In this document: one piece after another, positions 1 through 64,000 of the stretch
Position numbering within the stretch: the first letter of the stretch is position 1
How the letters are laid out: each line of letters starts with the position of its first letter
NCBI GenBank assembly: GCA_042564205.1
Contig: JBHPLN010000001.1
Location: 13,626-77,625 of the forward strand
Length of the DNA: 64,000 nt
DNA from: Fidelibacterota bacterium
GTDB taxonomy: Bacteria; Fidelibacterota; Marinisomatia; Marinisomatales; JAHJCW01
Direction of reading: 5' to 3'
Notes under the pieces: model-generated
What the model saw: only the letters and a program-made list of their open reading frames with translations
Database searches by the model: none
Told to the model about the DNA's origin: nothing
Program-made: the position numbers and the translations under genes

Positions 1-733
1 GTTTCCAGGTATCTTGCGTTTTATCTATTTTTTTTACACCTGAAATGCCGTGATCATTTTTCCAGTCTGCAATTAATGGTAGACCTAAAGTTTGAGGCCG
101 GTCCCGCATGAAAATCAGTATAATGATAGCGACTAAAATACAAAGCACTCCCGGCCCGATGAATCCGGCGCGCCAGCCCCATAAACTTACCAATGTGGCA
201 ATACCAACAAAGGTCAAGCCTTCACCGATTGAATGAGCGGTACTCCAAATACCATAATAGCGACCCCGTTCACCGATGCTAAACCACTGGGAGAGCGCAA
301 CAATTCCGGATGGTGCTCCAAAACCTTGAAACCAGCCATTTAATCCCCATAAAATCATCCATAATAATAATATCGTCGGAGAGAATCCCATAATCAAGTT
401 GATAAGAGCGGATACAAATACGCCCAGTGCAAAGAATTTCCTGATGTTGGCGTGATCCGCTAAAAAACCATTAGTGAGTTTACCAAATGCATAAGTGTAG
501 AAAATTGCCGATCCAATTACGCCCAAATCCTGGGCTGAGAAAATGCCGCTGTCAATCAGCGGTTTCTTTACTACCGAAAGCACCAGACGGCAAGTGTAAA
601 CGAAGCCATATCCGATCGTAATAACCAGCAGAACCTGTGTTCTGAGTCTTCGGTAAATATGATTTATTTCCTTTGTATCGGAAAGTGTTACTTGATCATC
701 ACCGGTCTTTAAGAATTGAAAAAGTTTTCTCAT
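1..733 (-). CDS. MFS transporter, organophosphate:Pi antiporter family (GlpT/UhpC-like); N-terminal part only, gene runs off the window
   Basis: Absent from the ORF track because it is open at the window edge. My translation from the ATG (complement of 731-733) reads MRKLFQFLKTGDD..RRLRTQVLLVITIGYGFVYTCR..GFLADHANIRKFF..LWGLNGWFQGFGAP.. with no stop down to position 1. These motifs parallel GlpT/UhpC TM1-TM5. Confidence 0.75.
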   Translation of the reverse strand, partial: MRKLFQFLKTGDDQVTLSDTKEINHIYRRLRTQVLLVITIGYGFVYTCRLVLSVVKKPLIDSGIFSAQDLGVIGSAIFYTYAFGKLTNGFLADHANIRKFFALGVFVSALINLIMGFSPTILLLWMILWGLNGWFQGFGAPSGIVALSQWFSIGERGRYYGIWSTAHSIGEGLTFVGIATLVSLWGWRAGFIGPGVLCILVAIIILIFMRDRPQTLGLPLIADWKNDHGISGVKKIDKTQDTWK

Positions 734-762
734 ATTATCTCCGCTAATTCCTTATAAGTTTA

Positions 763-1761
763 TCAATCATACTTTATCTTAATGGGTGTGTTCAATTCCA
801 TTGATTGTTTCGCTGCCAAGCCCACTTTCGTTGACATTAACCCATCGGCACCATCTACAAGTGGGTCACTATTGTTTTTTAACGCGTCGATAAATGCTCG
901 CATTTCATTCCAGAACGATGCCTTGTAGCGCTCTAAGAAAAAATAAAGCGGCTTTTCGGTTTGAACGCCCGCTGCGGTCATCAGCGTCGTTGTGGTTGCA
1001 ATATTATTTTCAGCAGTGATACTGCCCTTCGAACCAAAAGCTTCGATTCTTTGATCATAGCCATATACCGCCTGGCGACTATTATCGATAACGGCTAGTG
1101 CTCCGTTTTGCAATTTCAGCGTGGTCAAGGCGGTATCTACATCGCCGGCTTTCCCAATTGCATCATCAACTAGAACTACTCCTTTTGCAAACACCTCTTC
1201 GATTTCGCTCCCGGATAAAAATCGAACCATATCAAAATCATGGATAGCCATGTCAAGAAATAAGCCCCCTGAAGATTCGATATATTCCAGCGGTGGTGGT
1301 GCTGGGTCTCTCGCAATAATTTTTATAAGATGAAGGTCGCCAATAGCGCCCTCCAAGATTGATGATTTAATCTTGGCAAAATCCGGATCAAAACGCCTGT
1401 TAAAACCAATTTGTAGTTTTGTATTATTTTTATTAACTACATCCAAGACTTCGTTAATGACTTTAGGATCTAGCGCAATTGGCTTTTCACAGAAGACATG
1501 TTTGTGTGCCATTGCTGAATCTTTGATTTGCTTGGCGTGCAGTGTCGATGGTGAAAAAATAAGAACAGCATTGATTTGTTTGGATTGATAAATCTCAGAT
1601 GCACTGGTAACACTGAAAAGTCTCCTTTCCTCAACCCACGCTTTATCCAGTAGTGGATCGGTGACCATTGCAATATTCACATCTGGCATCTGTAATAAAT
1701 TATTTACATGCAGTTTTCCTATTCTACCCAGACCAATAACTCCTAACGTTAACTTGTTCAT
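763..1761 (-). CDS. Gfo/Idh/MocA family NAD(P)-dependent oxidoreductase (inositol 2-dehydrogenase-like)
   Basis: N-terminal Rossmann motif GVIGLGRIGKLH, EKP motif (FCEKPIAL) and GFNRRFD motif. Paralogous to the neighbouring ORF. Stop/start overlap with the upstream gene indicates an operon. Confidence 0.85.
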   Translation of the reverse strand: MNKLTLGVIGLGRIGKLHVNNLLQMPDVNIAMVTDPLLDKAWVEERRLFSVTSASEIYQSKQINAVLIFSPSTLHAKQIKDSAMAHKHVFCEKPIALDPKVINEVLDVVNKNNTKLQIGFNRRFDPDFAKIKSSILEGAIGDLHLIKIIARDPAPPPLEYIESSGGLFLDMAIHDFDMVRFLSGSEIEEVFAKGVVLVDDAIGKAGDVDTALTTLKLQNGALAVIDNSRQAVYGYDQRIEAFGSKGSITAENNIATTTTLMTAAGVQTEKPLYFFLERYKASFWNEMRAFIDALKNNSDPLVDGADGLMSTKVGLAAKQSMELNTPIKIKYD

Positions 1762-2765
1762 TGAATGATCCTCACTGGTAAGTTTGTAGCATACGATTCC
1801 TTTGCTGCCAGTGCTATCGATACAGCCTGCCTTGCATCATCACCCTTGACTGACGGCTCTGTTCCTTCATTCACGCACCGAAAAAAGTATTCCAATTCGC
1901 TCACATAGGCTTCGGCATAGCGCTCGATAAATGAATAAAACGGCATATCAAAATACACACCCGAGGATAAGCTCAGGGCGGTTTGCGTGGGCCGTGTGTT
2001 CTGTGCTCTGATGCTTCCCTTGGAACCAAAAACTTCAATCTGCTGATCATACCCATAATGCGTTTCTCTTGACACGTCAATTACTGCAATAGCGCCATTA
2101 CTTAATGTGAGCGTTAATACGGCCGTGTCAATATCGCCCAATGCCCCAATTTCTGGGTCAACGAGTACTGCTCCACTGGCAAAAACCTCTTCCACTTCGC
2201 TATCACAGAGATATCTTATTGTATCAAAATCATGAATGCAAAAATCCATGAATAATCCACCTGAATTGGGGATGAATTCAAGATCCGGGCGCTGTGGATC
2301 ACGGTTGGTAACTTTTATTATATGGGGCACACCAATCGATCCTTCTTCAATTGTTTTCTTAACTTTCTGAAAATCACGGTCAAACCGACGGTTAAAACCA
2401 ATCTGGAGAGCTACCTTGTTATCGGTTACCGATCTTATCGCTTTTTGAATATCTTTAGGTTCAAATGCGACTGGTTTTTCACAAAAAATAGCTTTCCCAG
2501 CTTGAGCGGCTAAGCAGATCATATCCACATGTGTGGATGAAGGTGTTGTGATTACAACGGCATCAATTTCTTGCGTGCTAAGTAATTCCTCAGGATTATC
2601 CAATACTTTTTGAATACCCAAATCCTGAGCCCAGCTATCATCAGGCTCAATATCGGCAACTGCCAGCAAATTGACCATTGGAATTCGTGTCACAATATTT
2701 TCGGCATGCATTTTCCCTATCCGCCCCGTACCGATCAACCCTACATTTATTTTTTTAACTGCCAT
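1758..2765 (-). CDS. Gfo/Idh/MocA family oxidoreductase (inositol 2-dehydrogenase-like)
   Basis: GLIGTGRIGKMH, FCEKPVAF and GFNRRFD motifs. I place the start at the internal ATG (MAVKKINVG) because AAGGGGG lies 6 nt upstream and it avoids overlap with the upstream gene. The track start is 2789. Confidence 0.85.
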   Translation of the reverse strand: MAVKKINVGLIGTGRIGKMHAENIVTRIPMVNLLAVADIEPDDSWAQDLGIQKVLDNPEELLSTQEIDAVVITTPSSTHVDMICLAAQAGKAIFCEKPVAFEPKDIQKAIRSVTDNKVALQIGFNRRFDRDFQKVKKTIEEGSIGVPHIIKVTNRDPQRPDLEFIPNSGGLFMDFCIHDFDTIRYLCDSEVEEVFASGAVLVDPEIGALGDIDTAVLTLTLSNGAIAVIDVSRETHYGYDQQIEVFGSKGSIRAQNTRPTQTALSLSSGVYFDMPFYSFIERYAEAYVSELEYFFRCVNEGTEPSVKGDDARQAVSIALAAKESYATNLPVRIIQ

Positions 2766-2775
2766 AGTAACCCCC

Positions 2776-3741
2776 TTATTTACTATCAATATTTTCCTGA
2801 GTGATCATTTCGATCTTTACCGGGATGTATCCCGCGAGGGCAGCACCCTCAATAACCTCATTTGCTTTGAGTATTGCCTCAAATCCCATTTCATAGGGAT
2901 GCTGCGCAATTGAACCATTCATTAATCCTGTTCGAATTGCTGCTCGCGCATCTGCAACAGCATCAAATCCAATGACTAGTATTTTATGCGCGGATTTTGA
3001 CACAGCTATTGCCTCAATCGCCCCTAGGGCCATCATATCATTGCAGGCAAACAAGGCTTGAACTTCAGGATTGGATTGCAGAATATTCTGAAATACGTTG
3101 AAACCCTGGTCACGCTCCCAGTTTGCTGTTTGTGAGGCGATAATTTCAATATCGGTATATTGATCAATGATTTCATGGAATCCTCGCAAACGCGCATCGC
3201 CGGTTTCATGTCCTGGGATTCCTTCCAGGATGGCGATTTTACCACGACCTTGCAATTGATCTGCAAAATATTTTCCAGCAATACGACCACCTTCAACGTT
3301 ATCTGAACCAATGAATGTTGCGATGGATGCCCCCAACTCTGCTAAGGTTGTTTCATCAATTCTGGTGTCAACTGCTAGCACTGGTATGTTGGCTCTATTC
3401 GCTTTTACAATGGCCGGGACAATTTCCCGTGAACCGCTGGGTGTCACGCAGATTGCGTCAACCTTTCTTTGAATTAAATTTTCAATGATCTGCATTTGTT
3501 TTTCAACATCGACTTCACGTTCAGCAGCTTGAACAATTAGTTTAATATTTAACTGTTCTGCGGCTGCTTCAGCTCCGCGCTGCATATCAATAAAAAAGGG
3601 ATTGTTAAGGGTTTTCATTACCAGTGCAATCGTCGCTGGATCGCTCTTTGACGGTGCGCCACGCTGGCAACTAAAGATTGTGCATAAACCTAGGGCAACT
3701 ATTACTATTTGAATAATTTTGAGATGTTTTGAATTACTCAT
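2776..3741 (-). CDS. Sugar ABC transporter periplasmic binding protein (ribose/RbsB-type PBP1), lipoprotein
   Basis: Signal peptide with lipobox (CTIFSC). Type-I periplasmic binding fold signatures (ALVMKTLNNPFF, GDARLRGF, FACNDMMALGA). Confidence 0.9.
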   Translation of the reverse strand: MSNSKHLKIIQIVIVALGLCTIFSCQRGAPSKSDPATIALVMKTLNNPFFIDMQRGAEAAAEQLNIKLIVQAAEREVDVEKQMQIIENLIQRKVDAICVTPSGSREIVPAIVKANRANIPVLAVDTRIDETTLAELGASIATFIGSDNVEGGRIAGKYFADQLQGRGKIAILEGIPGHETGDARLRGFHEIIDQYTDIEIIASQTANWERDQGFNVFQNILQSNPEVQALFACNDMMALGAIEAIAVSKSAHKILVIGFDAVADARAAIRTGLMNGSIAQHPYEMGFEAILKANEVIEGAALAGYIPVKIEMITQENIDSK

Positions 3742-4694
3742 TATCTGGATCCTCTGCGTTTAATGGTGGTATCAATCAAAACGGCAATGATTATCACAGC
3801 ACCAATAATGGTTTGTTGCAGAAAACTTGATACTCCTAAAAGATTTAGACCATTGCGCAGTACACCCATAATTAAAGCGCCAATTAAAGTCCCCACGATT
3901 CTTCCTTCGCCACCCATCAAACTAGTACCACCGATGACTGTTGCGGCAATGGCGTCCAATTCATACATCATCCCGGCAATCGGTTGGGCTGAATTCAGAC
4001 GCGCTGTCAGAATCACCGCTGCCAGACCACTTAGCATCCCACAAATGCCATATACGGCTGCTTTATACCGCGTAACGTTAATCCCTGAAAGTAGCGCTGC
4101 TTCTTCATTACCCCCGATTGCATATGTGTAGCAACCAAGCTTGGTGTGCGTTAATATGAAATGTGCGATTAGGTACACCAGAATCATTAAAATGACTGGA
4201 ACAGGTATGAACATAATTTCGCCCGTGGCAATTGAGCGGAAATTTAGATCAAAACCAGAGATGGGTCGCCCCTGTGTATACATCAAAGCCGCGCCGCGCG
4301 CGACACTCATCATACCCAAGGTGGCAATAAAAGGAGGCAATTTACCATAAGCGATTAAAGACCCATTGATGAGTCCGCATATAAGACCTACCCCCAATCC
4401 CAATATGATCGCTAAACTCATTGGTAAATCGGCCTCCAGCGCACTGGCCAGCACTACTCCTGAAAAAGCCACAATTGAACCAACCGACAAATCAATTCCA
4501 GCGGTAATTATCACAAAGGTAAGTCCAACTGCAATGATTGCGTTTATGGATGTTTGTTGAGCTATGTTAACCAGGTTTGGAACGGTTAAAAAATGCGGGG
4601 ATAGAACCCACATCACCAAGATCAGACCAATCAATCCAAACAACGTACCTAATTGACGGCCATAGCGGTGCATTATATCCTTAAGCCGCACCAT
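3741..4694 (-). CDS. Sugar ABC transporter permease (RbsC/AraH family)
   Basis: Polytopic membrane protein with GGIDLSVGS and IGG.SL.GG motifs typical of BPD_transp_2 sugar permeases. Translationally coupled to both neighbours. Confidence 0.9.
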   Translation of the reverse strand: MVRLKDIMHRYGRQLGTLFGLIGLILVMWVLSPHFLTVPNLVNIAQQTSINAIIAVGLTFVIITAGIDLSVGSIVAFSGVVLASALEADLPMSLAIILGLGVGLICGLINGSLIAYGKLPPFIATLGMMSVARGAALMYTQGRPISGFDLNFRSIATGEIMFIPVPVILMILVYLIAHFILTHTKLGCYTYAIGGNEEAALLSGINVTRYKAAVYGICGMLSGLAAVILTARLNSAQPIAGMMYELDAIAATVIGGTSLMGGEGRIVGTLIGALIMGVLRNGLNLLGVSSFLQQTIIGAVIIIAVLIDTTIKRRGSR

Positions 4695-6177
4695 ATTCTC
4701 CTAATGCAGTCTGCATTATTTCTTCCTGTGAGGTTTCATTTGGTCTGAATTCACCAACAATTGCACCTTGATGCATTACTAAAATTCGATTGCACATACC
4801 CAACAGTTCCGGGAGCTCTGAAGATATCATTAAAATTGCTGCACCCTCTTCCAGCAGCCTGTTCATTAGGTGATAAATTTCCACTTTGGAACCGATATCG
4901 ATTCCCCTTGTTGGTTCATCGAATATTAAGATATCGGCATCCGTGCATAAACATTTACTGATTACAATTTTTTGTTGATTGCCACCGCTAAGATATTGAA
5001 CGCTCTGATCTAAGCCGGTGGTCTTGATATGTAAATCTTTGATATAACGTTTTGCCGCTTGGCGTTCTTTGGCCCTATTTATAACACCCCATTTAGAAAG
5101 ATCAGATATACTTGCCAGGCAAATATTGTTTTTAACGGAAAGCTGCATAACCAGACCCTGGGTTTTACGATCTTCGGTTATAAAGCCAAGCCCCTGGTCA
5201 ATAGCTGTTTGCGGGGAATCTATGGTTGTATCTTTGCCATGAATCCTAATTTCACCTTGCTCGGGCTTTGCAATTCCATATATTGCATGCGCTAGTTTTG
5301 TTCTACCAGACCCTAATAGTCCCGCCACTCCTAAGATTTCTCCACGGTGCAATGAAAAATTTATATCATTCAGTTCTACTCCCAGCTGCAGGCCAGTGAT
5401 TTTAAGTACTTCTTCTTCAACCTTATTCGCGCGGGGCGGATAAATGTCAATTATATCGCGGGCCACCATCAATTTTATAAGCTTGTCGCTCGTAACAGTT
5501 CTAAGATTGTGGACACCAACATTTTGACCATCTCTGAGCACTGTTACCCAATCACCTATCTCGAATATTTCTTCTAGTCGATGAGAAATATATATAATCG
5601 ATACGCCTGAAGACTTTAACCTATCAATAACCTTAAAGAGCTGGGTGATTTCCGACTGCGTCAAGGCAGAGGTTGGTTCATCCATAATTAGGATCTCAGC
5701 ATTGAGTATAAGTGCCTTCGCCACCTCTATCATCTGTTGCTGAGCCACGCCCAAATTAGCGATATGTGTATCGCCATCAAGAACAATGCCCAATTGTTCT
5801 AAAACTTTTTGGGAAGTCTGCCGCATATTTACCCGGTCAATTGTCTTTAAGGGCGTTAGTTTTTCATGCCCTAATAGAATATTTTCATCGATGCTCATTT
5901 TTGGAATGAGGTTGAATTCTTGGTAAATTATACTCACTCCGTGGGCGATTGCATCTTGGGGATTATTGATTTCAACTGGAGCGCCATTAATATATATGTC
6001 ACCGCTATCCTTTTTATAAGCACCGCTAATTATTTTCACCAGGGTTGATTTTCCTGCTCCATTTTCACCAAGTAATGCATGAACGGTGCCCTTTTCTACT
6101 TTAAGATTGACAGCTTCAAGGGCTGGTACGCCATAGAAATTTTTTGATATATTTGTTAGTTCAATTGCACAATTCAT
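4681..6177 (-). CDS. Sugar ABC transporter ATP-binding protein, duplicated ABC domains (RbsA-like)
   Basis: Walker A GENGAGKST, signature LSGGNQQK and a second degenerate NBD. 498 aa is typical of CUT2 ATPases. Confidence 0.9.
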   Translation of the reverse strand: MNCAIELTNISKNFYGVPALEAVNLKVEKGTVHALLGENGAGKSTLVKIISGAYKKDSGDIYINGAPVEINNPQDAIAHGVSIIYQEFNLIPKMSIDENILLGHEKLTPLKTIDRVNMRQTSQKVLEQLGIVLDGDTHIANLGVAQQQMIEVAKALILNAEILIMDEPTSALTQSEITQLFKVIDRLKSSGVSIIYISHRLEEIFEIGDWVTVLRDGQNVGVHNLRTVTSDKLIKLMVARDIIDIYPPRANKVEEEVLKITGLQLGVELNDINFSLHRGEILGVAGLLGSGRTKLAHAIYGIAKPEQGEIRIHGKDTTIDSPQTAIDQGLGFITEDRKTQGLVMQLSVKNNICLASISDLSKWGVINRAKERQAAKRYIKDLHIKTTGLDQSVQYLSGGNQQKIVISKCLCTDADILIFDEPTRGIDIGSKVEIYHLMNRLLEEGAAILMISSELPELLGMCNRILVMHQGAIVGEFRPNETSQEEIMQTALGEYGAA

Positions 6178-6272
6178 ATCTAACGATCCCAGGAATTACG
6201 GCTATTGGACACGAAAGAAAATTATCTGATTCACTCAGCTAATACTCAAATTAAAAGCCACTTTTTCTGCGA

Positions 6273-7073
6273 TTACATTAGTGGTTTAATATTATCAATA
6301 ACTCTTTTGGCAGCTGTATCTGGGTCTGGATATGGTAATATTTCAGCAGATACGGTTCCTTGATACCTAATCTGTTTCAAGGTATTAAAGATTTTTTCAA
6401 AATCTAAATGCCCTGCCCCAGGAAACTGACGATTTGAATCGGCAATATGGACATAAAATAATTTCCGACCGGCCGCTTTAATACTATTATAGATGGATAC
6501 TTCTTCGATATTCATATGAAAAGTATCAAGCAGAAGTCCGACATTGTCCCTATCTAGTGCACGGATAAAATCTAAACCCTCTTGGGCCGTATTAATCATT
6601 TGGGCTTCATAACGATTACATGGTTCGATAGCTAATTTGACAGCTTTATCTACATCGGCGCATTCTTGCATAGCCTCAAGGAACCAGCGATCAGCTATTT
6701 CGCCAGCAACATCCTGATCAGGATTTCCCCTAATTAACCCAATAATAACAATGGCTCCAAATTGCTTTGCTAAATGAATCTGACTTTTGATTCGATTAAC
6801 TGCCTTTTCCCTAATGTTCTGATCCTTATTGGTAAATGATAACCCGTCTTCGCCAAATGCTTGGCCGGTCCCGATTGCAGTAACGCTTAGGCCATTATCT
6901 GAAAGCCAATCTTCCAAGCTTGGAAGATCTAGCAGTGCGGGATCCCGCACTGCTAGTTCAACACCAGTATACCCGAATGATTTTAATTTTCTCAAATTGG
7001 GCTTCAAGCTGCCTTGGTAAGCCAATGCAGAGAATCCTGTTGCTTGAGTTGATACTACAATGCTAAGCTGCAT
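6273..7073 (-). CDS. Sugar phosphate isomerase/epimerase, xylose-isomerase-like TIM barrel (IolO/IolE-like candidate)
   Basis: AP_endonuc_2-type pattern (GVELA.., IEPCNRYE, LLDTFHMNIEE, HIADSNR). Function inferred from context only. Confidence 0.75.
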   Translation of the reverse strand: MQLSIVVSTQATGFSALAYQGSLKPNLRKLKSFGYTGVELAVRDPALLDLPSLEDWLSDNGLSVTAIGTGQAFGEDGLSFTNKDQNIREKAVNRIKSQIHLAKQFGAIVIIGLIRGNPDQDVAGEIADRWFLEAMQECADVDKAVKLAIEPCNRYEAQMINTAQEGLDFIRALDRDNVGLLLDTFHMNIEEVSIYNSIKAAGRKLFYVHIADSNRQFPGAGHLDFEKIFNTLKQIRYQGTVSAEILPYPDPDTAAKRVIDNIKPLM

Positions 7074-7077
7074 TTAA

Positions 7078-8172
7078 TTACAATCCCATTTTTCGAATTG
7101 AATAAATTGGGCGCCAGCCTTCCGTGAATGGTTCTTTCAAATATGGCTTCATTTCCTCTTCTGTACGCATTGTGGTTTTTTCTATGGGCGGAACCGTGCC
7201 CGCTGGAAATGCTTCCAAGATCTCATCGTGCACTAAGGTTAAATAACTCAATATTGCCGCAATTGTACGTTTGGCTTTCTGAGCCTTGGCAATATTCGGT
7301 CGGCCAACAACACCTTCTGGGATTGATCCTAATTCAGTTGGGAAATGCCCTTGTCCTTCGGACCATTTGCTTGGCCTGGCAAATGGTTCCACAGCTTTAT
7401 CAAAGTGCCCTTCGGGCAAATAACCTTTTACTTCTGTCTCTTCGGCTAACGCCATTTCAACATACTCTGGTTCCAATAAAAGCATTACCGAAGTTTCCGC
7501 TTCATCGGCATGGACAAAATTATCATCCCAATCTCCGCCCCGTTCCTTCGTTCTGAAAAATTCGCGTACAGCTCGATGCCAGTCAATCACCCTAAAAATA
7601 CCTGGTAGATTCCAAGTTTTTTGCAGTTCCTGGATGGCTGCTTCAAGCAACCATTGATGACCATGATTATTTATCATTATCATTTTCCTAAATCCATCGT
7701 TCCATAAACCAACCATAACATCAATTAGTACTTTTTTTAATACTTCATCTTCTAAATGTATGGTTCCCGGCATTCCAATATGATGGTGGGGGTGTCCACC
7801 ATAATTGAGTGGAGTAAAAACAAGATTAACTGGAGCACCTTTTTTTGCTGTGAACCTTCTTACCCCTTCTAAAATCTGGGTCACCATAAATGTGTCTAGT
7901 GCTGTAACAGTGTGCCTACCGTGTAACTCAGTGCACCCAATAGGAATGAATACAATATCATTCTTTTTCCTGTTATCAACAACTTTCTGTCTAATTGTAT
8001 TTTGGACGTAAGAACCCGGTTTTCCAAGTTCCGAGGATGAGGGGATTCCGTAATCTTTAAGAATTTTTTCTATTTCAGAGTCGGAGGCTTCCCAAATCTG
8101 TTTTTTAAGTCTTCCTACTGATGTGTTTTCAAACCGCAGATCCTCACGGTCTGTTGCTAGCCAGTCGTTCAT
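7078..8172 (-). CDS. Creatininase-family metal-dependent hydrolase (IolN-like candidate)
   Basis: Creatininase family motifs IPIGCTELHGRH...D, NNHGHQ and HADEAETSVML. Confidence 0.75.
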   Translation of the reverse strand: MNDWLATDREDLRFENTSVGRLKKQIWEASDSEIEKILKDYGIPSSSELGKPGSYVQNTIRQKVVDNRKKNDIVFIPIGCTELHGRHTVTALDTFMVTQILEGVRRFTAKKGAPVNLVFTPLNYGGHPHHHIGMPGTIHLEDEVLKKVLIDVMVGLWNDGFRKMIMINNHGHQWLLEAAIQELQKTWNLPGIFRVIDWHRAVREFFRTKERGGDWDDNFVHADEAETSVMLLLEPEYVEMALAEETEVKGYLPEGHFDKAVEPFARPSKWSEGQGHFPTELGSIPEGVVGRPNIAKAQKAKRTIAAILSYLTLVHDEILEAFPAGTVPPIEKTTMRTEEEMKPYLKEPFTEGWRPIYSIRKMGL

Positions 8173-8188
8173 TTAAAATCTCCTTTAT

Positions 8189-9376
8189 CTATTCGAAATT
8201 CTTAATAGTGATTTTTACTTCGTTTCTATCTGTCTGTAACATTTTTAGATTATCCCCCACTTCATCCAAAGAGATTCGTTTTGTAATCATAGGTGATACA
8301 TCCATTCCAGTTGCCATGCATTGGATAACATTTGGAAATGTTCCATGTCCGGAGTGTCCTTGAGATCCAACAACACTGGCTCTTCGAACCTGAAGAACTT
8401 CACCGTTTAATGGAATCTTGTCGTCCGCCCGCGCTACGACTACAACACTTGTATTTAGTGCTTTGCCTTCCCAAATAATTTTCTCAACATCTGACCAAAC
8501 AACACTGGGTAATCCGGTTGCCTCAAGAATAATTCCCGCTCCCACGCCATTTGTAATATCTAAAACAGTATCGCCCACATCTACAGCCATTGGATCTATT
8601 GCATGTGTGGCACCCATATCTAAAGCCATTTGTCTTCTAGATTCAGATGGTTCCGAAAGGATTACTGCTGCTGCCCCTTGTCGCTTCAATATAGCACAGG
8701 CTGCTGCTCCAATAGGACCACCGCCAAGAATGACAACATTTTCACCTGGTCTAATTCCACCACCTCGTTCGATAACTGCATTATACGCTACCGAGGTGGG
8801 TTCAACAAGACTCCCCAGTTCGTACATTTTATCTGCTCCGAAAAGTTCACCAATACCGTCAATGCTCCAACAGTAGCGTGCATCAACCTTTATATATTTA
8901 GCATATGCACCGTCAGTTGAAAAACCCAATTCTTCTAATTTTTCACAATGATTTGGAAAACCATCTGAGCAAGGTTTACACGTAGCACACCAAATCATTT
9001 CCTCGGCACAAACCGATTCGCCTTTTTTAAAAGCTTTTCCTGTGGCTTTATTGAAGGCATCTTCTCCCGCTTCTACGATAACACCGGAAAACTCGTGACC
9101 CAATGTTGCTGGAAATGCTGTTAATCCTGGATAAAAGATGTACCCATCATCATCGGCTTGACGCATATGAACATCACTCCCGCAAATTCCACAGGATTTG
9201 ACTTCGACTAATACTTCCGTTGGACCAGGCTTTGGTATATCTTTTTCTGAAATTTCAATTTGTGGATTTCGCCAAACTTTACTTCCGAGATAGGTTAATT
9301 TGCCATCGATGTCTTTGGAACCTAATTTGAATCCTGGGCGTGGATCCCAATCTGCACTAAGAACTACTGCTCTCAT
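8189..9376 (-). CDS. Zinc-dependent alcohol/polyol dehydrogenase (MDR family; IolM-like candidate)
   Basis: GICGSDVHM and GHEFSGVIVEAG zinc-ADH motifs. GGGPIGAAA Rossmann motif. Confidence 0.85.
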   Translation of the reverse strand: MRAVVLSADWDPRPGFKLGSKDIDGKLTYLGSKVWRNPQIEISEKDIPKPGPTEVLVEVKSCGICGSDVHMRQADDDGYIFYPGLTAFPATLGHEFSGVIVEAGEDAFNKATGKAFKKGESVCAEEMIWCATCKPCSDGFPNHCEKLEELGFSTDGAYAKYIKVDARYCWSIDGIGELFGADKMYELGSLVEPTSVAYNAVIERGGGIRPGENVVILGGGPIGAAACAILKRQGAAAVILSEPSESRRQMALDMGATHAIDPMAVDVGDTVLDITNGVGAGIILEATGLPSVVWSDVEKIIWEGKALNTSVVVVARADDKIPLNGEVLQVRRASVVGSQGHSGHGTFPNVIQCMATGMDVSPMITKRISLDEVGDNLKMLQTDRNEVKITIKNFE

Positions 9377-9407
9377 AAGAGTTTCCCCCTTATTTATTAT
9401 TATTTAG

Positions 9408-10514
9408 TTAAAGTTTATTATCGTTACTAATATCTTTTACTGAAGACCGCTCAACGAATTTTGACTTCAGTACTGTTTGCTTAACTTCTGTTTTATTATT
9501 TTGAATTCGATTTAATAAAATTTTCATACTTTCATGTCCCATCTCATGAATCGGCTGATGCATTGTTGTTAGTTCCATCGGGTGGGATCTTTTATATACT
9601 AAATCATCGTAGCCTGTAATAGATATATCATCCGGAATATGAATACCCATACTATTGGCAACGGAATATATGCGATACGCTACTCTATCATTTCCTGCAA
9701 AAATAGCCGTAAACTTGTTTTTTTGAGTTAATAATTCAGTAATCGCATCTATATAAATATCTTTATTATACGGTCCGACATCAGCAATTACTATGGATGT
9801 ATCCATTTTAATATCATTATCGTTTAACGCTTTTTTATAGCCTTCAAATCGCTGTCTTTCAGTACTGAATCGAGTACTCAAAATTGTAGCTATTTTCTTA
9901 TGTCCTTTCTTAATTAAATATTGGTTTAATTCATATGCACCTTCAAAATTATTTGTTGTCACATAATCAACTTCAACATTTTGGATCGTGCGGTCCGCTA
10001 AAACAACTGGAATGTTTTGTTCCTGCAGCGTGGCAATAATTTTTTTATTTTTCTCATCTGATGCCGCAGTCGGAATAAAAACAACGCCTTGTACTCCATT
10101 TTCTATAAAGCGCTCTACGTGATAATTCGCTTTCTCGTACAAATCATCTGTATTCCCTAAGATGACGCTATGTTTGGAAATTATTGCCTCATCCTCAAAG
10201 CCCCTTGAGAGTTCTGGGGCATAACCTTTTCTAATATCGGGTAATAATATCCCAATTACAGGTCTTTCATTATTTCGTTTAACCCGCTTCAATACAAACG
10301 TGCCCAATCTTCTTTTTCTAACTAAATATCCATGCTGGGCTAAATTTTGAATTGCGTGTCTGACCGTTGCCCTGGCAAGTCCTGTTGTTTTTACAAACTC
10401 TTCTTCAGTGGGTATGCTGTCGCCAGGCTGATATACTCCATGTTCGATTTGCTCAATTAACCATGTCTGGAGTTGATAGTATTTAGGTATTGGGCTGTTT
10501 TTATCTATTATCAC
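9408..10514 (-). CDS. Transcriptional regulator with GntR-type wHTH N-terminus and LacI/PBP1-type sugar-binding C-terminus (AraR architecture)
   Basis: N-terminus PKYYQL...GD.IPTEEEF...TGLARATVRHAIQNL is GntR-like. The C-terminal 270 aa resembles the LacI-family effector domain (GILLPDI.., VVFIPT.., AIFAGNDRVA). GTG start. Confidence 0.8.
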   Translation of the reverse strand: MIIDKNSPIPKYYQLQTWLIEQIEHGVYQPGDSIPTEEEFVKTTGLARATVRHAIQNLAQHGYLVRKRRLGTFVLKRVKRNNERPVIGILLPDIRKGYAPELSRGFEDEAIISKHSVILGNTDDLYEKANYHVERFIENGVQGVVFIPTAASDEKNKKIIATLQEQNIPVVLADRTIQNVEVDYVTTNNFEGAYELNQYLIKKGHKKIATILSTRFSTERQRFEGYKKALNDNDIKMDTSIVIADVGPYNKDIYIDAITELLTQKNKFTAIFAGNDRVAYRIYSVANSMGIHIPDDISITGYDDLVYKRSHPMELTTMHQPIHEMGHESMKILLNRIQNNKTEVKQTVLKSKFVERSSVKDISNDNKL

Positions 10515-10529
10515 AACTTTATTTGTCTA

Positions 10530-10543
10530 ATTGTATATACAAT
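10530..10543. promoter_or_regulatory. Candidate operator 1: perfect 14-bp palindrome ATTGTATATACAAT
   Basis: Perfect palindrome 16 bp upstream of the regulator start codon. Same 12-bp core as 10745-10756. Resembles the AraR box half-sites TTGTAC/GTACAA and the GntR GT-N-AC rule. Confidence 0.5.
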
Positions 10544-10744
10544 ATAAAAGCGATTTATTGATTCAAGCAAGTGGATTTCTGCTTATAATTATATACAAAT
10601 CCAATAATATTATACCATTGATGTTCAGTTAAAATAATTTGTGTTAAGTATATATAATTAATTATATTATATTTATAAGTATCATTCCTTTATGTATTTT
10701 CAGAGAATATTTGTCTTGATATTTAAATTTTGTTGTTTTACAAT

Positions 10745-10756
10745 TTGTATATACAA
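10745..10756. promoter_or_regulatory. Candidate operator 2: 12-bp palindrome TTGTATATACAA
   Basis: Identical 12-bp core to operator 1, 37 bp upstream of the TonB-dependent receptor ATG. Confidence 0.5.
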
Positions 10757-10792
10757 TAATACTATTATGACCTAACTTAAAAGGGGGTCCCC

Positions 10793-13558
10793 ATGATCCG
10801 AAAAAAATCATTTTTGTATCTATTCTCCGTTCTGATGATTTGTCTCCAGGTTTCAATAGCTGGAACAGTAACAGGCCGAGTAACAGATGCAACCACAAAT
10901 GACTATTTACCCGGTGCTAACGTTTTAATCCAAGGAACTAACTACGGTGCTGCTACTGATCGTGCTGGTTCATTCAGTATACCAAATATTCCGAGTGGCG
11001 ATTACACGTTATCAGTTCAGTACATTGGTTATACTGAATACACTCAAGAAATCACAGTATCCGAAAACATAAGGGATAATCATTTCGAAATCGTGATGAA
11101 TGTAAGCTTTGTTGAAATGGGGGATGTAGTTGTTGAAGGATTGAGGCATGGTCAAGCGAAAGCATTGAGTCAGCAGAAATCAGCAGACAACATTAAAAAT
11201 ATTGTATCCGAGGAACAGATGGAAAAATTCCCCGATATCAACTCTGCTGAAGCTATGCAAAGACTACCTGGAATTTCTATTCAACGCGACCAGGGTGAAG
11301 GACGTTACGTGCAAATAAGAGGAACTCCTCCCCGAATGAATTCAATGAAGGTTAATGGAGAGAATATCCCTTCCCCAGAAGGTGGCGATCGCACAGCACA
11401 GATGGATATTATTCCTGCCGATCAACTTGCATCAATTGAGGTAATTAAAGCGATAACACCCGATATGGATGCAAATGCTATAGGCGGTGCAGTAAATTTG
11501 ATTACAAAAAGTGCACTCGATTATGAAGAACCGGTTTTTAATGCTACTGCAGGTGGAGGCTACGCAAATATTTTAGGAAAAGGTATTTATCAGGGCGCCG
11601 TTAATTATGGTACCAGATTTGGTGAGAACAAAGATTTTGGTATTATGTTCAGTGCAAGTTATTTAAGATCAGATCGTGGATCTCACAACAACGAAATGGA
11701 ATGGGGTGAAGTTGACGACAACGACGACAATGAAATACCCTGGGCTTTAGAGAATATAGCATTAAGGCATTATGATGTTAGAAGAGATAGAATGGGTTTT
11801 TCTACCAATTTGGATTATCGACCTGATAATGATAATTCGTATTCGATCAAAGCTCTATATGATGAGTATCTGGACATTGAAACTCGAAATGAACTTACCG
11901 TTGAACCTGACGGTTTCAATACAGCAACAGATTTAACCGAAGCCGAGTTTGTTCATGAGATGAAAACAAGAGATCAAGCAGTATCACTTTATAGTATTAC
12001 GGGTAGCGGTAAAAATCATTTCGGCGCCTTTACGCTTGATTACTCTTTGTCATACAATTATGCTCAAGAAAAAGAAGACAGACATTTCGAACCAGCATTT
12101 GAAATGGATGAAACCCCTGATATGACATGGAACCTTTCAGATCGTGATAATCCGCAATTTATAATTGACGACCCCGACCAGGATTATTACCTTAATGCGG
12201 ACAACTTCGTTTTGGATGCTATGGAATGGCACGACAACTTAACAACCAGTACAGATATAATCGGATCTGTTAATTTTGAGACACCACTTAGCTTTATGGG
12301 AAGCCAAACCAAGTTGAAATTTGGTGGTAAAGTCTCAATGAAGGATAAAGAACGTGAAGAAAATATATGGGATTATGAATGGGATGGTGATGATGATTTA
12401 TTATTGAGTCAGTTTACCGGTGATGATGTATCTGATTTACTTGATGATAAATATAATTTCGGACCTACTATTGACCCGGGTAAAATGGAAGATTTTTTCG
12501 ATGCCAATAAAAATGGTGACTTTGTGGGTGAATTTATTAATGAAGATTCAGATGCTGCTACTTATGATGCAACTGAAGATATTTTCGCGTTTTATCTTCA
12601 GGCAACAATGAATTTTGATAATCTCATGATTCTTGCCGGTTTTCGTAACGAAATTACAAAGACATCTTACAACGGTAATGAGGTAGTTTTCGACGATGAA
12701 GGTGATTATGTTGAAACTAATCCACTTTCTGCTGAGAAATCTCATAATCATATTTTACCATCTCTCCATGTTAAATATTCTGTTTCACCACAGACTAATA
12801 TTCGGGCAGCTTTCACAAGTGGTTTAGCACGACCTCATTATGAACACATGGTACCTTTTAGTGTTGTATTGCATGAGGATGAAGAAATAGAAAGAGGAAA
12901 TGCTGACTTGGTACCAACTACAGCTTATAGTTTTGATCTTTTAGGAGAACATTATCTTTCAGGTATTGGTATTGTATCAGGTGGAGTCTTCTACAAGATC
13001 TTAGATGATATAATTTATCCTACCGTTATTGAGGAAGATGGTGGAATCTATGACGGCTATGAAGTTTCACAACCATGGCAACCCGAAGGCGCTGATCCTG
13101 CTACAATTATGGGAGTTGAAGTAAACTGGCAGCAACAATTATCATTCTTACCCGGGTTCCTTAACGGGTTTGGAATAAATGCAAACTACACCTATACTGA
13201 ATCAGCTGCCGATCTACCGGGTAGAACTGATATAACATTACCGGGACAAGCAGGTAATACGGCTAACTTTGCATTAAGTTATCAAAAAGCCGGATTTACT
13301 GGCCAATTCAGTATTAATTATCAGGATAGTTTTATCAGTGAAGTTGGTGAAGATGCAGATCATGATATTTATTATAAAGATCATATTCAGTTCGACTTCT
13401 CCGCCAATCAGGAAATCAAGAAAGGATTGAATGCTTATTTTCAGTTAGTAAATCTGAACAACGCTCCCCTTACTTTCTATATGGGAAAAGAAGACAGACC
13501 TATACAACGTGAATACTACTCCTGGTGGATGCAGGCAGGTTTGAAATTTGATTTCTAG
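10793..13558 (+). CDS. TonB-dependent outer-membrane receptor with N-terminal CarboxypepD_reg-like domain
   Basis: Signal peptide, then GTVTGRVTD..PGANV..G...TD..G.F.I.NIP.G.Y.L.V..IGY (carboxypeptidase-regulatory fold). Plug motifs follow (NIKNIVSEEQMEKFPD, RYVQIRG), then a long beta-barrel ending in aromatic ..GLKFDF. RBS AAAGGGGG. Confidence 0.9.
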   Translation: MIRKKSFLYLFSVLMICLQVSIAGTVTGRVTDATTNDYLPGANVLIQGTNYGAATDRAGSFSIPNIPSGDYTLSVQYIGYTEYTQEITVSENIRDNHFEIVMNVSFVEMGDVVVEGLRHGQAKALSQQKSADNIKNIVSEEQMEKFPDINSAEAMQRLPGISIQRDQGEGRYVQIRGTPPRMNSMKVNGENIPSPEGGDRTAQMDIIPADQLASIEVIKAITPDMDANAIGGAVNLITKSALDYEEPVFNATAGGGYANILGKGIYQGAVNYGTRFGENKDFGIMFSASYLRSDRGSHNNEMEWGEVDDNDDNEIPWALENIALRHYDVRRDRMGFSTNLDYRPDNDNSYSIKALYDEYLDIETRNELTVEPDGFNTATDLTEAEFVHEMKTRDQAVSLYSITGSGKNHFGAFTLDYSLSYNYAQEKEDRHFEPAFEMDETPDMTWNLSDRDNPQFIIDDPDQDYYLNADNFVLDAMEWHDNLTTSTDIIGSVNFETPLSFMGSQTKLKFGGKVSMKDKEREENIWDYEWDGDDDLLLSQFTGDDVSDLLDDKYNFGPTIDPGKMEDFFDANKNGDFVGEFINEDSDAATYDATEDIFAFYLQATMNFDNLMILAGFRNEITKTSYNGNEVVFDDEGDYVETNPLSAEKSHNHILPSLHVKYSVSPQTNIRAAFTSGLARPHYEHMVPFSVVLHEDEEIERGNADLVPTTAYSFDLLGEHYLSGIGIVSGGVFYKILDDIIYPTVIEEDGGIYDGYEVSQPWQPEGADPATIMGVEVNWQQQLSFLPGFLNGFGINANYTYTESAADLPGRTDITLPGQAGNTANFALSYQKAGFTGQFSINYQDSFISEVGEDADHDIYYKDHIQFDFSANQEIKKGLNAYFQLVNLNNAPLTFYMGKEDRPIQREYYSWWMQAGLKFDF

Positions 13559-13595
13559 GCATTAAGAGTAAGAATAGTTAAAGATAACAAAAAAA

Positions 13596-13630
13596 ACTGG
13601 CGTAATTTTTTTAGTGCGCCAGTTTTTTTT
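13596..13630 (+). terminator. Rho-independent terminator (A-tract/hairpin/T-tract, potentially bidirectional)
   Basis: ACTGGCG (13596-13602) pairs with CGCCAGT (13617-13623) and is followed by T8. Confidence 0.7.
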
Positions 13631-13677
13631 AAAGATAAAATTAATAGACGTAGAACAAGTTAATAAAAGAGAGTAAA

Positions 13678-14811
13678 ATGAAAATATTTAACAAAGCACA
13701 ATATATTACCGCCATCCTATTAATTACGATTTTTTCCATTTTCACAATAGGATGCGAAAAAAAAGTAAATACTTATGTTATTAAACCTGCAGTCGTTACC
13801 GAAATAATACCACATGATACTGATGATCCGGCAATATGGATCAATCCCGAAGATCCATCAAAAAGTTTAATTATTGGTACCGACAAAGATGATGACGGAG
13901 CACTATATGTCTATGATCTGGATGGGAATATAATTGAGGAAAAGACTGTAAAAAATTTAAAACAACCAAACAATGTTGATATTGAATACGGGATAATTCT
14001 GAATGGCGTAGCCACTGACATTGCGGTAACAACTGAAAGATTAGCAAATAAAATCCGTGTTTACAGTTTACCAGATATGAAAGAAATTGATAATGGGGGG
14101 ATTGAAGTTTTTGAAGGTGAGGATTTAAATGCTCCAATGGGAATTTCACTATATAATCGACCATCTGATGGAAATATATATGCTATAGTAGGCAGGAAAA
14201 AAGGGCCATCAACTGGGTACTTGTGGCAGTATTTGCTTGAAGATGATGGCAACGGTAATGTAAAAGGTACAAAAGTCAGATCATTTGGCAATTACAGCGG
14301 TTTTAAAGAAATTGAATCGATCGCAGTAGATGATGATTTAGGGTATGTGTATTATTCAGATGAGCAGATTGGTGTAAGGAAGTATCATGCAGATCCTGAT
14401 GCACCAGAAGCAGACAAAGAATTGGCAATAATTCCTACGCAAGATTATCTAAAAGATAATGAAGGAATTTCAATTTACTGTAACGATGACGGAACCGGTT
14501 ATATTTTAGTTTCTGATCAAAACGCAAGTAGATTTAGAATTTATTCAAGAGAAGGTACTCCTGAAGAGTTAGATGAAGATCCTGAAGATTACGTACCTGC
14601 TCGTCCACATTTACATAAATTATTAAAAATTGTTAATGTTTCAACGCTACGAAGTGATGGTTCAGAAGTTACCAAGGTAGCTCTTGGTAATAAATTTCCA
14701 ACCGGTTTATTCGTAGCAATGTCAGATGATAAGACTTTCCAATTGTATCATTGGTCAGATATAGCAGGTGATGATTTGGAAGTGATGACAACTAATCTTT
14801 ATAATCTATAA
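13678..14811 (+). CDS. Beta-propeller phytase (3-phytase, BPP family), lipoprotein
   Basis: Lipobox FTIGC. Collinear matches to Bacillus PhyC as I recall it: DDPAIW, NNVDI, DIAVTT.R, ESIAVDD..GYVYYSDE, DNEGISIY...G.GYILVSDQ..S.F.IY. Confidence 0.85.
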   Translation: MKIFNKAQYITAILLITIFSIFTIGCEKKVNTYVIKPAVVTEIIPHDTDDPAIWINPEDPSKSLIIGTDKDDDGALYVYDLDGNIIEEKTVKNLKQPNNVDIEYGIILNGVATDIAVTTERLANKIRVYSLPDMKEIDNGGIEVFEGEDLNAPMGISLYNRPSDGNIYAIVGRKKGPSTGYLWQYLLEDDGNGNVKGTKVRSFGNYSGFKEIESIAVDDDLGYVYYSDEQIGVRKYHADPDAPEADKELAIIPTQDYLKDNEGISIYCNDDGTGYILVSDQNASRFRIYSREGTPEELDEDPEDYVPARPHLHKLLKIVNVSTLRSDGSEVTKVALGNKFPTGLFVAMSDDKTFQLYHWSDIAGDDLEVMTTNLYNL

Positions 14812-14837
14812 TATTGTAATGTAAATTGTTAATAATT

Positions 14838-14884
14838 GTGAGGGGGTAGCTATTCATCATTGATGCTTCCCCCTCACTCTTTCT
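14838..14884 (+). terminator. Rho-independent terminator
   Basis: GTGAGGGGG (14838-14846) pairs with CCCCCTCAC (14869-14877), followed by a T-rich tail. Confidence 0.6.
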
Positions 14885-14917
14885 AGACAAACATCAAAAC
14901 ATAATCAATTTATTCCT

Positions 14918-15892
14918 ATGTATATGAATCTGCTAATAATCATTATTTTAGGATTCAATCTCCTTGTAGCTCAAGATTCATTTACTTTCAATTACTGTAA
15001 TTCGCAACCCGAACAACATCCGCGTAGTCAATCAATGATTTTTTTCAAAAATGAAATTGAAAGACGTACAAACGACAGGATACATGTTGAAAACTATTTT
15101 TCCGCAATATTAGGAACCGAGATGGAAGTCCTTGATATGGTTGCCACAGGTGCATTGCAAGGTACTCGTAGTGGTGGTTTCATTCATGCAAACAAAAAAT
15201 ATTATCTTTTTATGTTACCCTTTCTGGTTGATAATTGGGATCAAGCGATTCAACTGGTTAACAGCGAATTCACAAATGCCATTAATAAAGAAGCACAATC
15301 CAACGGATTTCATATCCCTGCCTGTGGAATTTCTCAAGGGTTTCGAGCTCATACAAATAATGTACGTCCAATTCAATCTCCAGAAGACTTAAAAGGTCTA
15401 AAAATGCGTGTACCAGCGCAAGAAGTATACGTTGTGAATTCACAAATTCTGGGCGTTAATCCACAGCAATTACCATATAGTGAAGTCTATATGGCACTGA
15501 AAACAGGAGTAGTTGATGGACAGGATAATGCAGTGTCAAATATCTGGGATTTTAAAATATATGAAGTCCAGAAATATCTCACCATATCCTATTATGCTAC
15601 TGGTCCCGATCCATTCATGGTGAATCTTGATTGGTATAACAGCCTGCCCATTGAACTTCAAAAGACATTTGATGAAGTGGCGCTGGAAACAATGAAATAT
15701 AGTGATCAACTGAATCGTGAGCAGGAAGGATTATACATAACGCAGCTTGAAGAAAAGCTCGAAACAAATTATGTAACCCCGGGCGATCTGAAAAAATTTC
15801 GCACAGCAACACTACCTGTTTATCAATATTTTATAGATAAGGGTTATTTTTCCTGGGATGATATCAGATCTGCTCGTGAAAGCATCAAATAA
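14918..15892 (+). CDS. TRAP transporter substrate-binding protein (DctP family)
   Basis: DctP-family pattern including the carboxylate-binding Arg context (QGFRAHTN) and LKTGVVDGQDN. Followed by DctQ and DctM genes. Confidence 0.85.
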   Translation: MYMNLLIIIILGFNLLVAQDSFTFNYCNSQPEQHPRSQSMIFFKNEIERRTNDRIHVENYFSAILGTEMEVLDMVATGALQGTRSGGFIHANKKYYLFMLPFLVDNWDQAIQLVNSEFTNAINKEAQSNGFHIPACGISQGFRAHTNNVRPIQSPEDLKGLKMRVPAQEVYVVNSQILGVNPQQLPYSEVYMALKTGVVDGQDNAVSNIWDFKIYEVQKYLTISYYATGPDPFMVNLDWYNSLPIELQKTFDEVALETMKYSDQLNREQEGLYITQLEEKLETNYVTPGDLKKFRTATLPVYQYFIDKGYFSWDDIRSARESIK

Positions 15893-15906
15893 GCGCGAGT
15901 CTTTAA

Positions 15907-16398
15907 TTGAAAAAAATGAAATGGTTAAAAAAAATTGAACTGGTTTTCACTCGGCTTTTAGAATACATCCTTCGCCTTCTTTTTTTATGTTTTTTAACTA
16001 TAGTTATTGTTTTGGTATTTCTACGGTATGGATTTAATACAACAATTGTTGGGGGAAATGAGTTAATTGTAATACTGTTTATCTATACTTCGGCTATCGG
16101 AGCGGCCGTTATTATTGGTAGAAAGGAACATATCGCGATTACCTATTTTGTTCAAAAAATGTCCCCACAAATAAATCGATTAGTTAATATATTAAATTTT
16201 TTATTGGTTGCAATTCTAAATGGTGCCTTGATCAAATACAGTTTTCCGTGGATTAGTAAGACCGGCAGCTATTCAACAGCCACATTAGGGATACCGCAGT
16301 TGTACTTGCAAATAATAGTACCAATAAGTTGTAGTATAGCAATTTTTTATTGCCTAGTTCAAATATTTCTGTTGTTAAACCCCGCGAAAACACATTAG
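15907..16398 (+). CDS. TRAP transporter small permease (DctQ family)
   Basis: 163-aa four-TM protein between DctP and DctM. The start could be TTG 15907 or ATG 15916. Confidence 0.75.
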   Translation: MKKMKWLKKIELVFTRLLEYILRLLFLCFLTIVIVLVFLRYGFNTTIVGGNELIVILFIYTSAIGAAVIIGRKEHIAITYFVQKMSPQINRLVNILNFLLVAILNGALIKYSFPWISKTGSYSTATLGIPQLYLQIIVPISCSIAIFYCLVQIFLLLNPAKTH

Positions 16399-16405
16399 TT
16401 AATCC

Positions 16406-17692
16406 ATGGTAATCTTGTTAATCAGCTTAATTATTTTTTTAGTACTGGGTATCCCGGTTGCCTACGCTTTAGGCTTATCAGCATTAAGCTACTTCTTCAT
16501 TTATTATCCTGATCTATTAATAATATTACCGCAGAGATTTTTTTCCGGTTTGAATATGTATGCTTTAATAGCCTTACCACTATTCATACTTATGGGATTG
16601 CTCATGAACAAAACTAAGATCACTTCACGTCTCATCGATTTTAGTTTACTAATTGTTGGCAGATTTCGTGGAGGCCTGGGCCTAGTAAATGTTGTGGCTA
16701 GTATGATTTTTGGCGGAATATCCGGGTCTTCTGCTTCTGACACTGCTTCAATCGGAGCGGTGCTCATACCGGAAATGGAGAAACGTGGTTACCCTAAACA
16801 ATTCGCAGCCGGTATCACGGTTGCATCTTCAACAATGGGCATGATCATCCCCCCTAGTATACCTATGGTCCTTTATGCGATTATCGCCGAGGAATCGGTT
16901 GGAAAACTCTTTTTAGGCGGGCTGATACCAGGCGTAATGATCGGAGTATTTCAATTAGCGATTGTAATACTGATTTCGATTAAAAATAAATACCCCAAAG
17001 AAGAAGTTAGTTTATCATATAAAAACATTTTTTATCAAATTAGACGCTCTAGCCTCGCCCTTATTATGCCAATTTTCGTGGTTGGATCGGTTGTTTTTGG
17101 TATTGCTACTGCAACAGAATCAGCAGCAATTGGTGTATTTTATGCCTTTTGTGTTGGCTTGATATTTCTTGGGATCAGTGGATTTAAGAAATATTTCACA
17201 AAAACTATCCCCGATTGTCTTAATTCCGCAATCCTGACCAGTGCAAAAATCATGATCGTGATAGCCTTTTCAAAATTATACATTTGGATCCTTGCGCTTG
17301 AACGAGTACCGCAGACCATAGCTACATTTATGATTACAATGAATTTTTCTCCTGTCATCATGTTACTCTTTATAGTAGTAGTAATTCTGATAGCAGGTAC
17401 CTTTATTGATGTGAGTCCGGCTATTCTATTATTAACTCCGGTGTTCTTGCCAGCCTGCGTTGCTGTCGGAATATCACCAATCCAGTTTGGTGCAATATTA
17501 ATAACCGGCTTAGCCGTGGGAGCTGTGACGCCACCGGTTGGAACTTGTATTAATGTTGGATCGGCTATTTCCGGCCTTGGAATTGGAACAATATTCAGAG
17601 GAGCAGCACCATTCTTAGCAGCAAATATTATAACCCTGATATTAATCAGCATATTTCCACAACTGACATTATGGATACCATCCCTATTTTAG
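16406..17692 (+). CDS. TRAP transporter large permease (DctM family)
   Basis: 428-aa polytopic protein with DctM-like motifs (GIPVAYALG, ALPLFILMG, GGISGSSASD, PPSIPMV). Confidence 0.9.
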   Translation: MVILLISLIIFLVLGIPVAYALGLSALSYFFIYYPDLLIILPQRFFSGLNMYALIALPLFILMGLLMNKTKITSRLIDFSLLIVGRFRGGLGLVNVVASMIFGGISGSSASDTASIGAVLIPEMEKRGYPKQFAAGITVASSTMGMIIPPSIPMVLYAIIAEESVGKLFLGGLIPGVMIGVFQLAIVILISIKNKYPKEEVSLSYKNIFYQIRRSSLALIMPIFVVGSVVFGIATATESAAIGVFYAFCVGLIFLGISGFKKYFTKTIPDCLNSAILTSAKIMIVIAFSKLYIWILALERVPQTIATFMITMNFSPVIMLLFIVVVILIAGTFIDVSPAILLLTPVFLPACVAVGISPIQFGAILITGLAVGAVTPPVGTCINVGSAISGLGIGTIFRGAAPFLAANIITLILISIFPQLTLWIPSLF

Positions 17693-17740
17693 TAAAAACA
17701 ATTTTAATCAAAAAAAACAAATGATGAAGGAAAAAAGAAA

Positions 17741-18634
17741 ATGAAAAATATTGGTATTATAGGTCTTGGTGACATGGGCATTGGTATGGCTAGCAATATA
17801 GTAAAAAGTGGCTTCAACCTTTATGGATTTGATCTTCGTGAAGAGCGTTTAAATCTATTTAAACAGTTAGGCGGAAAATCAGCAGCAAGCTATCAAAAAA
17901 TTGCTGAAAACGCAGATATTGTTTTTATAATGGTTCTTAATGGGGCGCAAGTTAAAGAGATTGTGCTTGGGGAATCGGGTTTAATAAAGTATCTAAAACC
18001 AGGTTCAACAATCATTATAACAGCAACAATTAATCCTTCAGAAGTAAAAGATCTTATAACTCCGTTACTTGAAAAAAATATCAACCTGGTTGACTCGCCC
18101 GTTAGTGGTGGAAAAGCGGGGGCTGACAGTGGAACACTTACCCTAATGACAGCCGCGAAAAAAGAGGTTCTCGAGGAATGTAAAAATGTGCTGGAGGCCA
18201 TAGGACAAAATATTTTTCATGTAGGTGAAGAAATTGGCATAGGACAAACTGTAAAAGCAGCATTACAGGCATTTATTGGTGCAAGCTTTACTGCGATTTT
18301 CGAATCCCTAGTATTAGGCGTAGCAGCAGGGGTAAAAGCTGAAACTCTTTATGAAGTTTTTAGTGCTAGTGGCGTAAGCAGCCCCTTATTTAAGAATTCC
18401 GCAAAACTTATTATGGATCGAAAATTCAAAGGTACAGGAAGCCATATCGGAACAATGTATAAAGATCTTGGAATTTCAATGAATATGGCAAAAGAAAATG
18501 GAGTTGCGATGTTCACTGCTGGTGCAGCACATGAATTATTCCGGGCGGGTATGTCACTTTTCCCAGAAGAGGATAATTGGGCTATTGTAAAGTTGTTAGA
18601 ACAGATAGCAGGAATAAAAGTAAAAATTCAATAA
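17741..18634 (+). CDS. NAD-dependent beta-hydroxyacid dehydrogenase (3-hydroxyisobutyrate/tartronate-semialdehyde reductase family)
   Basis: IGIIGLGDMGIGMASN Rossmann motif, DSPVSGG and KD motifs of the HIBADH family. Confidence 0.85.
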   Translation: MKNIGIIGLGDMGIGMASNIVKSGFNLYGFDLREERLNLFKQLGGKSAASYQKIAENADIVFIMVLNGAQVKEIVLGESGLIKYLKPGSTIIITATINPSEVKDLITPLLEKNINLVDSPVSGGKAGADSGTLTLMTAAKKEVLEECKNVLEAIGQNIFHVGEEIGIGQTVKAALQAFIGASFTAIFESLVLGVAAGVKAETLYEVFSASGVSSPLFKNSAKLIMDRKFKGTGSHIGTMYKDLGISMNMAKENGVAMFTAGAAHELFRAGMSLFPEEDNWAIVKLLEQIAGIKVKIQ

Positions 18635-18650
18635 CCGATAAGGAGATATC

Positions 18651-19514
18651 ATGAAACTTGGTGTAATAACTGATGGAATAAGCAGAGATCTTGAGCATGC
18701 TTTAAGTGTTATGAATGAAACGAAATTAAGATACGCGGATTTACAATTTGTGTGGGATAAAGAAATTGGAGATCAGACGCCTGAAGAGATTCAAAAAATT
18801 AAAGATCTTATTAATAAGTACAATATGGTGGTTCCATGTATCACAAGGCACAATTTTGTTGGAATGCTGGTGATGGATACAGAACCCGAAGATGAAATCT
18901 ATCAAAAGCATTTAGAAGGGTTAAAACGTTGTATAAAAATTGCCAAAGTGTTAGATAGCGATATGGTCCGTATCATGAGTTTCAGAAAAGAAATGATAAT
19001 CTTCGGTCATAATGGAGCAGAAAAATGGGTTGCAAGTACGGGCTCATGGGAAAAATTATTAAAACTCATGGAAGCGCCAATTCAATTAGCTGAAGATGCG
19101 GGTATAACATTAGCCGTTGAGACTGGGAATAATGCAATGATAACCTCGGGTTGGCTAGGAAGAAAACTTATTAATGATTTGGGGACTAAACACCTAAAAC
19201 TCATTTGGGATATACCCAATACTCTTTATTGCACTGAAATTCCTTACCCAGATGCATATGAAGAGATTAAGGAGCATTTAGGCCATATTCATATAAAGGA
19301 CTGTAAATCTAATATTGCACGGGCCACAGTTCAATTTTGTCCCCTAGGACAAGGTGACATGGCGCCATATCTTGAGGATCTTTCTCATGCGTTAAAAAGA
19401 GATAAATATCAAGGAGTTATATCCTTGGAAAGCGTTTACAGGCCTACCAATGGCACGTTTGAGGATGGATATCGTGAGTGCTTACCTGTTTTCAAAAACC
19501 TATTTGGGGATTAG
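18651..19514 (+). CDS. Sugar phosphate isomerase/epimerase (xylose-isomerase-like TIM barrel)
   Basis: AP_endonuc_2-like pattern (LAVETGNN, IWDIPN, HIHIKD). Last gene of the plus-strand set. Confidence 0.8.
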   Translation: MKLGVITDGISRDLEHALSVMNETKLRYADLQFVWDKEIGDQTPEEIQKIKDLINKYNMVVPCITRHNFVGMLVMDTEPEDEIYQKHLEGLKRCIKIAKVLDSDMVRIMSFRKEMIIFGHNGAEKWVASTGSWEKLLKLMEAPIQLAEDAGITLAVETGNNAMITSGWLGRKLINDLGTKHLKLIWDIPNTLYCTEIPYPDAYEEIKEHLGHIHIKDCKSNIARATVQFCPLGQGDMAPYLEDLSHALKRDKYQGVISLESVYRPTNGTFEDGYRECLPVFKNLFGD

Positions 19515-19553
19515 GAGCGATAGATTAAATTTTAATCTGCGATCATTTACCTA

Positions 19554-19604
19554 ATTAAATCGGATAAAAAGGTCCTTTATATTGTTGATATTATTGTTTT
19601 TAAA
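19554..19604 (+). repeat. Conserved 51-bp upstream block, copy 1 (pairs with 20091-20141)
   Basis: 45 of 51 positions identical to 20091-20141 by hand alignment. Lies about 100 bp upstream of the first DUF4242-like gene. Contains AAAGG-T-CCTTT. Confidence 0.7.
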
Positions 19605-19703
19605 GTCGATTAAATTCATTAGAATCGGCCCTATATTTGTTAGCTAGTTTTTTTAGCAGGCAATCATTACTTAATAATAAAAATAACTAATGGAGATTAT
19701 CTT

Positions 19704-19955
19704 ATGCCAATGTATATGGATATTCATAATAATGTAAAAGGATTAACAAAGGAAGCGCTTGAAGAAATACATCAGAAAGACTTGGAAGTACAAGGTAAAC
19801 ATGGTGTCAAATATGTGAATTATTGGTACAATGAGGATGAAGGAACGGTTTTTTGCCTTTCTGATGCTCCAAATAAGGAAGCAGCAGCTGCAGTTCATCG
19901 CGAGGCACACGGAGCTGAGGCCGATAAAATTATTGAGGTAACTCAGGGAGCATAG
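19704..19955 (+). CDS. DUF4242-like small protein (SCO4226-type metal-binding fold candidate), cytoplasmic form
   Basis: 83 aa starting MPMYMDIH, with ..YW...EG.VFCL.DAP..EAA..VH.EAHG. RBS GGAG. Paralog of 20221-20583. Confidence 0.6.
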   Translation: MPMYMDIHNNVKGLTKEALEEIHQKDLEVQGKHGVKYVNYWYNEDEGTVFCLSDAPNKEAAAAVHREAHGAEADKIIEVTQGA

Positions 19956-19981
19956 TTACTTCATTTAAGTACCTACTTATG

Positions 19982-20011
19982 AGGGAGTTAATAGTTTATT
20001 ATTAACTCCCT
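19982..20011 (+). terminator. Hairpin, weak terminator candidate
   Basis: AGGGAGTTAAT pairs with ATTAACTCCCT. The T-tract is poor. Confidence 0.4.
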
Positions 20012-20090
20012 TCTCGTATATTACTCTCAATCACTACCCATACTGAAAAGAATCAGGAAACCTTTGAAAAATGGGCACCAAATCATAGTC

Positions 20091-20141
20091 ATTAAATTGG
20101 ATAAGAAGGTCTTTTATATTATTGATTTTATTGTTTTTAGA
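20091..20141 (+). repeat. Conserved 51-bp upstream block, copy 2
   Basis: See 19554-19604. Lies about 80 bp upstream of the second DUF4242-like gene. Confidence 0.7.
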
Positions 20142-20220
20142 TGCATTGTTAATAATTATACTTCACATAATTATTAACAGCTATTTTAATTAGCAGGCCG
20201 TTAAAAGGAGAAGAAACAAG

Positions 20221-20583
20221 ATGAATCCTAGAATATTAAAATCTTTAATTGTAGCAGTATTAGCGACAATCGTGTTAGTTGGTTGTGGTCAACAATCAGA
20301 ACCAGCATCTATGGTTGCAGAGGAATCTTCGAGGCAGTTGTATATGGATATTCACAAAAATGTTGAAGGATTGACAGCTGAAGCAGTGATTGGTGCTCAC
20401 AAAAAGGACCTCGAAGTTCAAAAGAAACATGGTGTTAGTTATGTAGATTATTGGTATGATGTTGAAAATAGTACCGTTTTTTGTTTAGTTGATGCACCAA
20501 GCAAGGAAGCAGCTGCCTTAGTCCATAAAGAAGCACACGGACTCGTAGCAGATGAAATCATAGAAGTTGCTCAGGGTATTTAA
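20221..20583 (+). CDS. DUF4242-like protein with lipoprotein signal peptide (exported paralog)
   Basis: N-terminal signal plus lipobox (LVGCGQ). The following 80 aa are collinear with 19704-19955 (LYMDIHKNVEGLT...VFCLVDAPSKEAAALVHKEAHG). RBS AGGAG. Confidence 0.6.
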   Translation: MNPRILKSLIVAVLATIVLVGCGQQSEPASMVAEESSRQLYMDIHKNVEGLTAEAVIGAHKKDLEVQKKHGVSYVDYWYDVENSTVFCLVDAPSKEAAALVHKEAHGLVADEIIEVAQGI

Positions 20584-20641
20584 AAAGGATTAATTAGAAT
20601 TACATTTCTAATTTCCCGATAAGAAACTAAGTAATGATTAT

Positions 20642-20686
20642 AAAGGGCTGGCTTTACCTATTTTGGTAAAATCAGCCCTTTATTCA
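20642..20686 (+). terminator. Rho-independent terminator
   Basis: AAAGGGCTG (20642-20650) pairs with CAGCCCTTT (20673-20681), followed by a T-rich tail. Confidence 0.6.
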
Positions 20687-20804
20687 ATAAAATAGTTCCA
20701 ATTTAAAATACTTAAATCTATAAGTTCTTATATAATTAACTGTTAGCAGAAATCGCTTCACGATGAACTTTAGCATTTAAGACCATTTCTTTACATATAA
20801 AAAG

Positions 20805-20840
20805 AAAAGTCCCATGCTAGATGCATGGGACTTTTTCTTA
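20805..20840. terminator. Orphan terminator-like hairpin in an ORF-free region
   Basis: AAAAGTCCCATGC-taga-GCATGGGACTTTTT. The A-tract and T-tract flanks make it potentially bidirectional. No ORF of 60 aa or more within about 200 bp either side. Confidence 0.4.
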
Positions 20841-21055
20841 ATGTGGTATTATAATGCTATCTACTTCAATAATGTGATACTTTCCTATAAAAAATACCCC
20901 TATACCTTACACGCCTGATAAATTATAAATATGCGGTTTACTTAATTTACCTGCATTTATCTCTTTAGTTCCCACAAATTCATGCATTATTAACTCACTT
21001 TTCTCTTTTTGATTAATTAAAAAAATAGCTTGACTTTAATAAAAATATTAGTATT

Positions 21056-21089
21056 TTATTATATAAAGTATATATACTTTATATAATAA
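21056..21089. promoter_or_regulatory. 34-bp perfect palindrome abutting the start codon of the AbiEi-like gene
   Basis: TTATTATATAAAGTATATATACTTTATATAATAA. I checked all 17 base pairs by hand. It ends 4 nt before ATG 21094. TTGACT lies at 21031-21036 upstream. Confidence 0.55.
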
Positions 21090-21093
21090 CATT

Positions 21094-21978
21094 ATGAAAT
21101 ATTACCAAATACTTGAAAGAGTAGCAAAAAAAATCACTGAATATTTTAATTCAATCAAACCGGAAGTTTATACTATATCCGAATTAGGAAGAATATTTCG
21201 TGCACAAAGAAGGATCTGGGAATTACCATCAGGAATAACACGGAGGGATTTTATCGAATATATGTTATTACGGACTAACTTAGAGAATCACATTTTTAAA
21301 TTTCCGCATTTAGAGTACCAGCGGTTTACCTGGGGACCCGGATCCATATACAGCATTATACTCAGTTTGAAGAAAAACATTCATTTTTCTCATTTTACAG
21401 CAGCATATCTTCACAATTTAGTGGAAAAAATACCCCAAAGTATGTTCGTTACTATCGAACAGAGCCCAAAGAAAACCAATTACCATTTAGCTCAACTCAG
21501 CATTGATAATGCTATGTCAAAACCGCAGAGAATAACACGAAATTATGCCAATTATGGCAGACGCAATATATATCTGCTTAATGGGAAACATACTGAAAGC
21601 ACGGGTGTAATAAAAGCGAGAGCTGCTAGTGGTAAAATAATACCGGTTACGGACTTGGAGAGAACACTAATTGATATTACTGTTAGGCCTGAATACGCAG
21701 GTGGAGTTTTTGATGTATTAGAAGCATATAAACGCGCTGCGAAAAATGTCTCCTGTGAAAGGATGGTCCAATATCTAAACAAAATAAACTATTTATATCC
21801 CTACCACCAAAGTATTGGTTTTTATATGGAAACATCGAAAGCTTACACGTCAAGCCAGATAGAAATAATTAGAACAATCAACCGGGATTTTGATTTTTAT
21901 CTGACATATAATATTCCCAATATGGAGTATTCTGAAAGATGGAAAATGTTTTACCCAATCGAAATGACTTTTATCTAA
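21094..21978 (+). CDS. AbiEi-like (type IV TA antitoxin / wHTH regulator family) protein, orphan
   Basis: An N-terminal wHTH-like segment is followed by a C-terminal segment ..IPVTDLERTLIDITVRPEYAGGVFDVLEAYKRA.. matching the AbiEi C-terminal signature as I recall it. No nucleotidyltransferase (AbiEii) gene follows. No SD sequence. Confidence 0.45.
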   Translation: MKYYQILERVAKKITEYFNSIKPEVYTISELGRIFRAQRRIWELPSGITRRDFIEYMLLRTNLENHIFKFPHLEYQRFTWGPGSIYSIILSLKKNIHFSHFTAAYLHNLVEKIPQSMFVTIEQSPKKTNYHLAQLSIDNAMSKPQRITRNYANYGRRNIYLLNGKHTESTGVIKARAASGKIIPVTDLERTLIDITVRPEYAGGVFDVLEAYKRAAKNVSCERMVQYLNKINYLYPYHQSIGFYMETSKAYTSSQIEIIRTINRDFDFYLTYNIPNMEYSERWKMFYPIEMTFI

Positions 21979-22039
21979 AGAAGATAAAAGTCTAAGTAAC
22001 TGTTATTATAGAGCCTACGAATAGGGTATGAAGGACAAG

Positions 22040-22462
22040 TTAGCTGGTGCCTTTTAAGTCCTGGGTGGGAAAATATTTAGCCAGAAGCTCTCTGAGTTGA
22101 TTTATTGTAAAAGGTTTTGCTAAAAAATCTGAAAATCCCTTTTCCAGGAGGATATCATGCATTCCACCACCAAAATACGCTGTGAGAGCAGCGATTGGAG
22201 TATCCCTGTACTTCTTAATAGCTCTAATCGTTTCCATTAATACTAAACCGGACATTCCTTTTCCAAGATTTATGTCTAGCAACAGACAGTCGATCTGATG
22301 GTCATTTAAAAGTTTTAAAGCATCTTCTCCTGAATTAGCCGTCACTGTTGTAAATCCTAATCTTTTTAACATGTAAGTATTGTAATTCATATGTTCGTCA
22401 TTATCTTCGACGATGAGAACCGTATTGATATGTTCAGCTCTATTATTGCTATTTGTTGCCAT
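22040..22462 (-). CDS. Single-domain response regulator (CheY-like receiver)
   Basis: Receiver motifs: VLIVEDND, phospho-acceptor context CLLLDINLG, ALTA, K in LAKPF. Confidence 0.85.
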   Translation of the reverse strand: MATNSNNRAEHINTVLIVEDNDEHMNYNTYMLKRLGFTTVTANSGEDALKLLNDHQIDCLLLDINLGKGMSGLVLMETIRAIKKYRDTPIAALTAYFGGGMHDILLEKGFSDFLAKPFTINQLRELLAKYFPTQDLKGTS

Positions 22463-22494
22463 TAATGTACGCTTCTGTCAAAATAAGCCAAATA

Positions 22495-23148
22495 TTATGA
22501 TTGTGCAAGAGCAGTTAATATTTTAGAACAGCCGCCGGTTTTTATATATTCTGAATGTTCGTCTATTGTCTTAAAACGCCTTCCGCAAATTTCTTTGCAT
22601 TCCATCTTATAATCTGATGCTTCATAAAATTTATTCATTATTTTTTCTATTACAGGATTGGACAGAGTATATTTCCAGTCATCTTGCTTAACCAATTCAA
22701 GAGTAATTTTCCAGATAGCAGCGCCAAGTGCTCCGCAACCACTTCCGCTAAATCCAAGGCCTCCGGCAAATCCCGCAACCATTACAACGTATTCATCGCT
22801 ACCACCCATTAATTTGATTACTTCTGAAGCGCAGCTTATTGGTTGTTGTTTCAATTCAGGTTTTTCTAGGGAAAGTCCTTCATGTGCGGATTTTATTGCT
22901 TCCGGTGCCCATTTTTCTGCGAGTTTAAAGCAACCATAAAATTTTCCTGTGAACATGTATTTAGCGAAACTCCATTTGTTTCCAAAATCAGTTTCAGTTA
23001 TATCCCCACAATCAATGCTTTTTGCACTGCTTAAAAATGATTCCGTCATATGCTTAGTTGCTATAATAGCCGTAGAAATTGCTTCACCTTGATCTTCGCA
23101 CCGACGGAAAGATTCCGCCCCCACTGCCATGGAAGCCCCCCAAAGCAT
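22495..23148 (-). CDS. C_GCAxxG_C_C family redox-type protein; 5' end uncertain (possible frameshift)
   Basis: GSGCGALGAAIW (GCAxxG-type), upstream Cys (ISCASEV) and downstream Cys pairs (MECKEICG, GGCSK). 38 sense codons continue upstream of ATG 23148 without a canonical start. An RBS-preceded ATG at 23266 sits in the +1 frame (see findings). Confidence 0.6.
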   Translation of the reverse strand: MLWGASMAVGAESFRRCEDQGEAISTAIIATKHMTESFLSSAKSIDCGDITETDFGNKWSFAKYMFTGKFYGCFKLAEKWAPEAIKSAHEGLSLEKPELKQQPISCASEVIKLMGGSDEYVVMVAGFAGGLGFSGSGCGALGAAIWKITLELVKQDDWKYTLSNPVIEKIMNKFYEASDYKMECKEICGRRFKTIDEHSEYIKTGGCSKILTALAQS

Positions 23149-23456
23149 CCCACATTGGTATCCTTGTTGGTATATTCCTCCAGCAAGTGGATCAATTGCT
23201 TGCTCTTCATTTTCTTTGGGATTGCCGAACTCACGGTCCAGTATGTAAAAGAACGTACGCGATCATGTGCCTTTTTTAAGGAATGTTCGTTTTACTTTTA
23301 ATTTAGCCTTTTGTGTTTTTATCATATTCATTATTGCGCTCTTAAATTTCTTAGTTACTGTGATTCACGGTTATGACTACATTTCATTTTTTGTATTCTT
23401 TGTCGACATATCTATGTGCATCAATAATTTTACCAAAGTCTCAACATATTGTTTTA

Positions 23457-23831
23457 TTAACCGACTAAAGCTTTTTCAATGTAACCTATTAGAGCATTTC
23501 CTCGTATTGGCTTTGTAAGAAACACGTTACATCCAGCTTCCAGGCATCTTTCCTTATCAAAAACAAAAGCATGGGCGGTAACTGCTAATATAGTAGTCTT
23601 ATTATATTTTTTATCAGCCCGAATAAATCGAGCCAGAACTAGCCCATCATCTTCACCTTTTAATGATAAATCTAAGATTACTAATTCGATACCATCTTTC
23701 TTCAAATATTCTTCTGCTTGTAATACAGAATCACAAATAAATAATTCATATTTGGCACTTAAGAGTGCTTTGTAAAATATTTGAGTATTGAGATCATCTT
23801 CTACAATAAGAATGTTCTGTTTCTTAGTCAT
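23457..23831 (-). CDS. Single-domain response regulator (CheY-like receiver)
   Basis: ILIVEDD, LVILDLSL, AVTAH and TKP motifs. Located 11 bp downstream of the kinase gene. Confidence 0.85.
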   Translation of the reverse strand: MTKKQNILIVEDDLNTQIFYKALLSAKYELFICDSVLQAEEYLKKDGIELVILDLSLKGEDDGLVLARFIRADKKYNKTTILAVTAHAFVFDKERCLEAGCNVFLTKPIRGNALIGYIEKALVG

Positions 23832-23842
23832 TTTTAGTAATC

Positions 23843-26635
23843 CTACACTGAACTGATATTGCCAATTATTATGGTAAAGGTGGAACCTTGACCTTTTACA
23901 CTTTCAACTTTTAATTCTGCCCCAATGAGATCAAGATACCGTTTAGTTAATGGTAATCCAATCCCAATGCCTTCATACTTTTTAGAATAACCTTCGCTCT
24001 CTTGAGTGAATGGATCAAACATCCGTTCCATAAATTCCTCTGCCATTCCTATTCCCGTATCTGTAACTGAAGCAATGAGTTTCTCCCCTTTGTGCTGCAA
24101 GTGAACTGTTACACTACCCTTTTCAGTATACTTGATAGCATTATTGAGAATGTTATCTATTGCCTGCGTAAGGCAGTATTTGTCTGTTTGAATTATGGAT
24201 TTTCGAATGTGAGAATCAAAATGTATATCTACTTTTTTCTCTTGCGCACTTGGTTTCAGAATAGTTATTAGATCTGTGATAGTTTGTTTTATATTAACTG
24301 GTTCTGGGTTAAGCTTAACTGTTCCTGTTTCAATCTGGGAAATATCAAGGATACCGTGCACCGTATTCATCAATCGATCGCCACTTTGCTGGATAATATT
24401 TACATACTGGTCCAATTCTGGATTATTCATTTTAGTGGTTTCACTCTCAATTAAATCCGTAAAACCTAATATAGCATTGAGTGGTGTCCTAATCTCGTGT
24501 GACATATTTGCTAAGAAGTTTGATTTAATTTGATTTGCCCTCTCGGCGTCCATCAGAGCACCCTCTCTTTCCTCCACCGCCTTTTTACGCTCTGTTATAT
24601 CCTCTTTTATACCAAGGAAATGCATAATTTCCCCAGCTTTGTTTTTTATGGGAGATATGGTAGCTGATTCCCAGTACAACTCCCCGTTCTTTTTCCGATT
24701 ATGAAATTCACCTATCCAATCATTACCAGACGTAATTGTATCCCAAAGAGTTGCATATTCCTCTTTGGGAGTTTCACCAGATTTAAGAAATCGAGGATTT
24801 GTTCCAATAGCCTCTTTTGCGGAATACCCTGTAATCTTTTCAAAACTTGGATTTACATATTCAATTAATCCCTGTTTATCGGTAATAACAATAGAATTAG
24901 CGCTTTGCTTCACAGCTCGCGATAATCTGTAGATTTCCTCCTCAGCTAACTTGCGTGCAGTTACGTCTGAAAAAACTCCATAGGCATATTTATTCTTTCC
25001 TGTGTTGTCATGCATAATTGCCCTATCATGTAACCATATCCACTTACCATTTTTATGTTTTATTCTGTATTCTGTATCATACTCTTTATTTTCTTTAAAA
25101 AATGCTTTATACGCATTTTTCAATTTCTGTAAATCCTCTTTGTGAACTCTTCCGAACCAAAGTTTTTCCCCACCTTTAAATATTTCTTCCGATGTGTATC
25201 CATATACGTCCTTAACATTCGAACTAATAAAATTTGTTCTGCCATTAATATCGGTTGACCAGGTGACATCGGGAATATTGTCAATGAGAAGTCTATATTT
25301 TTCTTCACTCTCTTTGATTATTTCCTCGGCATTCTTACGCTCTTTAATTTCATTAACCAGATCTCGATGTGCTTGAGAATTTTGAATAGCCCTGCTGACG
25401 TACAATACAAATGTTTCTGCAAGTTCGATATCTTCGTCTTCATACAATTTGGCTCTGCGGTATATATTCAAAGTTCCCATTACTTCGTTTTCGACTAAAA
25501 GTGGTAACACCATTAAATGTTCATCGTCATTTTCAGATGTTCCTGGAATTTGATATGCATCTGGGTTTTGTGATGCATTATTGAAAGCCTTTCCTTGTTT
25601 GGCTTTAACTACTTTTCCTGATAAACTTGATTTCACACTAACCTCTTGAGACATCACCGCTGTTTCATTTGGGTCGTAAGTTATTGCTGGCTTAAGTGAT
25701 TGTTTATCGCTAGATAGGAGATAAATTGTTGCACCGCTGCTTTCGAATAGTTCCAGCGCTAGCTTAGTCGATTTATCCAAAATAAATTGAAGATCTAATG
25801 AGGAACTTAATTCACGTGAAATTTCTAATAACTTTCCTCGCCTAAAGGCATTCTTTTGAATATCTTTTTCATGAATTCTCCTTTCAGATATATCTCTAGC
25901 TATGCTCAAAACATGAGCTTTATTTTTGATTTTTACTGGATGAGTTCTTATCTCTATGTCTATTTGCGATCCGTCTCTCCTTTGTAAAGTAAATTCATCA
26001 GGTCCAGTAGATTTACCGAGTATATTTCTTGCTAATGCTTTTGCTGCCTTTGGCAACTGATTTATAGGTAAAAACCCTATCTTTAACATATTTTTTCCTA
26101 TCAATTCAGATTTGTCCACTCCGATCATCTTTTCAGCAGCCTTATTTCCATCTATAAAGTTTCCTTTAAGATCGATTATATAGAACGCATCTGGAGCATT
26201 TCCAAATAGTAGGCGATACATTTCTTCGCTTGCTTTAAGTGAGTTCTCTATTTGTTTTCTTCTATTTGTCTCCAATTGTTTTTCATTTGCTAATTTGATA
26301 AATCCAACCATGGCTATAAATAATCCGATTGGAGTTAACAATTGTCCAATAGTGCGGCTAAAAAAGCCAGTTGACATAAAAAATTCATCTAAGAAATCAA
26401 AAAGGATAGACAATGCAAAAATGAACCATCCTATATCAAGTATAATTATTTTATACCTGATTATATAAAAATAAACCCCAAGAATTGCAAAAAATATTGC
26501 ACCTTCCGAAAGAATATTAAACCAATCAAATTTATCAAATATGGGAAACGAAAGAGCCAACAATAATGTGATACCGAGGATTAAAAACACCGCTATCCAT
26601 ATTTCAATTGATGTTGGTATGATATTTTTTCTCAT
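23843..26635 (-). CDS. Membrane sensor histidine kinase with PAS-GAF-PAS-PAS-HisKA-HATPase_c architecture
   Basis: N-terminal TM helices, repeated PAS-like blocks (..ITERK.., ..VTARK..) and a GAF-like segment. H-box SHEIRTPLN. N/G boxes (NNAIKYT, DTGIGM, GIGIGL). Confidence 0.9.
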   Translation of the reverse strand: MRKNIIPTSIEIWIAVFLILGITLLLALSFPIFDKFDWFNILSEGAIFFAILGVYFYIIRYKIIILDIGWFIFALSILFDFLDEFFMSTGFFSRTIGQLLTPIGLFIAMVGFIKLANEKQLETNRRKQIENSLKASEEMYRLLFGNAPDAFYIIDLKGNFIDGNKAAEKMIGVDKSELIGKNMLKIGFLPINQLPKAAKALARNILGKSTGPDEFTLQRRDGSQIDIEIRTHPVKIKNKAHVLSIARDISERRIHEKDIQKNAFRRGKLLEISRELSSSLDLQFILDKSTKLALELFESSGATIYLLSSDKQSLKPAITYDPNETAVMSQEVSVKSSLSGKVVKAKQGKAFNNASQNPDAYQIPGTSENDDEHLMVLPLLVENEVMGTLNIYRRAKLYEDEDIELAETFVLYVSRAIQNSQAHRDLVNEIKERKNAEEIIKESEEKYRLLIDNIPDVTWSTDINGRTNFISSNVKDVYGYTSEEIFKGGEKLWFGRVHKEDLQKLKNAYKAFFKENKEYDTEYRIKHKNGKWIWLHDRAIMHDNTGKNKYAYGVFSDVTARKLAEEEIYRLSRAVKQSANSIVITDKQGLIEYVNPSFEKITGYSAKEAIGTNPRFLKSGETPKEEYATLWDTITSGNDWIGEFHNRKKNGELYWESATISPIKNKAGEIMHFLGIKEDITERKKAVEEREGALMDAERANQIKSNFLANMSHEIRTPLNAILGFTDLIESETTKMNNPELDQYVNIIQQSGDRLMNTVHGILDISQIETGTVKLNPEPVNIKQTITDLITILKPSAQEKKVDIHFDSHIRKSIIQTDKYCLTQAIDNILNNAIKYTEKGSVTVHLQHKGEKLIASVTDTGIGMAEEFMERMFDPFTQESEGYSKKYEGIGIGLPLTKRYLDLIGAELKVESVKGQGSTFTIIIGNISSV

Positions 26636-26845
26636 TATACAATGAAGTTAAATAAAATAATTGTTATTTAACCTTCTAAATTGTCAGATAAATGTGTTAC
26701 TACTTATCCCACTTGTGAATCACTGTTTTCTACAATCAATTTATCTTCAGCAGTATTTCCACCTACTGTATTGGTAATTCCTTGAGCATTTATCAACGAC
26801 CAGCCCCCATTCCATTGTTTGGACCACTTTCTAAGTTCGTATTTC

Positions 26846-26930
26846 TGGTATAAGAATAGTGCCTTAAGGTGTCTCTAAAACTTTGGTACACTCAAATCAG
26901 GTCGTTTGTTTTGGGTAACGTTTTTGGGAC
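26846..26930 (+). repeat. Intergenic element E1 (family E1-E7)
   Basis: CTGGTATAAGAA..GGTGTCTCTAAAAC..TTTGGTACACTCAAATCAG..CGTTTGTTTTGGGTAAC-GTTTTTGGGAC. Collinear with E3, E4, E5 and E6. Confidence 0.85.
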
Positions 26931-26960
26931 TTTATTACTATACTATGATTAACACTGTAT

Positions 26961-27962
26961 TTACAATGCTTTGGCTTGTTTTCGCGCCGTGATTGTAAAC
27001 TCTTCAAATCTGAAGTTGATATCCTCAAAACCAGCTTCTCTCAGCCAATCTCGATGCTCGTCTTCAGTGTAAGATTGCCCATTGTCGTAGGTATTGATAA
27101 AGACGAGATTCCATTCCACGGCAGTTTTTGGTGACAATCGCGAATTTTCGAGCATGCCTCCTCCTAATATATACAGCCACCCGCCAGAATTGATTACCTT
27201 ACCGACATTATTAATAACTTGCCGTGCTTCCTCGGCAGATAGTGTCTGAATAACCGAACTGAGTATTACTACATCGTACATACCCGGGATTGCATCACAC
27301 GTAAGATCTGCCGACACTACTTTAACCCGATCTGAAGCACTAGCCTCCATAACAAACTGCTCCGTTATAGGCGTAACTTCTGGGAGATCAACGACTGTTG
27401 CAGCGAGGTTTGGATGAATTTGCGTCATTGTGATAGCTAAAGTCCCTGAGCCGCACCCAGCATCCAGAAGCTTCTGACATTTTGAAAAATCATATTCATC
27501 TGATAACCATTTGGCAAAGGCAACATCATGTGAGGACAAACCTTCAAATAAGTTCTTTAATTCATCCTTTGACATGTTCGTCCAATCGTATTTTGCTTGG
27601 GGAACACCGGTTCGGATCGTCTCAGCTGTTTTTAACGAAGCGAGCAAGTTGCTATACCATATTTTGTACGTATCGCCAAAGTATCCGACCTTACCCTTGA
27701 CGAGGAACTTATCTGTTTCAGGAGTATTAGAAAATACTCCACCCTCCTCAGTAAGCAGACCAGCGACCACGAGTGCATACAAAAGGGTACTTAATCTACC
27801 CGCTTCAACTCCCAGCTTTGATGCCAGTTGCTCAACGTATAGCGGACCATCTTTTAATGGAGTAAACAGATTTAGTTCCATCCCAGCGAGCATTGCGGCG
27901 GTCGCACGAGCTCCGTTTTTGATCTGATAAAAGATATCCTTTTTCGGTATTTGTTTACTCAT
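26961..27962 (-). CDS. Class I SAM-dependent O-methyltransferase (COMT/Methyltransf_2-like with N-terminal dimerisation/wHTH domain)
   Basis: SAM motif LLDAGCGSGTLA, DLPEV, acidic loop VSADL. RBS AGGAGG. Confidence 0.8.
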   Translation of the reverse strand: MSKQIPKKDIFYQIKNGARATAAMLAGMELNLFTPLKDGPLYVEQLASKLGVEAGRLSTLLYALVVAGLLTEEGGVFSNTPETDKFLVKGKVGYFGDTYKIWYSNLLASLKTAETIRTGVPQAKYDWTNMSKDELKNLFEGLSSHDVAFAKWLSDEYDFSKCQKLLDAGCGSGTLAITMTQIHPNLAATVVDLPEVTPITEQFVMEASASDRVKVVSADLTCDAIPGMYDVVILSSVIQTLSAEEARQVINNVGKVINSGGWLYILGGGMLENSRLSPKTAVEWNLVFINTYDNGQSYTEDEHRDWLREAGFEDINFRFEEFTITARKQAKAL

Positions 27963-28019
27963 AACTTCACCTCCTAAGACCCGAACTTGTTAATAAAATC
28001 TCCTATTATAGTTTTACAT

Positions 28020-28664
28020 CTATGGAATATATTCTTCCACTGTTGAAACTGATGGATGTGGTGGTTTAATTGTTAATGCTCCGCCAATATAATAGATTTT
28101 ACCATCTACCATACTCGCTGAAGCAACTCTTGGGTTTGGCATATTGGTTTTACTTACCCAGGTATCTCTTTTTGGATTATAAACCTCAACCACTGGAAGG
28201 GCATCGTAGCCATCAGCTCCACCAATTAAATATATTTTATCATTAACAACACAATTAGCTGTACTATACCTTTTTGTAGGCATATCAGCTTTTTTCGTCC
28301 AAGAGTCTGAGACCGGATCATATTCCTCAACTACTGAAAGTCCAGGTTGCCTAAAATTTGTATATCCACCAATCACATATATTTTTCCATTGATGACACT
28401 TACCGCGTGCTGACGTCTGCCTGTGGGCATAGGTGCTTTGGTTGTCCAGGTGTCAATTGTCGGATCATACATTTCTACTGTAGCCAAGCCAGGTGCATTG
28501 GCTTTTTGATAACCGCCTATTGCATAGATTTTCCCATCCACGACACAAGTAGTATGCCCCATTCTTGGAGTAGGCATATCAGTTTTTTTTGTCCAAATAT
28601 CAGCTTGACTGCAGTTATAAATAACAAAAGGTATGCAGAAAATAATGAATCTGAAGAAATTCAT
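28020..28664 (-). CDS. Kelch-repeat (beta-propeller) lipoprotein
   Basis: Four tandem repeats of ..MPT.R....VV.GKIY.IGG....... .VE.YDP..D.W.. Lipobox VIYNCS. Start moved to ATG 28664 because AAGGAGG lies 5 nt upstream. The track start is 28688. Confidence 0.8.
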   Translation of the reverse strand: MNFFRFIIFCIPFVIYNCSQADIWTKKTDMPTPRMGHTTCVVDGKIYAIGGYQKANAPGLATVEMYDPTIDTWTTKAPMPTGRRQHAVSVINGKIYVIGGYTNFRQPGLSVVEEYDPVSDSWTKKADMPTKRYSTANCVVNDKIYLIGGADGYDALPVVEVYNPKRDTWVSKTNMPNPRVASASMVDGKIYYIGGALTIKPPHPSVSTVEEYIP

Positions 28665-28677
28665 ATAACCTCCTTGA

Positions 28678-29226
28678 TTAAAATTCAATAAAGGCTGGTA
28701 GTCCTTGTGAATTCCAAAATAATTTATATTTAAAACTGCAAATTTCCATTCTTTCAGGTGTTACTTTAATTAGGATATAATCTTTTTCAGGATTAGGATA
28801 GTAACTTGTCCAATTCTTTTTCCAATAGTGGGCTTTTTTCTCAGGATCATTCACAAGGCAAGCTTGACCTGCAACTGATACATAACTATGTCCTTTTGTA
28901 TCATAATAAAATACCATAACATTCGCATTGTTTTTAATCTGCTTTACTTTTCTACTATTTGTGCTTGTTCCAAGCCAAATAACCATATCTTCTTCAGGTG
29001 GAAATACAGACATGGTTCTCGCCTGAGGTTTTCCATGTTCATCGACAGTAATGAAAGTGCGCGCGCGCGCAGAATCAATAATTGCACGTGCTATTGTCAT
29101 GAGACTATCGCGGGGTATTTCCGGCCGATCTTTAACAAGTAGTTCTTGAGCTACTAGTGGATATGTATTTAATACTATAGTTAATACTAATAAAATTTGA
29201 ATTGATCTGTTTTGTTTAATTCTCAT
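28678..29226 (-). CDS. Pyridoxamine 5'-phosphate oxidase-like FMN-binding split-barrel protein (general stress protein 26-like) with signal peptide
   Basis: Signal peptide, then a pattern typical of PNPOx-like proteins (..TVDEHGKPQARTM......D..IW..T...S.K..QI..N..V.V...). RBS AGGAGG. Confidence 0.6.
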   Translation of the reverse strand: MRIKQNRSIQILLVLTIVLNTYPLVAQELLVKDRPEIPRDSLMTIARAIIDSARARTFITVDEHGKPQARTMSVFPPEEDMVIWLGTSTNSRKVKQIKNNANVMVFYYDTKGHSYVSVAGQACLVNDPEKKAHYWKKNWTSYYPNPEKDYILIKVTPERMEICSFKYKLFWNSQGLPAFIEF

Positions 29227-29436
29227 GAAGTACCTCCTGCTTGTTAATGAAATATTTTGTGGAATTGCTTTAAAAAGAATACAGAAATAGGAAAGTAATT
29301 AACTCCCCCTCTATAATGAAAATATATCTGCATTAGTCTCCCACGGCAGATAGTTACGGAATGCGTGGGTTTACCGTAGATAAATAGTACTTAAAATTGG
29401 TGTTATCCTACAAGATTAATCAACTTACTAAACCTT

Positions 29437-29567
29437 TCCCAAAACCCTACGTTTTTGGCACAGTTTCACAAGATTTGGATTTTGATATACGTTTTTGATA
29501 TGGTTATTCTGATTTCAATCAGAAGAGGGCTTGGGATATGAAAGTGGCATATAATGCTATGCCATAT
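29437..29567 (+). repeat. Intergenic element E2 (degenerate core plus extended tail shared with E3)
   Basis: TCCCAAAACCCTACGTTTTTGGCACAG..ATTTGGATTTTGATATACGTTTTTGATATGG, then tail TTCTGATTTCAATCAGAAGAGGGCTTGGGATATGAAAGTGGCATATAATGCTATGCCAT. Confidence 0.5.
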
Positions 29568-29634
29568 GAACTATTTCAGACAACTTTTACAGTTTGAAAA
29601 AATCAAATAGTTAACTAACATCCTGGAGTTATTT

Positions 29635-30330
29635 ATGAATGTGTTCTATAATATAATAAATACATTTTCATTCGAAATCATTCACAAAACATTAATGTTG
29701 ATTTTTACTTTCTTTGCAATTCATCTATTAATTAGTTGTGAAGATAAAAAGGAATTAAATCCTCCTATTTCCACACGTCAAGAATGTTTGGCAGAAGCTG
29801 ATTTCGATCCGCCTGAGGAATCCCCATACTGCCTGCCTTATTTGGAAGGTCAAGAATATGAAGTATATCAATCGTATTGTTCGCCCCCACCAGGAAGTCA
29901 TGAGAAAAGATACGCAATTGACTTTCTAATGCCAATTGGTACTGAAATTATTGCTGCACGCGCAGGTGAGGTTGTCGAATTACGGGAACATTGGTCAGAC
30001 GACGACAGAATTGGAAGTCACAATAATATGGTGTGTTTACGTCATTCAGATGAAACGCTATCATTATATATACATATGATGTACGAAGGTGTTGATGTGG
30101 CACTAGGTGATTATGTACCAAAAGGTGGACATTTAGGGTGGTCAGGTAGTTCGGGGGATACAAATGGAGTACCCCATCTCCATTTTCAAGTTTGTTTACG
30201 TTCTGGAATGTGCTCCTCTGAAACTGGAGAATATACTCTCCCAGTGAATTTTAGTAATGCTGAAGGACCTCATGATGAAAAAGGTGGTTTAATAGCAGGT
30301 GAGGTGTATCTAGCTACACAGTGTGAATAA
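29635..30330 (+). CDS. M23 family zinc metallopeptidase (LytM/lysostaphin-type), lipoprotein
   Basis: HxxxD-type motif region (RYAIDFLMP.GT), and SGDTNGVPHLHFQV (HxH). Lipobox LLISCE. Confidence 0.85.
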   Translation: MNVFYNIINTFSFEIIHKTLMLIFTFFAIHLLISCEDKKELNPPISTRQECLAEADFDPPEESPYCLPYLEGQEYEVYQSYCSPPPGSHEKRYAIDFLMPIGTEIIAARAGEVVELREHWSDDDRIGSHNNMVCLRHSDETLSLYIHMMYEGVDVALGDYVPKGGHLGWSGSSGDTNGVPHLHFQVCLRSGMCSSETGEYTLPVNFSNAEGPHDEKGGLIAGEVYLATQCE

Positions 30331-30384
30331 AATATTACTGATAAATTATTTGATTTTATTGCTAAAAAGAAGAATCAAAGTATC

Positions 30385-30585
30385 ATCAAATCCCATTTTT
30401 TAACGGTTTCCTGTTCCTAATTGGGTATAAGAAAGGTGTAGAAAAGTGTCTCAAAAACCGCCGTTTTTGGTACTACCAAATTAGATCGTTTGTTTTGGGA
30501 CAAGTTTTTGGAATGATTTTTTCGATTTCAATCAATTAGAAGGGGGAGTTGAGGATGCAATTAAATTAACATGGTAAATGCCATC
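30385..30585 (+). repeat. Intergenic element E3 (full core plus tail)
   Basis: ATCAAATCCCATTTTTTAACGGTTTCCTGTTCCTAATTGGGTATAAGAAAGGTGTAGAAAAGTGTCTCAAAAACCGCCGTTTTTGGTACTACCAAATTAGATCGTTTGTTTTGGGACAAGTTTTTGGAA. Tail TTTCGATTTCAATCAATTAGAAGGGGGAGTTGAGGATG..ATGGTAAATGCCAT. Confidence 0.85.
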
Positions 30586-30644
30586 TTTATTGATTACAAT
30601 TAATATACAAAGATTATTTATTAATTATAATTACGGGGATTATT

Positions 30645-31865
30645 GTGAATAAAACTATGGTATTTATACTATGTGTTTCCATTTCACTTCTTGTGATAAT
30701 AAACTGTACTGGTAGTTCTCCATCTGAATCACAAGATGACGAATCTTTACCAAATAATGGAGAAGTTAGCGGCACTTGGACAAAAGCCGATTCTCCCTAT
30801 CAAGTTAATGAAAATCTATTTATACCCGATGGTGAGACGCTAACAATCGAGCCAGGAGTTGAGGTGGTTTTTAACGGTCATTATAACTTTCAAGTAGGGG
30901 GAAGATTATTGGCAGTTGGTACAGAACAGGATTCGATTATATTTACAGCGAATAATCCAAATGAAGGATGGCATGGAATAAGACTAATAAATATAGAAAG
31001 CACAAATGATAGCTCATTTTTTGAACATTGTATATTTGAATATGGAAAGGCGAATACTGGAAGTGGGTCAGATAGAAGCGGAGGAGCAATAATATCAAAT
31101 TCAGGAAAGATTAGAGTATCTCACTGTTTATTTCAATATAACATTCAGTTTGCTGCATCCCGTCAAGCAGGAGGCGGCGGTGCGATCGCTATAACAGGGG
31201 GTCAACCAATTATTGAATATTGTGAGTTTAATGCTAATGAAAGTACTTATGGTGCGGCTATAGTAAATCAAGGTAGTTCCACAAATACTGTAATTCGCAA
31301 TAACCATTTCCACAATAATAGCGGACATGGAACAATAAATTCAGTTGCGGGGGCAACTCCTGTACTAATTAATAATTTGATTGACAACAACTATTCTGAT
31401 GGACATGGCATTGTACATATTGGTGGTGGCAGTGGGAAGGTCGTTTTAATTAATAATACTATTGTAAATAATTCATGCGACGGAGATGGTGAAGGATATT
31501 TTGGAGGTAGTGGCTTATTTGTAGATGATAGTACAGTACCTTTATGTGTGAATAATATCATCTATGGGAATGAATCTTCTTCACAAGTCATCTGTCCTGT
31601 ATCATCAAATTCTTTTTATAATTGTTTGATTGAGGGCTACAATGACTGGTCAACAGTTATATATGAGAACTGTATAGATTTAAATCCATTATTTGTGAGT
31701 TCTGAAGATTTTCATTTGCAAAACACATCGCCCTGCATAGGAGCTGGAATTGATTCAGTTGCTATCAATGGTAACTGGCATTTTGCGCCGACCGTGGATA
31801 TTGAAGGCAATCCACGTCCCAATCCTACTGATACAAATCCAGATATTGGTGCATTTGAATATTAA
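30645..31865 (+). CDS. Secreted right-handed parallel beta-helix repeat protein (pectate-lyase fold)
   Basis: Signal peptide with Cys (IINCTG). Repeated G/N-rich turns (..GGAI.., N.F..N.., I.NN...NN..) are typical of beta-helix repeats. GTG start with GGGGA RBS (alternative ATG at 30657). Confidence 0.7.
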   Translation: MNKTMVFILCVSISLLVIINCTGSSPSESQDDESLPNNGEVSGTWTKADSPYQVNENLFIPDGETLTIEPGVEVVFNGHYNFQVGGRLLAVGTEQDSIIFTANNPNEGWHGIRLINIESTNDSSFFEHCIFEYGKANTGSGSDRSGGAIISNSGKIRVSHCLFQYNIQFAASRQAGGGGAIAITGGQPIIEYCEFNANESTYGAAIVNQGSSTNTVIRNNHFHNNSGHGTINSVAGATPVLINNLIDNNYSDGHGIVHIGGGSGKVVLINNTIVNNSCDGDGEGYFGGSGLFVDDSTVPLCVNNIIYGNESSSQVICPVSSNSFYNCLIEGYNDWSTVIYENCIDLNPLFVSSEDFHLQNTSPCIGAGIDSVAINGNWHFAPTVDIEGNPRPNPTDTNPDIGAFEY

Positions 31866-31934
31866 TTAGTATTATTAACTATAACTTATAGACACACGTC
31901 CAATTAAAATATTGTTTTATAATACAGATTATTA

Positions 31935-32058
31935 ATCAATCCCATTTTTTCAACGGCTTCCTGTTCCTAATTGGGTATAAGAAAGGTGTAGAAAAGTGTC
32001 TCTAAAACCCTTGGTACACTCAAATTAGTCCGTTTGTTTTGGGACGCGTTTTTGGGAC
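31935..32058 (+). repeat. Intergenic element E4
   Basis: Near-identical to the E3 core apart from a 6-nt deletion: ATCAATCCCATTTTTTCAACGGCTTCCTGTTCCTAATTGGGTATAAGAAAGGTGTAGAAAAGTGTCTCTAAAACCCTTGGTACACTCAAATTAGTCCGTTTGTTTTGGGACGCGTTTTTGGGAC. Confidence 0.9.
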
Positions 32059-32100
32059 TCAAAGGCTATACTAATTGTATTTTAATCGCCAAGCATCTAT

Positions 32101-33321
32101 TCATTCGCTCACCGCTAATTCATACTCGTTAATAAAAGCATTCATGATTTCCAAAGATAAAACCTCGCCCATTGCGCCATTCGTCATAATGATAATTGCT
32201 GAGCCCTTCTCAGGCCAACCAATAAGCCAGCAATTAAGTCCAGGAAGATTGCTTCCAGGATGAGCAAATATTATTTCATTACCTAATCCAATAAGGAAGA
32301 CTCCAAGCCCTTCAGATAGTGGGATACCAAACATCCTTGGGTCAAGATCAAATTCTTTATCCAAAATATGTTTTGTCGTTTCCTGTGAAATAATTTTCTC
32401 CGATTTTCCTTTATATGAGAGCATAATTTCACTCGTGAATTTTGCCAGATCAATGGGAGTAGTAGTTAATCCTCCATGAGCTAGGGCAGTTAAATGCATA
32501 GACGGATTCAGTGAGTTACCTTCAGCATCATGTGGCATTGCCTCATGTTTTTTATTTTCAGAGTCTAAGGGGTATATAAAAGTACTTTTGTTCATTTCCA
32601 GTGGATCAAATATTACTTCCTTTGCTAGCTCTTGGAATGTTTTCCCTGAAATATCTTCAAGCAGTAGTTGGATAACGTTAAATGCCACGTTGGAATACTG
32701 CCACAACGAGCCGGGCTCTACATCGGGGATCGCAGGTTTATTCAATGCGGGTGATTCACCATTCAAGACATTCAAAAGTGTTGGGTATCCAACGCTCTCG
32801 TCATGACCATAATTTGTTGTTGGTAAACCGGCTTTATGAGTTAATAATCTTCGTAAAGTTACTTTTTCATTTTCTGTAAACTCATTATCAGGTATTTGCC
32901 AAGTTTTCAAATAGTCATTTACATTACTATCTAACTCAATAAAACCTTTCTCTGCATAATGAAGAGCCAATACTGCTGTTATAAACTTACTAGTTGACGC
33001 TGCTTCGAAAATTGTTTCAGAGGTAACAGGGATTCCGGTGTTTACATCCAATGCACCATAAACTTTACTCCACTCAATCTGGTAATTATTAATAACTGCA
33101 ACACTCACACCAGGAGTATTGTAGTACTTCATTCTTTCAGCTAATGTTTGTGTCTGTGTTTGTAACGTGTCAGCCTTTCGAAACATCGCAGCCATTGATT
33201 CAAACTCGATCAGGCTTTTTTCGATATTTGCTATTCTTTGTTCTACTAGTGCCTGATTTTCTTGTTGTGAACAAGAAATCAAGATTAGAAGTGCGGATGT
33301 TGTTACAATTAATTTTTGCAT
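32101..33321 (-). CDS. Serine hydrolase of the beta-lactamase/transpeptidase-like family (class C/esterase type), lipoprotein
   Basis: SxxK motif (ASTSKF), a YSN-like motif (QYSNVAF) and a C-terminal HPG motif. Lipobox ILISCS. RBS AAGGGGGA. Confidence 0.85.
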   Translation of the reverse strand: MQKLIVTTSALLILISCSQQENQALVEQRIANIEKSLIEFESMAAMFRKADTLQTQTQTLAERMKYYNTPGVSVAVINNYQIEWSKVYGALDVNTGIPVTSETIFEAASTSKFITAVLALHYAEKGFIELDSNVNDYLKTWQIPDNEFTENEKVTLRRLLTHKAGLPTTNYGHDESVGYPTLLNVLNGESPALNKPAIPDVEPGSLWQYSNVAFNVIQLLLEDISGKTFQELAKEVIFDPLEMNKSTFIYPLDSENKKHEAMPHDAEGNSLNPSMHLTALAHGGLTTTPIDLAKFTSEIMLSYKGKSEKIISQETTKHILDKEFDLDPRMFGIPLSEGLGVFLIGLGNEIIFAHPGSNLPGLNCWLIGWPEKGSAIIIMTNGAMGEVLSLEIMNAFINEYELAVSE

Positions 33322-33586
33322 GTTTTCCCCCTTAGTAAATTATGTTTATAATTTTGCACTATACATTTTATCGCAATTACTATACCAACGCCCAGTGAGT
33401 TTTTTTGATTACAACACATCCTGATATTAATATTAACTTTATGTTCTATTCTTCAATTATAAGAATGGAGCATATTCATATCATATTGATATAATATGCA
33501 TATCATTAATACCCTACAAATATTAGAATAGAGTGAACTTCAATATGACCGGCTATCGTTTGGACAACTTTTTAAGTAAGTATATT

Positions 33587-33676
33587 CTGGTTCTAATTGG
33601 GTATAAGAACGTTGTTAGGGGTGTCTCTAAAAACACCGTTTTGGGGACACTCTAATTCGCCTGTTTGTTTTGGGAC
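33587..33676 (+). repeat. Intergenic element E5 (lacks the last GTTTTTGGGA motif)
   Basis: CTGGTTCTAATTGGGTATAAGAACGTTGTTAGGGGTGTCTCTAAAAACACCGTTTTGGGGACACTCTAATTCGCCTGTTTGTTTTGGGAC. An extra CGTTTGGAC motif lies at 33557-33565. Confidence 0.8.
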
Positions 33677-33814
33677 TTGATTGCTACACTGGCAATAATT
33701 CTTTGGGTAAAATAATAGTTGGTAATTGTGTAGATTGAATTTTGATAACAAAATATATCAATATAATATGACCATCAACAATTCTATATAAATGTTAGTT
33801 AAGTGGAGCGACAA

Positions 33815-34204
33815 ATGAGAAAACAATATCATTTCAGACCATCAGAGAAGGGTATCCTCATTTGGGATGTTCAACGATTGGTGAAACTAACTAAGAACCT
33901 TCCTACCAAGAAAGTGGAACTGGAAGCCATTCGTGAATTGGACGAACCATTCTGGTTTGGAAACGAAAAATCCGTTCCTACTTGCCGAGTAATAGCAGAA
34001 CACGTAAAACTAATCGAAGAATCTGATTTGATGCATCCAGTTATTCTATCGCGCGATGGACGGATAATGGATGGTATGCACCGTGTTGTAAAAGCATTGT
34101 TGAAAGGTCATAAACAGATAAAGGCTATTCAATTTACAAAAGATCCTAAACCTGATTACATAGACGTTGACTCTGCTGATTTACCCTACGATTCACCCGC
34201 CTAA
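33815..34204 (+). CDS. Small ParB-like nuclease/sulfiredoxin-fold domain protein
   Basis: PVILSRDGRIMDGMHRVVKAL matches the ParB N-terminal DG..R box. Start taken at ATG 33815 (GGAG 7 nt upstream). The track start is GTG 33803. Confidence 0.45.
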   Translation: MRKQYHFRPSEKGILIWDVQRLVKLTKNLPTKKVELEAIRELDEPFWFGNEKSVPTCRVIAEHVKLIEESDLMHPVILSRDGRIMDGMHRVVKALLKGHKQIKAIQFTKDPKPDYIDVDSADLPYDSPA

Positions 34205-34238
34205 CAAGTGCCTAGAGCAGTCAGGAACAGCAAAGACT

Positions 34239-34613
34239 CTAGCTAAATAGCCAATCCTTGGCATCATCTTTATTAGTAAATAATGAAATGTTAAGACCCC
34301 TGTTATGTGCAACAGTAGATAAAAATTTTACTAGTTCAGTAGTTTTCTCGGAAACAATAAAAGCCATTCGACCACTACGGATTGTATCCAAACCTGCCGT
34401 ATCAACACCTAAATTATACACTCCAGTTAATGAGGGTAAATATTTAATAGGAGTTGTATCGACAAGGACTTTATTACAATTATTTTCTTTTAATAATTTT
34501 TCAACTTCATTGTTCGTCTTATTCATTGTTTCAGGTGTTGGGCGCTCCAAACTCACCACAGATATATATTTATTTCCAAGATGCTCTTTAAGATTAATCC
34601 TTTTAACTGCCAT
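34239..34613 (-). CDS. STAS/SpoIIAA-like small protein (tentative)
   Basis: 124 aa immediately downstream of a PP2C phosphatase gene. The layout ..KVLVDTTPIKYLPSLTG.. resembles the STAS phospho-serine loop. Weak, context-driven call. Confidence 0.3.
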   Translation of the reverse strand: MAVKRINLKEHLGNKYISVVSLERPTPETMNKTNNEVEKLLKENNCNKVLVDTTPIKYLPSLTGVYNLGVDTAGLDTIRSGRMAFIVSEKTTELVKFLSTVAHNRGLNISLFTNKDDAKDWLFS

Positions 34614-34668
34614 ATAAAAACTTACATTATTTACTATAGGAATTCCACGCTTACAAAAAATTAAATTC

Positions 34669-36171
34669 CTATCGGGTTGGATTTAATTTGCAAATAACAG
34701 AAGTTATATCGTCTTCTTGGCGTAGATTTTTAGAATAAGATCGAATTCCCTTATAAAGAAGCTCTACAATTTGTTGAGCGGATTTTTGTTGCTGGCTATT
34801 AATAATAGCAAGAGCTCGTTCAAATCCAAATTCTTTTCCGCCAGGTGTAGATGCTTCCATTACTCCATCTGTAAAAAATGCCGCTACGTTTTCTGTGGTT
34901 AATTTGATTGGATCACTATTTTTTATCTTGTAGTCTTTCGTAAAACCTAATGGAAATCCTGTACTCTCCATTGTATGATCAACATGACCAGAGTGGTTTA
35001 GTAAAAAAGCTGGTACATGACCGGCACTGGCATAAATAAGTGAATGATTTTTAGGATCAAGTATAGCCAATATTAGTGTTATAAACTGATCAGACTGAAG
35101 ATCAACAATAAGTTCATTATTAAGTCTGGTAAGAATCGCTGCTGGATTGCTATCCATTTTTGTAAATGCACGTAAAAATGCTCGTACTTCTGCCATAATA
35201 AGTGCTGCGCCAATGCCATGACCAATTACGTCGCCAACAACAATAGCGATATCTCCGTCTGGCATCTTAATAAAATCAAAATAATCACCACCAGTTCCAT
35301 CTGCTGGATATGCTGCTCCCGCAATGTCATATCCAGGTACAGAAATCGCTGTATTGTAATACATTTGTTGTATTTTACGTGCTACAGTTAGTTGTAACTC
35401 AAGTTCTTGTTTTATTCTTGCCTCAGTTACGTCTTTTAATACTGATACATAACTAGTCATATTTCCATTATGATCTTTTAGTGGTGAAATGCTTTGATCA
35501 GACCAATATAATTCACCATCTTTCTTTTTATTGATGATTGTTCCACGATAGGGCTTTCCACTGGTGATTGTTTCCCACAGATTTTTATAAAATGCTTTAT
35601 TATGTTTACCGGAGTTAAGAATGCGTGGTGTTTTGCCTAGGACTTCATCACGCTTGTAGCCGGAAGTCACCTCAAAAGCCGGGTTTACATACTCAATTAC
35701 ACCTTTTAAATCAGTAATAACTATACTATCCGCCGTTTGTTCTACACCGCTTTTAAAGCGCTCTAATCCATCTTGTTTGTTCCTAATCTCATTGATGTCT
35801 CGAAAGATAATTATACCACCGTAGATTTTACCCTTTTCATCCCTAAGAGGGCTAGCTGAGATACTAATCCATACCCCTTCCGTTCTTTCGAGATTCTTTA
35901 TAAAAACATGTTCATCAATAACCCCTTCACCCCTTATAGCGCGAGCTAATGGCAGTTGTCCGGAGGGATACGGAGTAGTACGGTCCACTTTGTAGCAACC
36001 ATATACTGTTGACCAATTTGATTGTGTAATGTCTCTAGATCCCATTCCCAGAATTTTCGCTGCTGCTGGATTAAAAAACATAAATTCGCCCTTCACATTG
36101 GCAACGATGACTCCGTCTGTAAGACTGTTTAAAACCGCCTCAAGCGATTCTTTTGTATCAATAAATGTCAA
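34669..36171 (-). CDS. PAS-PAS-PP2C (SpoIIE/RsbU-type) serine phosphatase
   Basis: Two PAS blocks (..GVIVANVKGEF.. and SIVITDLKGVIEYVNPAFE..GY...E..G). C-terminal PP2C motifs (GGDYFD, VVGDVIGHG, FTDG..E). Confidence 0.85.
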   Translation of the reverse strand: MTFIDTKESLEAVLNSLTDGVIVANVKGEFMFFNPAAAKILGMGSRDITQSNWSTVYGCYKVDRTTPYPSGQLPLARAIRGEGVIDEHVFIKNLERTEGVWISISASPLRDEKGKIYGGIIIFRDINEIRNKQDGLERFKSGVEQTADSIVITDLKGVIEYVNPAFEVTSGYKRDEVLGKTPRILNSGKHNKAFYKNLWETITSGKPYRGTIINKKKDGELYWSDQSISPLKDHNGNMTSYVSVLKDVTEARIKQELELQLTVARKIQQMYYNTAISVPGYDIAGAAYPADGTGGDYFDFIKMPDGDIAIVVGDVIGHGIGAALIMAEVRAFLRAFTKMDSNPAAILTRLNNELIVDLQSDQFITLILAILDPKNHSLIYASAGHVPAFLLNHSGHVDHTMESTGFPLGFTKDYKIKNSDPIKLTTENVAAFFTDGVMEASTPGGKEFGFERALAIINSQQQKSAQQIVELLYKGIRSYSKNLRQEDDITSVICKLNPTR

Positions 36172-36400
36172 TTTAATTTGTTCCTTATGCGATAGCTCAC
36201 AATAATTAAAGAGATAATATGAATATTATTAGAATTGATAATAAACCGTAACGTCGAGTAATAATCATGAAACCTCCTTTAATTTGCCTGCTGAATAAGT
36301 AATTTAAAAAATATCGCTTTAAATATAATGAGAATCATTATATTTAAAAACAGTAAAATGAAATTCTACAGATTGTGTGGTTAGTAGATACTATAAACCA

Positions 36401-36527
36401 ATCATGTTTTTTCACCGGTTTTCTTGCTTCAATTTGGGTATAAGAATAGTAATTCAAGGAGTCTCTAAAACCACCGTTTTTGGTACACTCAATTTAGGCC
36501 GGTTGTTTTGGGATACGTTTTTGGGAG
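36401..36527 (+). repeat. Intergenic element E6
   Basis: ATCATGTTTTTTCACCGGTTTTCTTGCTTCAATTTGGGTATAAGAATAGTAATTCAAGGAGTCTCTAAAACCACCGTTTTTGGTACACTCAATTTAGGCCGGTTGTTTTGGGATACGTTTTTGGGAG. Confidence 0.9.
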
Positions 36528-36609
36528 AAATGAGCTGTAGTGATCTATGAATAGTTCTGTCGGTTTGATAATAATTTTCAGTCATCATTTTTTCCCTCTT
36601 TAGAATTAG

Positions 36610-37242
36610 TTATATTGTTACAGATAGCGCTAACAACCATTGTGCTGTAAAATACGTTGAGAGTATTATAAGCTCAGCACTTCGAAACTGTTTCCTAAAC
36701 TTGTTCATGGCTAATACAGAATCCGAAATCATAAATAGTACAGCACCTATTGCAGCAAATAGTGCTCCAATTGCCCGATGACTTTTCAAGCCTTCCAACG
36801 CCATCCAACCCATAATAGCTATAATAATAACGTATATAATAATTAGTATAGTTGCTTTACCGGAATATGGTATAATATTTTTTAAATAAATTATTCCGAT
36901 AACTATAATTGGTAAATATATCCATACTGTATAATATATTCCTGTTGATAAAGCAAAAGCTCCTATATAGCAAATATGTCCAATTAGAAATGCAATTAGA
37001 CCTTTTTTGAAATGTTTTTTAGGAAAAATTAAGAAACCATCACCAACTAGGGAAAAAAGCAAGCCTAATAATATTAGTTGTTGATATTTTGGGTTTGTTG
37101 TAGGCCAAATAAATATAATAGATATTATAATGATAAGGGTGAGGGGCTTAAATATCAAAAACTGTGTATTTAATATTTTATACTTTGCACGTATGCACAA
37201 AATACCCGATAAAAAGGCTAATATAGAAAGAAGATAAATCAT
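36610..37242 (-). CDS. YhhN-family membrane protein (lysoplasmalogenase-like)
   Basis: 210 aa with about 7 TM helices and the YhhN-type motif LLFSLVGDGFLI. Confidence 0.7.
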   Translation of the reverse strand: MIYLLSILAFLSGILCIRAKYKILNTQFLIFKPLTLIIIISIIFIWPTTNPKYQQLILLGLLFSLVGDGFLIFPKKHFKKGLIAFLIGHICYIGAFALSTGIYYTVWIYLPIIVIGIIYLKNIIPYSGKATILIIIYVIIIAIMGWMALEGLKSHRAIGALFAAIGAVLFMISDSVLAMNKFRKQFRSAELIILSTYFTAQWLLALSVTI

Positions 37243-37327
37243 AAAATCTATAATGATTTGAAAGATTTTATTAATAATTGTCTATTACCATACAGCAATA
37301 TTATTAATTATGTTTATTTGAAATAAG

Positions 37328-37358
37328 TCCCAAACCCCGTCGTTTTTGGTGCTAAAAT
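37328..37358 (+). repeat. Element fragment E7 (inverted plus direct motif pair)
   Basis: GTCCCAAACCCCGTCGTTTTTGGTGCTAAAAT has the same architecture as the E2 core (TCCCAAAACCCTACGTTTTTGGCAC) and is truncated after the first motif. Confidence 0.45.
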
Positions 37359-37363
37359 ATAGG

Positions 37364-37450
37364 AACAGAGCAAAAAAGGGCACAGCGCAAAAAAAGTGTG
37401 CTCCAACTGTGCTACACTTTTGTCCACTACTGACCACTTCTGTCACTTTA
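37364..37450 (+). repeat. Direct repeat A (pairs with 42589-42684)
   Basis: The first 51 nt (AACAGAGCAAAAAAGGGCACAGCGCAAAAAAAGTGTGCTCCAACTGTGCTA) match B at 46/51 positions by hand alignment. A looser match follows (..CCACTTCTGTCACTTTA vs ..CCATTTCTGTCCATTTA). Confidence 0.75.
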
Positions 37451-37749
37451 GATTTTAGAATTTTAGGCGTTATTTTTGCTGCATGAAGGTGGGATTCCTT
37501 AATCTGCTTCTTGGCTAGTGACTTTGGGCTCATTCATTAGCACTTTTTAATTGATTAATCTATCCAAAATCTCTCTAACTTGTTATAACGAGTTACATTT
37601 CATCAAGTGATTAAATCTATTTTGACGATTTTAGACTAATGTAAATTATTGCGATATTTGCTATGTATATTTTAATTTGTGAGAGTATAATAAATTATTT
37701 TTTAGCGATGCTTAAGTGGTCCAATAATTAAATACGAGGACAGAAAACT

Positions 37750-40700
37750 ATGAAAAATAGTGATGAAACTCAGATATTAGGAGCGCTTGCACTGTCTTTT
37801 GGTCAGGCTTGTATCAATTCTAATTTTCTTTTTGGTGAAGAAACCGATTTTCTGCAACAAATTAAAGCTGATAAATGGTATCCCCTGGAAAAGGTCTTTA
37901 ATATCTTTAATATTATAGAAGAAAAATATTCTAATCCTGTGCCCATTTACGAGCAAATAGGTATTGAAATGATGACCCTTTGGTACTCTCAGGGTCCGGG
38001 GAAACAGTTTATTAAAAAGGGAGTTGATTTTTTACACTTTCAAACCAGTTCTGAGGGATTTTACAGTGTTATTAAGGGAAAGCCAAATCAAATAGGTGAT
38101 TTTTCGTTACTGAATCTGGATAGAGAGAAAGGAACCGCAATTGTTAAAAGTACAACTCCTTTTAATCGAGATTTGGAACGAGGTGTCTTGATTGGTGGCA
38201 TGGGAATAACAAAAGATTTGCTTTACATTAGTGTTGATAATTCAAAAGATGAAAACATTTTCCATATTCAGTTTAGAGATTCTCAACATGTTCAAATAGA
38301 CAGTAAAAATTCACTTAAATTACCTACGAACATGGATTTGTACACACTGTATTGGAAAAATAAGATGCTTAAAAATAAGTTTAAACGTCACTCCTCTTTC
38401 TGGAATTCAACAAATAAAACATCAACTCTGGCATTTGAAAAATTGAGAAAACAAGATCATGAGCTTCGAAAGCGTGCTGAAGATCTCTCTCGAATAAATG
38501 CTAGATTAGCCCAAGAAATTAATGAGCGGAAACGGATTGAAAACGCATTGCGAAATTCTGAAGCATTGTATCAGTCGCTTGTTGATAATTTACCTCAATT
38601 TATTTTTCGAAAAGATATAAATGGTAAGTATACATTTTTGAGTAAAAACTTTGGTTTAAATAAAGGAAAACCTACAGAAACTTATATTGGTAAAACAGAT
38701 TATGATATCTATCCACGAAAATTAGCAAAAAAATTTCAGGAATCTGATCAACAAATTATTAAAACCAGAAAAATCCTAAATTCTGTAGATATTCAAAAAA
38801 GTCCGGATGGGCTTAATATCTATACTCAAGTTATTAAAATACCAATTTACGATGCAAAAAACCGCCTTGTTGGTATACAGGGAATATTTTGGGATATATC
38901 TGAGCACAAACGCATTGAAGAAGCTTTGCGGGTATCAGAAGCAGAGTTGCGGGCTTTATTTGCAGGAATGCCCGATGTGGTCATTATGTTAGATGACACT
39001 GGGCGTTATCTCAAAATAGCGCCAACTTCTCCAGAGCTCCTTTTTCAACCCGAGGATAAGCTGATAGGAAAAAGTTTACATGATATATTTCCTAAGGAGC
39101 AAGCCGATTTATTTCTGAAGTCTATTCATCAAAGCCTTGAAACACAGGAGCTTGTAAATCTAGAGTATAGCTTAGACATCGAAGAAACCGAACTTTGGTT
39201 TAGGGGGTGTATTTCCCCTATGTCGAAAAACTCGGTCGTTTTCGTCGCTCGCGATATTACAGAACGCAAGCGAGCGGAAGAGACACTGCGGAAGAGTGAA
39301 GAGAAACACAGGATTATCTTTGAGAATGCAAATGAAATAATTATAATTGCGCAAGATGGCAGAGTTGCATTCGCAAACCCTGCTCTTGAAAAGATTCTGG
39401 GCTATCCTATTGACGATGTAATATCAAGACCTTTTACTGATTTCATTCATCCAGATGACCGTGGACTGGTTTTTGAACGATACAAAAAAAGAATGGCTGG
39501 TGAAGATGTCGAGACAGGTTATCAATTTAGACTTGTCACTGTATCTGGTGAAGAAAGATGGGTTATGATCAATTCGAGCGTGTTAGAATGGGAAGGTAAC
39601 GCTTCGACCCTTAACTTTTTAACTGACATCACTGATCGTATTCGAGCAGAAGAAGAGGTAATAAAAGCTAAAGAACAAGCTGAATCAGCCAATCAAGCAA
39701 AAAGTATTTTTTTGGCCAATATGAGTCACGAATTGCGAACCCCCCTAAATAGTATTTTAGGCTATACTCAAATTCTAAAACGGGATAAAAATTTAAAAAA
39801 ACAGCAAAAAAATGGCATTGATACGATTCACCAGAGTAGTGAACATCTATTGAACCTAATAAATGAGTTGCTCGACCTTTCAAGGATTGAAGCGCAAAAA
39901 ATGGAGTTGGAACTTTCTGATGTATATTTTCCAGGATTTCTGAAAAAAATCACAGAAATTGCCCATTTCCAGGCTCAACAGAAAGGCGTTTCGTTTGATT
40001 CTGAAATTGCTACCGATTTACCTGCTGGCGTTCGTATAGATGAAAAACGCGTGCATCAAGTTCTGCTAAACTTAATCAATAATGCCATAAAATTTGCTGG
40101 ATCTGGAAGTGTAACTTTTAGAGCAAACATTAATTCGTTATCTGTAAATGAGAATAAACAGACAACTGTACACATCCATTTTGAAGTTGAAGATACAGGA
40201 GTTGGTATTTCATCCGATGAGATAGATAAAATCTTTTTACCGTTTCATCAAGTACACAAGACAAAGCTTACAACTGAGGGAACTGGTTTAGGGCTCCCAA
40301 TTAGTAGCAATTTACTCCAAATAATGGACAGTAAATTGAATGTCAAAAGCACTGAGGGAGAAGGAGCAACTTTCTGGTTTGATCTTGAAGTACCTCTAAT
40401 TGAAAGCATTACCAACGGTGAAGAATTCAGTACAGTTGAACAATCTCGTAATATTATCGGTTTCAAAGGAGACAAACGAAAACTTTTACTTGTAGATGAT
40501 AATAAAACAAATCGCGCTGTTTTAAGAGATATGTTATTGCCATTAGGCTTTGAAATCGCAATAGCAAAAGATGGGAGGGAAGCACTTGATAGGGCTGCTG
40601 AATTTCATCCCGATATTATTTTAATGGATTTGATAATGCCGGTCATGGATGGGATTGAAGCAACAAAACGAATTCGCAAGAACCCTGCTCTTAAGGATAT

Positions 40701-41112
40701 CATTGTAATAGGTATTTCAGCCAGTGCTTTTAATACTACTAAACAAACTAGCTTTAGAGCGGGTTGTAATGATTTTCTTACTAAACCCATCCATATTGAA
40801 AAATTATTTGAGTGTTTAAAGCAGTATTTAAAGCTCAAATGGGTCTATGAGGAATCAGCCATGTCTGGTTCGGGGGAAAAGGAAGACTCTGAAACATTAC
40901 TGATGGTTATTCCTCCTAAAGAAGACTTGGAAACCTTACTGAGATATAGTGAAATCAATCATATTACTGGTATGCATCGATCACTGGAAAATATAAAAAA
41001 AACGGACGAACAGTACATTCCTTTTGTTACTAAAATTGAAGATCTCGTAGACAACTTACAATTCAAACGTATCATTAAAACAATTCAATCATATCTTGAA
41101 AAAAGGATCTGA
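37750..41112 (+). CDS. Cytoplasmic hybrid sensor histidine kinase: unknown N-terminal domain, coiled coil, PAS repeats, HisKA, HATPase_c, receiver, C-terminal extension
   Basis: No TM segment. Repeated PAS blocks end in ..ISEHKR.., ..ITERKRAEE.., ..ITDRIRAEEE. H-box SHELRTPLN, N/G boxes, then a receiver (LLLVDDN..DIILMDLIMP..KP). Confidence 0.9.
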   Translation: MKNSDETQILGALALSFGQACINSNFLFGEETDFLQQIKADKWYPLEKVFNIFNIIEEKYSNPVPIYEQIGIEMMTLWYSQGPGKQFIKKGVDFLHFQTSSEGFYSVIKGKPNQIGDFSLLNLDREKGTAIVKSTTPFNRDLERGVLIGGMGITKDLLYISVDNSKDENIFHIQFRDSQHVQIDSKNSLKLPTNMDLYTLYWKNKMLKNKFKRHSSFWNSTNKTSTLAFEKLRKQDHELRKRAEDLSRINARLAQEINERKRIENALRNSEALYQSLVDNLPQFIFRKDINGKYTFLSKNFGLNKGKPTETYIGKTDYDIYPRKLAKKFQESDQQIIKTRKILNSVDIQKSPDGLNIYTQVIKIPIYDAKNRLVGIQGIFWDISEHKRIEEALRVSEAELRALFAGMPDVVIMLDDTGRYLKIAPTSPELLFQPEDKLIGKSLHDIFPKEQADLFLKSIHQSLETQELVNLEYSLDIEETELWFRGCISPMSKNSVVFVARDITERKRAEETLRKSEEKHRIIFENANEIIIIAQDGRVAFANPALEKILGYPIDDVISRPFTDFIHPDDRGLVFERYKKRMAGEDVETGYQFRLVTVSGEERWVMINSSVLEWEGNASTLNFLTDITDRIRAEEEVIKAKEQAESANQAKSIFLANMSHELRTPLNSILGYTQILKRDKNLKKQQKNGIDTIHQSSEHLLNLINELLDLSRIEAQKMELELSDVYFPGFLKKITEIAHFQAQQKGVSFDSEIATDLPAGVRIDEKRVHQVLLNLINNAIKFAGSGSVTFRANINSLSVNENKQTTVHIHFEVEDTGVGISSDEIDKIFLPFHQVHKTKLTTEGTGLGLPISSNLLQIMDSKLNVKSTEGEGATFWFDLEVPLIESITNGEEFSTVEQSRNIIGFKGDKRKLLLVDDNKTNRAVLRDMLLPLGFEIAIAKDGREALDRAAEFHPDIILMDLIMPVMDGIEATKRIRKNPALKDIIVIGISASAFNTTKQTSFRAGCNDFLTKPIHIEKLFECLKQYLKLKWVYEESAMSGSGEKEDSETLLMVIPPKEDLETLLRYSEINHITGMHRSLENIKKTDEQYIPFVTKIEDLVDNLQFKRIIKTIQSYLEKRI

Positions 41113-42257
41113 TGATGTCGAAATCATTAAAAAATAAGACAATCTTAGCTGTTGACGATAAGCTTGAGAATTTAAAGGTCTTAATAGCTTATTTGGAAAG
41201 CAGTGGTTTTGAGATCATGGTCGCACAAAGCGGAGAAGAGGCTTTCCAACATATTGAGCACGTTATCCCTGATATAATTCTATTAGATATACTTATGCCT
41301 GGTATTGATGGTTTTGAAATCTGTCGCCGTTTGAAGACAAACGATATCACCAAGGAAATTCCAGTAATTTTTATGACAGCTCTGATAGATACAGCTGATA
41401 AAGTAAAAGGTTTTGAAGTCGGTGCTGTTGATTATCTTACTAAGCCTCTGCAACATGAGGAGGTTTTAGCTCGTGTGAATGCTCATATGACCATTCGGGA
41501 ATTACAACAACAACTCCAGGAAAGAAACGTCTTATTGCAGCATAAAAACACCCAGCTAATGGAAGTAAATGCAACTAAAAATAAATTCTTCTCGATTATC
41601 GCACATGACCTAAAGAATCCTCTTAATACATTACTGACATATAGTATGACTCTAGTAGAAAATTTTGAAAAACTCGATACAGAAAAGATAATAAAAGGGA
41701 TTGAAGCACTTAATAGAAGCGCAACCCGTGCTTATGATCTTTTAATCGATTTACTCAACTGGGCTCGTTCACACTCCGGAAAGATGGAATATAAACTTGA
41801 AGAAATAGACCTCGGCCAAATTGCTAAAGAAAATATTGAGTTACTTCTTGATCGGGCGACTGAAAAAGGTATCCGAATATCCTCAGAGATAAACGAAGGT
41901 TTACTAGCATATTCAGATAAAAATATGGTTTCTACTGTGCTGCGAAATTTATTAACCAACGCCGTAAAGTTCACATCAAAAAATGGAAACGTTACGTTAA
42001 GCAGTGAAGTAGGAAAGAATAGTCTGACAATAACAGTCCGTGATACAGGAATTGGTATTACTGAAGAGAACATAAATAAATTGTTCAGACTTGATACATT
42101 TTATCGCACATTAGGATCAGATAATGAGAAAGGCACCGGGCTGGGACTTCTTTTATGTAAAGAGTTTATCAACACACTGAATGGTGAAATTTGGGTAGAA
42201 AGTGAGATAGGAAAAGGAAGCTGTTTTATTTTCACGTTACCTACGCAAGCCACATAA
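41112..42257 (+). CDS. Response-regulator receiver fused to histidine kinase core (REC-HisKA-HATPase_c)
   Basis: The start overlaps the upstream stop (TGATG). Receiver motifs (ILAVDD, ILLDILMPG, LTKP), H-box AHDLKNPLN, G boxes DTGIGI and GTGLGL. Confidence 0.9.
   Translation: MMSKSLKNKTILAVDDKLENLKVLIAYLESSGFEIMVAQSGEEAFQHIEHVIPDIILLDILMPGIDGFEICRRLKTNDITKEIPVIFMTALIDTADKVKGFEVGAVDYLTKPLQHEEVLARVNAHMTIRELQQQLQERNVLLQHKNTQLMEVNATKNKFFSIIAHDLKNPLNTLLTYSMTLVENFEKLDTEKIIKGIEALNRSATRAYDLLIDLLNWARSHSGKMEYKLEEIDLGQIAKENIELLLDRATEKGIRISSEINEGLLAYSDKNMVSTVLRNLLTNAVKFTSKNGNVTLSSEVGKNSLTITVRDTGIGITEENINKLFRLDTFYRTLGSDNEKGTGLGLLLCKEFINTLNGEIWVESEIGKGSCFIFTLPTQAT
41124..41212 (+). repeat. 89-bp segment duplicated at 42316-42404
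   Basis: Identical except for one G/T difference (GCTGTTGACG vs GCTTTTGACG). Covers codons 5-34 of the REC-HK gene. Confidence 0.95.
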
Positions 42258-42303
42258 AATAAAGTTACTGGTGGACTAAACTTTATCTGTATAAGGTAAA
42301 GCT

Positions 42304-42423
42304 ATGAATTCAGAGTCATTAAAAAATAAGACAATCTTAGCTTTTGACGATAAGCTTGAGAATTTAAAGGTCTTAATAGCTTATTTGGAAAGCAGTGGTT
42401 TTGAATGGTCTCAAAGCTTCTAG
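42304..42423 (+). pseudogene. Duplicated 5' fragment of the REC-HK gene (39-codon chimeric ORF)
   Basis: MNSESLKNKTILAFDDKLENLKVLIAYLESSGFEWSQSF*. Residues 5-34 duplicate 41124-41212, and the homology stops abruptly at 42404. Confidence 0.8.
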
Positions 42424-42509
42424 GTCACAGCACAGTAAAAACTACGGAGAAATACTATGCGGATTATAAAGATGACAACTATCGATCAGCTACTAAACTA
42501 CTTGAATAA
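42405..42509 (+). pseudogene. Tyrosine recombinase (phage integrase family) C-terminal remnant
   Basis: ..VSKLLGHSTVKTTEKYYADYKDD..* is the conserved LLGHS..-TT..Y tail carrying the catalytic Tyr. Only about 34 codons remain, preceded in frame by a stop, and its own terminator follows. Confidence 0.65.
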
Positions 42510-42532
42510 AAAATAATCAACATCGCTATTAA

Positions 42533-42565
42533 AAGAGATCCAATCATGTTGGATCTCTTTTTTTA
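42533..42565 (+). terminator. Rho-independent terminator
   Basis: AAGAGATCCAA-tcatg-TTGGATCTCTT followed by a T-run. Confidence 0.75.
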
Positions 42566-42588
42566 TATAAAATTATCTCAATTCCCAT

Positions 42589-42684
42589 AACAGAGCCAAA
42601 AAGAACAGAGCGCAAAAAAAGTGTGCTACAACTGTGCTATTTTTTTTCCATTTATGGGTATTTGTGGCCATTTCTGTCCATTTA
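42589..42684 (+). repeat. Direct repeat B (pairs with 37364-37450)
   Basis: AACAGAGCCAAAAAGAACAGAGCGCAAAAAAAGTGTGCTACAACTGTGCTA.. See repeat A. Lies between the integrase-remnant terminator and the tRNA-Val 3' end. Confidence 0.75.
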
Positions 42685-42759
42685 CAAAAAGTCTAAATAT
42701 GATACCCAAAAATACAAATCCCCGACGACAAATACTATTTACCGATGAGGATTATTCTG

Positions 42760-42833
42760 TGGGCGATACCCGGCTTGAACGGGTGGCCTCTGCCGTGTGA
42801 AGACAGCGCTCTGACCAGCTGAGCTAATCGCCC
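42760..42833 (-). tRNA. tRNA-Val (anticodon CAC)
   Basis: Hand-folded cloverleaf. Acceptor GGGCGAT/ATCGCCC, D stem GCTC/GAGC, anticodon stem CTGTC/GGCAG with loop TTCACAC, T stem ACCCG/CGGGT with loop TTCAAGC, discriminator A. 74 nt, CCA not encoded. Confidence 0.9.
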
Positions 42834-42908
42834 TTTATTTATTAAAATTATTGTGAAGGAGCAATAAGACCGGCAAATTTACTGGCACTTAAATCACGAA
42901 ACAAATGC

Positions 42909-43226
42909 ATGAATCCAAGTGAATCAAAATTAAAACTAGATAATTACGAGATCGTTAACAATCTTTTGCTACTCCAGTGGAATGATGGTGACGAGAGTGC
43001 AATATCGTTGCAAACACTGCGGGATAAATGTCCCTGTGCAGGTTGCGCTGGTGAGCAGGATATTTTTGGGAATGTTTATAAGGCTCCGCCGCAGGAAAAA
43101 ACACAAGCGAGTTACATCCTCATGCGCTTTGACCCGATTGGGCATTATGCATTTAAACCCGTATGGGGTGATGGACATTCATCAGGTTTATTCACACTTG
43201 AAGCGCTAAAAAAAATGACTGTCTGA
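42909..43226 (+). CDS. DUF971 domain protein (gamma-butyrobetaine hydroxylase N-terminal-like zinc-binding domain)
   Basis: 105 aa with L.LQW.DG.ES.....LR..CPCA.C..E and ..W.DGH.SG.F motifs. Confidence 0.7.
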   Translation: MNPSESKLKLDNYEIVNNLLLLQWNDGDESAISLQTLRDKCPCAGCAGEQDIFGNVYKAPPQEKTQASYILMRFDPIGHYAFKPVWGDGHSSGLFTLEALKKMTV

Positions 43227-43308
43227 ACACATAAATTATTTAAACTATTAACCCTAATCACATTAAACTCTCCAATTCATAAAATATATTTATTGAGGAA
43301 CTGAATAA

Positions 43309-44154
43309 ATGGAAACGCTAATCGCCTGGTGGCAGCATTTACCCAGTAAAATGGATCCGGTTATTTTTACCATCGGAAGTTTTCCTATTCGTTGGTACGC
43401 AACCATGTACTTGGTAGCATTTGCTATAACCTATCTTTTGGCAAAATATCGAATTCGTAATGAAAAATTACCTTTTGATACCGAATTCTTAAGCAGCATG
43501 ATTACCTGGTGCATTCTGGGATTGCTTCTTGGGGGCCGCATTGGCTATGTGTTATTTTATAACTTTGAATGGTTTTTACAGGAACCTTTGAGCATTATCC
43601 TGCCCTTCTCAAAAATTAGCGGTTCGTGGCAGTTTACCGGATTTCGGGGAATGTCTTATCACGGTGGCGTAATTGGTGTAACTGTTGCATTATTTATATT
43701 CAGCCGCAAGCAAAAACAAGATTTCTTCAAGCTTGGCGATCTTATCATCACCGGAATTCCACTGGGTTTCACATTTGGCCGGATTGGCAACTTTATTAAT
43801 ACCGAGCTGTATGGCCGTGTAACCGAAGCGTCAATCGGTATGCACTTCCCCAGCGCTCCTGGTAGCTCCCTGCGCCACCCGTCCCAATTATATGAAGCAT
43901 TTTTTGAAGGGATTATCCTTTTCCTTATTATCTGGCCCCTAAGAAAAAAGAAGATTTTCACGGGATTTGTCTCAGGATTATATATCTTTGGATATGGTTT
44001 CTTTCGATTTTTCATAGAATTTTTTCGCGAACCCGATGAGCATCTAGGATTCGTCTTTATGAATTTATCCATGGGACAAATGCTTTGTATAGCAATGATG
44101 ATCGCAGCTTTTGTCTTGTGGTATTTTGCACGAAAAGTTCCGGAATCAAACTAA
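43309..44154 (+). CDS. lgt: Prolipoprotein diacylglyceryl transferase
   Basis: IRWYA..Y, HGG.IG and GRIGNFIN.ELYGR signature. 281-aa membrane protein. Confidence 0.9.
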   Translation: METLIAWWQHLPSKMDPVIFTIGSFPIRWYATMYLVAFAITYLLAKYRIRNEKLPFDTEFLSSMITWCILGLLLGGRIGYVLFYNFEWFLQEPLSIILPFSKISGSWQFTGFRGMSYHGGVIGVTVALFIFSRKQKQDFFKLGDLIITGIPLGFTFGRIGNFINTELYGRVTEASIGMHFPSAPGSSLRHPSQLYEAFFEGIILFLIIWPLRKKKIFTGFVSGLYIFGYGFFRFFIEFFREPDEHLGFVFMNLSMGQMLCIAMMIAAFVLWYFARKVPESN

Positions 44155-44167
44155 TTCTCTTATTTAT

Positions 44168-44899
44168 ATGAATAGTGAAATCCTATTCGTATTAAAAAAT
44201 ATATCCGTTCGAAGAAAAGCCCTTTCGATTCTTAAAAACGTTTCATTGACTGTAAACAACCAAGAATTCCTGGCGATCCTTGGACCGTCCGGTGCTGGAA
44301 AATCTACCCTTTTAAGATTGTTGAACGGTCTCGACTCACCTACTTCCGGCTCAGTTACTTACGCCGCACAACCTTTTCAGAATCACAATATTGTGAAATT
44401 ACGTGAGGAGATTGGAATTGTGTTTCAAAATCCAGTTATGGTTTTTGGGTCAGTACGTGAAAATCTGAAATTATCTGAGCGTTGGAAGAAACATACTGAA
44501 CCAATCCACGATGATAAGCTCGTTGAAGCATTGCAATCTGTTGATCTTTCTCCCAATCTCCTTGACAAGGATGCGCGATCATTGTCAGGCGGAGAAAAAC
44601 AACGTATCGCCCTAGCTCGTGTTTTACTCAATGAACCGCGCGTGCTCCTTTTAGATGAGCTTACTGCTAATCTTGATCCAAATTTGGCGCGCTATATCAT
44701 GCAAACGATTTATCACCTATACGAAAAATTAAACCTGACAATTATTATTGTGTCGCATGATCATAAACTGGTGCAACAATTCATTAGTCGTGTGGCATTC
44801 TTAATAGAGGGTAAACTGGTTGAAGAAGGCTCACCAGAATTACTGATCAAATCAAACACACCCCAGGTACAGAATTTTCTAACAGGAACACCAAAATGA
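44168..44899 (+). CDS. ABC transporter ATP-binding protein (FetA/YbbL-like)
   Basis: Walker A GPSGAGKST, signature LSGGEKQR, Walker B LLLDE. Start set to ATG 44168 to avoid overlap with lgt. The track start is 44111. Confidence 0.8.
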   Translation: MNSEILFVLKNISVRRKALSILKNVSLTVNNQEFLAILGPSGAGKSTLLRLLNGLDSPTSGSVTYAAQPFQNHNIVKLREEIGIVFQNPVMVFGSVRENLKLSERWKKHTEPIHDDKLVEALQSVDLSPNLLDKDARSLSGGEKQRIALARVLLNEPRVLLLDELTANLDPNLARYIMQTIYHLYEKLNLTIIIVSHDHKLVQQFISRVAFLIEGKLVEEGSPELLIKSNTPQVQNFLTGTPK

Positions 44900-45696
44900 C
44901 ACAGACCTTTTACGCCATCACTTGGACTGATGTCCTAGTTTCTTTAATTCTTGTGGCATTCTGTATTGTTCTAATTCGCTGGTGGAAAATCGGTCTTGAA
45001 AAAACACTAATAATTGGTACACTCCGAACATTTATACAGCTTTCAATGATGGGCTATGTTCTAACCTTTTTCTTTACACAGCAACACTGGTTATTTATGA
45101 CTGGACTGGTAACCTTGATGATCTTAATTGCTGGTTTTGAAGGTTATCGCCGTTTACGCGATTTTAAAATTCCAAATATATTTCTAATTCTCACTGGTGC
45201 TTTATTCATCGCTGTTATTTTAGTACTGGGTATAATTCTTAATGTTATCTTGACGGTAGAGCCCTGGTATTATCCGTATGCTATGATACCAATTGCCGGA
45301 ATGATTATCGGAAATGCACTGAATACAACAACGCTCACAGTAAATCGCTTTGTCGGAGAATTAGAGCATCGCGAACAAGAAATCGAGACCCTGCTTTCAC
45401 TCGGCTCGCCGGCACGGATTGCTGTACAGCCCTGCATTCGTGAATCAATCAAAGCGGCCTTACTACCAATTGTAAACTCGATGATGATGGTGGGATTGGT
45501 ACAGCTCCCGGGAGTAATGACGGGTCAGATTCTTGCTGGGATTGACCCAATGATCGCAGTGCGCTATCAAATAATGATTATGTATATGTGGGTCACTTCC
45601 GCAACCTTAACCAACATCATAGTGATCGCCATCGTGGCACGACAATATTTTACACCATTACACCAACTGAAAAGAACGCTGCTTCGTACAGATTAG
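44896..45696 (+). CDS. ABC transporter permease, UPF0014 (FetB/YbbM-like)
   Basis: 266-aa polytopic protein translationally coupled (ATGA) to the ATPase. Size and pairing are typical of FetAB/YbbLM. Confidence 0.7.
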   Translation: MTQTFYAITWTDVLVSLILVAFCIVLIRWWKIGLEKTLIIGTLRTFIQLSMMGYVLTFFFTQQHWLFMTGLVTLMILIAGFEGYRRLRDFKIPNIFLILTGALFIAVILVLGIILNVILTVEPWYYPYAMIPIAGMIIGNALNTTTLTVNRFVGELEHREQEIETLLSLGSPARIAVQPCIRESIKAALLPIVNSMMMVGLVQLPGVMTGQILAGIDPMIAVRYQIMIMYMWVTSATLTNIIVIAIVARQYFTPLHQLKRTLLRTD

Positions 45697-46154
45697 TTAA
45701 TCTTAAAATCTCTAAAACCCAGTTGTCGCCATGCTTCATAAGCTACAACTGATACTGCGTTGGCTAAATTCAAACTCCTTTCAGTGGTCAACATTGGGAT
45801 TGTTACCATCGGAAATTGCTCTAAAATATTATCCGGTAACCCTCTTGTTTCAGGACCGAATAACAACACATCATTTAGTCGGTAGGATACATCCGTATAT
45901 AACGTGCTGCCTTTGGTAGTAATTGCATATACAGATTGATGGATCGTCGTAACTAAAAAATCTTCCAATGATGCATGAACTTTAAGTTGGACTTGATTAT
46001 GATAGTCCAAGCCCGCCCGTTTCAATTGACGATCATCAATGGAAAATCCTAATGGTTCAATCAGATGTAGTTCGCAGCCGGTATTAACCGCTAACCGAAT
46101 TATGTTACCAGTATTTGGCGGTATCTCCGGTTCATAAAGCGCAATCTTTATCAT
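45693..46154 (-). CDS. trmL: tRNA (cytidine/uridine-2'-O-)-methyltransferase, SpoU/TrmH family
   Basis: 153 aa with YEP.IP.NTGNI.R and LLFG.E..GLP motifs of TrmL/YibK. Confidence 0.8.
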   Translation of the reverse strand: MIKIALYEPEIPPNTGNIIRLAVNTGCELHLIEPLGFSIDDRQLKRAGLDYHNQVQLKVHASLEDFLVTTIHQSVYAITTKGSTLYTDVSYRLNDVLLFGPETRGLPDNILEQFPMVTIPMLTTERSLNLANAVSVVAYEAWRQLGFRDFKIN

Positions 46155-46177
46155 CTATAGCGTGGTGCGATTGCTTA

Positions 46178-46930
46178 TTACTGGGGCTTGACCTTTGCCT
46201 GATCGGCTACGGCCTGCATCGCTGCTTTAACTTTTTCCTGGTCCCCCAGATAGTAGTGCTTTAACGGCTTCAACTCATTATCCAGTTCGTAAACCAATGG
46301 AATTCCCGTTGGAATATTGAGCCTTACTATATCATCGTCTGAAACATCATCAAGATACTTAACTAATGCTCGCAATGAATTTCCGTGGGCGCAGATCAAG
46401 ACTTTTTTACCAGACTTAATAACTGGTGCAATTGTTTCAAGCCAGTAGGGCAAAAAGCGATTGACTGTGTCTTTCAAGCATTCGGCCAATGGAATGTCCT
46501 TCGGATCTAAATTCTTATATCTAGGATCGTGGCCTGGATAACGTTTATCATCTCTGGTCAGTGCTGGTGGTGGTGTATCGTAACTGCGACGCCAGATCAA
46601 TACCTGTTCATCCCCGTATTTTTCAGCTGTTTCAGCTTTATTCAAACCCTGCAAGGCTCCATAATGCCGTTCGTTCAAACGCCAATGGCGATGCACGGGT
46701 ATCCACTGTAGATCCATCTCGTCCATGACTAACCATAAGGTGCGAATAGCACGAATCTGAACTGAGGTATAAGCAACATCAAATGTATATTTGTCTTCCT
46801 TCAGTAACTGACCGGACTGGATCCCTTCTCGAATACCTTTATCACTAAGATCTACTTCGGTCCAGCCGGTAAATCGATTTGCCAGGTTCCAGTGACTTTC
46901 ACCGTGGCGTAATAAAACTAGTTTAGTCAT
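46178..46930 (-). CDS. gpmA: 2,3-bisphosphoglycerate-dependent phosphoglycerate mutase
   Basis: [20 protein letters not shown] catalytic His motif, ERHYG and AHGNSLRAL. Confidence 0.9.
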
Positions 46931-47133
46931 TTATTATGTCCTGTTTCATACAGATAATTACACCGAAATTTTATTCATAAGAGATTTTGATTGCAACAGG
47001 CACATTCAAATAGTTTTAGCGGTGGATTAGTTGACATCTTTCATAATTAAATTTGGGTCATAATATTAAGTCTTTAATAAATATTTTAATCTAGAAGTAT
47101 CATTTTAAGATCAAACCAATATTGAGGATAATA

Positions 47134-48657
47134 ATGCCGAGATTTAAACAATTGAATGTTTACCGTCTAGTACTAGTTATTTTTTCTATCGCTACAGTAG
47201 CCGCTTGCAGTACCGGTGTAAATGAACTGGTTGAGTTTTTGGATAGGAAAGAAATCATTTATGAAGATATTAGTATTCAAATGGGTACTGCTTATTGGAA
47301 CCTATACTCCGATGAAGCAAGTGCTGAACTTGATGCACCCAAACAACGCTATGTTGATTTATTCACCAATGATACGCTTAACGACCTGGTTGATGAATGG
47401 TATAAAAAACGGTATACGATTAAAGATCCAGTTACTAAACGGCGAGTGGAACTCTGGCATAATATTCTGACTGCGGCTAAGGTAAACTATGCAGAAGAAA
47501 ATCTAAAACTCCAGAGTGAACTGGAATTCTGGCTGGCTGAAGATGACAGTGTCGAAGGGATGCCTTCACCAGATGAAATGAAAGCTATGGTTATCAAACT
47601 GATGCGCTTGCGGAATGAAAAAGCACGCACATTGGGTTATGATAATTATGGAGAATTAATTCTGGCTGTATCGGAAATTGGATCGGACTGGCTGGAAGAC
47701 TTTACCGAAACAATGGCAAAGCGAACGTTAGAACCCTACAAAAAATTAATTAATGAAATCAAGACTACCGAAAATAAAACTGAGGTTAATTACACCGATG
47801 TCCGTTCACTGTTGATAAAATACTATACCAATCAAATTACACCTGATGCAACTGGCGATTCCCTTATAACAGTTATGAAAATGATAACAGGCAATATTGG
47901 TATTAATTACGATGACTTACCGGTTCGATTTGTTGAAAATGAAATGCCGCCTGGAGTTGGTGGGCAGGGAATAGCCGTTCAGATCCCAAATGACTTTCGG
48001 ATTGCACTGCTCCCCAATTTGGGACTTGATACCTGGATGCATGAATTGGGGCATGGTTTGCAGGCTATGCATACCACTATTGAATCTCCCATTCTAAAAG
48101 AATATGAATGGAGTTTGGGCAGTGGCTGCGGAGGGTATGCCGAGGGAATGGCTGAAGTGTCGGCCCGATTTGCAAGAAATCCGGAATGGGTAAAACGCCT
48201 AACCACAATGTCGGAAGTTGAAATACAGGAAAAAATTGACAATGCTAATTTATATCTTACAGCCTATTTTAGAATCTTACTGCCTACAATAATTTTTGAG
48301 GTTGAATTTTATAAGAATCTTGATCAAGACCCGGATGATCTGCGGCGTCAATTAACCCAGCAATACCTATTACTGGATAGCCCCCCCGAGCGGGTCAGAT
48401 CAATTGTCGACATGATCTATGTTTCTTATCCCCTCTATATTCAGAACTACATGATCGCGGAAATTGTGTCTTGGCAAGTTCATACAGTGCTGGAAGAAAA
48501 ATTCGGAAAAGAATATGTATTCAATCCTGAAGTCGGTGATTTTCTCAAAGAATATTTTTACAAAGATGGCGAATTATACCCCTGGCAGACACGCCTAAAA
48601 AAGGCCACTGGAAAAGAACTTGACTTGGATAGTTATCTGACCAATCTTGGAATATAA
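47134..48657 (+). CDS. HEXXH zinc metallopeptidase (gluzincin, M3/M2-like), lipoprotein
   Basis: Lipobox VAACS. WMHELGHGLQ (HEXXH) with a downstream Glu-containing segment (GGYAEGMAE). ATG 47134 preferred over TTG 47122. Family assignment is tentative. Confidence 0.6.
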   Translation: MPRFKQLNVYRLVLVIFSIATVAACSTGVNELVEFLDRKEIIYEDISIQMGTAYWNLYSDEASAELDAPKQRYVDLFTNDTLNDLVDEWYKKRYTIKDPVTKRRVELWHNILTAAKVNYAEENLKLQSELEFWLAEDDSVEGMPSPDEMKAMVIKLMRLRNEKARTLGYDNYGELILAVSEIGSDWLEDFTETMAKRTLEPYKKLINEIKTTENKTEVNYTDVRSLLIKYYTNQITPDATGDSLITVMKMITGNIGINYDDLPVRFVENEMPPGVGGQGIAVQIPNDFRIALLPNLGLDTWMHELGHGLQAMHTTIESPILKEYEWSLGSGCGGYAEGMAEVSARFARNPEWVKRLTTMSEVEIQEKIDNANLYLTAYFRILLPTIIFEVEFYKNLDQDPDDLRRQLTQQYLLLDSPPERVRSIVDMIYVSYPLYIQNYMIAEIVSWQVHTVLEEKFGKEYVFNPEVGDFLKEYFYKDGELYPWQTRLKKATGKELDLDSYLTNLGI

Positions 48658-48693
48658 TTTTAATACTGTTTAATAATTAATCATATTAACAAA

Positions 48694-48724
48694 AGACGGG
48701 CGCAGGTTGAGCCCGTCTTTGTTT
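48694..48724 (+). terminator. Rho-independent terminator
   Basis: AGACGGGC-gcaggttga-GCCCGTCT followed by TTTGTTT. Confidence 0.75.
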
Positions 48725-48765
48725 AATCAAAAATGCTTGCCTTCAATAAGAATATACCGTAATAT

Positions 48766-48786
48766 ACTTACGAGTAACTTACGAGT
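48766..48786 (+). promoter_or_regulatory. Tandem direct repeat ACTTACGAGT x2 (11-bp period) directly upstream of lexA; candidate LexA operator
   Basis: ACTTACGAGTA-ACTTACGAGT ends 5 nt before the lexA ATG. This gives TTAC-N7-TTAC, the same geometry as the GTTC-N7-GTTC direct-repeat LexA boxes of some phyla. Confidence 0.35.
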
Positions 48787-48791
48787 TTCGT

Positions 48792-49397
48792 ATGCAAATG
48801 TTATTATCTCTCAAACAGCAGCAATTTTTGGATTTCATTCAAAATTTCACCCTTGGAAATGGGCAGGCGCCCTCATATCAAGAAATTATGATGGGCCTCG
48901 GGTTTTCTTCCCTGGGGACAGTCAACTGGTACGTCAAGACCCTCTCTGCCGGCGGACATCTTAACCGCGCTAAGGGACCCAATGGTAAACGGGCACTAGC
49001 TTTACCTGAAGAGCACGCCACGCTTGCCCAACTACCATTACTTGGTCTAATTGCTGCCGGGATGCCGATTGAAGCTCTGGAAAACGCTGAAAAGATAAGC
49101 GTTCCAGCGCCTTTTGTGCATCCTGATAATTTTGTCTTGAAAGTCAAAGGGGATTCAATGACCGGCGATCATATTGAAGATGGGGACTATATTATTGTTC
49201 GCAAGACGCATCAGGCCCAACCCGGTCAGCCGGTAGTAGCAATCATAAATGGCGAAGCCACGCTTAAGCGCTACTATCCTAAAACCAATCGGGTAGAACT
49301 GCATCCCCGCAACCCGGACTATCAGGTTATAACTGTAACTGAAGCAGATAATTTTCAAATCAATGGTGTCGTGCTCTATTCCTTCCGGGAATATTGA
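48792..49397 (+). CDS. lexA: LexA repressor (S24 peptidase)
   Basis: N-terminal wHTH, Ala-Gly cleavage site (LIAAGMPIEA), catalytic Ser (GDSM) and Lys (VRK.). Confidence 0.9.
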   Translation: MQMLLSLKQQQFLDFIQNFTLGNGQAPSYQEIMMGLGFSSLGTVNWYVKTLSAGGHLNRAKGPNGKRALALPEEHATLAQLPLLGLIAAGMPIEALENAEKISVPAPFVHPDNFVLKVKGDSMTGDHIEDGDYIIVRKTHQAQPGQPVVAIINGEATLKRYYPKTNRVELHPRNPDYQVITVTEADNFQINGVVLYSFREY

Positions 49398-49400
49398 GTT

Positions 49401-50570
49401 GTGCGCCGCTCCGTCTTCCACGTTCGTTTAAAAGATTTCGAGCTGCAGGCTGAGCGCATCATGGATGCTGCCCTGCGTACCCGTCCGGTGGCAATTCTTT
49501 CTTCACAACAACAAGATGGCTCCATTGTCGCTTTATCTGAGGAGGCCCGCGCAGAAGGCTTATTCCGCGGGATGAAGCTCTCGCTGGCGCGTAAAATGAG
49601 CCACAGCGCCCTACTCTTGCCTTACAACCAATCCCTCTATAATCGACTTAACCGTTATATCTATTCTACCGTCACTGGATTCACGCCGGTTGTTGAGCCG
49701 GCTGGGTTCGGTCAGTTTTACCTGGATATGAGTGGTATGCAACCGGTTTATCCTGATCTCAAACAGGCGGGTTCAACGTTATCTCAAACCATTAGTGCGC
49801 GAACCAGCCTCGCGGGTCTAATCGGCATCAGCACCAACAAGCTGATCAGCCGTATCTCCACCGCTGTGGTTCCTGAAAGAATCAACGAAATTATTGCTGG
49901 CGAAGAGCCCCGTTTTCTATCTCCATTACGTTCTACTATTCTGCCTTCCGCACAATTGCCGCCGGTCAAAAAACTTATTCACTTTCTATTTCTGGATCAT
50001 GTTCACAATATTCAAAAAATCGTCGAACATCCGATAGAGGTTAAGACCATCTTCGGCGATCATCACCGCCGCGTGGCACACGAAGCCCAAGGCCAAGATA
50101 CTGCCGTTGTACGTCCACCAGGACTTAAAGAACATTTGATGGAACAAATTATTTTACCACAGGATACTAACGATGAAGATATCCTGCGGGGCGTTGTAAA
50201 GACTTTGGCCGAGCAGATTGCTTTTCAATTGCGTAAGCGTCGCCAGGTCGCCCGACGGATAAAACTGGAAATTCATTACACCGATGGTTTGAAGATGGAT
50301 CGGATCGGTACGATCACAGCGAATACGGATACTGCCGTAAACCAGGTGTGCCAGCACTTATTTGAGCATGCCCATTATCGCCGCAATCGAATTCGCGCCG
50401 TGCTTCTGGACGTTACACAATTTGTGTCCTGGGCGCCGCAAACCAATTTGTTTCAGACTACTGATAAAAAGCTGTCAGCTTTGTCACAGGCCCTAGATCA
50501 GATTCGTAAAAAACATGGCTTTCACAGTATTCATGCAGCTGCAACCCTGGGCATTGCCGGTTCGGCATAA
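49401..50570 (+). CDS. imuB: ImuB-like Y-family polymerase homolog (catalytically inactive type)
   Basis: Collinear with the DinB N-terminus, but the catalytic acidic residues are replaced (FHVRLKDFELQ instead of HVDMDCFF). Sits between lexA and dnaE2. GTG start 4 nt after the lexA stop. Confidence 0.75.
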   Translation: MRRSVFHVRLKDFELQAERIMDAALRTRPVAILSSQQQDGSIVALSEEARAEGLFRGMKLSLARKMSHSALLLPYNQSLYNRLNRYIYSTVTGFTPVVEPAGFGQFYLDMSGMQPVYPDLKQAGSTLSQTISARTSLAGLIGISTNKLISRISTAVVPERINEIIAGEEPRFLSPLRSTILPSAQLPPVKKLIHFLFLDHVHNIQKIVEHPIEVKTIFGDHHRRVAHEAQGQDTAVVRPPGLKEHLMEQIILPQDTNDEDILRGVVKTLAEQIAFQLRKRRQVARRIKLEIHYTDGLKMDRIGTITANTDTAVNQVCQHLFEHAHYRRNRIRAVLLDVTQFVSWAPQTNLFQTTDKKLSALSQALDQIRKKHGFHSIHAAATLGIAGSA

Positions 50571-50621
50571 TCAGTTTTAGAACATTTATGTTAAGCATTG
50601 AACTTCAACAACCATATCTAA

Positions 50622-50700
50622 ATCTTCCTCCGGGAGGACCTTTCACCCCCCTGGCTTATCCACGACTTCAATCCTCATTGCCTCCCGGAGCCGGGAAGAT
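50622..50700 (+). other. Interrupted long inverted repeat between imuB and dnaE2
   Basis: ATCTTCC-TCCGGGAGG (50622-50637) can pair with CCTCCCGGA-gccgg-GAAGAT (50681-50700), giving 6 + 9 bp around a 43-nt insert. Confidence 0.4.
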
Positions 50701-50724
50701 TTAGGAACATTACATACAACACGA

Positions 50725-53721
50725 ATGTTTGCCCACCTCAACGTTCATTCACACTTTTCGCCCATGCGTGGAACAACTTCTCAGCAGGCTCTTTTGACTC
50801 AGGCACGTAAGCATCGCATGAGTCACCTGGCGCTTACTGAAACCAATGGCCTCTGGGGCTTCATCCGCTTTGTCCAGCACGCGCGCGCTGCTGATATCAA
50901 ACCCATTGCCGGGGCTAATCTTATAACTACTGATCACGAGTTACTCCTCTTGGCTGAAAATCAGGTTGGCTACCAAAACCTCTGCCGGGCTATTTCCCGT
51001 GTTCATGTTGATATTAATTTGACGCCTGACGCAATCCTGCGCGATGGCGCAGCGGGTTTGTTCATCCTTTCGCATCAGGAGCACACCCTGCATGAACTAA
51101 GCAAAACCGTGCCAACTTCACACCTATTTGTTGAAATGCGTCCCGGTGGTATAGAAGCAGAGGCGCAGCGTTTGGCCCGGCGCTACAAACTCGAAATTGT
51201 TGCCACGGGAGACGTCTATTTCTTAAATCCAGAAGAACAGGAAACGCATCGCATCCTGCGCGCTATTGATAACAATGCTACGCTTACTGAACTGGTCGAC
51301 CCCAACATGAAGGACCGCCAACGCTGGTTTCGTTCTGAAAAAGATATGATCAAACTTTTCCCCAACAGTCTGGATGCTATCAATAATAGCCAGTACCTGG
51401 CTGAACGTTGCAAGACCGACTGGAATTTTATTAACACAATCTTTCCTGATTTGTCCTTGAAAGATACCCATCGGGCCAATCATGTACTCCGCGATCTGGT
51501 GTACGCTGGCGCCATAGGACGCTATAGCGGGGAATTGTCTAAAGCCGTTACAGATCGCATTGAATTTGAACTGGCCCTCATCACCGAAAAAGGATTTGCA
51601 CCGTATTTTCTGATCGTCTACAATATTGTAAAGCAGACCAAAGCAACAATCGGACGCGGTTCCGCCGCCGCATCTATTATCAGCTACTGTCTGTTCATCA
51701 CGCAGGTTGATCCCATCAAATACCACCTGCAGTTTGAACGTTTTATTCATCCCGAGCGTGAGGACATGCCAGACATTGACATAGACTTCCCCTGGGACGA
51801 GCGCGATAACATCCTGAATTCGATATTCAAGAAACATGGTTTAAAACGGGCAGCCATGGTTTCTACCCAGGTGTTTTTACGTCCCCGCTCGGCAGTTCGT
51901 GAAGTGGGTAAAGTATATGGCCTGTCAAATGAAGAGATTAAAAGTATTACCAAGCGCATCGGGTACCACCGTTCTCAGACAAATTTACTTAAATGGGTCA
52001 AGACCGATCCGCGCTTTGCTAATGCTAATTTGGACGATACCCTAACCAATGTTCTGATTCAAAGTGAAAAAGTATTGGGTGCTTTTCGCAATCCCTCTGT
52101 GCACCCCGGTGGCGTAATTATTGTTCCGGATGAAATTCGTAAGTACGTGCCAGTCTTAATGGCACCCAAAGGAGTACAGATCGTTGAATGGGAAAAGGAT
52201 CAGGTAGAAGATTCCGGGCTGTTAAAGATCGACATCCTTGGCAATCGCAGTCTAGCGGTAGTGCGGGATACAATCAAACAGGCTAATATTAATTATGGCC
52301 GTCGCGCTACTGCCAGCAGCTATCTGGATTACCATCAAATCCAGCCCATAGGCGATGCCAAAACCCGGGCGCTGATGGAAGCTGGAAAAACAATGGGTGT
52401 CTTTTATATTGAAAGTCCTGCCACCCGACAACTTTTAGCCAAAGCCCGTGTAGCAGATTTTGAACATGTGGTAATATATTCATCCATTATTCGCCCAGCG
52501 GCCAACCGTTTCACCAATATTATGTTGGAGCGAATTCATGGCGCCCCCTGGGAACTGCAGCATCCGGATTTAGATTTTCTAAAAGAAAGCTATGGAATTA
52601 TGGTCTACGAGGAGCAGGTTTCAATGGCAGCGCGCGTGCTGGCTGGGTTTGGCTACGCTGAGGCTGATTCACTGCGGAAGACCATGAGCCGCGATTCGTT
52701 GCAGCAGCTCATACCCGGCTGGAAGAAAAAATTTTACTCGCGTGCCCAGCGCCGTGGCTATTCCGAAGAACTCATTAAAGAGGTGTGGGACATGATCGCA
52801 TCCTTTGTGGGCTATTCCTTCTGTAAACCGCACTCTGCATCTTATGCTATGCTTTCATTTACCTGTGCCTATTTGAAAGCACATTATCCTGCTGAATTTC
52901 TGGCAGCGGTCATTTCTAACCAAGGTGGCTTTTACTCACCTTTGGCCTATCTAAGTGAAGCACGCCGGATTGGAATCAATATTTTACTGCCCGATATAAA
53001 TCGTAGCCAGCAGGAATATCGCGGACAAAAAAAGCGTATTCGCATGGGTTTTATGAGCATCAACCGCCTGCAGAACAAGGCTGTTCAATCAATTTTGGCT
53101 GAGCGTAAAGCAGGTGATTTTAAATCTTTGCAGGATTTTCTAACGCGCGTTGATCTAAACTTTTCGGATGCCATGACGCTGGTCAACGCTGGCAGCTTTG
53201 CTGCGCTGGAACCCCAGCTATCCCACAAAGAAATTGCTTACCAAGTAGCACATTACTGTTTGTCACACGGGGCTGACAAGGCACCGGAAAAGGCACCTGC
53301 CACTTCGCCCCTATCCGAAGAGGAAACCCGTGAATTGGAGGTTGAGACTTTTGGATTTCCAATATCATCACACCCGCTGGCGCCATATCAAAAATTTCTA
53401 AAAAAACGGGTTAAGAAAGCCTGTGATATTCGCCACTATATTAATCAAACCATACACCTGGCTGGTGTATATATTACCCGGAAGGTGACGCAAACTCGTC
53501 AACGCGATCCCATGGAATTTTTAACACTCGAAGATGAAACTGACAGTTATGAATGCGTTCTTTTCCCTAATACATTTCGTGAATATGGAGACCTGCTTCA
53601 TTGGGAAACTTTTTTTATATTACGGGGAAAAGTTGAGGAGTCTTTTGGCGTGTATACTATTACTATTGAAAAACTAGCCAGCCTGCCCGGCCTGGTTAAA
53701 AAATATAACCGGATGCAGTGA
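50725..53721 (+). CDS. dnaE2: Error-prone DNA polymerase III alpha-like subunit
   Basis: N-terminal PHP domain (AHLNVHSHFS), Pol III alpha core motifs (DIDIDF, GRGSAA, KPHSASYA) and a C-terminal OB fold. About 1000 aa and paired with imuB. Confidence 0.85.
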   Translation: MFAHLNVHSHFSPMRGTTSQQALLTQARKHRMSHLALTETNGLWGFIRFVQHARAADIKPIAGANLITTDHELLLLAENQVGYQNLCRAISRVHVDINLTPDAILRDGAAGLFILSHQEHTLHELSKTVPTSHLFVEMRPGGIEAEAQRLARRYKLEIVATGDVYFLNPEEQETHRILRAIDNNATLTELVDPNMKDRQRWFRSEKDMIKLFPNSLDAINNSQYLAERCKTDWNFINTIFPDLSLKDTHRANHVLRDLVYAGAIGRYSGELSKAVTDRIEFELALITEKGFAPYFLIVYNIVKQTKATIGRGSAAASIISYCLFITQVDPIKYHLQFERFIHPEREDMPDIDIDFPWDERDNILNSIFKKHGLKRAAMVSTQVFLRPRSAVREVGKVYGLSNEEIKSITKRIGYHRSQTNLLKWVKTDPRFANANLDDTLTNVLIQSEKVLGAFRNPSVHPGGVIIVPDEIRKYVPVLMAPKGVQIVEWEKDQVEDSGLLKIDILGNRSLAVVRDTIKQANINYGRRATASSYLDYHQIQPIGDAKTRALMEAGKTMGVFYIESPATRQLLAKARVADFEHVVIYSSIIRPAANRFTNIMLERIHGAPWELQHPDLDFLKESYGIMVYEEQVSMAARVLAGFGYAEADSLRKTMSRDSLQQLIPGWKKKFYSRAQRRGYSEELIKEVWDMIASFVGYSFCKPHSASYAMLSFTCAYLKAHYPAEFLAAVISNQGGFYSPLAYLSEARRIGINILLPDINRSQQEYRGQKKRIRMGFMSINRLQNKAVQSILAERKAGDFKSLQDFLTRVDLNFSDAMTLVNAGSFAALEPQLSHKEIAYQVAHYCLSHGADKAPEKAPATSPLSEEETRELEVETFGFPISSHPLAPYQKFLKKRVKKACDIRHYINQTIHLAGVYITRKVTQTRQRDPMEFLTLEDETDSYECVLFPNTFREYGDLLHWETFFILRGKVEESFGVYTITIEKLASLPGLVKKYNRMQ

Positions 53722-53722
53722 G

Positions 53723-54433
53723 ATGTGTGGTCGAAAAACATTGACGCGTGATATGCAGTCCATAATCAAAGAACTGGCAATCGAAGAATGGGAAGATCCC
53801 GATAATTATCTGCCCAGTTATAATATTGCTCCAACACAAACTTCACCAGTTCTTGTTCATGCTAAAAAACGCAAAGTTAGCCTTATGCGATGGGGACTGA
53901 TTCCCTTCTGGGCTAAGGACAAATCCATAGGTTCAAAACTGATAAATGCCCGTGCTGAAACGGTCAACCAAAAGCCGTCCTACCAAAACCTTGTGCCACG
54001 GAGACGATGCCTGGTGATAGCTGATGGCTACTATGAATGGAAACAGGAAGGTAGCACAAAACAGCCTTACTACATTCAAGATCCTGAGGGAAAATTATTG
54101 TTATTTGCCGGTCTATGGAATGCATGGCAAGATCCCAATGGTGATACAATACATTCCTATACAATTATCACTACCAAAGCCTCAAAATCGATTTCCAATT
54201 TGCACCATCGTATGCCGGTCATGATTGCCCACAATGACATTAATATTTGGATTCAAACGGAAATATATTCACCTTTTGAGTCCTTAAAATTGATTAATTC
54301 TGATACAGTACAATTGGAGGCTTATCCGGTATCAACTGCGGTTAACTATCCAAAAAATAATTCTCCAGAATTAATACAACCGCTGGAAAATGAAGAGCCT
54401 AGCCAATCTGATCAAGCCTTAGAAAATCAGTAA
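53723..54433 (+). CDS. yedK: SOS response-associated peptidase (SRAP/YedK family, abasic-site sensor)
   Basis: Begins MCGR (catalytic Cys2). Also YNIAPTQ, W.L.P.W and NARAE motifs. Starts 2 nt after dnaE2. Confidence 0.85.
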   Translation: MCGRKTLTRDMQSIIKELAIEEWEDPDNYLPSYNIAPTQTSPVLVHAKKRKVSLMRWGLIPFWAKDKSIGSKLINARAETVNQKPSYQNLVPRRRCLVIADGYYEWKQEGSTKQPYYIQDPEGKLLLFAGLWNAWQDPNGDTIHSYTIITTKASKSISNLHHRMPVMIAHNDINIWIQTEIYSPFESLKLINSDTVQLEAYPVSTAVNYPKNNSPELIQPLENEEPSQSDQALENQ

Positions 54434-54641
54434 AATATGGTGATCGATCAAAATACAATTTCTTGTGGTAAATCTGGAATTATATCTTGTACATAAGGAT
54501 GCATTTTGCGAACTTTAATTAACCATTCCAGGGGAAATTAGAGGTTATCATTATCAAGAATTTAAACTTAATAGATTCCCTTACATGGGGGTTCGCCCTC
54601 CATGACATCAAACTAATACAAATTAACCCAAGGAGTTACTC

Positions 54642-57473
54642 ATGAACCGTATTGCTATTTTATTTATGGTCCTGATACTACCATTTGCTCTATTTGCACA
54701 GGGAACTGTAACCGGAACTGTGACCGATGCGTCCACCGGAGATGGTTTAGCTGGTGCAAATGTAGTGGTAGGCGGGACCTCTCTAGGAGCTGCGGCTGAC
54801 GAGGACGGGTATTTTGTGATTGAAAATATTCCCGATGGCACATATACCTTGACTGCCTCGGTAATTGGTTATCATACCCAAGATATGACAATCACGGTAC
54901 CTGGTACCAATATGGTAGATTATGCCTTAGAAGCTACTGCCCTTGAATTGAGTGCGCTGGAGGTGTTTGCATCACGTGCGACACGCAATACTCCCGTTGC
55001 CTATAGTAATATTGAAAAAGAAGCACTCGAGTTTCGTTTAGGATCACAAGACATTCCGTTGATTCTAAATATGACACCGAGTGTTTATGCCACTATGCAG
55101 GGTGGTGGCGCTGGTGATGCCCGCGTAAATGTGCGCGGATTTAACCAACGCAATGTAGCCATTATGATTAACGGTGTTCCTCAAAATGATATGGAAAATG
55201 GTTGGGTCTACTGGTCCAACTGGGACGGAGTTGGCGATGCAACATCATCCATTCAGATGCAGCGTGGTTTAAGTGCTGTTAACCTGGCTACTCCATCGAT
55301 TGGTGGAACAATGAATATTATCACCGATCCTGCAGCACTTTCATTCGGTGGAAAATTCAGACAGGAATATGGCTCAGGCACACTACTAAAAACCACTGCC
55401 AATTTTAACACTGGTCTGATTGATGATAAATATGCTGTCAGTGCCACAATTGTGAGAAAAATCGGCGATGGCTTTATCGATAAGGCCTGGACCGACGCCT
55501 GGGCATATTACTTAGGCGCCAGTTATGCTGTGAATGATGCACATCGTTTAGAGTTCTTTGCTATAGGTGCCCCACAGCGCCATGGCCAGATGCGTTTTAA
55601 ACAAAATATCGGTGCATATGACACCGACTATGCCCTTGAATTTGATGATTATGATCCCGCTGGTGTAGAAACATATACCGAAGCCAGTAAGGATCGCTAT
55701 GACGGTTATACAGATGGTGTCAAGGCTGGTCGATATTATAATGAGAACTGGAATGTTGTCGACAAAAGCTATAAAGGCAAACAGTTCTATTATATGTACG
55801 GCGAAAAGAAAGTTGACCGCCATGATCCAGAATATCTGAATGAGAGTGAAAACTATTTCCATAAACCGTTGATTAGCCTGAACCATTACTGGACCATCAA
55901 TGACATGTTCCGTCTTTCGTCTACCTTCTATTTCTCTGGTGGATCGGGCGGCGGAACCGGATATTTTGATGATTTGCTCTGGGATTATAATGGTCCTTCC
56001 CGAATTGGCGACTGGAACGGAACCATCGCAATGAACCGCAGTGCAACTGACCGCAAGGGCGGTGATAAAGCAGCTGGTCAGTCTGTTGGTTTCCTCCGTA
56101 ATAGCGTAAACCGGCAATGGACAGTAGGAGCAATTTCAAAACTGAATTACAAAGTTAACGAAGACTTGAAACTGCAGTTTGGTATCGACTGGCGTACAGC
56201 TGAAATCGAGCATTTCCGCGAAGTGCGTGACCTGCTTGGCGGAACCTATGCTGTCAACGGTAACTATGATGCCTACGCCCACAGTTACAGTTCTTTCTAC
56301 AATGAATTTGCCGATAACGAAACTGCTGCTCGCGTTGGCTTAGGTGACTTAATAAACTATAATAATACAAATACCGTTGACTGGTTCGGCTTTTTCGCTC
56401 AGGGTGAATACAATTTCGATCAGTTCTCACTCTATGGTATGGCTGGCTACTCAATGATAACCTACAGTTTGGTTGATCATTTCAAAAAAGCTTCTAATCA
56501 TGCTGCATCATACATTGAAGCTACCAGCAAAGGCGAAGTAGAGATCAATTCCGATTGGATTGGCGCTCCGCAAGTCAAGGGTGGTGGAATGTTCCACGTG
56601 AACGATGAAGTTGATGTTTTTGCAAATTTTGGTCTTGTCGAGAAACCGCCGATCCTAGATAATGTAATTGATGATATTGAGATCTCACTGGCCGAAGATC
56701 CGAAAAATGAACGGTTCATCAGCATAGAAGCTGGTGCGAATTTACGTTTTCTGGGTGGCAAATTGACCACTAAGCTCAACGTCTACAGCACAGCCTGGAG
56801 AGATCGAACGCTCACTAGACTGGTACAGCAAGGTGCTGGATCAAGTGGCGACACCGATGTAATCTTCCTGACCGGCATGGATCAGAATCATATGGGTGTA
56901 GAAGCTGAAATTGCCTATCAACCAATACCGATGTTCCGCTTGGATGCTGCCCTTTCTTATGGAATGTGGGAATATGTAGATGATGCTACTGGCACATATA
57001 AAGAGATTGCAGCCCAAACATCAACAGAATATCTGTACTCTATTAAGGATTTAAAAGTTGGTGATATGCCACAGACGATTGTCGCTCTTGGCGGAACCGT
57101 GTATCCAGTAGAGGGTTTGTCATTGCAGGCGATCTTCAATTACTATGATCGTCACTGGGCTGATTGGGATCCACTGAGTCGTGAAGTCAGTGAAGGTGAA
57201 TCTCCCGATCGTGAACAAAGCTGGGAGATACCAAGCGCCTATAAGATCGATTTCCATGGATTCTATACGCTGCCTGTTGATCTTGGTAATGTAACAATTC
57301 AAGCATTTGCACATGTCTTCAACGTTCTTGATGAACTCTATATTCAGGATGCCACTGATAACAGCTCATATAATGGCTTTGATGATGATGGTATAACACA
57401 CGAATCAAGTGATGCTGAAGTCTATGTATCTGCACCAAGATCATTCAATGTTGGTGTAAACGTTATATTCTAA
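54642..57473 (+). CDS. TonB-dependent outer-membrane receptor with CarboxypepD_reg-like N-terminal domain
   Basis: Signal peptide, GTVTGTVTDASTGDGLAGANVVV...GYF.IENIPDGTYTL.ASVIGY, plug region, and a beta-barrel ending in an aromatic residue (..VNVIF). RBS AAGGAG. Confidence 0.9.
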   Translation: MNRIAILFMVLILPFALFAQGTVTGTVTDASTGDGLAGANVVVGGTSLGAAADEDGYFVIENIPDGTYTLTASVIGYHTQDMTITVPGTNMVDYALEATALELSALEVFASRATRNTPVAYSNIEKEALEFRLGSQDIPLILNMTPSVYATMQGGGAGDARVNVRGFNQRNVAIMINGVPQNDMENGWVYWSNWDGVGDATSSIQMQRGLSAVNLATPSIGGTMNIITDPAALSFGGKFRQEYGSGTLLKTTANFNTGLIDDKYAVSATIVRKIGDGFIDKAWTDAWAYYLGASYAVNDAHRLEFFAIGAPQRHGQMRFKQNIGAYDTDYALEFDDYDPAGVETYTEASKDRYDGYTDGVKAGRYYNENWNVVDKSYKGKQFYYMYGEKKVDRHDPEYLNESENYFHKPLISLNHYWTINDMFRLSSTFYFSGGSGGGTGYFDDLLWDYNGPSRIGDWNGTIAMNRSATDRKGGDKAAGQSVGFLRNSVNRQWTVGAISKLNYKVNEDLKLQFGIDWRTAEIEHFREVRDLLGGTYAVNGNYDAYAHSYSSFYNEFADNETAARVGLGDLINYNNTNTVDWFGFFAQGEYNFDQFSLYGMAGYSMITYSLVDHFKKASNHAASYIEATSKGEVEINSDWIGAPQVKGGGMFHVNDEVDVFANFGLVEKPPILDNVIDDIEISLAEDPKNERFISIEAGANLRFLGGKLTTKLNVYSTAWRDRTLTRLVQQGAGSSGDTDVIFLTGMDQNHMGVEAEIAYQPIPMFRLDAALSYGMWEYVDDATGTYKEIAAQTSTEYLYSIKDLKVGDMPQTIVALGGTVYPVEGLSLQAIFNYYDRHWADWDPLSREVSEGESPDREQSWEIPSAYKIDFHGFYTLPVDLGNVTIQAFAHVFNVLDELYIQDATDNSSYNGFDDDGITHESSDAEVYVSAPRSFNVGVNVIF

Positions 57474-57492
57474 TCTCTAACTGAAATGGTAC

Positions 57493-57527
57493 AAAAAAGC
57501 CCCGATTTTTTCGGGGCTTTTTTTATT
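57493..57527. terminator. Bidirectional rho-independent terminator between convergent TBDR and dnaG
   Basis: AAAAAGCCCCGA-ttttt-TCGGGGCTTTTT with an A-tract and a T-tract. Confidence 0.85.
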
Positions 57528-57544
57528 AATATATGCCTTACTTG

Positions 57545-59299
57545 TTAAATCCCGGCCAATTCTTTTTGCAAGGCACTTAGCTCCAATACCGTATCGGCTG
57601 GATCTTCACCTTTGCGCTCCAGCTCTCTTATAGTTAATCGCAAATCATTAATCCGTTTTTTCAGAGGTGCTAATCTTAACACCTTAATATAATCCGCCAT
57701 TTCTTTTTCACGATCAACTTCAGAGGATTCTTCCATTAATATTTTTGCGACCAATTCTTGCTCACTCTTTTTTTCAAATTTATCAATTACAGCCGCATAA
57801 TCAATTTCATCATATATCGGGAATAATATTTCGGTTAATCTTTTCAGAAATGGGTCGGTAAAATTATCAATTGCCACCAAATCCCTTATTGATTGTTGTT
57901 CGGGTCGATCTCCATTAATAAATATTCTTATTAATCCCAATTGTGCTTTTTGAACAAGGGAAGTAAACTGATTTTCTGACTCCGATGCGTCGGGGGCAAA
58001 TGCGGTCTGGGTGGTACTTCTTCTGAAACTTTGTTCTTCCAAATTTTTATATAATTCTTCTTCCCGCACTTGAAGTTTCTCTGACAATGTTCTGATAAGT
58101 TTACTGCGAATAATTCCGTCATCTATTTCGGAAATATTCTGCAAGACTTCCCTTGTAAATTGCGATTGTTCAATTCCTGATAATTCATTCACATTAGTAA
58201 CATTCAGTTGAAATTCAATCAGTGAGAGCGCAGATTTAACAGCTTTTTTAAATTCGTCTACGCCTTTCGATTGAATCCAATCATCAGGATCAATACCTTC
58301 AGGGACAGGAACAACCAACGGTTCCAAGCCGCTCTGCAATAATAAATATCCGGCTCTCAGGGTGGCTCTATTGCCGGCTGAATCCCCGTCATAGGCGAGA
58401 TACACGCGTTTAATGTAGCGGCGCATAAGATTTATGTGTTTAGTAGTAAGCGCCGTACCTGAAACTGCGACAATATTTTCAATGCCGGCCTGATATAACT
58501 GCAGAAAATCCATATAGCCCTCCACCAAGACCATATCATCCGTTTTCCGGATTGCTTCACTAGTAGCATGAAATCCATATAAAATATCGCTCTTGTGATA
58601 AAGGGGTGTATCTGGCGAATTTATATATTTTGCAGGTTCTTTTGGATCAATTGCCCGCCCCCCAAAAGCAATGACTTTTCCAGATTGATGAAAAACGGGA
58701 AACATAATTCTGTTCCTAAAGCGATCAAAAATCCCCTTATCGGTTTTGGTAAATAATCCTGATTTATCTAGACTCTCTTTATCAAATCCTTTTATTTTGG
58801 CGGCTTTATAAAGATCATCCCAATTATCAAATGCCAAGCCTAACTGAAATTTCTTAATTGTTTTTTCATCTAATCCGCGATCAATTAGATATGATAATGT
58901 TTGCTTTCCCTGATTAGAAAACAGGTGTGCGATATATTGCTTATTTGCAAAATCGTGCAGTGCATATAAATTTGTGAAGAATTCCTTGGAACCCGATTCA
59001 CCTAAACTTTTTACCTCAATGCCATACCGCTCACCCAACTGTTTCACTGCATCAATAAAACTGATTTTTTCATAATTCATTAAGAAGGTCATGGCATTTC
59101 CTCCAGCATCGCAGGAAAAACATTTGTAGATCTGCTTTGATGGAGAAACATACAGCGATGGGTGGGTATCATTATGAAACGGACACAGACCAACAAAATT
59201 CTGTCCGCGTTTTTTCAGATCAACATATTTACTTATAATATCAACCACATCAGCAGTATCACGAATTTGGTCAATAGTATCCTGGGGAATCCTAGCCAT
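57545..59299 (-). CDS. dnaG: DNA primase
   Basis: Zinc ribbon CPFHNDTHPSLYV....Y.CFSC, TOPRIM (EGYMD, YDGD.AG). Confidence 0.9.
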   Translation of the reverse strand: MARIPQDTIDQIRDTADVVDIISKYVDLKKRGQNFVGLCPFHNDTHPSLYVSPSKQIYKCFSCDAGGNAMTFLMNYEKISFIDAVKQLGERYGIEVKSLGESGSKEFFTNLYALHDFANKQYIAHLFSNQGKQTLSYLIDRGLDEKTIKKFQLGLAFDNWDDLYKAAKIKGFDKESLDKSGLFTKTDKGIFDRFRNRIMFPVFHQSGKVIAFGGRAIDPKEPAKYINSPDTPLYHKSDILYGFHATSEAIRKTDDMVLVEGYMDFLQLYQAGIENIVAVSGTALTTKHINLMRRYIKRVYLAYDGDSAGNRATLRAGYLLLQSGLEPLVVPVPEGIDPDDWIQSKGVDEFKKAVKSALSLIEFQLNVTNVNELSGIEQSQFTREVLQNISEIDDGIIRSKLIRTLSEKLQVREEELYKNLEEQSFRRSTTQTAFAPDASESENQFTSLVQKAQLGLIRIFINGDRPEQQSIRDLVAIDNFTDPFLKRLTEILFPIYDEIDYAAVIDKFEKKSEQELVAKILMEESSEVDREKEMADYIKVLRLAPLKKRINDLRLTIRELERKGEDPADTVLELSALQKELAGI

Positions 59300-59307
59300 T
59301 GTTTAAG

Positions 59308-59820
59308 CTAAGATTCATCTGAATTGTTATTCAGAATTCCTCTCAGAAATATTTCACCTTGCTGGATTGGGTCTTCCCAATTAAAAATGGCAACCGTTTT
59401 TTCTCTAGCAACAGTAAGTGTTAGGGCAACACCCGACTTACGCTTCAGCGTGTCTACCCAATTGTGTATCGGTAATAACTCAAATGCCCATAAAATTATC
59501 ATTACGATCACGGCCCCTTTCAATGCCCCGAATAGAAAACCAACAACCTGATTGAATGATTGTAGCCGATCAGAAAGCAAGAATCGTTCAATGAAACTAA
59601 TGACCAAGCGGGCAGAAACAATTACGCCCACAAAGACAATAATAAATCCAAAAATCAGCAGTGTAAAAGGATTGATTTTCAAAAAGGATTGAAGAACTTC
59701 TGCCACATCAACATAGTATCGCATTCCTGCAAGTCCAGCCGCAATCAGACTCAAGAGCCGACCCAGTTCATCTATCACTCCACGGCGATAGCCAATTATT
59801 CCAAAAAGTATTGTAACCAA
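59308..59820 (-). CDS. cvpA: CvpA-family membrane protein
   Basis: ..ILFGIIGYRRGVI..GAL.G motifs. The frame stays open 24 codons upstream of the TTG start (..NSTFLFDGLTFL) with no canonical start codon, so the true N-terminus is uncertain. Confidence 0.65.
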   Translation of the reverse strand: MVTILFGIIGYRRGVIDELGRLLSLIAAGLAGMRYYVDVAEVLQSFLKINPFTLLIFGFIIVFVGVIVSARLVISFIERFLLSDRLQSFNQVVGFLFGALKGAVIVMIILWAFELLPIHNWVDTLKRKSGVALTLTVAREKTVAIFNWEDPIQQGEIFLRGILNNNSDES

Positions 59821-59855
59821 AAAAGTTAGACCATCAAAAAGAAAAGTAGAATTGA

Positions 59856-60323
59856 CTAAGATAACAGCCCCCTTAATATTTGTTGTGCTAATTTACCATC
59901 AACGCGGCCACTTCCACGTTGCATTACGTTTTGCATCACTTTACCAATATCTGATAAGGATTCTGCACCTACTTCCTTAATTATGTCGTTTATCAGCAGC
60001 TTAACCTCGTTTTCACTCATCATGCTTGGTAAATACTTTTCCAATATTTTTAATTCAGCTTTTTCTTTCTCTACCAGATCATCACGCCCGCCGTCCTTAA
60101 ACATTGTTATTGATTCTTTATGCTGTTTAACAAGCATCTGAATCACCTTAAGCTCTTCACTTTCCTCTAGTTTTTCTTGTTTTTCAATCTGTCGATCTTT
60201 CAATTTACTAAGAGCGCTACGAAGCGTGACTACTTTTATTTGATTGCGATTTTTTAAAGCAATATGTATTTCTCTTTGTATCTTTTCTGATAACTGCATT
60301 ATAGTATTCTTAGGTTTGGTCAA
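59856..60323 (-). CDS. yqeY: GatB/YqeY domain protein
   Basis: 155 aa with L......A.K.R......LR...S..K...IE and E.EL.IL..YLP patterns. Confidence 0.8.
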   Translation of the reverse strand: MTKPKNTIMQLSEKIQREIHIALKNRNQIKVVTLRSALSKLKDRQIEKQEKLEESEELKVIQMLVKQHKESITMFKDGGRDDLVEKEKAELKILEKYLPSMMSENEVKLLINDIIKEVGAESLSDIGKVMQNVMQRGSGRVDGKLAQQILRGLLS

Positions 60324-61152
60324 TTCTTTTCATTGCCAGCAATAATCTATCCTGATCGGCTTCAAAGCCGATAAACCTACGTCCATTTTTCTTTGCTATT
60401 ACACCCGTCCCGCCGTTGCGCATGAATGGATCGACAACCCAGTTTAATTTAATACTGTTGGCCTCTAAAATACGCTGAATCACTTGATCCGGTTTATCCC
60501 CTTCCAACCGTTCTACCAAATTGTTTTGCAGGTTTAAAATATCTCCCCAAAAATTAGTTGGCAATCTATTCTCTTGTTCAACATCAGCGGTATCTTCGCC
60601 GGGTGCTTTCTGCCTGAACAAAAACTGATCAGTTTTAGTTGCGCACCAAATATCGGCCATGGCATTTCTCCAGGTCGCGCTTTTTTCATGCTTTCGATGG
60701 TCCGGGTTACGCCATGTAATGCGCGACTGAACAAAAAATACATCACTTATTAGCGCATGATACATTCCTGAAAACCGCCACCCACAGAACAGGTAAATTG
60801 CACCAGTGGCTTTTAAGACTCTAAATGATTCCTTTAACCAATGGCTGTTCCACTTGTATAATTCTTGGAGTGTAAATGATGCCCCCTTTTGTTGGACATC
60901 GCGCCAGGGATTTTCCGGTGGGTCTGCAATTATTAGATCAATTGAATCCGAAGGCAGTTTTTCAAGGCCTGCTAATCCATCCGCTAAAAATAATCCCTCC
61001 TGCATCGCATTTGATGTCATTCTAATATCATGGACCGTCTGAATTGCCGGTAAATAGCGATTCAGATCGGATACACTTAGACCCCAGATCGGTTCAAGGG
61101 GATTAGCAAATAGTGGTGTTTTAGTGGTTTCAGTCATGGTTGAATTTATCAA
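60310..61152 (-). CDS. DNA methyltransferase, beta-class N4/N6 family (motif IV before motif I), apparently orphan
   Basis: SIDLIIADPPENPW (motif IV with Glu in place of the usual aromatic residue), then C-terminal VVDPFMRNGGTGVIA (motif I FxGxG). No restriction endonuclease gene adjacent. Confidence 0.75.
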   Translation of the reverse strand: MINSTMTETTKTPLFANPLEPIWGLSVSDLNRYLPAIQTVHDIRMTSNAMQEGLFLADGLAGLEKLPSDSIDLIIADPPENPWRDVQQKGASFTLQELYKWNSHWLKESFRVLKATGAIYLFCGWRFSGMYHALISDVFFVQSRITWRNPDHRKHEKSATWRNAMADIWCATKTDQFLFRQKAPGEDTADVEQENRLPTNFWGDILNLQNNLVERLEGDKPDQVIQRILEANSIKLNWVVDPFMRNGGTGVIAKKNGRRFIGFEADQDRLLLAMKRIDQT

Positions 61153-61232
61153 TGCTAAGGAAGACAGGAAATTAAATCAATAATTATCATGTGGTTGACT
61201 TTTGCAGAAGTACGAAGGCAAATTCTTACGTT

Positions 61233-61649
61233 ATGAGCGAAAAGAAAAAGGTCCTAATTGTATGTACTGGTAATTCTTGCCGTTCACAAATGGGAGAAGG
61301 ATTGTTACGGCATATGGCTGGAGACCGATTCGAGGTATTTAGCGCAGGCAGTCACCCCAGCCGTGTTCATCCTCTATCTATTAAAATAATGGATGAAATC
61401 GGTATAGATATTTCCAGCCATACCTCTGACCCAATTGATATGTATCTGGATCATGGTATTGACTACGTGATAACTGTCTGTGACCATGCCAATCAGGTCT
61501 GCCCGACTTTTCCTGGTGAAGCAAAACATATTCACTGGAGTGTTTCTGATCCATTTCGAGGTTGGGGAGATGATGAACGCCTCCTGAAGAATTATCGTGA
61601 AACCCGCGATGATCTAAAACAGCGACTGGAGGAATTTATTAGACGTTGA
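61233..61649 (+). CDS. arsC: Arsenate reductase, thioredoxin-coupled LMW-PTP fold (or LMW phosphotyrosine phosphatase)
   Basis: VLIVCTGNSCRSQMGEG P-loop (CX5R) plus a downstream Cys pair in VITVCDHANQVCP, as in the pI258-type ArsC. ATG 61233 preferred over the track start 61191. Confidence 0.7.
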   Translation: MSEKKKVLIVCTGNSCRSQMGEGLLRHMAGDRFEVFSAGSHPSRVHPLSIKIMDEIGIDISSHTSDPIDMYLDHGIDYVITVCDHANQVCPTFPGEAKHIHWSVSDPFRGWGDDERLLKNYRETRDDLKQRLEEFIRR

Positions 61650-62715
61650 AGCGGATACCTAAAATATCCCCATCTTGGACGATGTAATCCTTACCCTCTA
61701 GTCTAAACTTACCATTTTTCTTAACAGTTGCTTCATCGCCGGCAATTATTAAATCGGAATAGGCAAAGCATTCGGCCCGAATAAACCCACGGGCCAGATC
61801 AGTATGAATTGCAGCCGAGGCGGTGATGGCGGTCGAATTACGAAGAATATTCCAGGCTCGGACTTCATCGGTGCCGACAGTAAAGAAGCTGATATAACCC
61901 AGAATTTCATAAGCATTACGTGATAATCGATTGCGAGCTGAGTCGGTGATTCCAATATCGACCATGAACAGTTCCATTTCGTCCGTGTTTTCAATTTGCA
62001 TTAGTTCCATTTCGAATTTGCCAGCGAATTCCACCAGCGGGTAGCGAGTCTCCAATTTTTGCACAAACGTCGAATTACGATTGAAGTTTTCCTCACCTGA
62101 ATTGAGAATGATTAATGTGGGTTTCAGAGTGAGGAATTGAAATCCACGAATTATTCGCAGCTCGATATCCGATAATTCAATTCTGCTGATTGGTTCATTT
62201 CGATCCAACTGCTGGTGAATTTTGCGCAACACCTGTGCTTCATTTTGTATCTCTGGCGACTTTTGGCCGCGTTTGTAACCCCATTCAATTCGCTCAAGGC
62301 GATTTTCAACAATCATTAAGTCTGATATCAGCAATTCACTGTAAATCTTATCGAGGTCTGATTCGGGATTTGGGTCGCCGGTAAGGTCATCGCTGAAATT
62401 TTTCAAAACCAAACCCAGTGCATCAAGGTTTTTCATCTGCCGGAGGGTGTTAGACGATTGTGTGCTGGAATCGCTGGTTGAATCCGACAATCCTGGGAAA
62501 TCCATTAATTCCAACGTAGAATAGGCAGTTTTCTGGGGGTGATATAAATTTACCAGCTCATCAACGCGGTCATCGGGTACATTGATAACCGCTTGATTGG
62601 GTTCAGCAGCAGAATCGGTAAAAGCACCCATGGGCAGTTGGGAACCGGTGAGAGCATTAAATATTGTGGTTTTACCAGAAAAGGAAAGACCAGTTAAACC
62701 AATTTTCATATACAT
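61639..62715 (-). CDS. ychF: Redox-regulated ATPase YchF (Obg-like GTPase family)
   Basis: G1 motif GLSFSGKTT and a C-terminal TGS-like end ..DGDILGIRFNV. ATG 62709 (MKIGL) is an alternative start. Confidence 0.8.
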   Translation of the reverse strand: MYMKIGLTGLSFSGKTTIFNALTGSQLPMGAFTDSAAEPNQAVINVPDDRVDELVNLYHPQKTAYSTLELMDFPGLSDSTSDSSTQSSNTLRQMKNLDALGLVLKNFSDDLTGDPNPESDLDKIYSELLISDLMIVENRLERIEWGYKRGQKSPEIQNEAQVLRKIHQQLDRNEPISRIELSDIELRIIRGFQFLTLKPTLIILNSGEENFNRNSTFVQKLETRYPLVEFAGKFEMELMQIENTDEMELFMVDIGITDSARNRLSRNAYEILGYISFFTVGTDEVRAWNILRNSTAITASAAIHTDLARGFIRAECFAYSDLIIAGDEATVKKNGKFRLEGKDYIVQDGDILGIRFNV

Positions 62716-62932
62716 ATCCAGAATTATTATGAAAAAAATGTGTTTAAAAACAGCGCGGAAATTACACTATTCAATTCACAACAATGGATAATAAAAAAAT
62801 AAAAATATTTTTAATATTTCTGATCCCGCACTTCTTGATACTGCCCATTCTAATTACCTAAATTAGTCCTCATATGATAATGGCAAGTAATTTACAATAC
62901 TGTCGATACAAAATTTTCAAACAGGAGTAATA

Positions 62933-64000
62933 ATGAAACAATTTAGAATGATTATAATTTTAATTCTAACATTCTCCATGATTCAATTCTCCTGTAGTAC
63001 CTCAACTAAATCAAAAGATGGTGGTTCAATCGAAGTTGGCGAACTCATTCTAAATCCGGCTGGTATTTTGGTAAACCAATTGACAGAAGTTATTATTAAT
63101 TTAATTGTCCCCGCAGAGGTGGAGATTCCGGAAGGTTCCTCTCGTATCGTCCAAGTGGATGCAAGCGGCGATGTTGTCGAAGAACTTGGTGTGTTATATG
63201 ATAATGGCGTACTCGCTAATGGTGATGAGATTGGCGGAGACAATATATTTAGCGCTATTATTAGTTTTTATGAAGCTACTCCGGGAGAAATTCTACTCCA
63301 GGTTGAAGTTGAGGGTCTGAGTAATTCTAATACAAAGACACTTGAAGTTTATACCGATCTCACACCTCAGGAATTTGATGAACTCACCGACACACAGAAT
63401 GCTGCTATCGATCAATTTGATGCAATATTGGCGGGTGATATTAATAATATAGAAAATGCCGTTTCGCAAACTGTGCAATGGTTGAATGCACGGCCAAATG
63501 TCACCACCGCCACCTACGATGGCAGCACTAGCATTCGCATTGAATATAGCTCTGGTTTGCATGGCGGATTGTTTATTTCCCTGGAAGATGACGATGGAAA
63601 ATTGACAACCAAAGGCGGTATTGAAATACAAGGTAAATCGAGGAAGGTAAAACAATTAATTCCTGTTTATAAACAAACTCGTGGTACGACCGACCTTAGC
63701 GTAGCCCAGATTAATGCCGTCGAGATTTTTGCAAATCTTGATCCAAAAATAATCGGTAATCGCAATGTTTTGATCTATGCTCCTTTTGAAAGTTATTTTG
63801 GTATTGATATGGCGCCAACCATAAAAACCATACTCAATTCCTCTGACTATGAATTCTCTATTACTCACCTCACCGATCAACAGGCTGACGTTGAAGCTTT
63901 CCGAAATTCACCTGCGTACGGATTGATCATTGTTGATTCGCATGGTTCAGGAGGGACAGAGATTGGAACCGGTGAGCAGGTGGATACCAACCTAGTTGCT
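62933..64000 (+). CDS. Lipoprotein, 5' part only (open to window end); possible caspase-fold (C25/clostripain-like) peptidase
   Basis: Not in the ORF track. I read 356 codons without a stop from ATG 62933 (RBS AGGAG). Lipobox QFSC, a GDEIGGDNIFS motif, and ..YGLIIVDSHGSGG.. resembling the His-Gly catalytic strand of caspase-fold proteases. The three minus-strand track ORFs here are antisense shadows. Confidence 0.7.
   Translation, partial: MKQFRMIIILILTFSMIQFSCSTSTKSKDGGSIEVGELILNPAGILVNQLTEVIINLIVPAEVEIPEGSSRIVQVDASGDVVEELGVLYDNGVLANGDEIGGDNIFSAIISFYEATPGEILLQVEVEGLSNSNTKTLEVYTDLTPQEFDELTDTQNAAIDQFDAILAGDINNIENAVSQTVQWLNARPNVTTATYDGSTSIRIEYSSGLHGGLFISLEDDDGKLTTKGGIEIQGKSRKVKQLIPVYKQTRGTTDLSVAQINAVEIFANLDPKIIGNRNVLIYAPFESYFGIDMAPTIKTILNSSDYEFSITHLTDQQADVEAFRNSPAYGLIIVDSHGSGGTEIGTGEQVDTNLVA

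Follow-up and report, generated by a model that had tools for sequence, protein, structure and literature searches.

Genes for a TonB-dependent receptor, a beta-propeller phytase and a Thermotoga-type inositol pathway form one divergent locus in a marine Fidelibacterota bacterium

Described systems and the layout of the locus

In aquatic and soil bacteria, genes for TonB-dependent receptors (TBDRs) with CarboxypepD_reg and plug domains lie beside genes for PF02333 beta-propeller phytases (BPPs), the products being predicted outer-membrane proteins (Lim et al. 2007, ISME J; Citromicrobium, PMC3400609; Fjoh_1367/1368, PMC8115612). The receptor is hypothesised to handle phytate or its products, and passage of InsP6 through a TBDR is an idea already in the literature (PMC3400609, PMC8115612); the Flavobacterium johnsoniae pair belongs to the phosphate-starvation response (PMC8115612). 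As for the inositol ring, PMC12632266 and PMC5931981, each citing Rodionova 2013, describe the chemistry of a Thermotoga maritima pathway (TM0411–TM0416) that proceeds through IolG, IolM, IolN and IolO and is accompanied by an ABC importer and a ROK-type regulator, IolR. The canonical Bacillus-type iol operon (IolABCDEGJ) likewise starts with oxidation of myo-inositol by IolG, and ends in DHAP, acetyl-CoA and CO2. TBDRs also figure in the CUT loci of Xanthomonas and Caulobacter, which serve plant carbohydrates (PMC1790865). Receptor–phytase pair and inositol pathway are each already known; we found no paper on their union.

The window analysed here, a stretch of 64,000 nucleotides from an uncultured marine bacterium of the Fidelibacterota (also Marinimicrobia, SAR406), unites them. 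Within positions 1–19514, a TBDR gene followed by a BPP gene is divergent from an AraR-type regulator gene heading a ten-gene minus-strand operon whose intergenic gaps range from –14 to +95 nt. Window position 1 truncates the operon, and further genes may lie outside. The features, with predicted products, are as follows.

1–733, minus: organophosphate:phosphate antiporter-family MFS transporter, N-terminal 244 residues only; the gene runs off the window (Pfam MFS_1)
763–1761, minus: inositol 2-dehydrogenase IolG, paralogue 2 (TIGR04380, 416 bits against a cut-off of 355)
1758–2789, minus: IolG, paralogue 1 (TIGR04380, 423 bits, same cut-off)
2776–3741, minus: CUT2-family ABC sugar-binding lipoprotein, presumed to bind inositol (Peripla_BP_4, 216 bits; N-terminal IFSC lipobox)
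3741–4694, minus: ABC permease (BPD_transp_2, 164 bits)
4681–6177, minus: ABC ATPase with two cassettes (ABC_tran twice, 195 bits)
6273–7073, minus: 5-keto-L-gluconate epimerase IolO, product D-tagaturonate (NF041099, 337 bits against 300)
7078–8172, minus: ring-opening 3-dehydro-scyllo-inosose hydrolase IolN, creatininase fold (NF041098, 311 bits against 245; Pfam Creatininase)
8189–9376, minus: scyllo-inosose 3-dehydrogenase IolM, a zinc alcohol dehydrogenase (NF041097, 501 bits against 450)
9408–10514, minus: AraR-type regulator, first gene of the operon (Pfam GntR helix-turn-helix, residues 16–74; Peripla_BP_3, _1 and _4, residues 85–359)
10515–10792, unstranded: divergent control region of about 278 nt, holding both operator copies
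10531–10542, unstranded: candidate operator 1, TTGTATATACAA, 17 nt upstream of the regulator start codon
10745–10756, unstranded: candidate operator 2, TTGTATATACAA, beginning 48 nt ahead of the TBDR start codon
10793–13558, plus: TBDR with N-terminal CarboxypepD_reg domain, plug and barrel (Pfam CarbopepD_reg_2, Plug, OMP_b-brl_3)
13589–13630, plus: terminator-like hairpin separating the TBDR gene from the phytase gene (A8, GC stem, U8; folding energy)
13678–14811, plus: lipoprotein beta-propeller phytase (PF02333, structure matches, TIGC lipobox, active-site residues)
14838–14877, plus: GC-rich hairpin 3′ of the phytase gene (ΔG –26.6 kcal/mol, z –5.4)
14918–17692, plus: TRAP transporter, DctP 14918–15892, DctQ 15907–16398 and DctM 16406–17692 (Pfam DctP, DctQ, DctM)
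17741–18634, plus: beta-hydroxyacid dehydrogenase (NAD_binding_2, NAD_binding_11)
18651–19514, plus: divergent xylose-isomerase-like TIM-barrel protein (AP_endonuc_2, 93 bits)

All genes that the initial annotation had placed were recovered at the same coordinates; its picture of a TBDR–phytase pair divergent from an AraR-type regulator with a ten-gene operon agrees with gene order and domain matches, the regulator combining a GntR winged helix with a LacI/GalR-type sugar-binding domain. The TRAP module, the dehydrogenase and TIM-barrel genes and the terminator-like hairpins flanking the phytase gene had been missing from it.

The described receptor–phytase pairs share the domain make-up of the pair in the window. 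The latter, in addition, lies behind a candidate operator of the sugar-type AraR class and is physically linked with genes for inositol catabolism, for two or three inner-membrane importers and for an organophosphate antiporter. The resemblance to T. maritima extends to IolG, IolM, IolN and IolO above equivalog cut-offs and to an ABC importer; the window differs in its AraR-type regulator, in the CUT2 type of its ABC system and in the addition of TBDR, phytase, antiporter and TRAP module, whereas a homologue of TM0415 and the tagaturonate epimerase UxaE were not found in it. All four defining parts of CUT loci, recognised here from their genes, lie within 1–19514: a TIGR01782 TBDR, an inner-membrane transporter, a degradative enzyme and a regulator. 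In contrast to CUT loci, the host here is an FCB-group bacterium, degradation falls to a phosphatase and the substrate would be a phosphorylated cyclitol.

The receptor–phytase pair

The initial annotation had assigned 13678–14811 to the BPP family, and the homology check it proposed bears this out. PF02333 scored 158 bits against a cut-off of 21, aligning residues 47–352 with profile positions 48–334 of 375, and the Bacillus structures 3amr, 1cvm, 1qlg and 1poo were matched over residues 47–351 with E-values of 1e-32 to 7e-32. Ten of the 11 residues that we take, from the TS-Phy literature, to be the Ca and phosphate ligands of the BPP active site are kept (D55, D56, K76, R122, K179, E211, E227, D258, E260 and D314; 1cvm numbering) and are invariant or nearly so among 72 homologues. 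The exception is Tyr159 of Bacillus, which is replaced by Met both in the window protein and in each of the 72 clade members. By its sequence, the protein is a BPP family member, predicted to be Ca-dependent. Bacillus BPPs reportedly stop at InsP3, and no enzyme that would finish dephosphorylation from lower inositol phosphates or InsP3 to free inositol was found in the 64-kb window.

The receptor belongs to the TonB-Xanth-Caul subfamily (TIGR01782, 517 bits against a cut-off of 310). A SusC/SusD-type polysaccharide utilisation locus was considered and rejected: the SusC model TIGR04056 reached only 74 bits against its cut-off of 368, and the next gene encodes the phytase, not a SusD. The pairing of phytase and TBDR noted initially is not peculiar to this host, as the two genes adjoin in 68 of 80 related loci collected around phytase homologues.

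Between the two genes, the hairpin at 13589–13630 (ΔG –19.4 kcal/mol, z –5.3) was not equalled in stability by any of 200 shuffles, and hairpins of a similar kind stand behind the TBDR gene in five related loci (L009, L011, L015, L019, L020). The hairpin behind the phytase gene is trailed by a weak U-tract (UCUUUCU).

Inositol genes, importers and the TRAP-linked module

Because both IolG paralogues, IolM, IolN and IolO all exceed their NCBIfam cut-offs, the inositol genes are assigned to the T. maritima-type route IolG–IolM–IolN–IolO, which ends at D-tagaturonate; IolO also matches T. maritima TM0416 (2zvr) over its full length (236 bits, E 4.5e-69). These assignments uphold the initial view that the operon next to the receptor–phytase pair handles inositol. 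The ring route had been called complete-looking, a description that a route stopping at D-tagaturonate does not bear out: no clear post-tagaturonate enzyme was seen in the 64-kb window, and tblastn found no match in it to the UxaE, TM0415-like PfkB, short-chain dehydrogenase or HAD hydrolase/phosphatase of related loci. Unlike in the Bacillus-type operon, with which the locus shares the IolG step and a repressor in divergent arrangement, a Pfam/NCBIfam profile search of the locus recovered no canonical IolB, IolC, IolD, IolE or IolJ. The sole IolE match is a sub-threshold one to IolO (E 2e-9, far under the 290-bit cut-off). The ring would instead be opened by IolM plus IolN, giving a hexuronate.

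Among solved structures, those nearest to the ABC binding protein bind ribose or allose (2ioy, E 1e-64), and 4irx, which we take to be the Caulobacter myo-inositol binder IbpA (its PDB entry does not carry that label), follows at only E 7e-28; the assignment of inositol as presumed substrate therefore comes from gene context. The half-length antiporter scored below cut-off with each of three NCBIfam models (UhpC 182, GlpT 160, PgtP 159 bits), and homologues occur in the same type of locus in 10 phytase-anchored and 12 IolG-anchored cases.

Downstream of the phytase gene, the TRAP genes exceed the cut-offs of TIGR00787 and TIGR00786, and DctP retains, within LKMRVP, the arginine that carboxylate binders typically carry. 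The module is conserved 3′ of the phytase in L001–L003, L089 and L125. For the adjoining dehydrogenase, the top NCBIfam model, L-threonate dehydrogenase, was matched with 227 bits where the cut-off is 350, and the top structure is 3cky. The TIM-barrel protein had no match in a PDB sequence search, and its single-sequence structure model (pLDDT 42) was unusable.

Recurrent linkage, possible shared control and the likely substrate

The co-occurrence check proposed in the initial annotation showed phytase, receptor and iol genes to be linked in about 19 loci, which are spread over several phyla, differ in gene order and were reached from two independent anchors. Around phytase, full or partial iol sets lie within 10 kb in L001, L008, L016, L018, L022, L028, L029, L030 and L073, and an IolM-like zinc alcohol dehydrogenase (cluster 4) plus the antiporter in L007, L010, L014 and L019. 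Around IolG, phytase and TBDR stand beside it in L081, L086, L087, L089, L091 and L125, five of these six also encoding IolM, IolN or IolO. The functions missing from the window—UxaE, the short-chain dehydrogenase and a HAD-type phosphatase—are all present in related loci. For instance, L007, L011, L018, L019 and L020 encode UxaE 3′ of the phytase, and L091 encodes it 3′ of IolO.

AraR operators are palindromic, of the form TnGT...ACnA, and the repressor is released by a sugar. The 64 kb contain only two exact copies of a 12-nt palindrome taken as a candidate operator, TTGTATATACAA, one at either side of the divergent region, and 100 shuffles of the window yielded no copy; together with the receptor–phytase adjacency, this places the gene arrangement beyond chance. 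A sigma-70-like match (TTGATA-17-TACAAT) ends at 10744, immediately ahead of operator 2. In ten related loci, variants of the palindrome stand ahead of receptor, phytase or inositol operons. In L009, L011, L015, L019 and L020 the motif lies 92–97 nt 5′ of the phytase gene, and in L007, L014 and L019 it lies 65–94 nt 5′ of a zinc alcohol dehydrogenase/antiporter/PfkB operon; L001 and L008 repeat the paired layout along with a regulator orthologue in matching divergent position. Over 1.3 Mb of loci, a relaxed motif was not in excess of shuffles (24 matches vs. about 19), so that only the positions are telling. As the operators are paired in the window and the motif recurs ahead of phytase, TBDR and iol operons, shared control of both divergent units by one repressor is plausible, in line with the single control region proposed initially. 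No operator directly precedes the phytase gene in the window, and a strong terminator-like hairpin follows the TBDR gene; co-regulation of the phytase would therefore depend on read-through.

Taken together, the locus probably serves TBDR-based utilisation of phytate or lower inositol phosphates. Its gene content suggests that these compounds are carbon food beyond a phosphorus source, and the recurrence of the linkage in other phyla speaks for the same proposal in the initial annotation. An inositol phosphate would be imported and stripped of its phosphates, in either order, by the adjacent TBDR and an outer-membrane, lipid-anchored, Ca-dependent phytase. Free inositol would then reach the cytoplasm through the CUT2 importer or, alternatively, lower inositol phosphates through the organophosphate:phosphate antiporter. 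If the enzymes act like those of T. maritima, inositol would be converted to scyllo-inosose (two IolG), a diketone (IolM), 5-keto-L-gluconate (IolN, ring opening) and D-tagaturonate (IolO). The latter might enter hexuronate catabolism encoded elsewhere in the genome or, perhaps, in part by the dehydrogenase and TIM-barrel genes that adjoin the TRAP transporter. The AraR-type repressor would act on TTGTATATACAA ahead of its own operon and of the TBDR gene, so that control would be set by the sugar moiety, not by phosphate starvation.

The natural substrate could instead be something other than InsP6—lower inositol phosphates, a phosphoinositol head group of eukaryotic or archaeal lipids, or an osmolyte of the di-myo-inositol-phosphate type—with the propeller a general inositol-phosphate phosphatase. 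The clade-invariant Met in place of Tyr159, the conserved antiporter, the TM0415-like inositol/PPi kinase alongside it in related loci and the failure of T. maritima, the source of the pathway, to grow on inositol (PMC3750489) would fit such a substrate. We nevertheless regard this as unlikely, given that the other ten Bacillus ligands are invariant and that a TBDR would be expected to handle a large and scarce substrate of high charge more readily than a small monophosphate.

The gene for the kinase, whose homologue in related loci matches 1vk4 at E 2e-48, is the immediate neighbour of the antiporter gene in more than 15 of them. One conceivable but doubtful scheme is that lower inositol phosphates, and not free inositol, enter via the antiporter and a TM0415-type PPi-dependent inositol kinase runs in reverse (InsP + Pi → inositol + PPi). 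If so, phosphoester energy would be saved as pyrophosphate ahead of ring oxidation, and import of lower inositol phosphates would supply the physiological substrate that both the Thermotoga-type pathway and TM0415 lack. A second speculative idea, by analogy with BtuG on BtuB, is that the propeller lipoprotein forms a catalytic lid on its own receptor.

Returning to utilisation of the inositol ring as carbon, the competing idea is that the pair scavenges phosphorus only, the neighbouring operon being an accident of gene order or a minor salvage of the ring. Induction of the homologous Fjoh_1367/1368 by phosphate depletion (PMC8115612), the occurrence of the pair without iol genes in Bacteroidota proper (L031–L080) and the separate control permitted by the intergenic hairpin all agree with it. 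However, a linkage repeated in varied gene orders across phyla and anchors, one operator motif ahead of phytase, TBDR and iol operons, a regulator of the sugar-binding type and UxaE directly 3′ of the phytase gene in five loci make it distinctly improbable; the only control element recognisable in the locus is the sugar-regulator palindrome.

That the plus strand is mainly an acid-sugar uptake module (TBDR, TRAP, dehydrogenase and TIM-barrel protein) sharing D-tagaturonate/hexuronate metabolism with the iol operon, the phytase being accessory, is very improbable: the arginine of DctP, the carbohydrate-type TBDR subfamily and the persistence of TRAP and dehydrogenase genes with phytase at 51–62% identity in L089 and L125 would accord with it, but sequence, structure and model searches gave the dehydrogenase and TIM-barrel protein no substrate, an ABC importer takes the place of the TRAP system in L091, and most loci carry the receptor–phytase pair without TRAP genes.

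A divergent locus of receptor, phytase and inositol genes

ORF listing and family scans bore out the gene map that the initial annotation had drawn for positions 1–19514, and added a TRAP transporter (DctPQM) absent from that description. Ten tightly packed genes on the minus strand (intergenic gaps of −14 to +95 nt) diverge from a plus-strand unit headed by a TonB-dependent receptor:

Genes of the locus (window coordinates, strand, assignment)
1–733, minus: UhpC/GlpT/PgtP organophosphate:phosphate antiporter-family MFS transporter (first 244 residues; start at 733, continuing beyond the window edge)
763–1761, minus: IolG paralogue (IolG2)
1758–2789, minus: IolG paralogue
2776–3741, minus: CUT2 ABC importer, binding lipoprotein (IFSC lipobox, no plain signal peptide)
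3741–4694, minus: CUT2 ABC importer, permease
4681–6177, minus: CUT2 ABC importer, ATPase
6273–7073, minus: IolO
7078–8172, minus: IolN
8189–9376, minus: IolM
9408–10514, minus: regulator of AraR architecture (GntR helix-turn-helix and LacI-type sugar-binding domain)
278 nt: divergent gap between the strands
10793–13558, plus: TonB-dependent receptor
13678–14811, plus: phytase
14918–17692, plus: TRAP transporter DctPQM
17741–18634, plus: beta-hydroxyacid dehydrogenase
18651–19514, plus: divergent TIM-barrel protein

GC3 steps within 1–14811, with values of 0.35–0.43 in the antiporter, IolG and ABC genes vs. 0.22–0.29 in the regulator, receptor and phytase, and the operon's left-hand genes may differ in origin.

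The phytase scored 158 bits on Pfam PF02333 (threshold 21), and its residues 47–351 aligned with four solved Bacillus beta-propeller phytases (E about 1e-32). Its active site was mapped with the residues taken to bind calcium and phosphate in the Bacillus enzyme: D55, D56, K76, R122, K179, E211, E227, D258, E260 and D314 are all retained, and invariant or nearly so across 72 homologues. Tyr159 is replaced by Met throughout the clade, which suggests a trait of the lineage and not decay. The N-terminus carries a signal peptide with a TIGC lipobox, and signal peptides ending in cysteine were likewise seen in most homologues. Bacillus propeller phytases are reported to halt at InsP3, and no enzyme completing dephosphorylation below InsP3 was seen in the window. 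In certain related loci (L038, L039, L044, L048 and L055), tandem two-propeller phytases of ~620–680 aa replace the single-domain enzyme.

The receptor comprises CarboxypepD_reg, plug and barrel domains and belongs to the TonB-Xanth-Caul subfamily (517 bits, cut-off 310); on subfamily scoring it is not a SusC, and a SusC/SusD-type locus was rejected. A second TonB-dependent receptor, encoded at 54642–57473, shares the CarboxypepD_reg and plug architecture and has no evident partner enzyme.

All inositol enzymes exceeded their NCBIfam equivalog cut-offs: the two IolG paralogues with 423 and 416 bits (cut-off 355), IolM with 501 (450), IolN with 311 (245) and IolO with 337 (300), the last also matching TM0416 of T. 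maritima with 236 bits. Judged by homology, they are of the Thermotoga type, a pathway already published for T. maritima. As outlined in the passages of PMC12632266 and PMC5931981 that cite Rodionova 2013, this route proceeds through two oxidations of inositol, hydrolysis of the ring to 5-keto-L-gluconate and epimerisation to D-tagaturonate. The canonical iol pathway was rejected, as family scans found IolB, IolC, IolD, IolE and IolJ all missing from the locus; nor did the 64-kb window contain a tagaturonate epimerase (UxaE), a short-chain dehydrogenase or a HAD hydrolase such as related loci carry. Describing the inositol route as 'complete-looking', as had been done from the sequence at first reading, is therefore too strong.

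Recurrence of the gene set in related loci

Two sets of loci, one anchored on the phytase and the other on IolG, were compared with the window; exact-sequence searches with the phytase, IolG2 and IolO gave no match. The closest phytase loci, 86–92% identical, derive from Candidatus Neomarinimicrobiota, now placed under Fidelibacterota at NCBI, which assigns the window to an organism of the Marinimicrobia/SAR406 type. A receptor gene adjoins the phytase gene in 68 of the 80 phytase-anchored loci. L001, L008, L016, L018, L022, L028, L029, L030 and L073 have inositol genes, the ABC importer or the antiporter within 10 kb of the phytase, and an IolM-like Zn-ADH (cluster 4) together with the antiporter lies within the same distance in L007, L010, L014 and L019. 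These linked loci are recorded as Fidelibacterota, Ignavibacteria/Melioribacteraceae, KSB1, Holophagae, Calditrichaceae and several unclassified MAGs; in Bacteroidota proper, the receptor–phytase pair alone was found.

The same picture emerged from an independent metagenome sample scanned with IolG2, in which the best relatives are at most 60% identical. Phytase and receptor stand beside IolG in L081, L086, L087, L089, L091 and L125, usually with the antiporter, and five of these six loci also encode IolM, IolN or IolO. The most complete, L091, holds the entire set within 20 kb, from the phytase through to UxaE (460 bits), beyond which lie a short-chain dehydrogenase and a HAD hydrolase. UxaE is encoded directly 3′ of the phytase gene in five related loci.

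A PfkB kinase of the related loci, absent from the window, proved homologous to TM0415 (E of 2e-48 to 1vk4), which in the Thermotoga operon is the PPi-dependent inositol kinase (PMC5931981). Its gene lies 3′ of the antiporter gene in eight of ten antiporter-bearing phytase-anchored loci and in nearly all IolG-anchored ones. The operon in the window is cut at the place expected for this kinase; its presence just beyond the edge is a reasonable guess, no more. Secreted or lipoprotein metallophosphoesterases occur in related loci, not in the window. An antiporter, TM0415-like PfkB and secreted metallophosphoesterase block recurs 5′ of the receptor–phytase pair (L007, L010, L012, L014, L016, L018, L019, L022, L029 and L081–L091) and hints that the TM0415 family may act on imported inositol phosphates.

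The TRAP module is kept 3′ of the phytase gene in L001–L003 and also, at 51–62% identity, in L089 and L125, and is therefore part of the phytase–inositol system; L091 has an ABC importer there instead. DctP retains the arginine characteristic of carboxylate binders, which suggests an acid sugar as its ligand, perhaps one converging on tagaturonate. Solved relatives and NCBIfam gave no substrate for either the TRAP binding protein or the dehydrogenase. The TIM-barrel protein likewise yielded no substrate: no sequence match was found in the PDB, and a single-sequence structure model reached a pLDDT of 42, too low for a fold search.

Sequence identities to close relatives form a mosaic. The receptor of the window shares 85% identity with its counterpart in L008 and only 42% with the one in L001, and the phytase 77% and 92%, respectively; the regulator is 53–54% identical to both, and IolM and IolN 81–89%. 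This suggests that the receptor and regulator genes have been replaced among close relatives.

Candidate operators of the divergent control region

An exact palindrome, TTGTATATACAA, occurs twice in the 64 kb, whereas 100 shuffles gave no copy. The site at 10531 lies 17 nt 5′ of the regulator start codon and the one at 10745 begins 48 nt ahead of the receptor start codon, immediately preceded by a sigma-70-like match (TTGATA-17-TACAAT). Its half-sites, TTGT...ACAA, agree with known GntR-family operators. L001 and L008, the two loci that share the divergent layout, each carry the paired sites, in the forms TTGTCTATACAA and ATGTATAGACAA. In L009, L011, L015, L019 and L020, a terminator hairpin stands 3′ of the receptor gene and the motif comes after it, 92–97 nt 5′ of the phytase gene. 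In L007, L014 and L019, the motif is found 65–94 nt 5′ of an inositol-related operon for a Zn-ADH, the antiporter and a PfkB kinase. Over 1.3 Mb of loci, a relaxed operator pattern showed no excess (24 matches vs. ~19 in shuffles); the evidential weight of the matches lies in their positions only, not in their frequency.

Within the window, a strong hairpin lies between the receptor and phytase genes (13589–13630; dG −19.4, z −5.3) and another 3′ of the phytase gene, and no candidate operator stands directly 5′ of the phytase gene. Expression of the phytase would therefore need read-through, by which it may be co-regulated with the receptor. An Rfam search of the window returned no RNA family.

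Interpretation and remaining genes of the window

The locus probably serves TonB-dependent receptor-based utilisation of phytate or lower inositol phosphates. Receptor and phytase would capture and dephosphorylate inositol phosphates at the outer membrane, and the ring would be fed into the IolG–IolM–IolN–IolO route under an AraR-type repressor. The gene content, the family memberships, the conservation of the operator and the recurring synteny are directly shown; from sequence, we infer the substrates, the direction of transport and the order of uptake and hydrolysis in this model, as well as all steps beyond tagaturonate.

A natural substrate other than InsP6, largely compatible with this account, is unlikely. 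Phosphorus scavenging alone is more doubtful still, and that the locus is an acid-sugar module with the phytase as an accessory seems highly improbable. Phytate and other inositol phosphates make up a large organic phosphorus pool and are usually treated as a phosphorus source only. In this conserved locus, capture at the outer membrane and dephosphorylation are joined to ring oxidation, apparently under one sugar-type regulator. If inositol phosphate utilisation is correct, these compounds would also be a carbon and energy source for abundant uncultured lineages (Marinimicrobia, Ignavibacteria, KSB1, Calditrichota and Holophagae). This prediction, made from sequence alone, is coherent and testable. 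The locus would further give the Thermotoga pathway and the TM0415 kinase a plausible natural substrate, with a possible physiological context for the latter, and would be a concrete system for studying possible transport of highly charged inositol phosphates by TonB-dependent receptors.

The receptor–phytase pairing was reportedly published by Lim in 2007. Both the pair and the idea of a receptor handling phytate are found in the literature (PMC3400609; PMC8115612), and the overall design of the locus matches that of Xanthomonas/Caulobacter CUT loci (PMC1790865). In open-access full texts, with few subscription journals covered, no such pair joined to IolM/IolN/IolO was found, which is weak evidence of novelty; nor did open-access full texts describe the shared operator and its spread over the FCB group and Acidobacteriota.

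The remainder of the window encodes sensor kinases, housekeeping genes and an SOS mutagenesis cassette, nothing related to the locus. Two paralogous small SCO4226-like genes (19704–19955 and 20221–20583, within 19560–20583) are each preceded by a similar ~38-nt stretch, AAGGTC(C/T)TTTATATT..TTATTGTTTTTA, plus TTAGCAGGC, and resemble a duplication of a gene together with its promoter. Signalling genes are densely clustered at 22040–42257 and comprise a response regulator, several PAS/GAF histidine kinases (930, 1120 and 381 aa) and a PAS-SpoIIE phosphatase; tRNA-Val lies at 42759–42833. The SOS cassette (48792–54433) has a GC content of 0.45–0.48 vs. about 0.36 in adjoining DNA and consists of:

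48792–49397: LexA
49401–50570: Y-family polymerase
50725–53721: DnaE2-like Pol III alpha
53723–54433: SRAP peptidase

Follow-up and report, generated by a model that had tools for sequence, protein, structure and literature searches.

Does a gene cluster of an uncultured Neomarinimicrobiota (Marinimicrobia/SAR406-related) bacterium encode the oxidative-hydrolytic breakdown of myo-inositol described for Thermotoga maritima, and from where would its inositol come? The cluster lies in a stretch of 64,000 nucleotides, here called the window. At 763-9376 on the minus strand it comprises two IolG-type dehydrogenases, a ribose-type (CUT2) sugar ABC transporter at 2776-6177 and the iolO-iolN-iolM genes, the transporter being placed between the IolG pair and the latter. 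A myo-inositol catabolic operon of this Thermotoga type is, in our judgement, the likely answer. The features concerned are:

2-733, minus strand: MFS transporter resembling the organophosphate:phosphate antiporters UhpC, GlpT and PgtP (N-terminal 244 aa; Pfam MFS_1)
763-1761, minus strand: Gfo/Idh/MocA protein of 332 aa (ORF and family match), IolG-type inositol 2-dehydrogenase copy 1 (TIGR04380, 416 bits, cut-off 355)
1758-2789, minus strand: Gfo/Idh/MocA protein of 343 aa with TTG start (ORF and family match), IolG-type inositol 2-dehydrogenase copy 2 (TIGR04380, 423 bits, cut-off 355)
2776-3741, minus strand: substrate-binding lipoprotein of a CUT2 (ribose/allose-type) sugar ABC transporter (PF13407, 216 bits)
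3741-4694, minus strand: ABC permease, RbsC-like (PF02653, 164 bits; NF007067, 345 bits, below the cut-off of 398)
4681-6177, minus strand: ABC ATPase with two ATP-binding domains, RbsA-like (PF00005 in two stretches; NF008030, 554 bits, below the cut-off of 745)
6273-7073, minus strand: IolO, 5-keto-L-gluconate epimerase, xylose-isomerase-like TIM barrel of 266 aa (PF01261; NF041099, 337 bits, cut-off 300)
7078-8172, minus strand: IolN, 3-dehydro-scyllo-inosose (diketo-inositol) hydrolase, long form, Creatininase of 364 aa (PF02633; NF041098, 311 bits, cut-off 245)
8189-9376, minus strand: IolM, scyllo-inosose 3-dehydrogenase, Zn-dependent medium-chain dehydrogenase (Zn-ADH) of 395 aa (PF08240 and PF00107; NF041097, 501 bits, cut-off 450)
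9408-10514, minus strand: AraR-type regulator, GntR winged-helix N-terminus and LacI/PBP1 sugar-binding C-terminus (PF00392 and PF13377/PF00532)
10530-10543, no strand: perfect 14-bp palindrome ATTGTATATACAAT, candidate operator, 16 bp before the start codon of the regulator gene
10744-10757, no strand: further copy of this palindrome with a single mismatch, TTTGTATATACAAT, 36 bp before the start codon of the TonB receptor gene
10793-13558, plus strand: TonB-dependent outer-membrane receptor with N-terminal carboxypeptidase-regulatory-like domain (TIGR01782, 517 bits, cut-off 310; PF07715 Plug; PF13715)
13678-14811, plus strand: beta-propeller phytase, lipoprotein (PF02333, 158 bits)
14918-17692, plus strand: TRAP transporter, DctP 14918-15892, DctQ 15907-16398 and DctM 16406-17692 (PF03480, PF04290, PF06808)
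17741-18634, plus strand: beta-hydroxyacid dehydrogenase (PF03446/PF14833)
18651-19514, plus strand: second xylose-isomerase-like TIM barrel (PF01261)

All five enzymes (both IolG copies, IolM, IolN and IolO) exceed curated NCBIfam equivalog cut-offs. The initial annotation had named these open reading frames and had assigned them to the inositol families, IolN to the creatininases; every frame is present on the minus strand and the proposed families are correct, the creatininase match of IolN reaching 156 bits. Comparison with the T. maritima proteins, which it had proposed as a check, found the top characterised homologues in the same pathway and not in unrelated ones. IolM is 63% identical to TM0412 (3ip1), with invariant CGICGSD, GHE and C-x2-C-x2-C-x7-C motifs whose residues we read as zinc ligands, and IolO is 46% identical to TM0416 (2zvr). 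The IolG copies, 47% identical to each other, both have TM0414 (3ezy) as best solved-structure match (322 bits for copy 1, 307 bits for copy 2). IolN is the most divergent enzyme of the set. Its NF041098 match begins at residue 53, its best PDB match scores 50 bits with no solved close relative, and it shares about 41% identity with short-form relatives in some Bacillota loci, presumed to be of the Thermotoga type. No signal peptide was found on IolN, whereas lipoprotein signals mark the phytase (lipobox ..FTIGC) and the ABC binding protein (lipobox ..IFSC). An NCBI protein 100% identical to IolN is named '3-dehydro-scyllo-inosose hydrolase', and KEGG orthologue groups exist for iolM and iolN (PMC13234733). 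Thermotoga-type inositol enzymes are already recognised by annotation databases; the earlier expectation that the locus would extend a rarely documented pathway was overstated in this respect and is fair only in that papers rarely discuss it.

The minus-strand genes overlap or are separated by gaps of at most 95 bp and so form one operon. Its extent had been given as 763-9376; the gene content stands, but the first gene, the regulator upstream of iolM, and the last visible one, the MFS gene cut by the window edge, had been missed. The operon probably continues past this edge, where a pyrophosphate-dependent inositol kinase of the TM0415 type is expected after the MFS gene. Among 80 related loci, 21 have an MFS orthologue (52-70% identity) linked to iolMNO, a TM0415-like kinase directly follows the MFS orthologue in 48 of 51 loci, and the TM0415 homologues of syntenic relatives keep the pyrophosphate-signature residues. 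Two IolG genes in tandem ahead of the MFS-kinase pair form a conserved module in related loci; locus L086 reproduces the gene order of the window and continues with kinase, metallophosphoesterase and phytase. The best NCBIfam matches of the MFS fragment (UhpC 182 bits, GlpT 160, PgtP 159) all stay below cut-off because the protein is partial. A comparison of all open reading frames in the 64 kb from about 160 aa upwards with NCBIfam and/or Pfam gave no match to IolB, IolC, IolD, IolE or IolJ, which bears out the absence of IolD, IolC, IolB and IolJ claimed before. UxaA/B and KdgK/A were likewise without a match, and genes acting beyond D-tagaturonate were not found within the window.

The gene set is widespread. 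IolM has relatives in at least 227 species genomes, and the IolM-IolN-IolO trio occurs across many uncultured phyla. The 80 related loci come from more than 10 phyla; in most of them the three genes are adjacent, usually with the same regulator (orthologues of 49-73% identity adjoin iolM in 67 loci) and often with the same ABC transporter (binding-protein gene linked in about 30). No canonical iol genes were seen among the neighbours of the window's genes in the related loci scanned.

From these families we infer the following order of events. Free inositol would enter through the CUT2 ABC transporter. The binding protein is presumed to bind inositol; its best PDB matches are ribose/allose binders (2ioy, 5dte), to which it is closer than to the sole structurally characterised inositol binder, 4irx of Caulobacter (only 101 bits). 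IolG, in two paralogues, would oxidise inositol with NAD to scyllo-inosose, IolM would oxidise this again to diketo-inositol, IolN would open the ring hydrolytically to 5-keto-L-gluconate, and IolO would epimerise the latter to D-tagaturonate, which would then have to enter a hexuronate/KDG route encoded elsewhere. The order, as given in the initial annotation, agrees with that given for IolG-IolM-IolN-IolO of T. maritima in the summaries of Rodionova et al. 2013 (PMC5931981, PMC12632266). T. maritima itself did not grow on inositol (PMC3750489), so that even for the model organism it is uncertain what the route does physiologically.

Receptor and phytase, which had been reported beside the operon, are indeed its neighbours and are transcribed divergently from it. 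Together they may capture and dephosphorylate phytate outside the cytoplasm. Beta-propeller phytases are generally reported to stop at lower inositol phosphates and not to yield free inositol, so that a further phosphatase would be needed; none is visible in the 64-kb window. The TRAP transporter scores above cut-off for TIGR00787 and TIGR00786, and a search for an informative ligand-bound homologue found none. The last two genes of this arm (17741-19514) lie below every NCBIfam cut-off (best match L-threonate dehydrogenase, 227 bits versus 350), the second TIM barrel has no PDB sequence match, and synteny of both is limited to the closest Marinimicrobia (L003, L005); whether they belong to the inositol/phytate system is uncertain. 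The receptor-phytase pair is kept beside iol genes in L003-L006, L032 and L081-L084, and four near-identical contigs from four JGI samples have the same receptor-phytase-TRAP / regulator-iolMNO layout. The phytase is present in only 6-7 of the 80 iolMNO loci, most loci in other phyla being without it.

Both arms share a candidate operator. The 278 bp between the divergent regulator and receptor genes contain the palindrome twice, and the rest of the 64 kb holds a single copy with two mismatches. Among 37 orthologous regulators in other genomes, 33 have TTGTmTAkACAA no further than about 100 bp upstream (about 0.4 expected by chance at a background of 0.10 per kb), and the other four lack it; L002 and L006 have no palindrome match at up to two mismatches. 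This recurrence suggests one regulon. The two-site layout, with a site close to each of regulator and receptor, is conserved among related Marinimicrobia contigs (L003, L004, L005, L032, L081-L084). The AraR-type repressor at the operon head probably binds the ATTGTATATACAAT palindromes, one predicted operator preceding its own operon and one the divergent receptor-phytase-TRAP operon; both arms would therefore respond to one signal. Inositol operon and phytate-harvest genes are thus apparently co-regulated.

Alternatively, another cyclitol (scyllo-inositol, D-chiro-inositol, methylated or phosphorylated inositol) could be the main substrate instead of phytate-derived myo-inositol, the two IolG having different entry specificities and the phytase neighbourhood serving phosphorus scavenging only. 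The scarcity of the phytase among iolMNO loci, the low identity between the IolG paralogues, the conservation of their tandem with the MFS-kinase pair as a module in itself and the distance of the binding protein from the known myo-inositol binder fit this reading. We nevertheless hold it unlikely: both paralogues score above the equivalog cut-off for myo-inositol 2-dehydrogenase, and the candidate operator common to the two arms links the phytase with catabolism. Moreover, all inositol isomers would converge on the IolM/N/O steps, so that such a substrate would alter what is degraded and not the mechanism.

That the route is accessory or partly redundant seems quite improbable. Here a canonical iolCDEBJ elsewhere would carry the main flux, and IolM/N/O would serve another purpose, such as 5-keto-L-gluconate or tagaturonate for a TRAP-fed sugar-acid pathway. 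The contig measures at least 207 kb, of which the window covers only 64 kb, the divergent operon does hold the TRAP transporter, the beta-hydroxyacid dehydrogenase and the second TIM barrel, and an IolO-like epimerase of another bacterium acts in L-glucose/L-galactose catabolism (PMC12632266). Yet canonical iol genes are absent from the window and from the neighbours in scanned related loci, and the full set of IolG, IolM, IolN and IolO, which has a regulator and a transporter of its own, makes a self-contained entry pathway. There is very little to be said for an artefact of annotation transfer, by which Zn-ADH, creatininase-fold and TIM-barrel enzymes of a general kind, belonging to some unrelated pathway, would be neighbours by chance. 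All four folds do belong to large, functionally diverse superfamilies, and IolN has no solved close relative; but four independent curated equivalog cut-offs are passed, IolM is close to a characterised enzyme, and the trio is adjacent across many phyla, with the kinase homologue of the Thermotoga operon in related loci, so that this reading is already disfavoured. The Thermotoga-type myo-inositol operon remains the preferred reading.

The T. maritima operon TM0411-TM0416 encodes IolG (TM0414), IolM (TM0412), IolN (TM0413), IolO (TM0416) and a kinase (TM0415), as PMC5931981 and PMC12632266 summarise from Rodionova et al. 2013. The Marinimicrobia operon resembles it in holding the same four catabolic enzymes, in lacking IolC/D/E/B/J genes, here within the 64-kb window, and in the TM0415 homologue of its syntenic relatives. 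It differs by an AraR-type (GntR-HTH and PBP1) regulator in place of the ROK-family IolR (PMC3750489), a CUT2 ribose-type ABC transporter in place of InoEFGK, two IolG paralogues instead of one, a long-form IolN with about 45-50 extra N-terminal residues, an added organophosphate-antiporter-like MFS gene and the divergent link to TonB receptor, phytase and TRAP transporter; the host is a mesophilic marine diderm and not a hyperthermophile. With the canonical Bacillus subtilis iolABCDEFGHIJ it has the overall purpose and the first step (IolG, myo-inositol to scyllo-inosose) in common. After inosose, B. subtilis dehydrates by IolE, hydrolyses by the ThDP enzyme IolD, isomerises by IolB, phosphorylates by IolC and cleaves by IolJ, whose genes are absent from the window. 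The regulator shares with B. subtilis AraR the chimeric GntR HTH and LacI/GalR-type effector domain, and its candidate palindromic operator of TTGT-N4-ACAA type resembles the AraR box; its predicted targets are inositol and phytate genes, in contrast to the arabinose genes of AraR. Lim et al. reportedly described in 2007 the pairing of beta-propeller phytase with TonB-dependent receptor in aquatic Gram-negative bacteria. As in such pairs, the PF02333 phytase here lies immediately downstream of a TonB-dependent receptor; unlike them, the pair has a candidate operator in common with a complete inositol catabolic operon, and phosphate release therefore appears tied to use of the carbon ring.

Ten minus-strand genes run from position 10514 to the left edge of the window, overlapping or with gaps of no more than 95 bp. 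The list below follows their order of transcription.

Genes of the iol operon
9408-10514, minus strand: regulator, a fusion of GntR winged-helix and LacI/PBP1-type sugar-binding domains; first transcribed
8189-9376, minus strand: 395-aa Zn-dependent dehydrogenase (IolM); second
7078-8172, minus strand: 364-aa creatininase-fold protein (IolN); third
6273-7073, minus strand: 266-aa xylose-isomerase-like TIM barrel (IolO); fourth
4681-6177, minus strand: ribose-type ABC transporter ATPase; fifth
3741-4694, minus strand: ribose-type ABC transporter permease; sixth
2776-3741, minus strand: ribose-type ABC transporter binding protein; seventh
1758-2789, minus strand: Gfo/Idh/MocA dehydrogenase (IolG2); eighth
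763-1761, minus strand: Gfo/Idh/MocA dehydrogenase (IolG1); ninth
2-733, minus strand: MFS transporter, N-terminal 244 residues; tenth, at the window edge

The initial annotation had described an inositol operon at 763-9376. Its coordinates and fold assignments are correct, since the ORF positions of the gene table and the domain matches reproduce them. The genes it named do belong to the operon, which runs further on both sides than the ends it gave. A promoter consensus scan gave 70 sites, about as many as the 68.8 expected from shuffled sequences, and a second scan gave terminator-like sites that coincide with no operon boundary.

The operon had been read as encoding an IolG-IolM-IolN-IolO type inositol pathway as in Thermotoga maritima, and this is supported by the curated equivalog cut-offs of NCBIfam, all of which are passed. 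IolM reaches 501 bits against NF041097 (cut-off 450), IolN 311 bits against NF041098 (cut-off 245), IolO 337 bits against NF041099 (cut-off 300) and the two IolG copies 416 and 423 bits against TIGR04380 (cut-off 355). The runner-up NCBIfam models remain far under their own thresholds; for IolM one such model is threonine dehydrogenase, for IolN it is creatininase and for IolO psicose epimerase. IolM aligns over its full length with TM0412 (3ip1; 582 bits, 63% identity) and shares with it the invariant motifs CGICGSD...GHE and C-x2-C-x2-C-x7-C, which we read as the putative catalytic and structural zinc sites, respectively. IolO is 46% identical to TM0416 (2zvr), and the top PDB match of both IolG copies, which are 47% identical to each other, is TM0414 (3ezy). 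For IolN the suggested membership of the creatininase family is verified by a match to PF02633; the assignment as such relies on the NCBIfam equivalog, as TM0413 has no solved structure. IolN has no close relative among solved structures, its top PDB match being a putative creatinine amidohydrolase (50 bits). The reaction order of the route is given in PMC5931981 and PMC12632266, which cite Rodionova et al. 2013. The protein matches support the locus as a further member of the known Thermotoga-type inositol pathway.

Among the ORFs of at least about 160 aa in the 64-kb window, NCBIfam and/or Pfam profiles detected no IolB, IolC, IolD, IolE or IolJ; the IolE model, whose cut-off is 290 bits, gives IolO just 37. 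The window thus does not hold the canonical route, and the absence of IolD, IolC, IolB and IolJ claimed initially holds up in this profile scan. The same ORFs and profiles yielded no UxaA/B, UxaE, UxuA/B, KdgK or KdgA, and the window also lacks the steps beyond tagaturonate. In related loci of the Atribacterota/Bacillota type, iolMNO is linked to genes for a KDPG/KHG aldolase and for a conventional PfkB sugar kinase (L058:15397-16443, L061:5881-6641 and cluster members), which fits an exit via the KDG route; neither gene is linked to iolMNO in loci of the Marinimicrobia type.

At gene level this call is not new, since IolN shows 100% identity to a protein of 'Candidatus Neomarinimicrobiota bacterium', encoded on a 207-kb contig, which NCBI names '3-dehydro-scyllo-inosose hydrolase', and iolM and iolN have KEGG orthologue groups (PMC13234733). 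The enzymes are already recognised by current annotation resources, and annotation needs nothing new, existing pipelines naming these genes already. Our literature search found no paper on the Thermotoga-type inositol route or on phytase in Marinimicrobia. With each species represented by one genome, at least 227 genomes were found to encode a relative of IolM. The best 80 of these 227, to which the gene counts of this paragraph refer, belong to Neomarinimicrobiota/Fidelibacterota, Calditrichota, KSB1, Ignavibacteria/Melioribacter, Cytophagia, Acidobacteriota, Lentisphaeria, Atribacterota, Bacillota, Spirochaetales, KSB3 and Aerophobetes. IolM, IolN and IolO adjoin one another in at least 61 of the 80 loci. 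An AraR-type regulator is present in 67, a CUT2 ABC transporter in about 30, an MFS transporter in 21, a TonB receptor in 11 and a phytase in 6-7, the latter being the nearest Marinimicrobia and one Acidobacteriota. The 'Thermotoga' inositol route is thus no thermophile curiosity; its carriers are many uncultured lineages, among them Marinimicrobia, Calditrichota, KSB1, Ignavibacteria, Acidobacteriota and Atribacterota.

Across phyla, IolN of the related loci L001-L049 is 79-87% identical, compared with about 50-58% for IolO and about 50-60% for the regulator. Such high identity points to either unusually strong constraint or recent lateral spread. The 364-aa protein of the window is a long form that exceeds the NCBIfam model by some 45-50 residues at the N-terminus. 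This form is common to FCB-type, Atribacterota and Thermoanaerobacterales loci, and some Bacillota have a short form of about 41% identity. The GC content of the operon is 0.42 as against about 0.36 alongside; together with the cross-phylum identity of IolN (80% or higher), this difference is suggestive of lateral transfer. On a larger scale, GC steps mildly from about 0.39-0.43 in positions 1-10000, which hold the iol operon, to about 0.32-0.38 in 10001-44000, a step that acquisition could have caused.

Elsewhere in the window, the genes at 48792-53721 (LexA repressor, a Y-family polymerase-like gene and a DnaE-type polymerase) form one cassette with a GC content of 0.45-0.48, above that of the rest of the window. 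The DnaE-type polymerase scores 560 bits against the error-prone DNA polymerase model, under the cut-off of 939, and the whole looks like an SOS mutagenesis cassette. A mid-window cluster (23843-26635, 34669-36171, 37750-42257) comprises several large multi-PAS/GAF sensor histidine kinases and hybrid kinase/response regulators.

The regulator at 9408-10514 combines PF00392 with PF13377/PF00532, the architecture of AraR-subfamily GntR proteins. Within the 278-bp divergent intergenic region a perfect palindrome, ATTGTATATACAAT, lies at 10530-10543, 16 bp 5' of the regulator start. A copy with one mismatch is found at 10744-10757, 36 bp 5' of the start of the TonB receptor, and the sole further match in the 64 kb carries two mismatches. 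Of 37 regulator orthologues in related loci, 33 have TTGTmTAkACAA within about 100 bp 5' of the gene; its background is 0.10 per kb, so that about 0.4 upstream copies are expected by chance. In various loci, other phyla included, the motif also occurs 5' of iolM, of the TonB receptor, or of the second Zn-ADH/MFS genes. This phylogenetic-footprint evidence argues for autoregulation of the regulator through the palindrome as candidate operator, and in this lineage the regulator probably also controls the receptor-phytase arm. An AraR-type protein would keep both arms repressed until its effector is present. Owing to its conservation upstream of the regulators and its occurrence upstream of iolM, TonB receptor or Zn-ADH/MFS genes, the palindrome (ATTGTATATACAAT, TTGTmTAkACAA) can be used as a ready-made regulon marker (L003-L049, L081-L084).

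On the divergent plus-strand arm, the gene at 13678-14811 encodes a beta-propeller phytase (PF02333, 158 bits, cut-off 21) with a lipoprotein signal peptide. An export signal is also present on the ABC binding protein of the operon, which resembles ribose/allose binders more than Caulobacter IbpA. Near-identical contigs, one from each of four JGI samples, repeat the layout of receptor, phytase and TRAP transporter opposite regulator and iolMNO. After the phytase, 14918-19514 encodes a TRAP transporter (DctPQM), a beta-hydroxyacid dehydrogenase and a second TIM barrel, genes that are syntenic in the closest Marinimicrobia only. The beta-hydroxyacid dehydrogenase falls under every curated cut-off, the second TIM barrel has no PDB sequence match, and neither PDB nor NCBIfam gave a substrate-specific match for these two proteins or the TRAP binding protein. 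An L-threonate-type module was considered for 14918-19514 and dropped, because scores were under cut-off and neither a kinase nor a decarboxylase comes next.

The visible 244 aa of the MFS transporter at the window edge score 182 bits against UhpC, 160 against GlpT and 159 against PgtP, all under cut-off, and are most similar to these organophosphate:phosphate antiporters. Its closest relatives in a metagenome scan are at most 69% identical, and the near-identical JGI contigs end short of the MFS gene. A PfkB kinase directly follows the MFS gene in the syntenic loci L003, L004, L006 and L020, and in an MFS-centred metagenome scan 48 of the 51 loci with enough sequence have a TM0415-type kinase homologue immediately 3' of MFS, often with a calcineurin-like metallophosphoesterase next. 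In L086 the window's order IolO-ABC-IolG2-IolG1-MFS continues with kinase, phosphoesterase and phytase. The L003 kinase (L003:20009-20896), the only copy compared directly with TM0415, matches it with 133-138 bits (1vk4, 5ysp, 7e4l) and retains K171, F221, R229, R232, D234 and M266 when aligned to the residues named in PMC5931981. Judging by synteny, a TM0415-type kinase is very likely the next gene after MFS in the window's operon. In the Thermotoga operon, TM0415 is the myo-inositol 1-kinase, which depends on pyrophosphate (PMC5931981). Many related loci have, directly 5' of MFS, a second Zn-dependent dehydrogenase with about 25% identity to IolM (L018:14261-15300 and equivalents in L021, L023, L024, L030, L032, L039, L041, L044 and L047); in the window and its closest relatives the tandem IolG pair occupies its place.

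We propose that receptor and phytase would act on phytate outside the cytoplasm and set free inositol or lower inositol phosphates. Inositol would be imported by the ABC system and turned into D-tagaturonate by IolG, IolM, IolN and IolO, and a hexuronate route would complete breakdown. Gene linkage also points to a wider scheme, which we consider improbable: a single regulon drawing both phosphorus and carbon from phytate, with the antiporter-kinase pair using imported inositol phosphates. Free inositol would then enter by the ABC transporter and lower inositol phosphates by the organophosphate antiporter, whose invariable partner, the TM0415-type kinase, would physiologically run in reverse, converting inositol phosphate and phosphate to inositol and pyrophosphate. 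By this step the ester energy would be saved ahead of ring consumption by the IolG-M-N-O route, and, if true, it would be the first physiological role for the TM0415 kinase class.

Returning to inositol breakdown through IolG, IolM, IolN and IolO, in marine Marinimicrobia this route appears to be wired to phytate capture through the shared candidate operator. The link bears on the use of organic phosphorus and its attached carbon by deep-ocean, particle-associated bacteria, and the locus offers three things to test: the candidate operator, the ABC transporter as a candidate for inositol uptake, and the antiporter-kinase pair with its tight conservation. T. maritima itself shows no growth on inositol (PMC3750489). 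Compared with the Thermotoga pathway, the locus described here has another regulator, another transporter and a phytate-harvesting context.

Follow-up and report, generated by a model that had tools for sequence, protein, structure and literature searches.

An AbiEi-like gene with a conserved 34-bp perfect palindrome and a convergent receiver gene in Marinimicrobia: a candidate autorepressor from a convergent AbiEi-AbiEii family

Introduction

Few toxin-antitoxin and abortive-infection modules are as widespread as those of the AbiE/MenAT kind, and the studied examples are all operons with modest, imperfect repeats. AbiE has been described as a type IV toxin-antitoxin/abortive-infection system and was recently argued to be of type VII. 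AbiE has been described as an operon (PMC3985639), and the studied AbiE/MenAT systems are operons with the toxin gene downstream (bioRxiv 10.64898/2026.01.19.700257). AbiEi of Streptococcus agalactiae controls its own expression via long inverted repeats that extend over the promoter (PMC7319586; bioRxiv 10.64898/2026.01.19.700257), and both AbiEi and Rv2827c of Mycobacterium tuberculosis bind pairs of 23-bp inverted repeats located across their promoters (PMC7319586).

Here we analyzed a locus in a window of 64,000 nucleotides (64 kb) from a Marinimicrobia genome (Candidatus Neomarinimicrobiota); the DnaG encoded in the window shares 100% identity with an NCBI protein of this lineage, located on a 207-kb contig. 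All coordinates are positions in this window; related loci are named L### and proteins P####. Like AbiEi of S. agalactiae (6Y8Q), its best Foldseek match, the 294-aa protein encoded at this locus is predicted to consist of an N-terminal winged helix and an AbiEi C-terminal domain, but it shares only 16% identity with the 195-aa streptococcal protein over the best Foldseek alignment (6Y8Q_A). In place of two 23-bp repeats located 3 bp apart, we found a single 34-bp perfect palindrome that differs from them in sequence and has the core GTATATATAC. Furthermore, the window locus contains no AbiEii gene, and the AbiEii genes of its relatives are convergent and overlapping rather than operonic downstream genes. 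The best full-length structural match is Rv2827c (1ZEL), which at 293 aa belongs to the same length class. Its pair Rv2827c-Rv2826c, which we take to be MenA4/MenT4, carries several inverted repeats within 131 bp upstream of the start, comparable to the two to four palindromes seen in the wider family described here. However, identity to Rv2827c is 10 to 12%, the mycobacterial genes form an operon, and the repeats there consist of 23-bp arms 13 bp apart rather than of perfect palindromes built around one invariant core. As in two-component response regulators, a receiver domain appears to be genetically tied to a winged-helix, DNA-binding-type protein; in contrast to those regulators, the receiver and the predicted DNA-binding protein are separate polypeptides encoded on opposite strands, and the output is of the AbiEi type rather than of the OmpR, NarL, or NtrC type.

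Results

Palindrome and start of the AbiEi-like gene

The AbiEi-like gene (21094 to 21978, plus strand) is preceded by a 34-bp perfect palindrome with 17-bp arms, TTATTATATAAAGTATATATACTTTATATAATAA (21056 to 21089), followed by CATT and then by the ATG at 21094. This is the longest perfect palindrome of the 64-kb window, and simulating the window 200 times with a first-order Markov model never gave arms longer than 13 bp, which places the 17-bp arms beyond chance. The first-pass annotation, which had drawn attention to a 34-bp perfect palindrome ending 4 nt before the ATG, was thus accurate in this respect. Positions 21068 to 21077 are occupied by the core GTATATATAC, which is invariant across the AbiEi-like family (see below).

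Since there is an in-frame stop at 21064 and no alternative start codon, the ATG at 21094 is the sole possible start; the alignment of homologues to the protein begins at residue ∼5. The gene start lacks a Shine-Dalgarno (SD) sequence. Even by a loose definition, an SD-like motif is seen at only ∼26 of 50 window genes; starting without an SD is therefore nothing unusual for this genome, and the initial description of AGGAGG-type ribosome binding sites at nearly every other gene was overstated.

Family and fold of the protein

In Pfam, AbiEi_1 reached 19.1 bits, below the gathering cutoff of 22.2, and the 294-aa protein matched neither AbiEi_3, AbiEi_4, DUF6088, nor any further Pfam family. The profile check proposed in the first-pass annotation, which named these families, therefore gave a subthreshold signal for AbiEi_1 and none for the others. 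A search of the protein against NCBIfam returned nothing relevant, a profile search against PDB sequences yielded only 6Y8Q at E = 0.046, and an exact look-up of the protein found it not on record. The PADLOC AbiEi model PDLC02267 matched residues 70 to 285 with an E value of 5.9e-17, and 11 further AbiEi models also matched.

An AlphaFold2 model built from 20 homologues (pLDDT 93.1, pTM 0.88) contains an N-terminal helical region with a β-hairpin (strands 63 to 69 and 74 to 80), which we read as a probable winged helix, followed by a larger α/β domain. The four best Foldseek matches to this model in the PDB are AbiEi of S. agalactiae (6Y8Q) and Rv2827c of M. tuberculosis (1ZEL), with E values of 3e-7 to 3e-5 and a TM score of up to 0.64 (1ZEL, over the full length). 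Judged by this model, the protein has the two-domain AbiEi/COG5340 fold. The Foldseek and PADLOC matches bear out the original reading of the protein as AbiEi-like and, together with the Pfam score below cutoff, place it in a subfamily that Pfam misses. An active nucleotidyltransferase in the C-terminal domain, considered on account of weak Foldseek matches to MenT1 and ANT(2''), was rejected given TM scores of 0.24 to 0.30 and a first acidic residue that is not invariant.

A convergent receiver gene at the position of the toxin gene

Searches for AbiEii in the 64-kb window by tblastn and with an HMM built from 60 partner proteins found nothing significant, including next to the AbiEi-like gene, in agreement with the first-pass annotation. 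The response regulator gene named there as the next, convergent gene is also present (22040 to 22462, minus strand). It encodes a 140-aa stand-alone receiver (REC) protein, in which the REC fold is detected at residues 15 to 127 (Pfam Response_reg, E = 2.9e-21, 76 bits against a cutoff of 30.2). By eye and unscored, motifs resembling the acidic pocket, the phospho-acceptor Asp, the Thr, and the Lys can be read in its translation. A terminator-like hairpin between the two genes (21966 to 21992, minus strand) overlaps the stop codon of the AbiEi-like gene and is not conserved in L001 and L002.

Close relatives of the 294-aa protein (59 to 98% identity; P0001 to P0006 and L091) constitute a small Marinimicrobia clade. 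A homologous, stand-alone, convergent REC gene lies 61 to 82 nt from the stop codon, at the AbiEii position, in the window and in L001, L002, L086, L087, and L091. In the reverse test, starting from REC, we found four homologues (64 to 75% identity), and every context with enough contig has a convergent 294-aa gene. The genes outside the pair are different: SCO4226-like on one side and C_GCAxxG, REC, and histidine kinase on the other in the window, beta-lactamase and DUF1232 in L001/L171, trehalase and MarR in L002/L175/L178, and a multihaem cytochrome and a 156-aa gene of no named kind on the P0254 contig. The AbiEi-REC pairing is thus found in at least four distinct outer contexts, with both outer flanks differing. 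The neighbor in L088, a more distant member (59% identity), is a RecB-like nuclease tail, not REC. The region upstream of REC has a conserved leader of its own without the palindrome core, and the window's sequence directly upstream of REC differs from that of the other loci.

The AbiEi-like open reading frame is intact in at least 10 contigs. The dN/dS ratio was 0.09 to 0.25 for the AbiEi-like gene and 0.09 to 0.27 for REC, at dS values of 0.5 to >2 (for the AbiEi-like gene 0.5 to 2.2, near saturation), indicating purifying selection on both genes. In 126 AbiEii-linked proteins, 80 positions are at least 85% conserved; the five REC-clade members examined all keep the residue at 57 of these, and at nine all five carry a replacement (Y97H, T110, Q112K/R, N120T, F141M, N222E/D, and L245M, plus a two-residue C-terminal extension). 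A scan of GTDB genomes detected no relative above 45% identity, so that the REC clade appears to be rare; a metagenome scan with the single protein found nothing, and its repetition with the clade alignment added one more close relative, L091, only. Taken together, conservation and reciprocal linkage suggest that the AbiEi-like and REC genes form a functional pair.

Receiver domains are phospho-acceptors. AbiEi is reported to neutralize AbiEii by inducing auto-phosphorylation of the toxin (bioRxiv 10.64898/2026.01.19.700257). The possible parallel to the role of REC may be taken as a lead, not as evidence.

Convergent AbiEi-AbiEii layout of the wider family

The subfamily comprises 2,490 cluster representatives at E ≤ 1e-3 (90% clustering), mostly of ∼291 aa, several of which are named in their source as "predicted transcriptional regulator of viral defense system" or "AbiEi family antitoxin domain-containing protein." We collected 171 related loci, including two from isolate genomes of Bacillota (Alkalicoccus and Priestia); metagenome-assembled genomes labeled as Planctomycetota, Bacteroidota, Chloroflexota (Dehalococcoidia, Anaerolineales), Acidobacteriota, Thermodesulfobacteriota, Ignavibacteria, Zixibacteria, and a CPR lineage are further sources. 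Among the 164 loci with room downstream, the neighbor is a convergent AbiEii (PF08843) gene in 144, a convergent REC gene in 6, and something else in 14. Loci of this last kind often lie among defense-type genes. Outside the REC clade, ∼9% of family members lack AbiEii.

In most of the AbiEii loci, the 3' end of the toxin gene overlaps the AbiEi-like gene, most often by 24 nt (67 loci), 4 nt (25 loci), or 27 nt (18 loci). The layout in the relatives is therefore convergent with a 3' overlap and not a bicistronic operon with the antitoxin upstream. Our literature search found no paper on convergent AbiE pairs and none on AbiEi-REC pairs. Since relatives usually carry a convergent toxin gene that reaches into the 3' end of the AbiEi-like gene, the response regulator of the window, which is likewise convergent, occupies exactly the toxin's slot. 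The first-pass annotation had proposed either a solitary regulator or loss of the toxin. Because the relatives are AbiEii linked, the toxin was lost or replaced in the window clade, as the second proposal had it; the gene is not truly solitary, REC being its conserved reciprocal neighbor.

A class of palindromes with covarying arms

Of the first 85 loci, 77 have one to four copies of the 10-bp core GTATATATAC upstream of the AbiEi-like gene, across many phyla; the core was never found elsewhere in those loci or near the AbiEii or REC genes. A few loci have variant cores that are still palindromic, e.g., GTATGCATAC. The palindromes of the family are generally perfect over ∼30 bp, and their outer arms vary in sequence and stay complementary.

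Arm statistics were obtained from 310 unique copies in 132 loci, collected by the core, so that arm positions 1 to 5 are fixed and 100% complementary. Positions 6 to 11 are semiconserved (consensus TATGTA, 0.13 to 0.63 bit) and 90 to 95% complementary. Positions 12 and 13 carry less than 0.12 bit and are 94% complementary: all four Watson-Crick pair types are common there, and 19 to 20 of the 310 copies are unpaired, compared with ∼220 expected for independent arms. At position 14 (∼0.3 bit, T…A in ∼60%) complementarity is 90%, and at position 15 (∼0.2 bit) it is 72%. Position 16 and those beyond carry no information, with complementarity of 49% at position 16 falling to a background of ∼30 to 35%. 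The length of perfect arms shows a sharp peak at 14 to 16 and a tail up to 44 in the 310-copy set; the longest palindrome inspected, in L074, has 64 bp (32-bp arms). Among arm mismatches, G:T is no commoner than C:A, so that the arms are symmetric at the DNA level rather than in the manner of RNA wobble.

Neighboring palindromes show a spacing peak at 107 to 115 bp, and the center of the proximal palindrome lies 20 to 40 nt before the start codon in most loci. We found no fixed flanking motif, such as a −35 at a set distance, beyond ±15 bp across all phyla.

Loci of the REC clade have a single palindrome. Its 34 bp are identical in L001, L002, L171, L173, L175, L178, and L179, whose proteins share 67 to 80% identity, and the flanking DNA has diverged in the same loci; a lack of conservation in orthologs, which had been raised beforehand as an objection, was thus not what we found. 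The palindrome of L087 has one mismatch, and in that of L088 a symmetric double change has turned A/T into T/A at position 6 of each arm. Symmetric double changes at orthologous sites were also seen in the Pirellulales loci L029, L030, and L039. A literature search found no paper linking GTATATATAC to AbiE. As judged from these comparisons, the AbiEi-like gene with its palindrome is a real and presumably functional feature, and the palindrome belongs to an undescribed, phylum-spanning class of putative operators with covarying arms.

Promoter geometry

A promoter scan and the clade alignment point to a proposed promoter, P1, with a −35-like hexamer TTGACT (21030 to 21035, plus strand) and a −10-like hexamer TATTTT (21052 to 21057, plus strand; clade consensus TATnTT) that overlaps the first 2 bp of the palindrome. 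In the alignment of six clade members, an A-rich tract is followed by a TTGAC-like hexamer, a diverged spacer of 16 to 17 nt, and the invariant TATnTT; the −35 takes the forms TTGAC, TTGAT, TTCAA, and TTTAA at the same distance in the six members. From P1, transcription is expected to begin near 21064 and to give a ∼30-nt leader that lies almost wholly in the palindrome, although promoter rules in Marinimicrobia may differ. In two Bacillota relatives, each palindrome's outer arm itself is the −10, and a good −35 lies 17 nt upstream of it (TTGACA-17-CATAAT and TTGCTT-17-TACAAT). Given this geometry and that of P1, the palindromes lie on the −10 and start region, like the repeats of AbiEi and Rv2827c. 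That AbiEi antitoxins autoregulate via inverted repeats in their promoters, on which the first-pass annotation had built, is indeed known for these two proteins (PMC7319586).

The right arm of the palindrome contains a perfect TATAAT (21082 to 21087, plus strand) separated from A21094 by a 6-nt spacer, with its mirror on the bottom strand at 21063 to 21058. By geometry, it is a possible alternative −10, with no good −35 and no TG extension; the upstream TTGAC-like promoter is conserved as well.

Discussion

On balance, we think it probable that the AbiEi-family protein represses its own promoter via the palindrome and that its gene comes from a convergent toxin-antitoxin or abortive-infection module, of the AbiEi-AbiEii kind, in which REC has replaced AbiEii. 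We infer that the winged-helix protein would bind the 34-bp palindrome as a dimer, with one protomer per arm. Since the palindrome extends from the last 2 bp of the −10 over the predicted start at ∼21064 up to 4 nt before the ATG, its occupancy would block open-complex formation or promoter escape, and the short, SD-less leader would lie inside the operator except for those 4 nt. The operator would be the local version of the family class, with the core GTATATATAC and arms of ∼15 bp. In the Marinimicrobia clade, the AbiEii nucleotidyltransferase gene would have been exchanged for the convergent stand-alone receiver gene, with both genes kept by selection since then. An operator function is favored by the occurrence of the core with the AbiEi-like gene only and by the invariance of the 34 bp despite near-saturated dS. 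The proposal makes no departure from a known category, that of an autoregulated antitoxin-type winged-helix protein. What goes beyond the earlier description of the locus is REC as the apparent conserved partner in the toxin's slot, the undescribed class of palindromes, and a parent subfamily that is convergent, not operonic.

A plain B-form homodimer operator leaves one part of the family-wide arm statistics unexplained, in that positions 12 to 14 are nearly informationless yet 90 to 94% complementary with all four pair types; this pattern points either to base pairing, as a cruciform or hairpin would require, or to template switching that copies one arm onto the other. The palindrome might then act as extruded DNA, either as a supercoiled cruciform or a single-stranded hairpin whose apex GTATATATAC is read by the protein on a ∼15-bp stem of any sequence, or through an extrusion that switches the promoter in response to superhelical stress. 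This we judge unlikely. It would account for the rarity of non-Watson-Crick pairs at positions 12 and 13, for the sharp drop of complementarity beyond position 15 with arm lengths peaking at 14 to 16, and for the symmetric double changes in L088 relative to the window and in the Pirellulales loci; moreover, the stem folds as single-stranded DNA at −9.3 kcal/mol (z = −5.2), and the center of the palindrome is an (AT)4 tract. Such a tract favors extrusion. A synthetic cruciform-regulated promoter of Escherichia coli was reportedly constructed by Horwitz and Loeb, and like the locus described here it has a perfect palindrome, AT-rich at its center, over the −10 and start region; that promoter was engineered, whereas extrusion here would be deduced from arm covariation alone. 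However, arm symmetry could also come from a mutational bias, the template-switch "correction" of quasipalindromes, and binding by the known AbiEi proteins has been seen on linear duplex probes (PMC7319586). The extruded-DNA and duplex-operator readings can both hold. A rather doubtful combination would have the palindromes recognized as cruciforms or hairpins, by a conserved apex carried on a stem of set length and free sequence, and the Marinimicrobia module rewired into a split response regulator.

Action of the palindrome in the mRNA, where a hairpin in the 5' untranslated region, ending 4 nt short of the AUG and perhaps a target of the protein, would occlude the ribosome landing site and control translation rather than transcription, seems very unlikely to us. 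As RNA, the sequence does fold into a 15-bp stem (−12.4 kcal/mol, z = −3.2), the gene has no SD, and elsewhere in the family transcripts from distal promoters would run through the proximal palindromes. But the conserved −35 and −10 put the predicted start inside the left arm, so that the transcript would lack most of this arm; in the Bacillota relatives the arm itself is the −10; a wobble signature is missing; and an Rfam search of the whole window matched no family. With no sign of the G:U-tolerant covariation that would mark a structured 5'-untranslated-region element, and with a predicted start that would leave the hairpin incompletely transcribed, an RNA role appears disfavored. The lack of an SD and the perfect TATAAT 6 nt before the ATG mean that the real start could be the ATG itself. 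A leaderless mRNA would then begin at A21094, driven by the right-arm TATAAT, with the palindrome wholly upstream of +1 and the mirror TATAAT driving a divergent transcript, an arrangement that we regard as rather improbable. The hexamer and its exact distance from the ATG are kept in all clade members, and a conserved minus-strand terminator-like hairpin (20835 to 20805) could end the divergent transcript; on the other side stand the poor −35 (TTATAT), the missing TG extension, and the independent conservation of the upstream TTGAC-like −35. Because all elements lie inside the invariant palindrome, conservation is no guide in choosing between this reading and the operator; a leaderless start would change the geometry of repression and leave its logic unchanged. 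Finally, REC could be a mere resident neighbor and the AbiEi-like gene a decaying orphan with no current role, given that the conserved region upstream of REC lacks the core, that L088 has a different neighbor, and that AbiEii is also missing from ∼9% of the family elsewhere. We hold this to be extremely improbable in view of the intact open reading frames and low dN/dS, the 57 of 80 retained family-conserved residues, the invariant palindrome, and the finding that every close REC homologue with enough contig adjoins a 294-aa gene while the outer flanks differ.

With autorepression through the palindrome as the preferred reading, the locus exposes a large, phylum-spanning subfamily of AbiEi-like proteins (more than 2,400 at 90% clustering) with a convergent, 3'-overlapping layout and an invariant, operator-like core shared from Bacillota to Planctomycetota. 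Covarying arms of perfect palindromes are a rare signature for a transcription factor site. If recognition of cruciforms or hairpins proved true, the convergent AbiEi-AbiEii subfamily would be a defense module that senses DNA structure or supercoiling; if the split regulator proved true, a phosphorylatable REC would replace the toxin as the partner of the AbiEi C-terminal domain and control DNA binding. In the Marinimicrobia clade, an antitoxin seems to have outlived its toxin and to have become tied to a two-component receiver, which would make this clade a case for the domestication of a toxin-antitoxin module into signaling.

Gene layout and upstream palindromes in the wider family

In 144 of the 164 related loci with room for it (among L003-L170), the gene for the AbiEi-like protein and that for the AbiEii toxin are convergent, whereas AbiE and MenAT have been described as bicistronic operons. 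In most of these 144 loci the 3' ends overlap by 4, 24 or 27 nt, as in locus L003 (5001-5876, plus strand, and 5850-6731, minus strand), which hints that each gene is antisense to the other at its 3' end.

Arrays of 2 to 4 palindromes lie 100 to 450 bp 5' of the AbiEi-like gene in L013, L019, L023, L080 and other loci, with a favored center-to-center distance of 107 to 115 bp, or ∼10.5 helical turns. In contrast to these arrays elsewhere in the family, the REC clade, in which a REC gene replaces the AbiEii gene, carries a single palindrome. In a few loci (L025, L032, L036, L067, and L079) the typical core GTATATATAC is exchanged for variant palindromic cores (GTATGCATAC, ATATGCATAT, GGATATATCC, and GCATATATGC), which may reflect coevolved specificity. 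The next-longest palindrome in the window, the 28-bp perfect palindrome CTAGCAGTGCGGGATCCCGCACTGCTAG, abuts a 20-bp perfect palindrome, ATCTTCCAAGCTTGGAAGAT, at 6909-6956 within an open reading frame (ORF) on the minus strand (6273-7073).

Surroundings of the AbiEi-like and REC genes

Approximately 350 nt 5' of the AbiEi-like gene are conserved between the window (20700-21050) and L001 (3760-4120) only. On the minus strand, this stretch contains a strong terminator-like hairpin (20835-20805) and a short ORF of ∼26 codons (MHEFVGTKEINAGKLSKPHIYNLSGV; ATG at 20984-20986), whose ATG is absent in L001. The stretch could be either a divergent small transcript initiated at the palindrome of the AbiEi-like gene or a gene remnant. 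Just 5' of the AbiEi-like gene are also two tandem SCO4226-like paralogues (nickel-responsive protein family; 19704-19955 and 20221-20583), the second of which, by eye, looks like it has an N-terminal lipoprotein-type signal (…LVGCGQ).

The REC genes of the clade, except that of the window, share a conserved leader of ∼60 nt (...TTAATTAAAGAAGTTCAGATTGATCAATTTATTTATTAATCTTTCATGGG) with short inverted repeats of its own (L001, 5531-5600; L002, 3774-3840; L087, 1417-1480). Instead of this leader, the window REC gene has a C_GCAxxG_C_C gene 32 nt 5' of it, and another REC gene and a 930-amino-acid PAS histidine kinase gene lie 5' of both.

Residues replaced in the REC clade

Nine positions of the AbiEi-like protein that are at least 85% conserved in AbiEii-linked relatives were changed in every REC-clade member examined, as in the replacement of LTEQIP by LxEK/DKxP. 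In the window protein (gene 21094-21978) the replacements fall at residues 97, 110, 112, 120, 141, 222, and 245 and at the C terminus, and these nine positions are candidate determinants of partner specificity.
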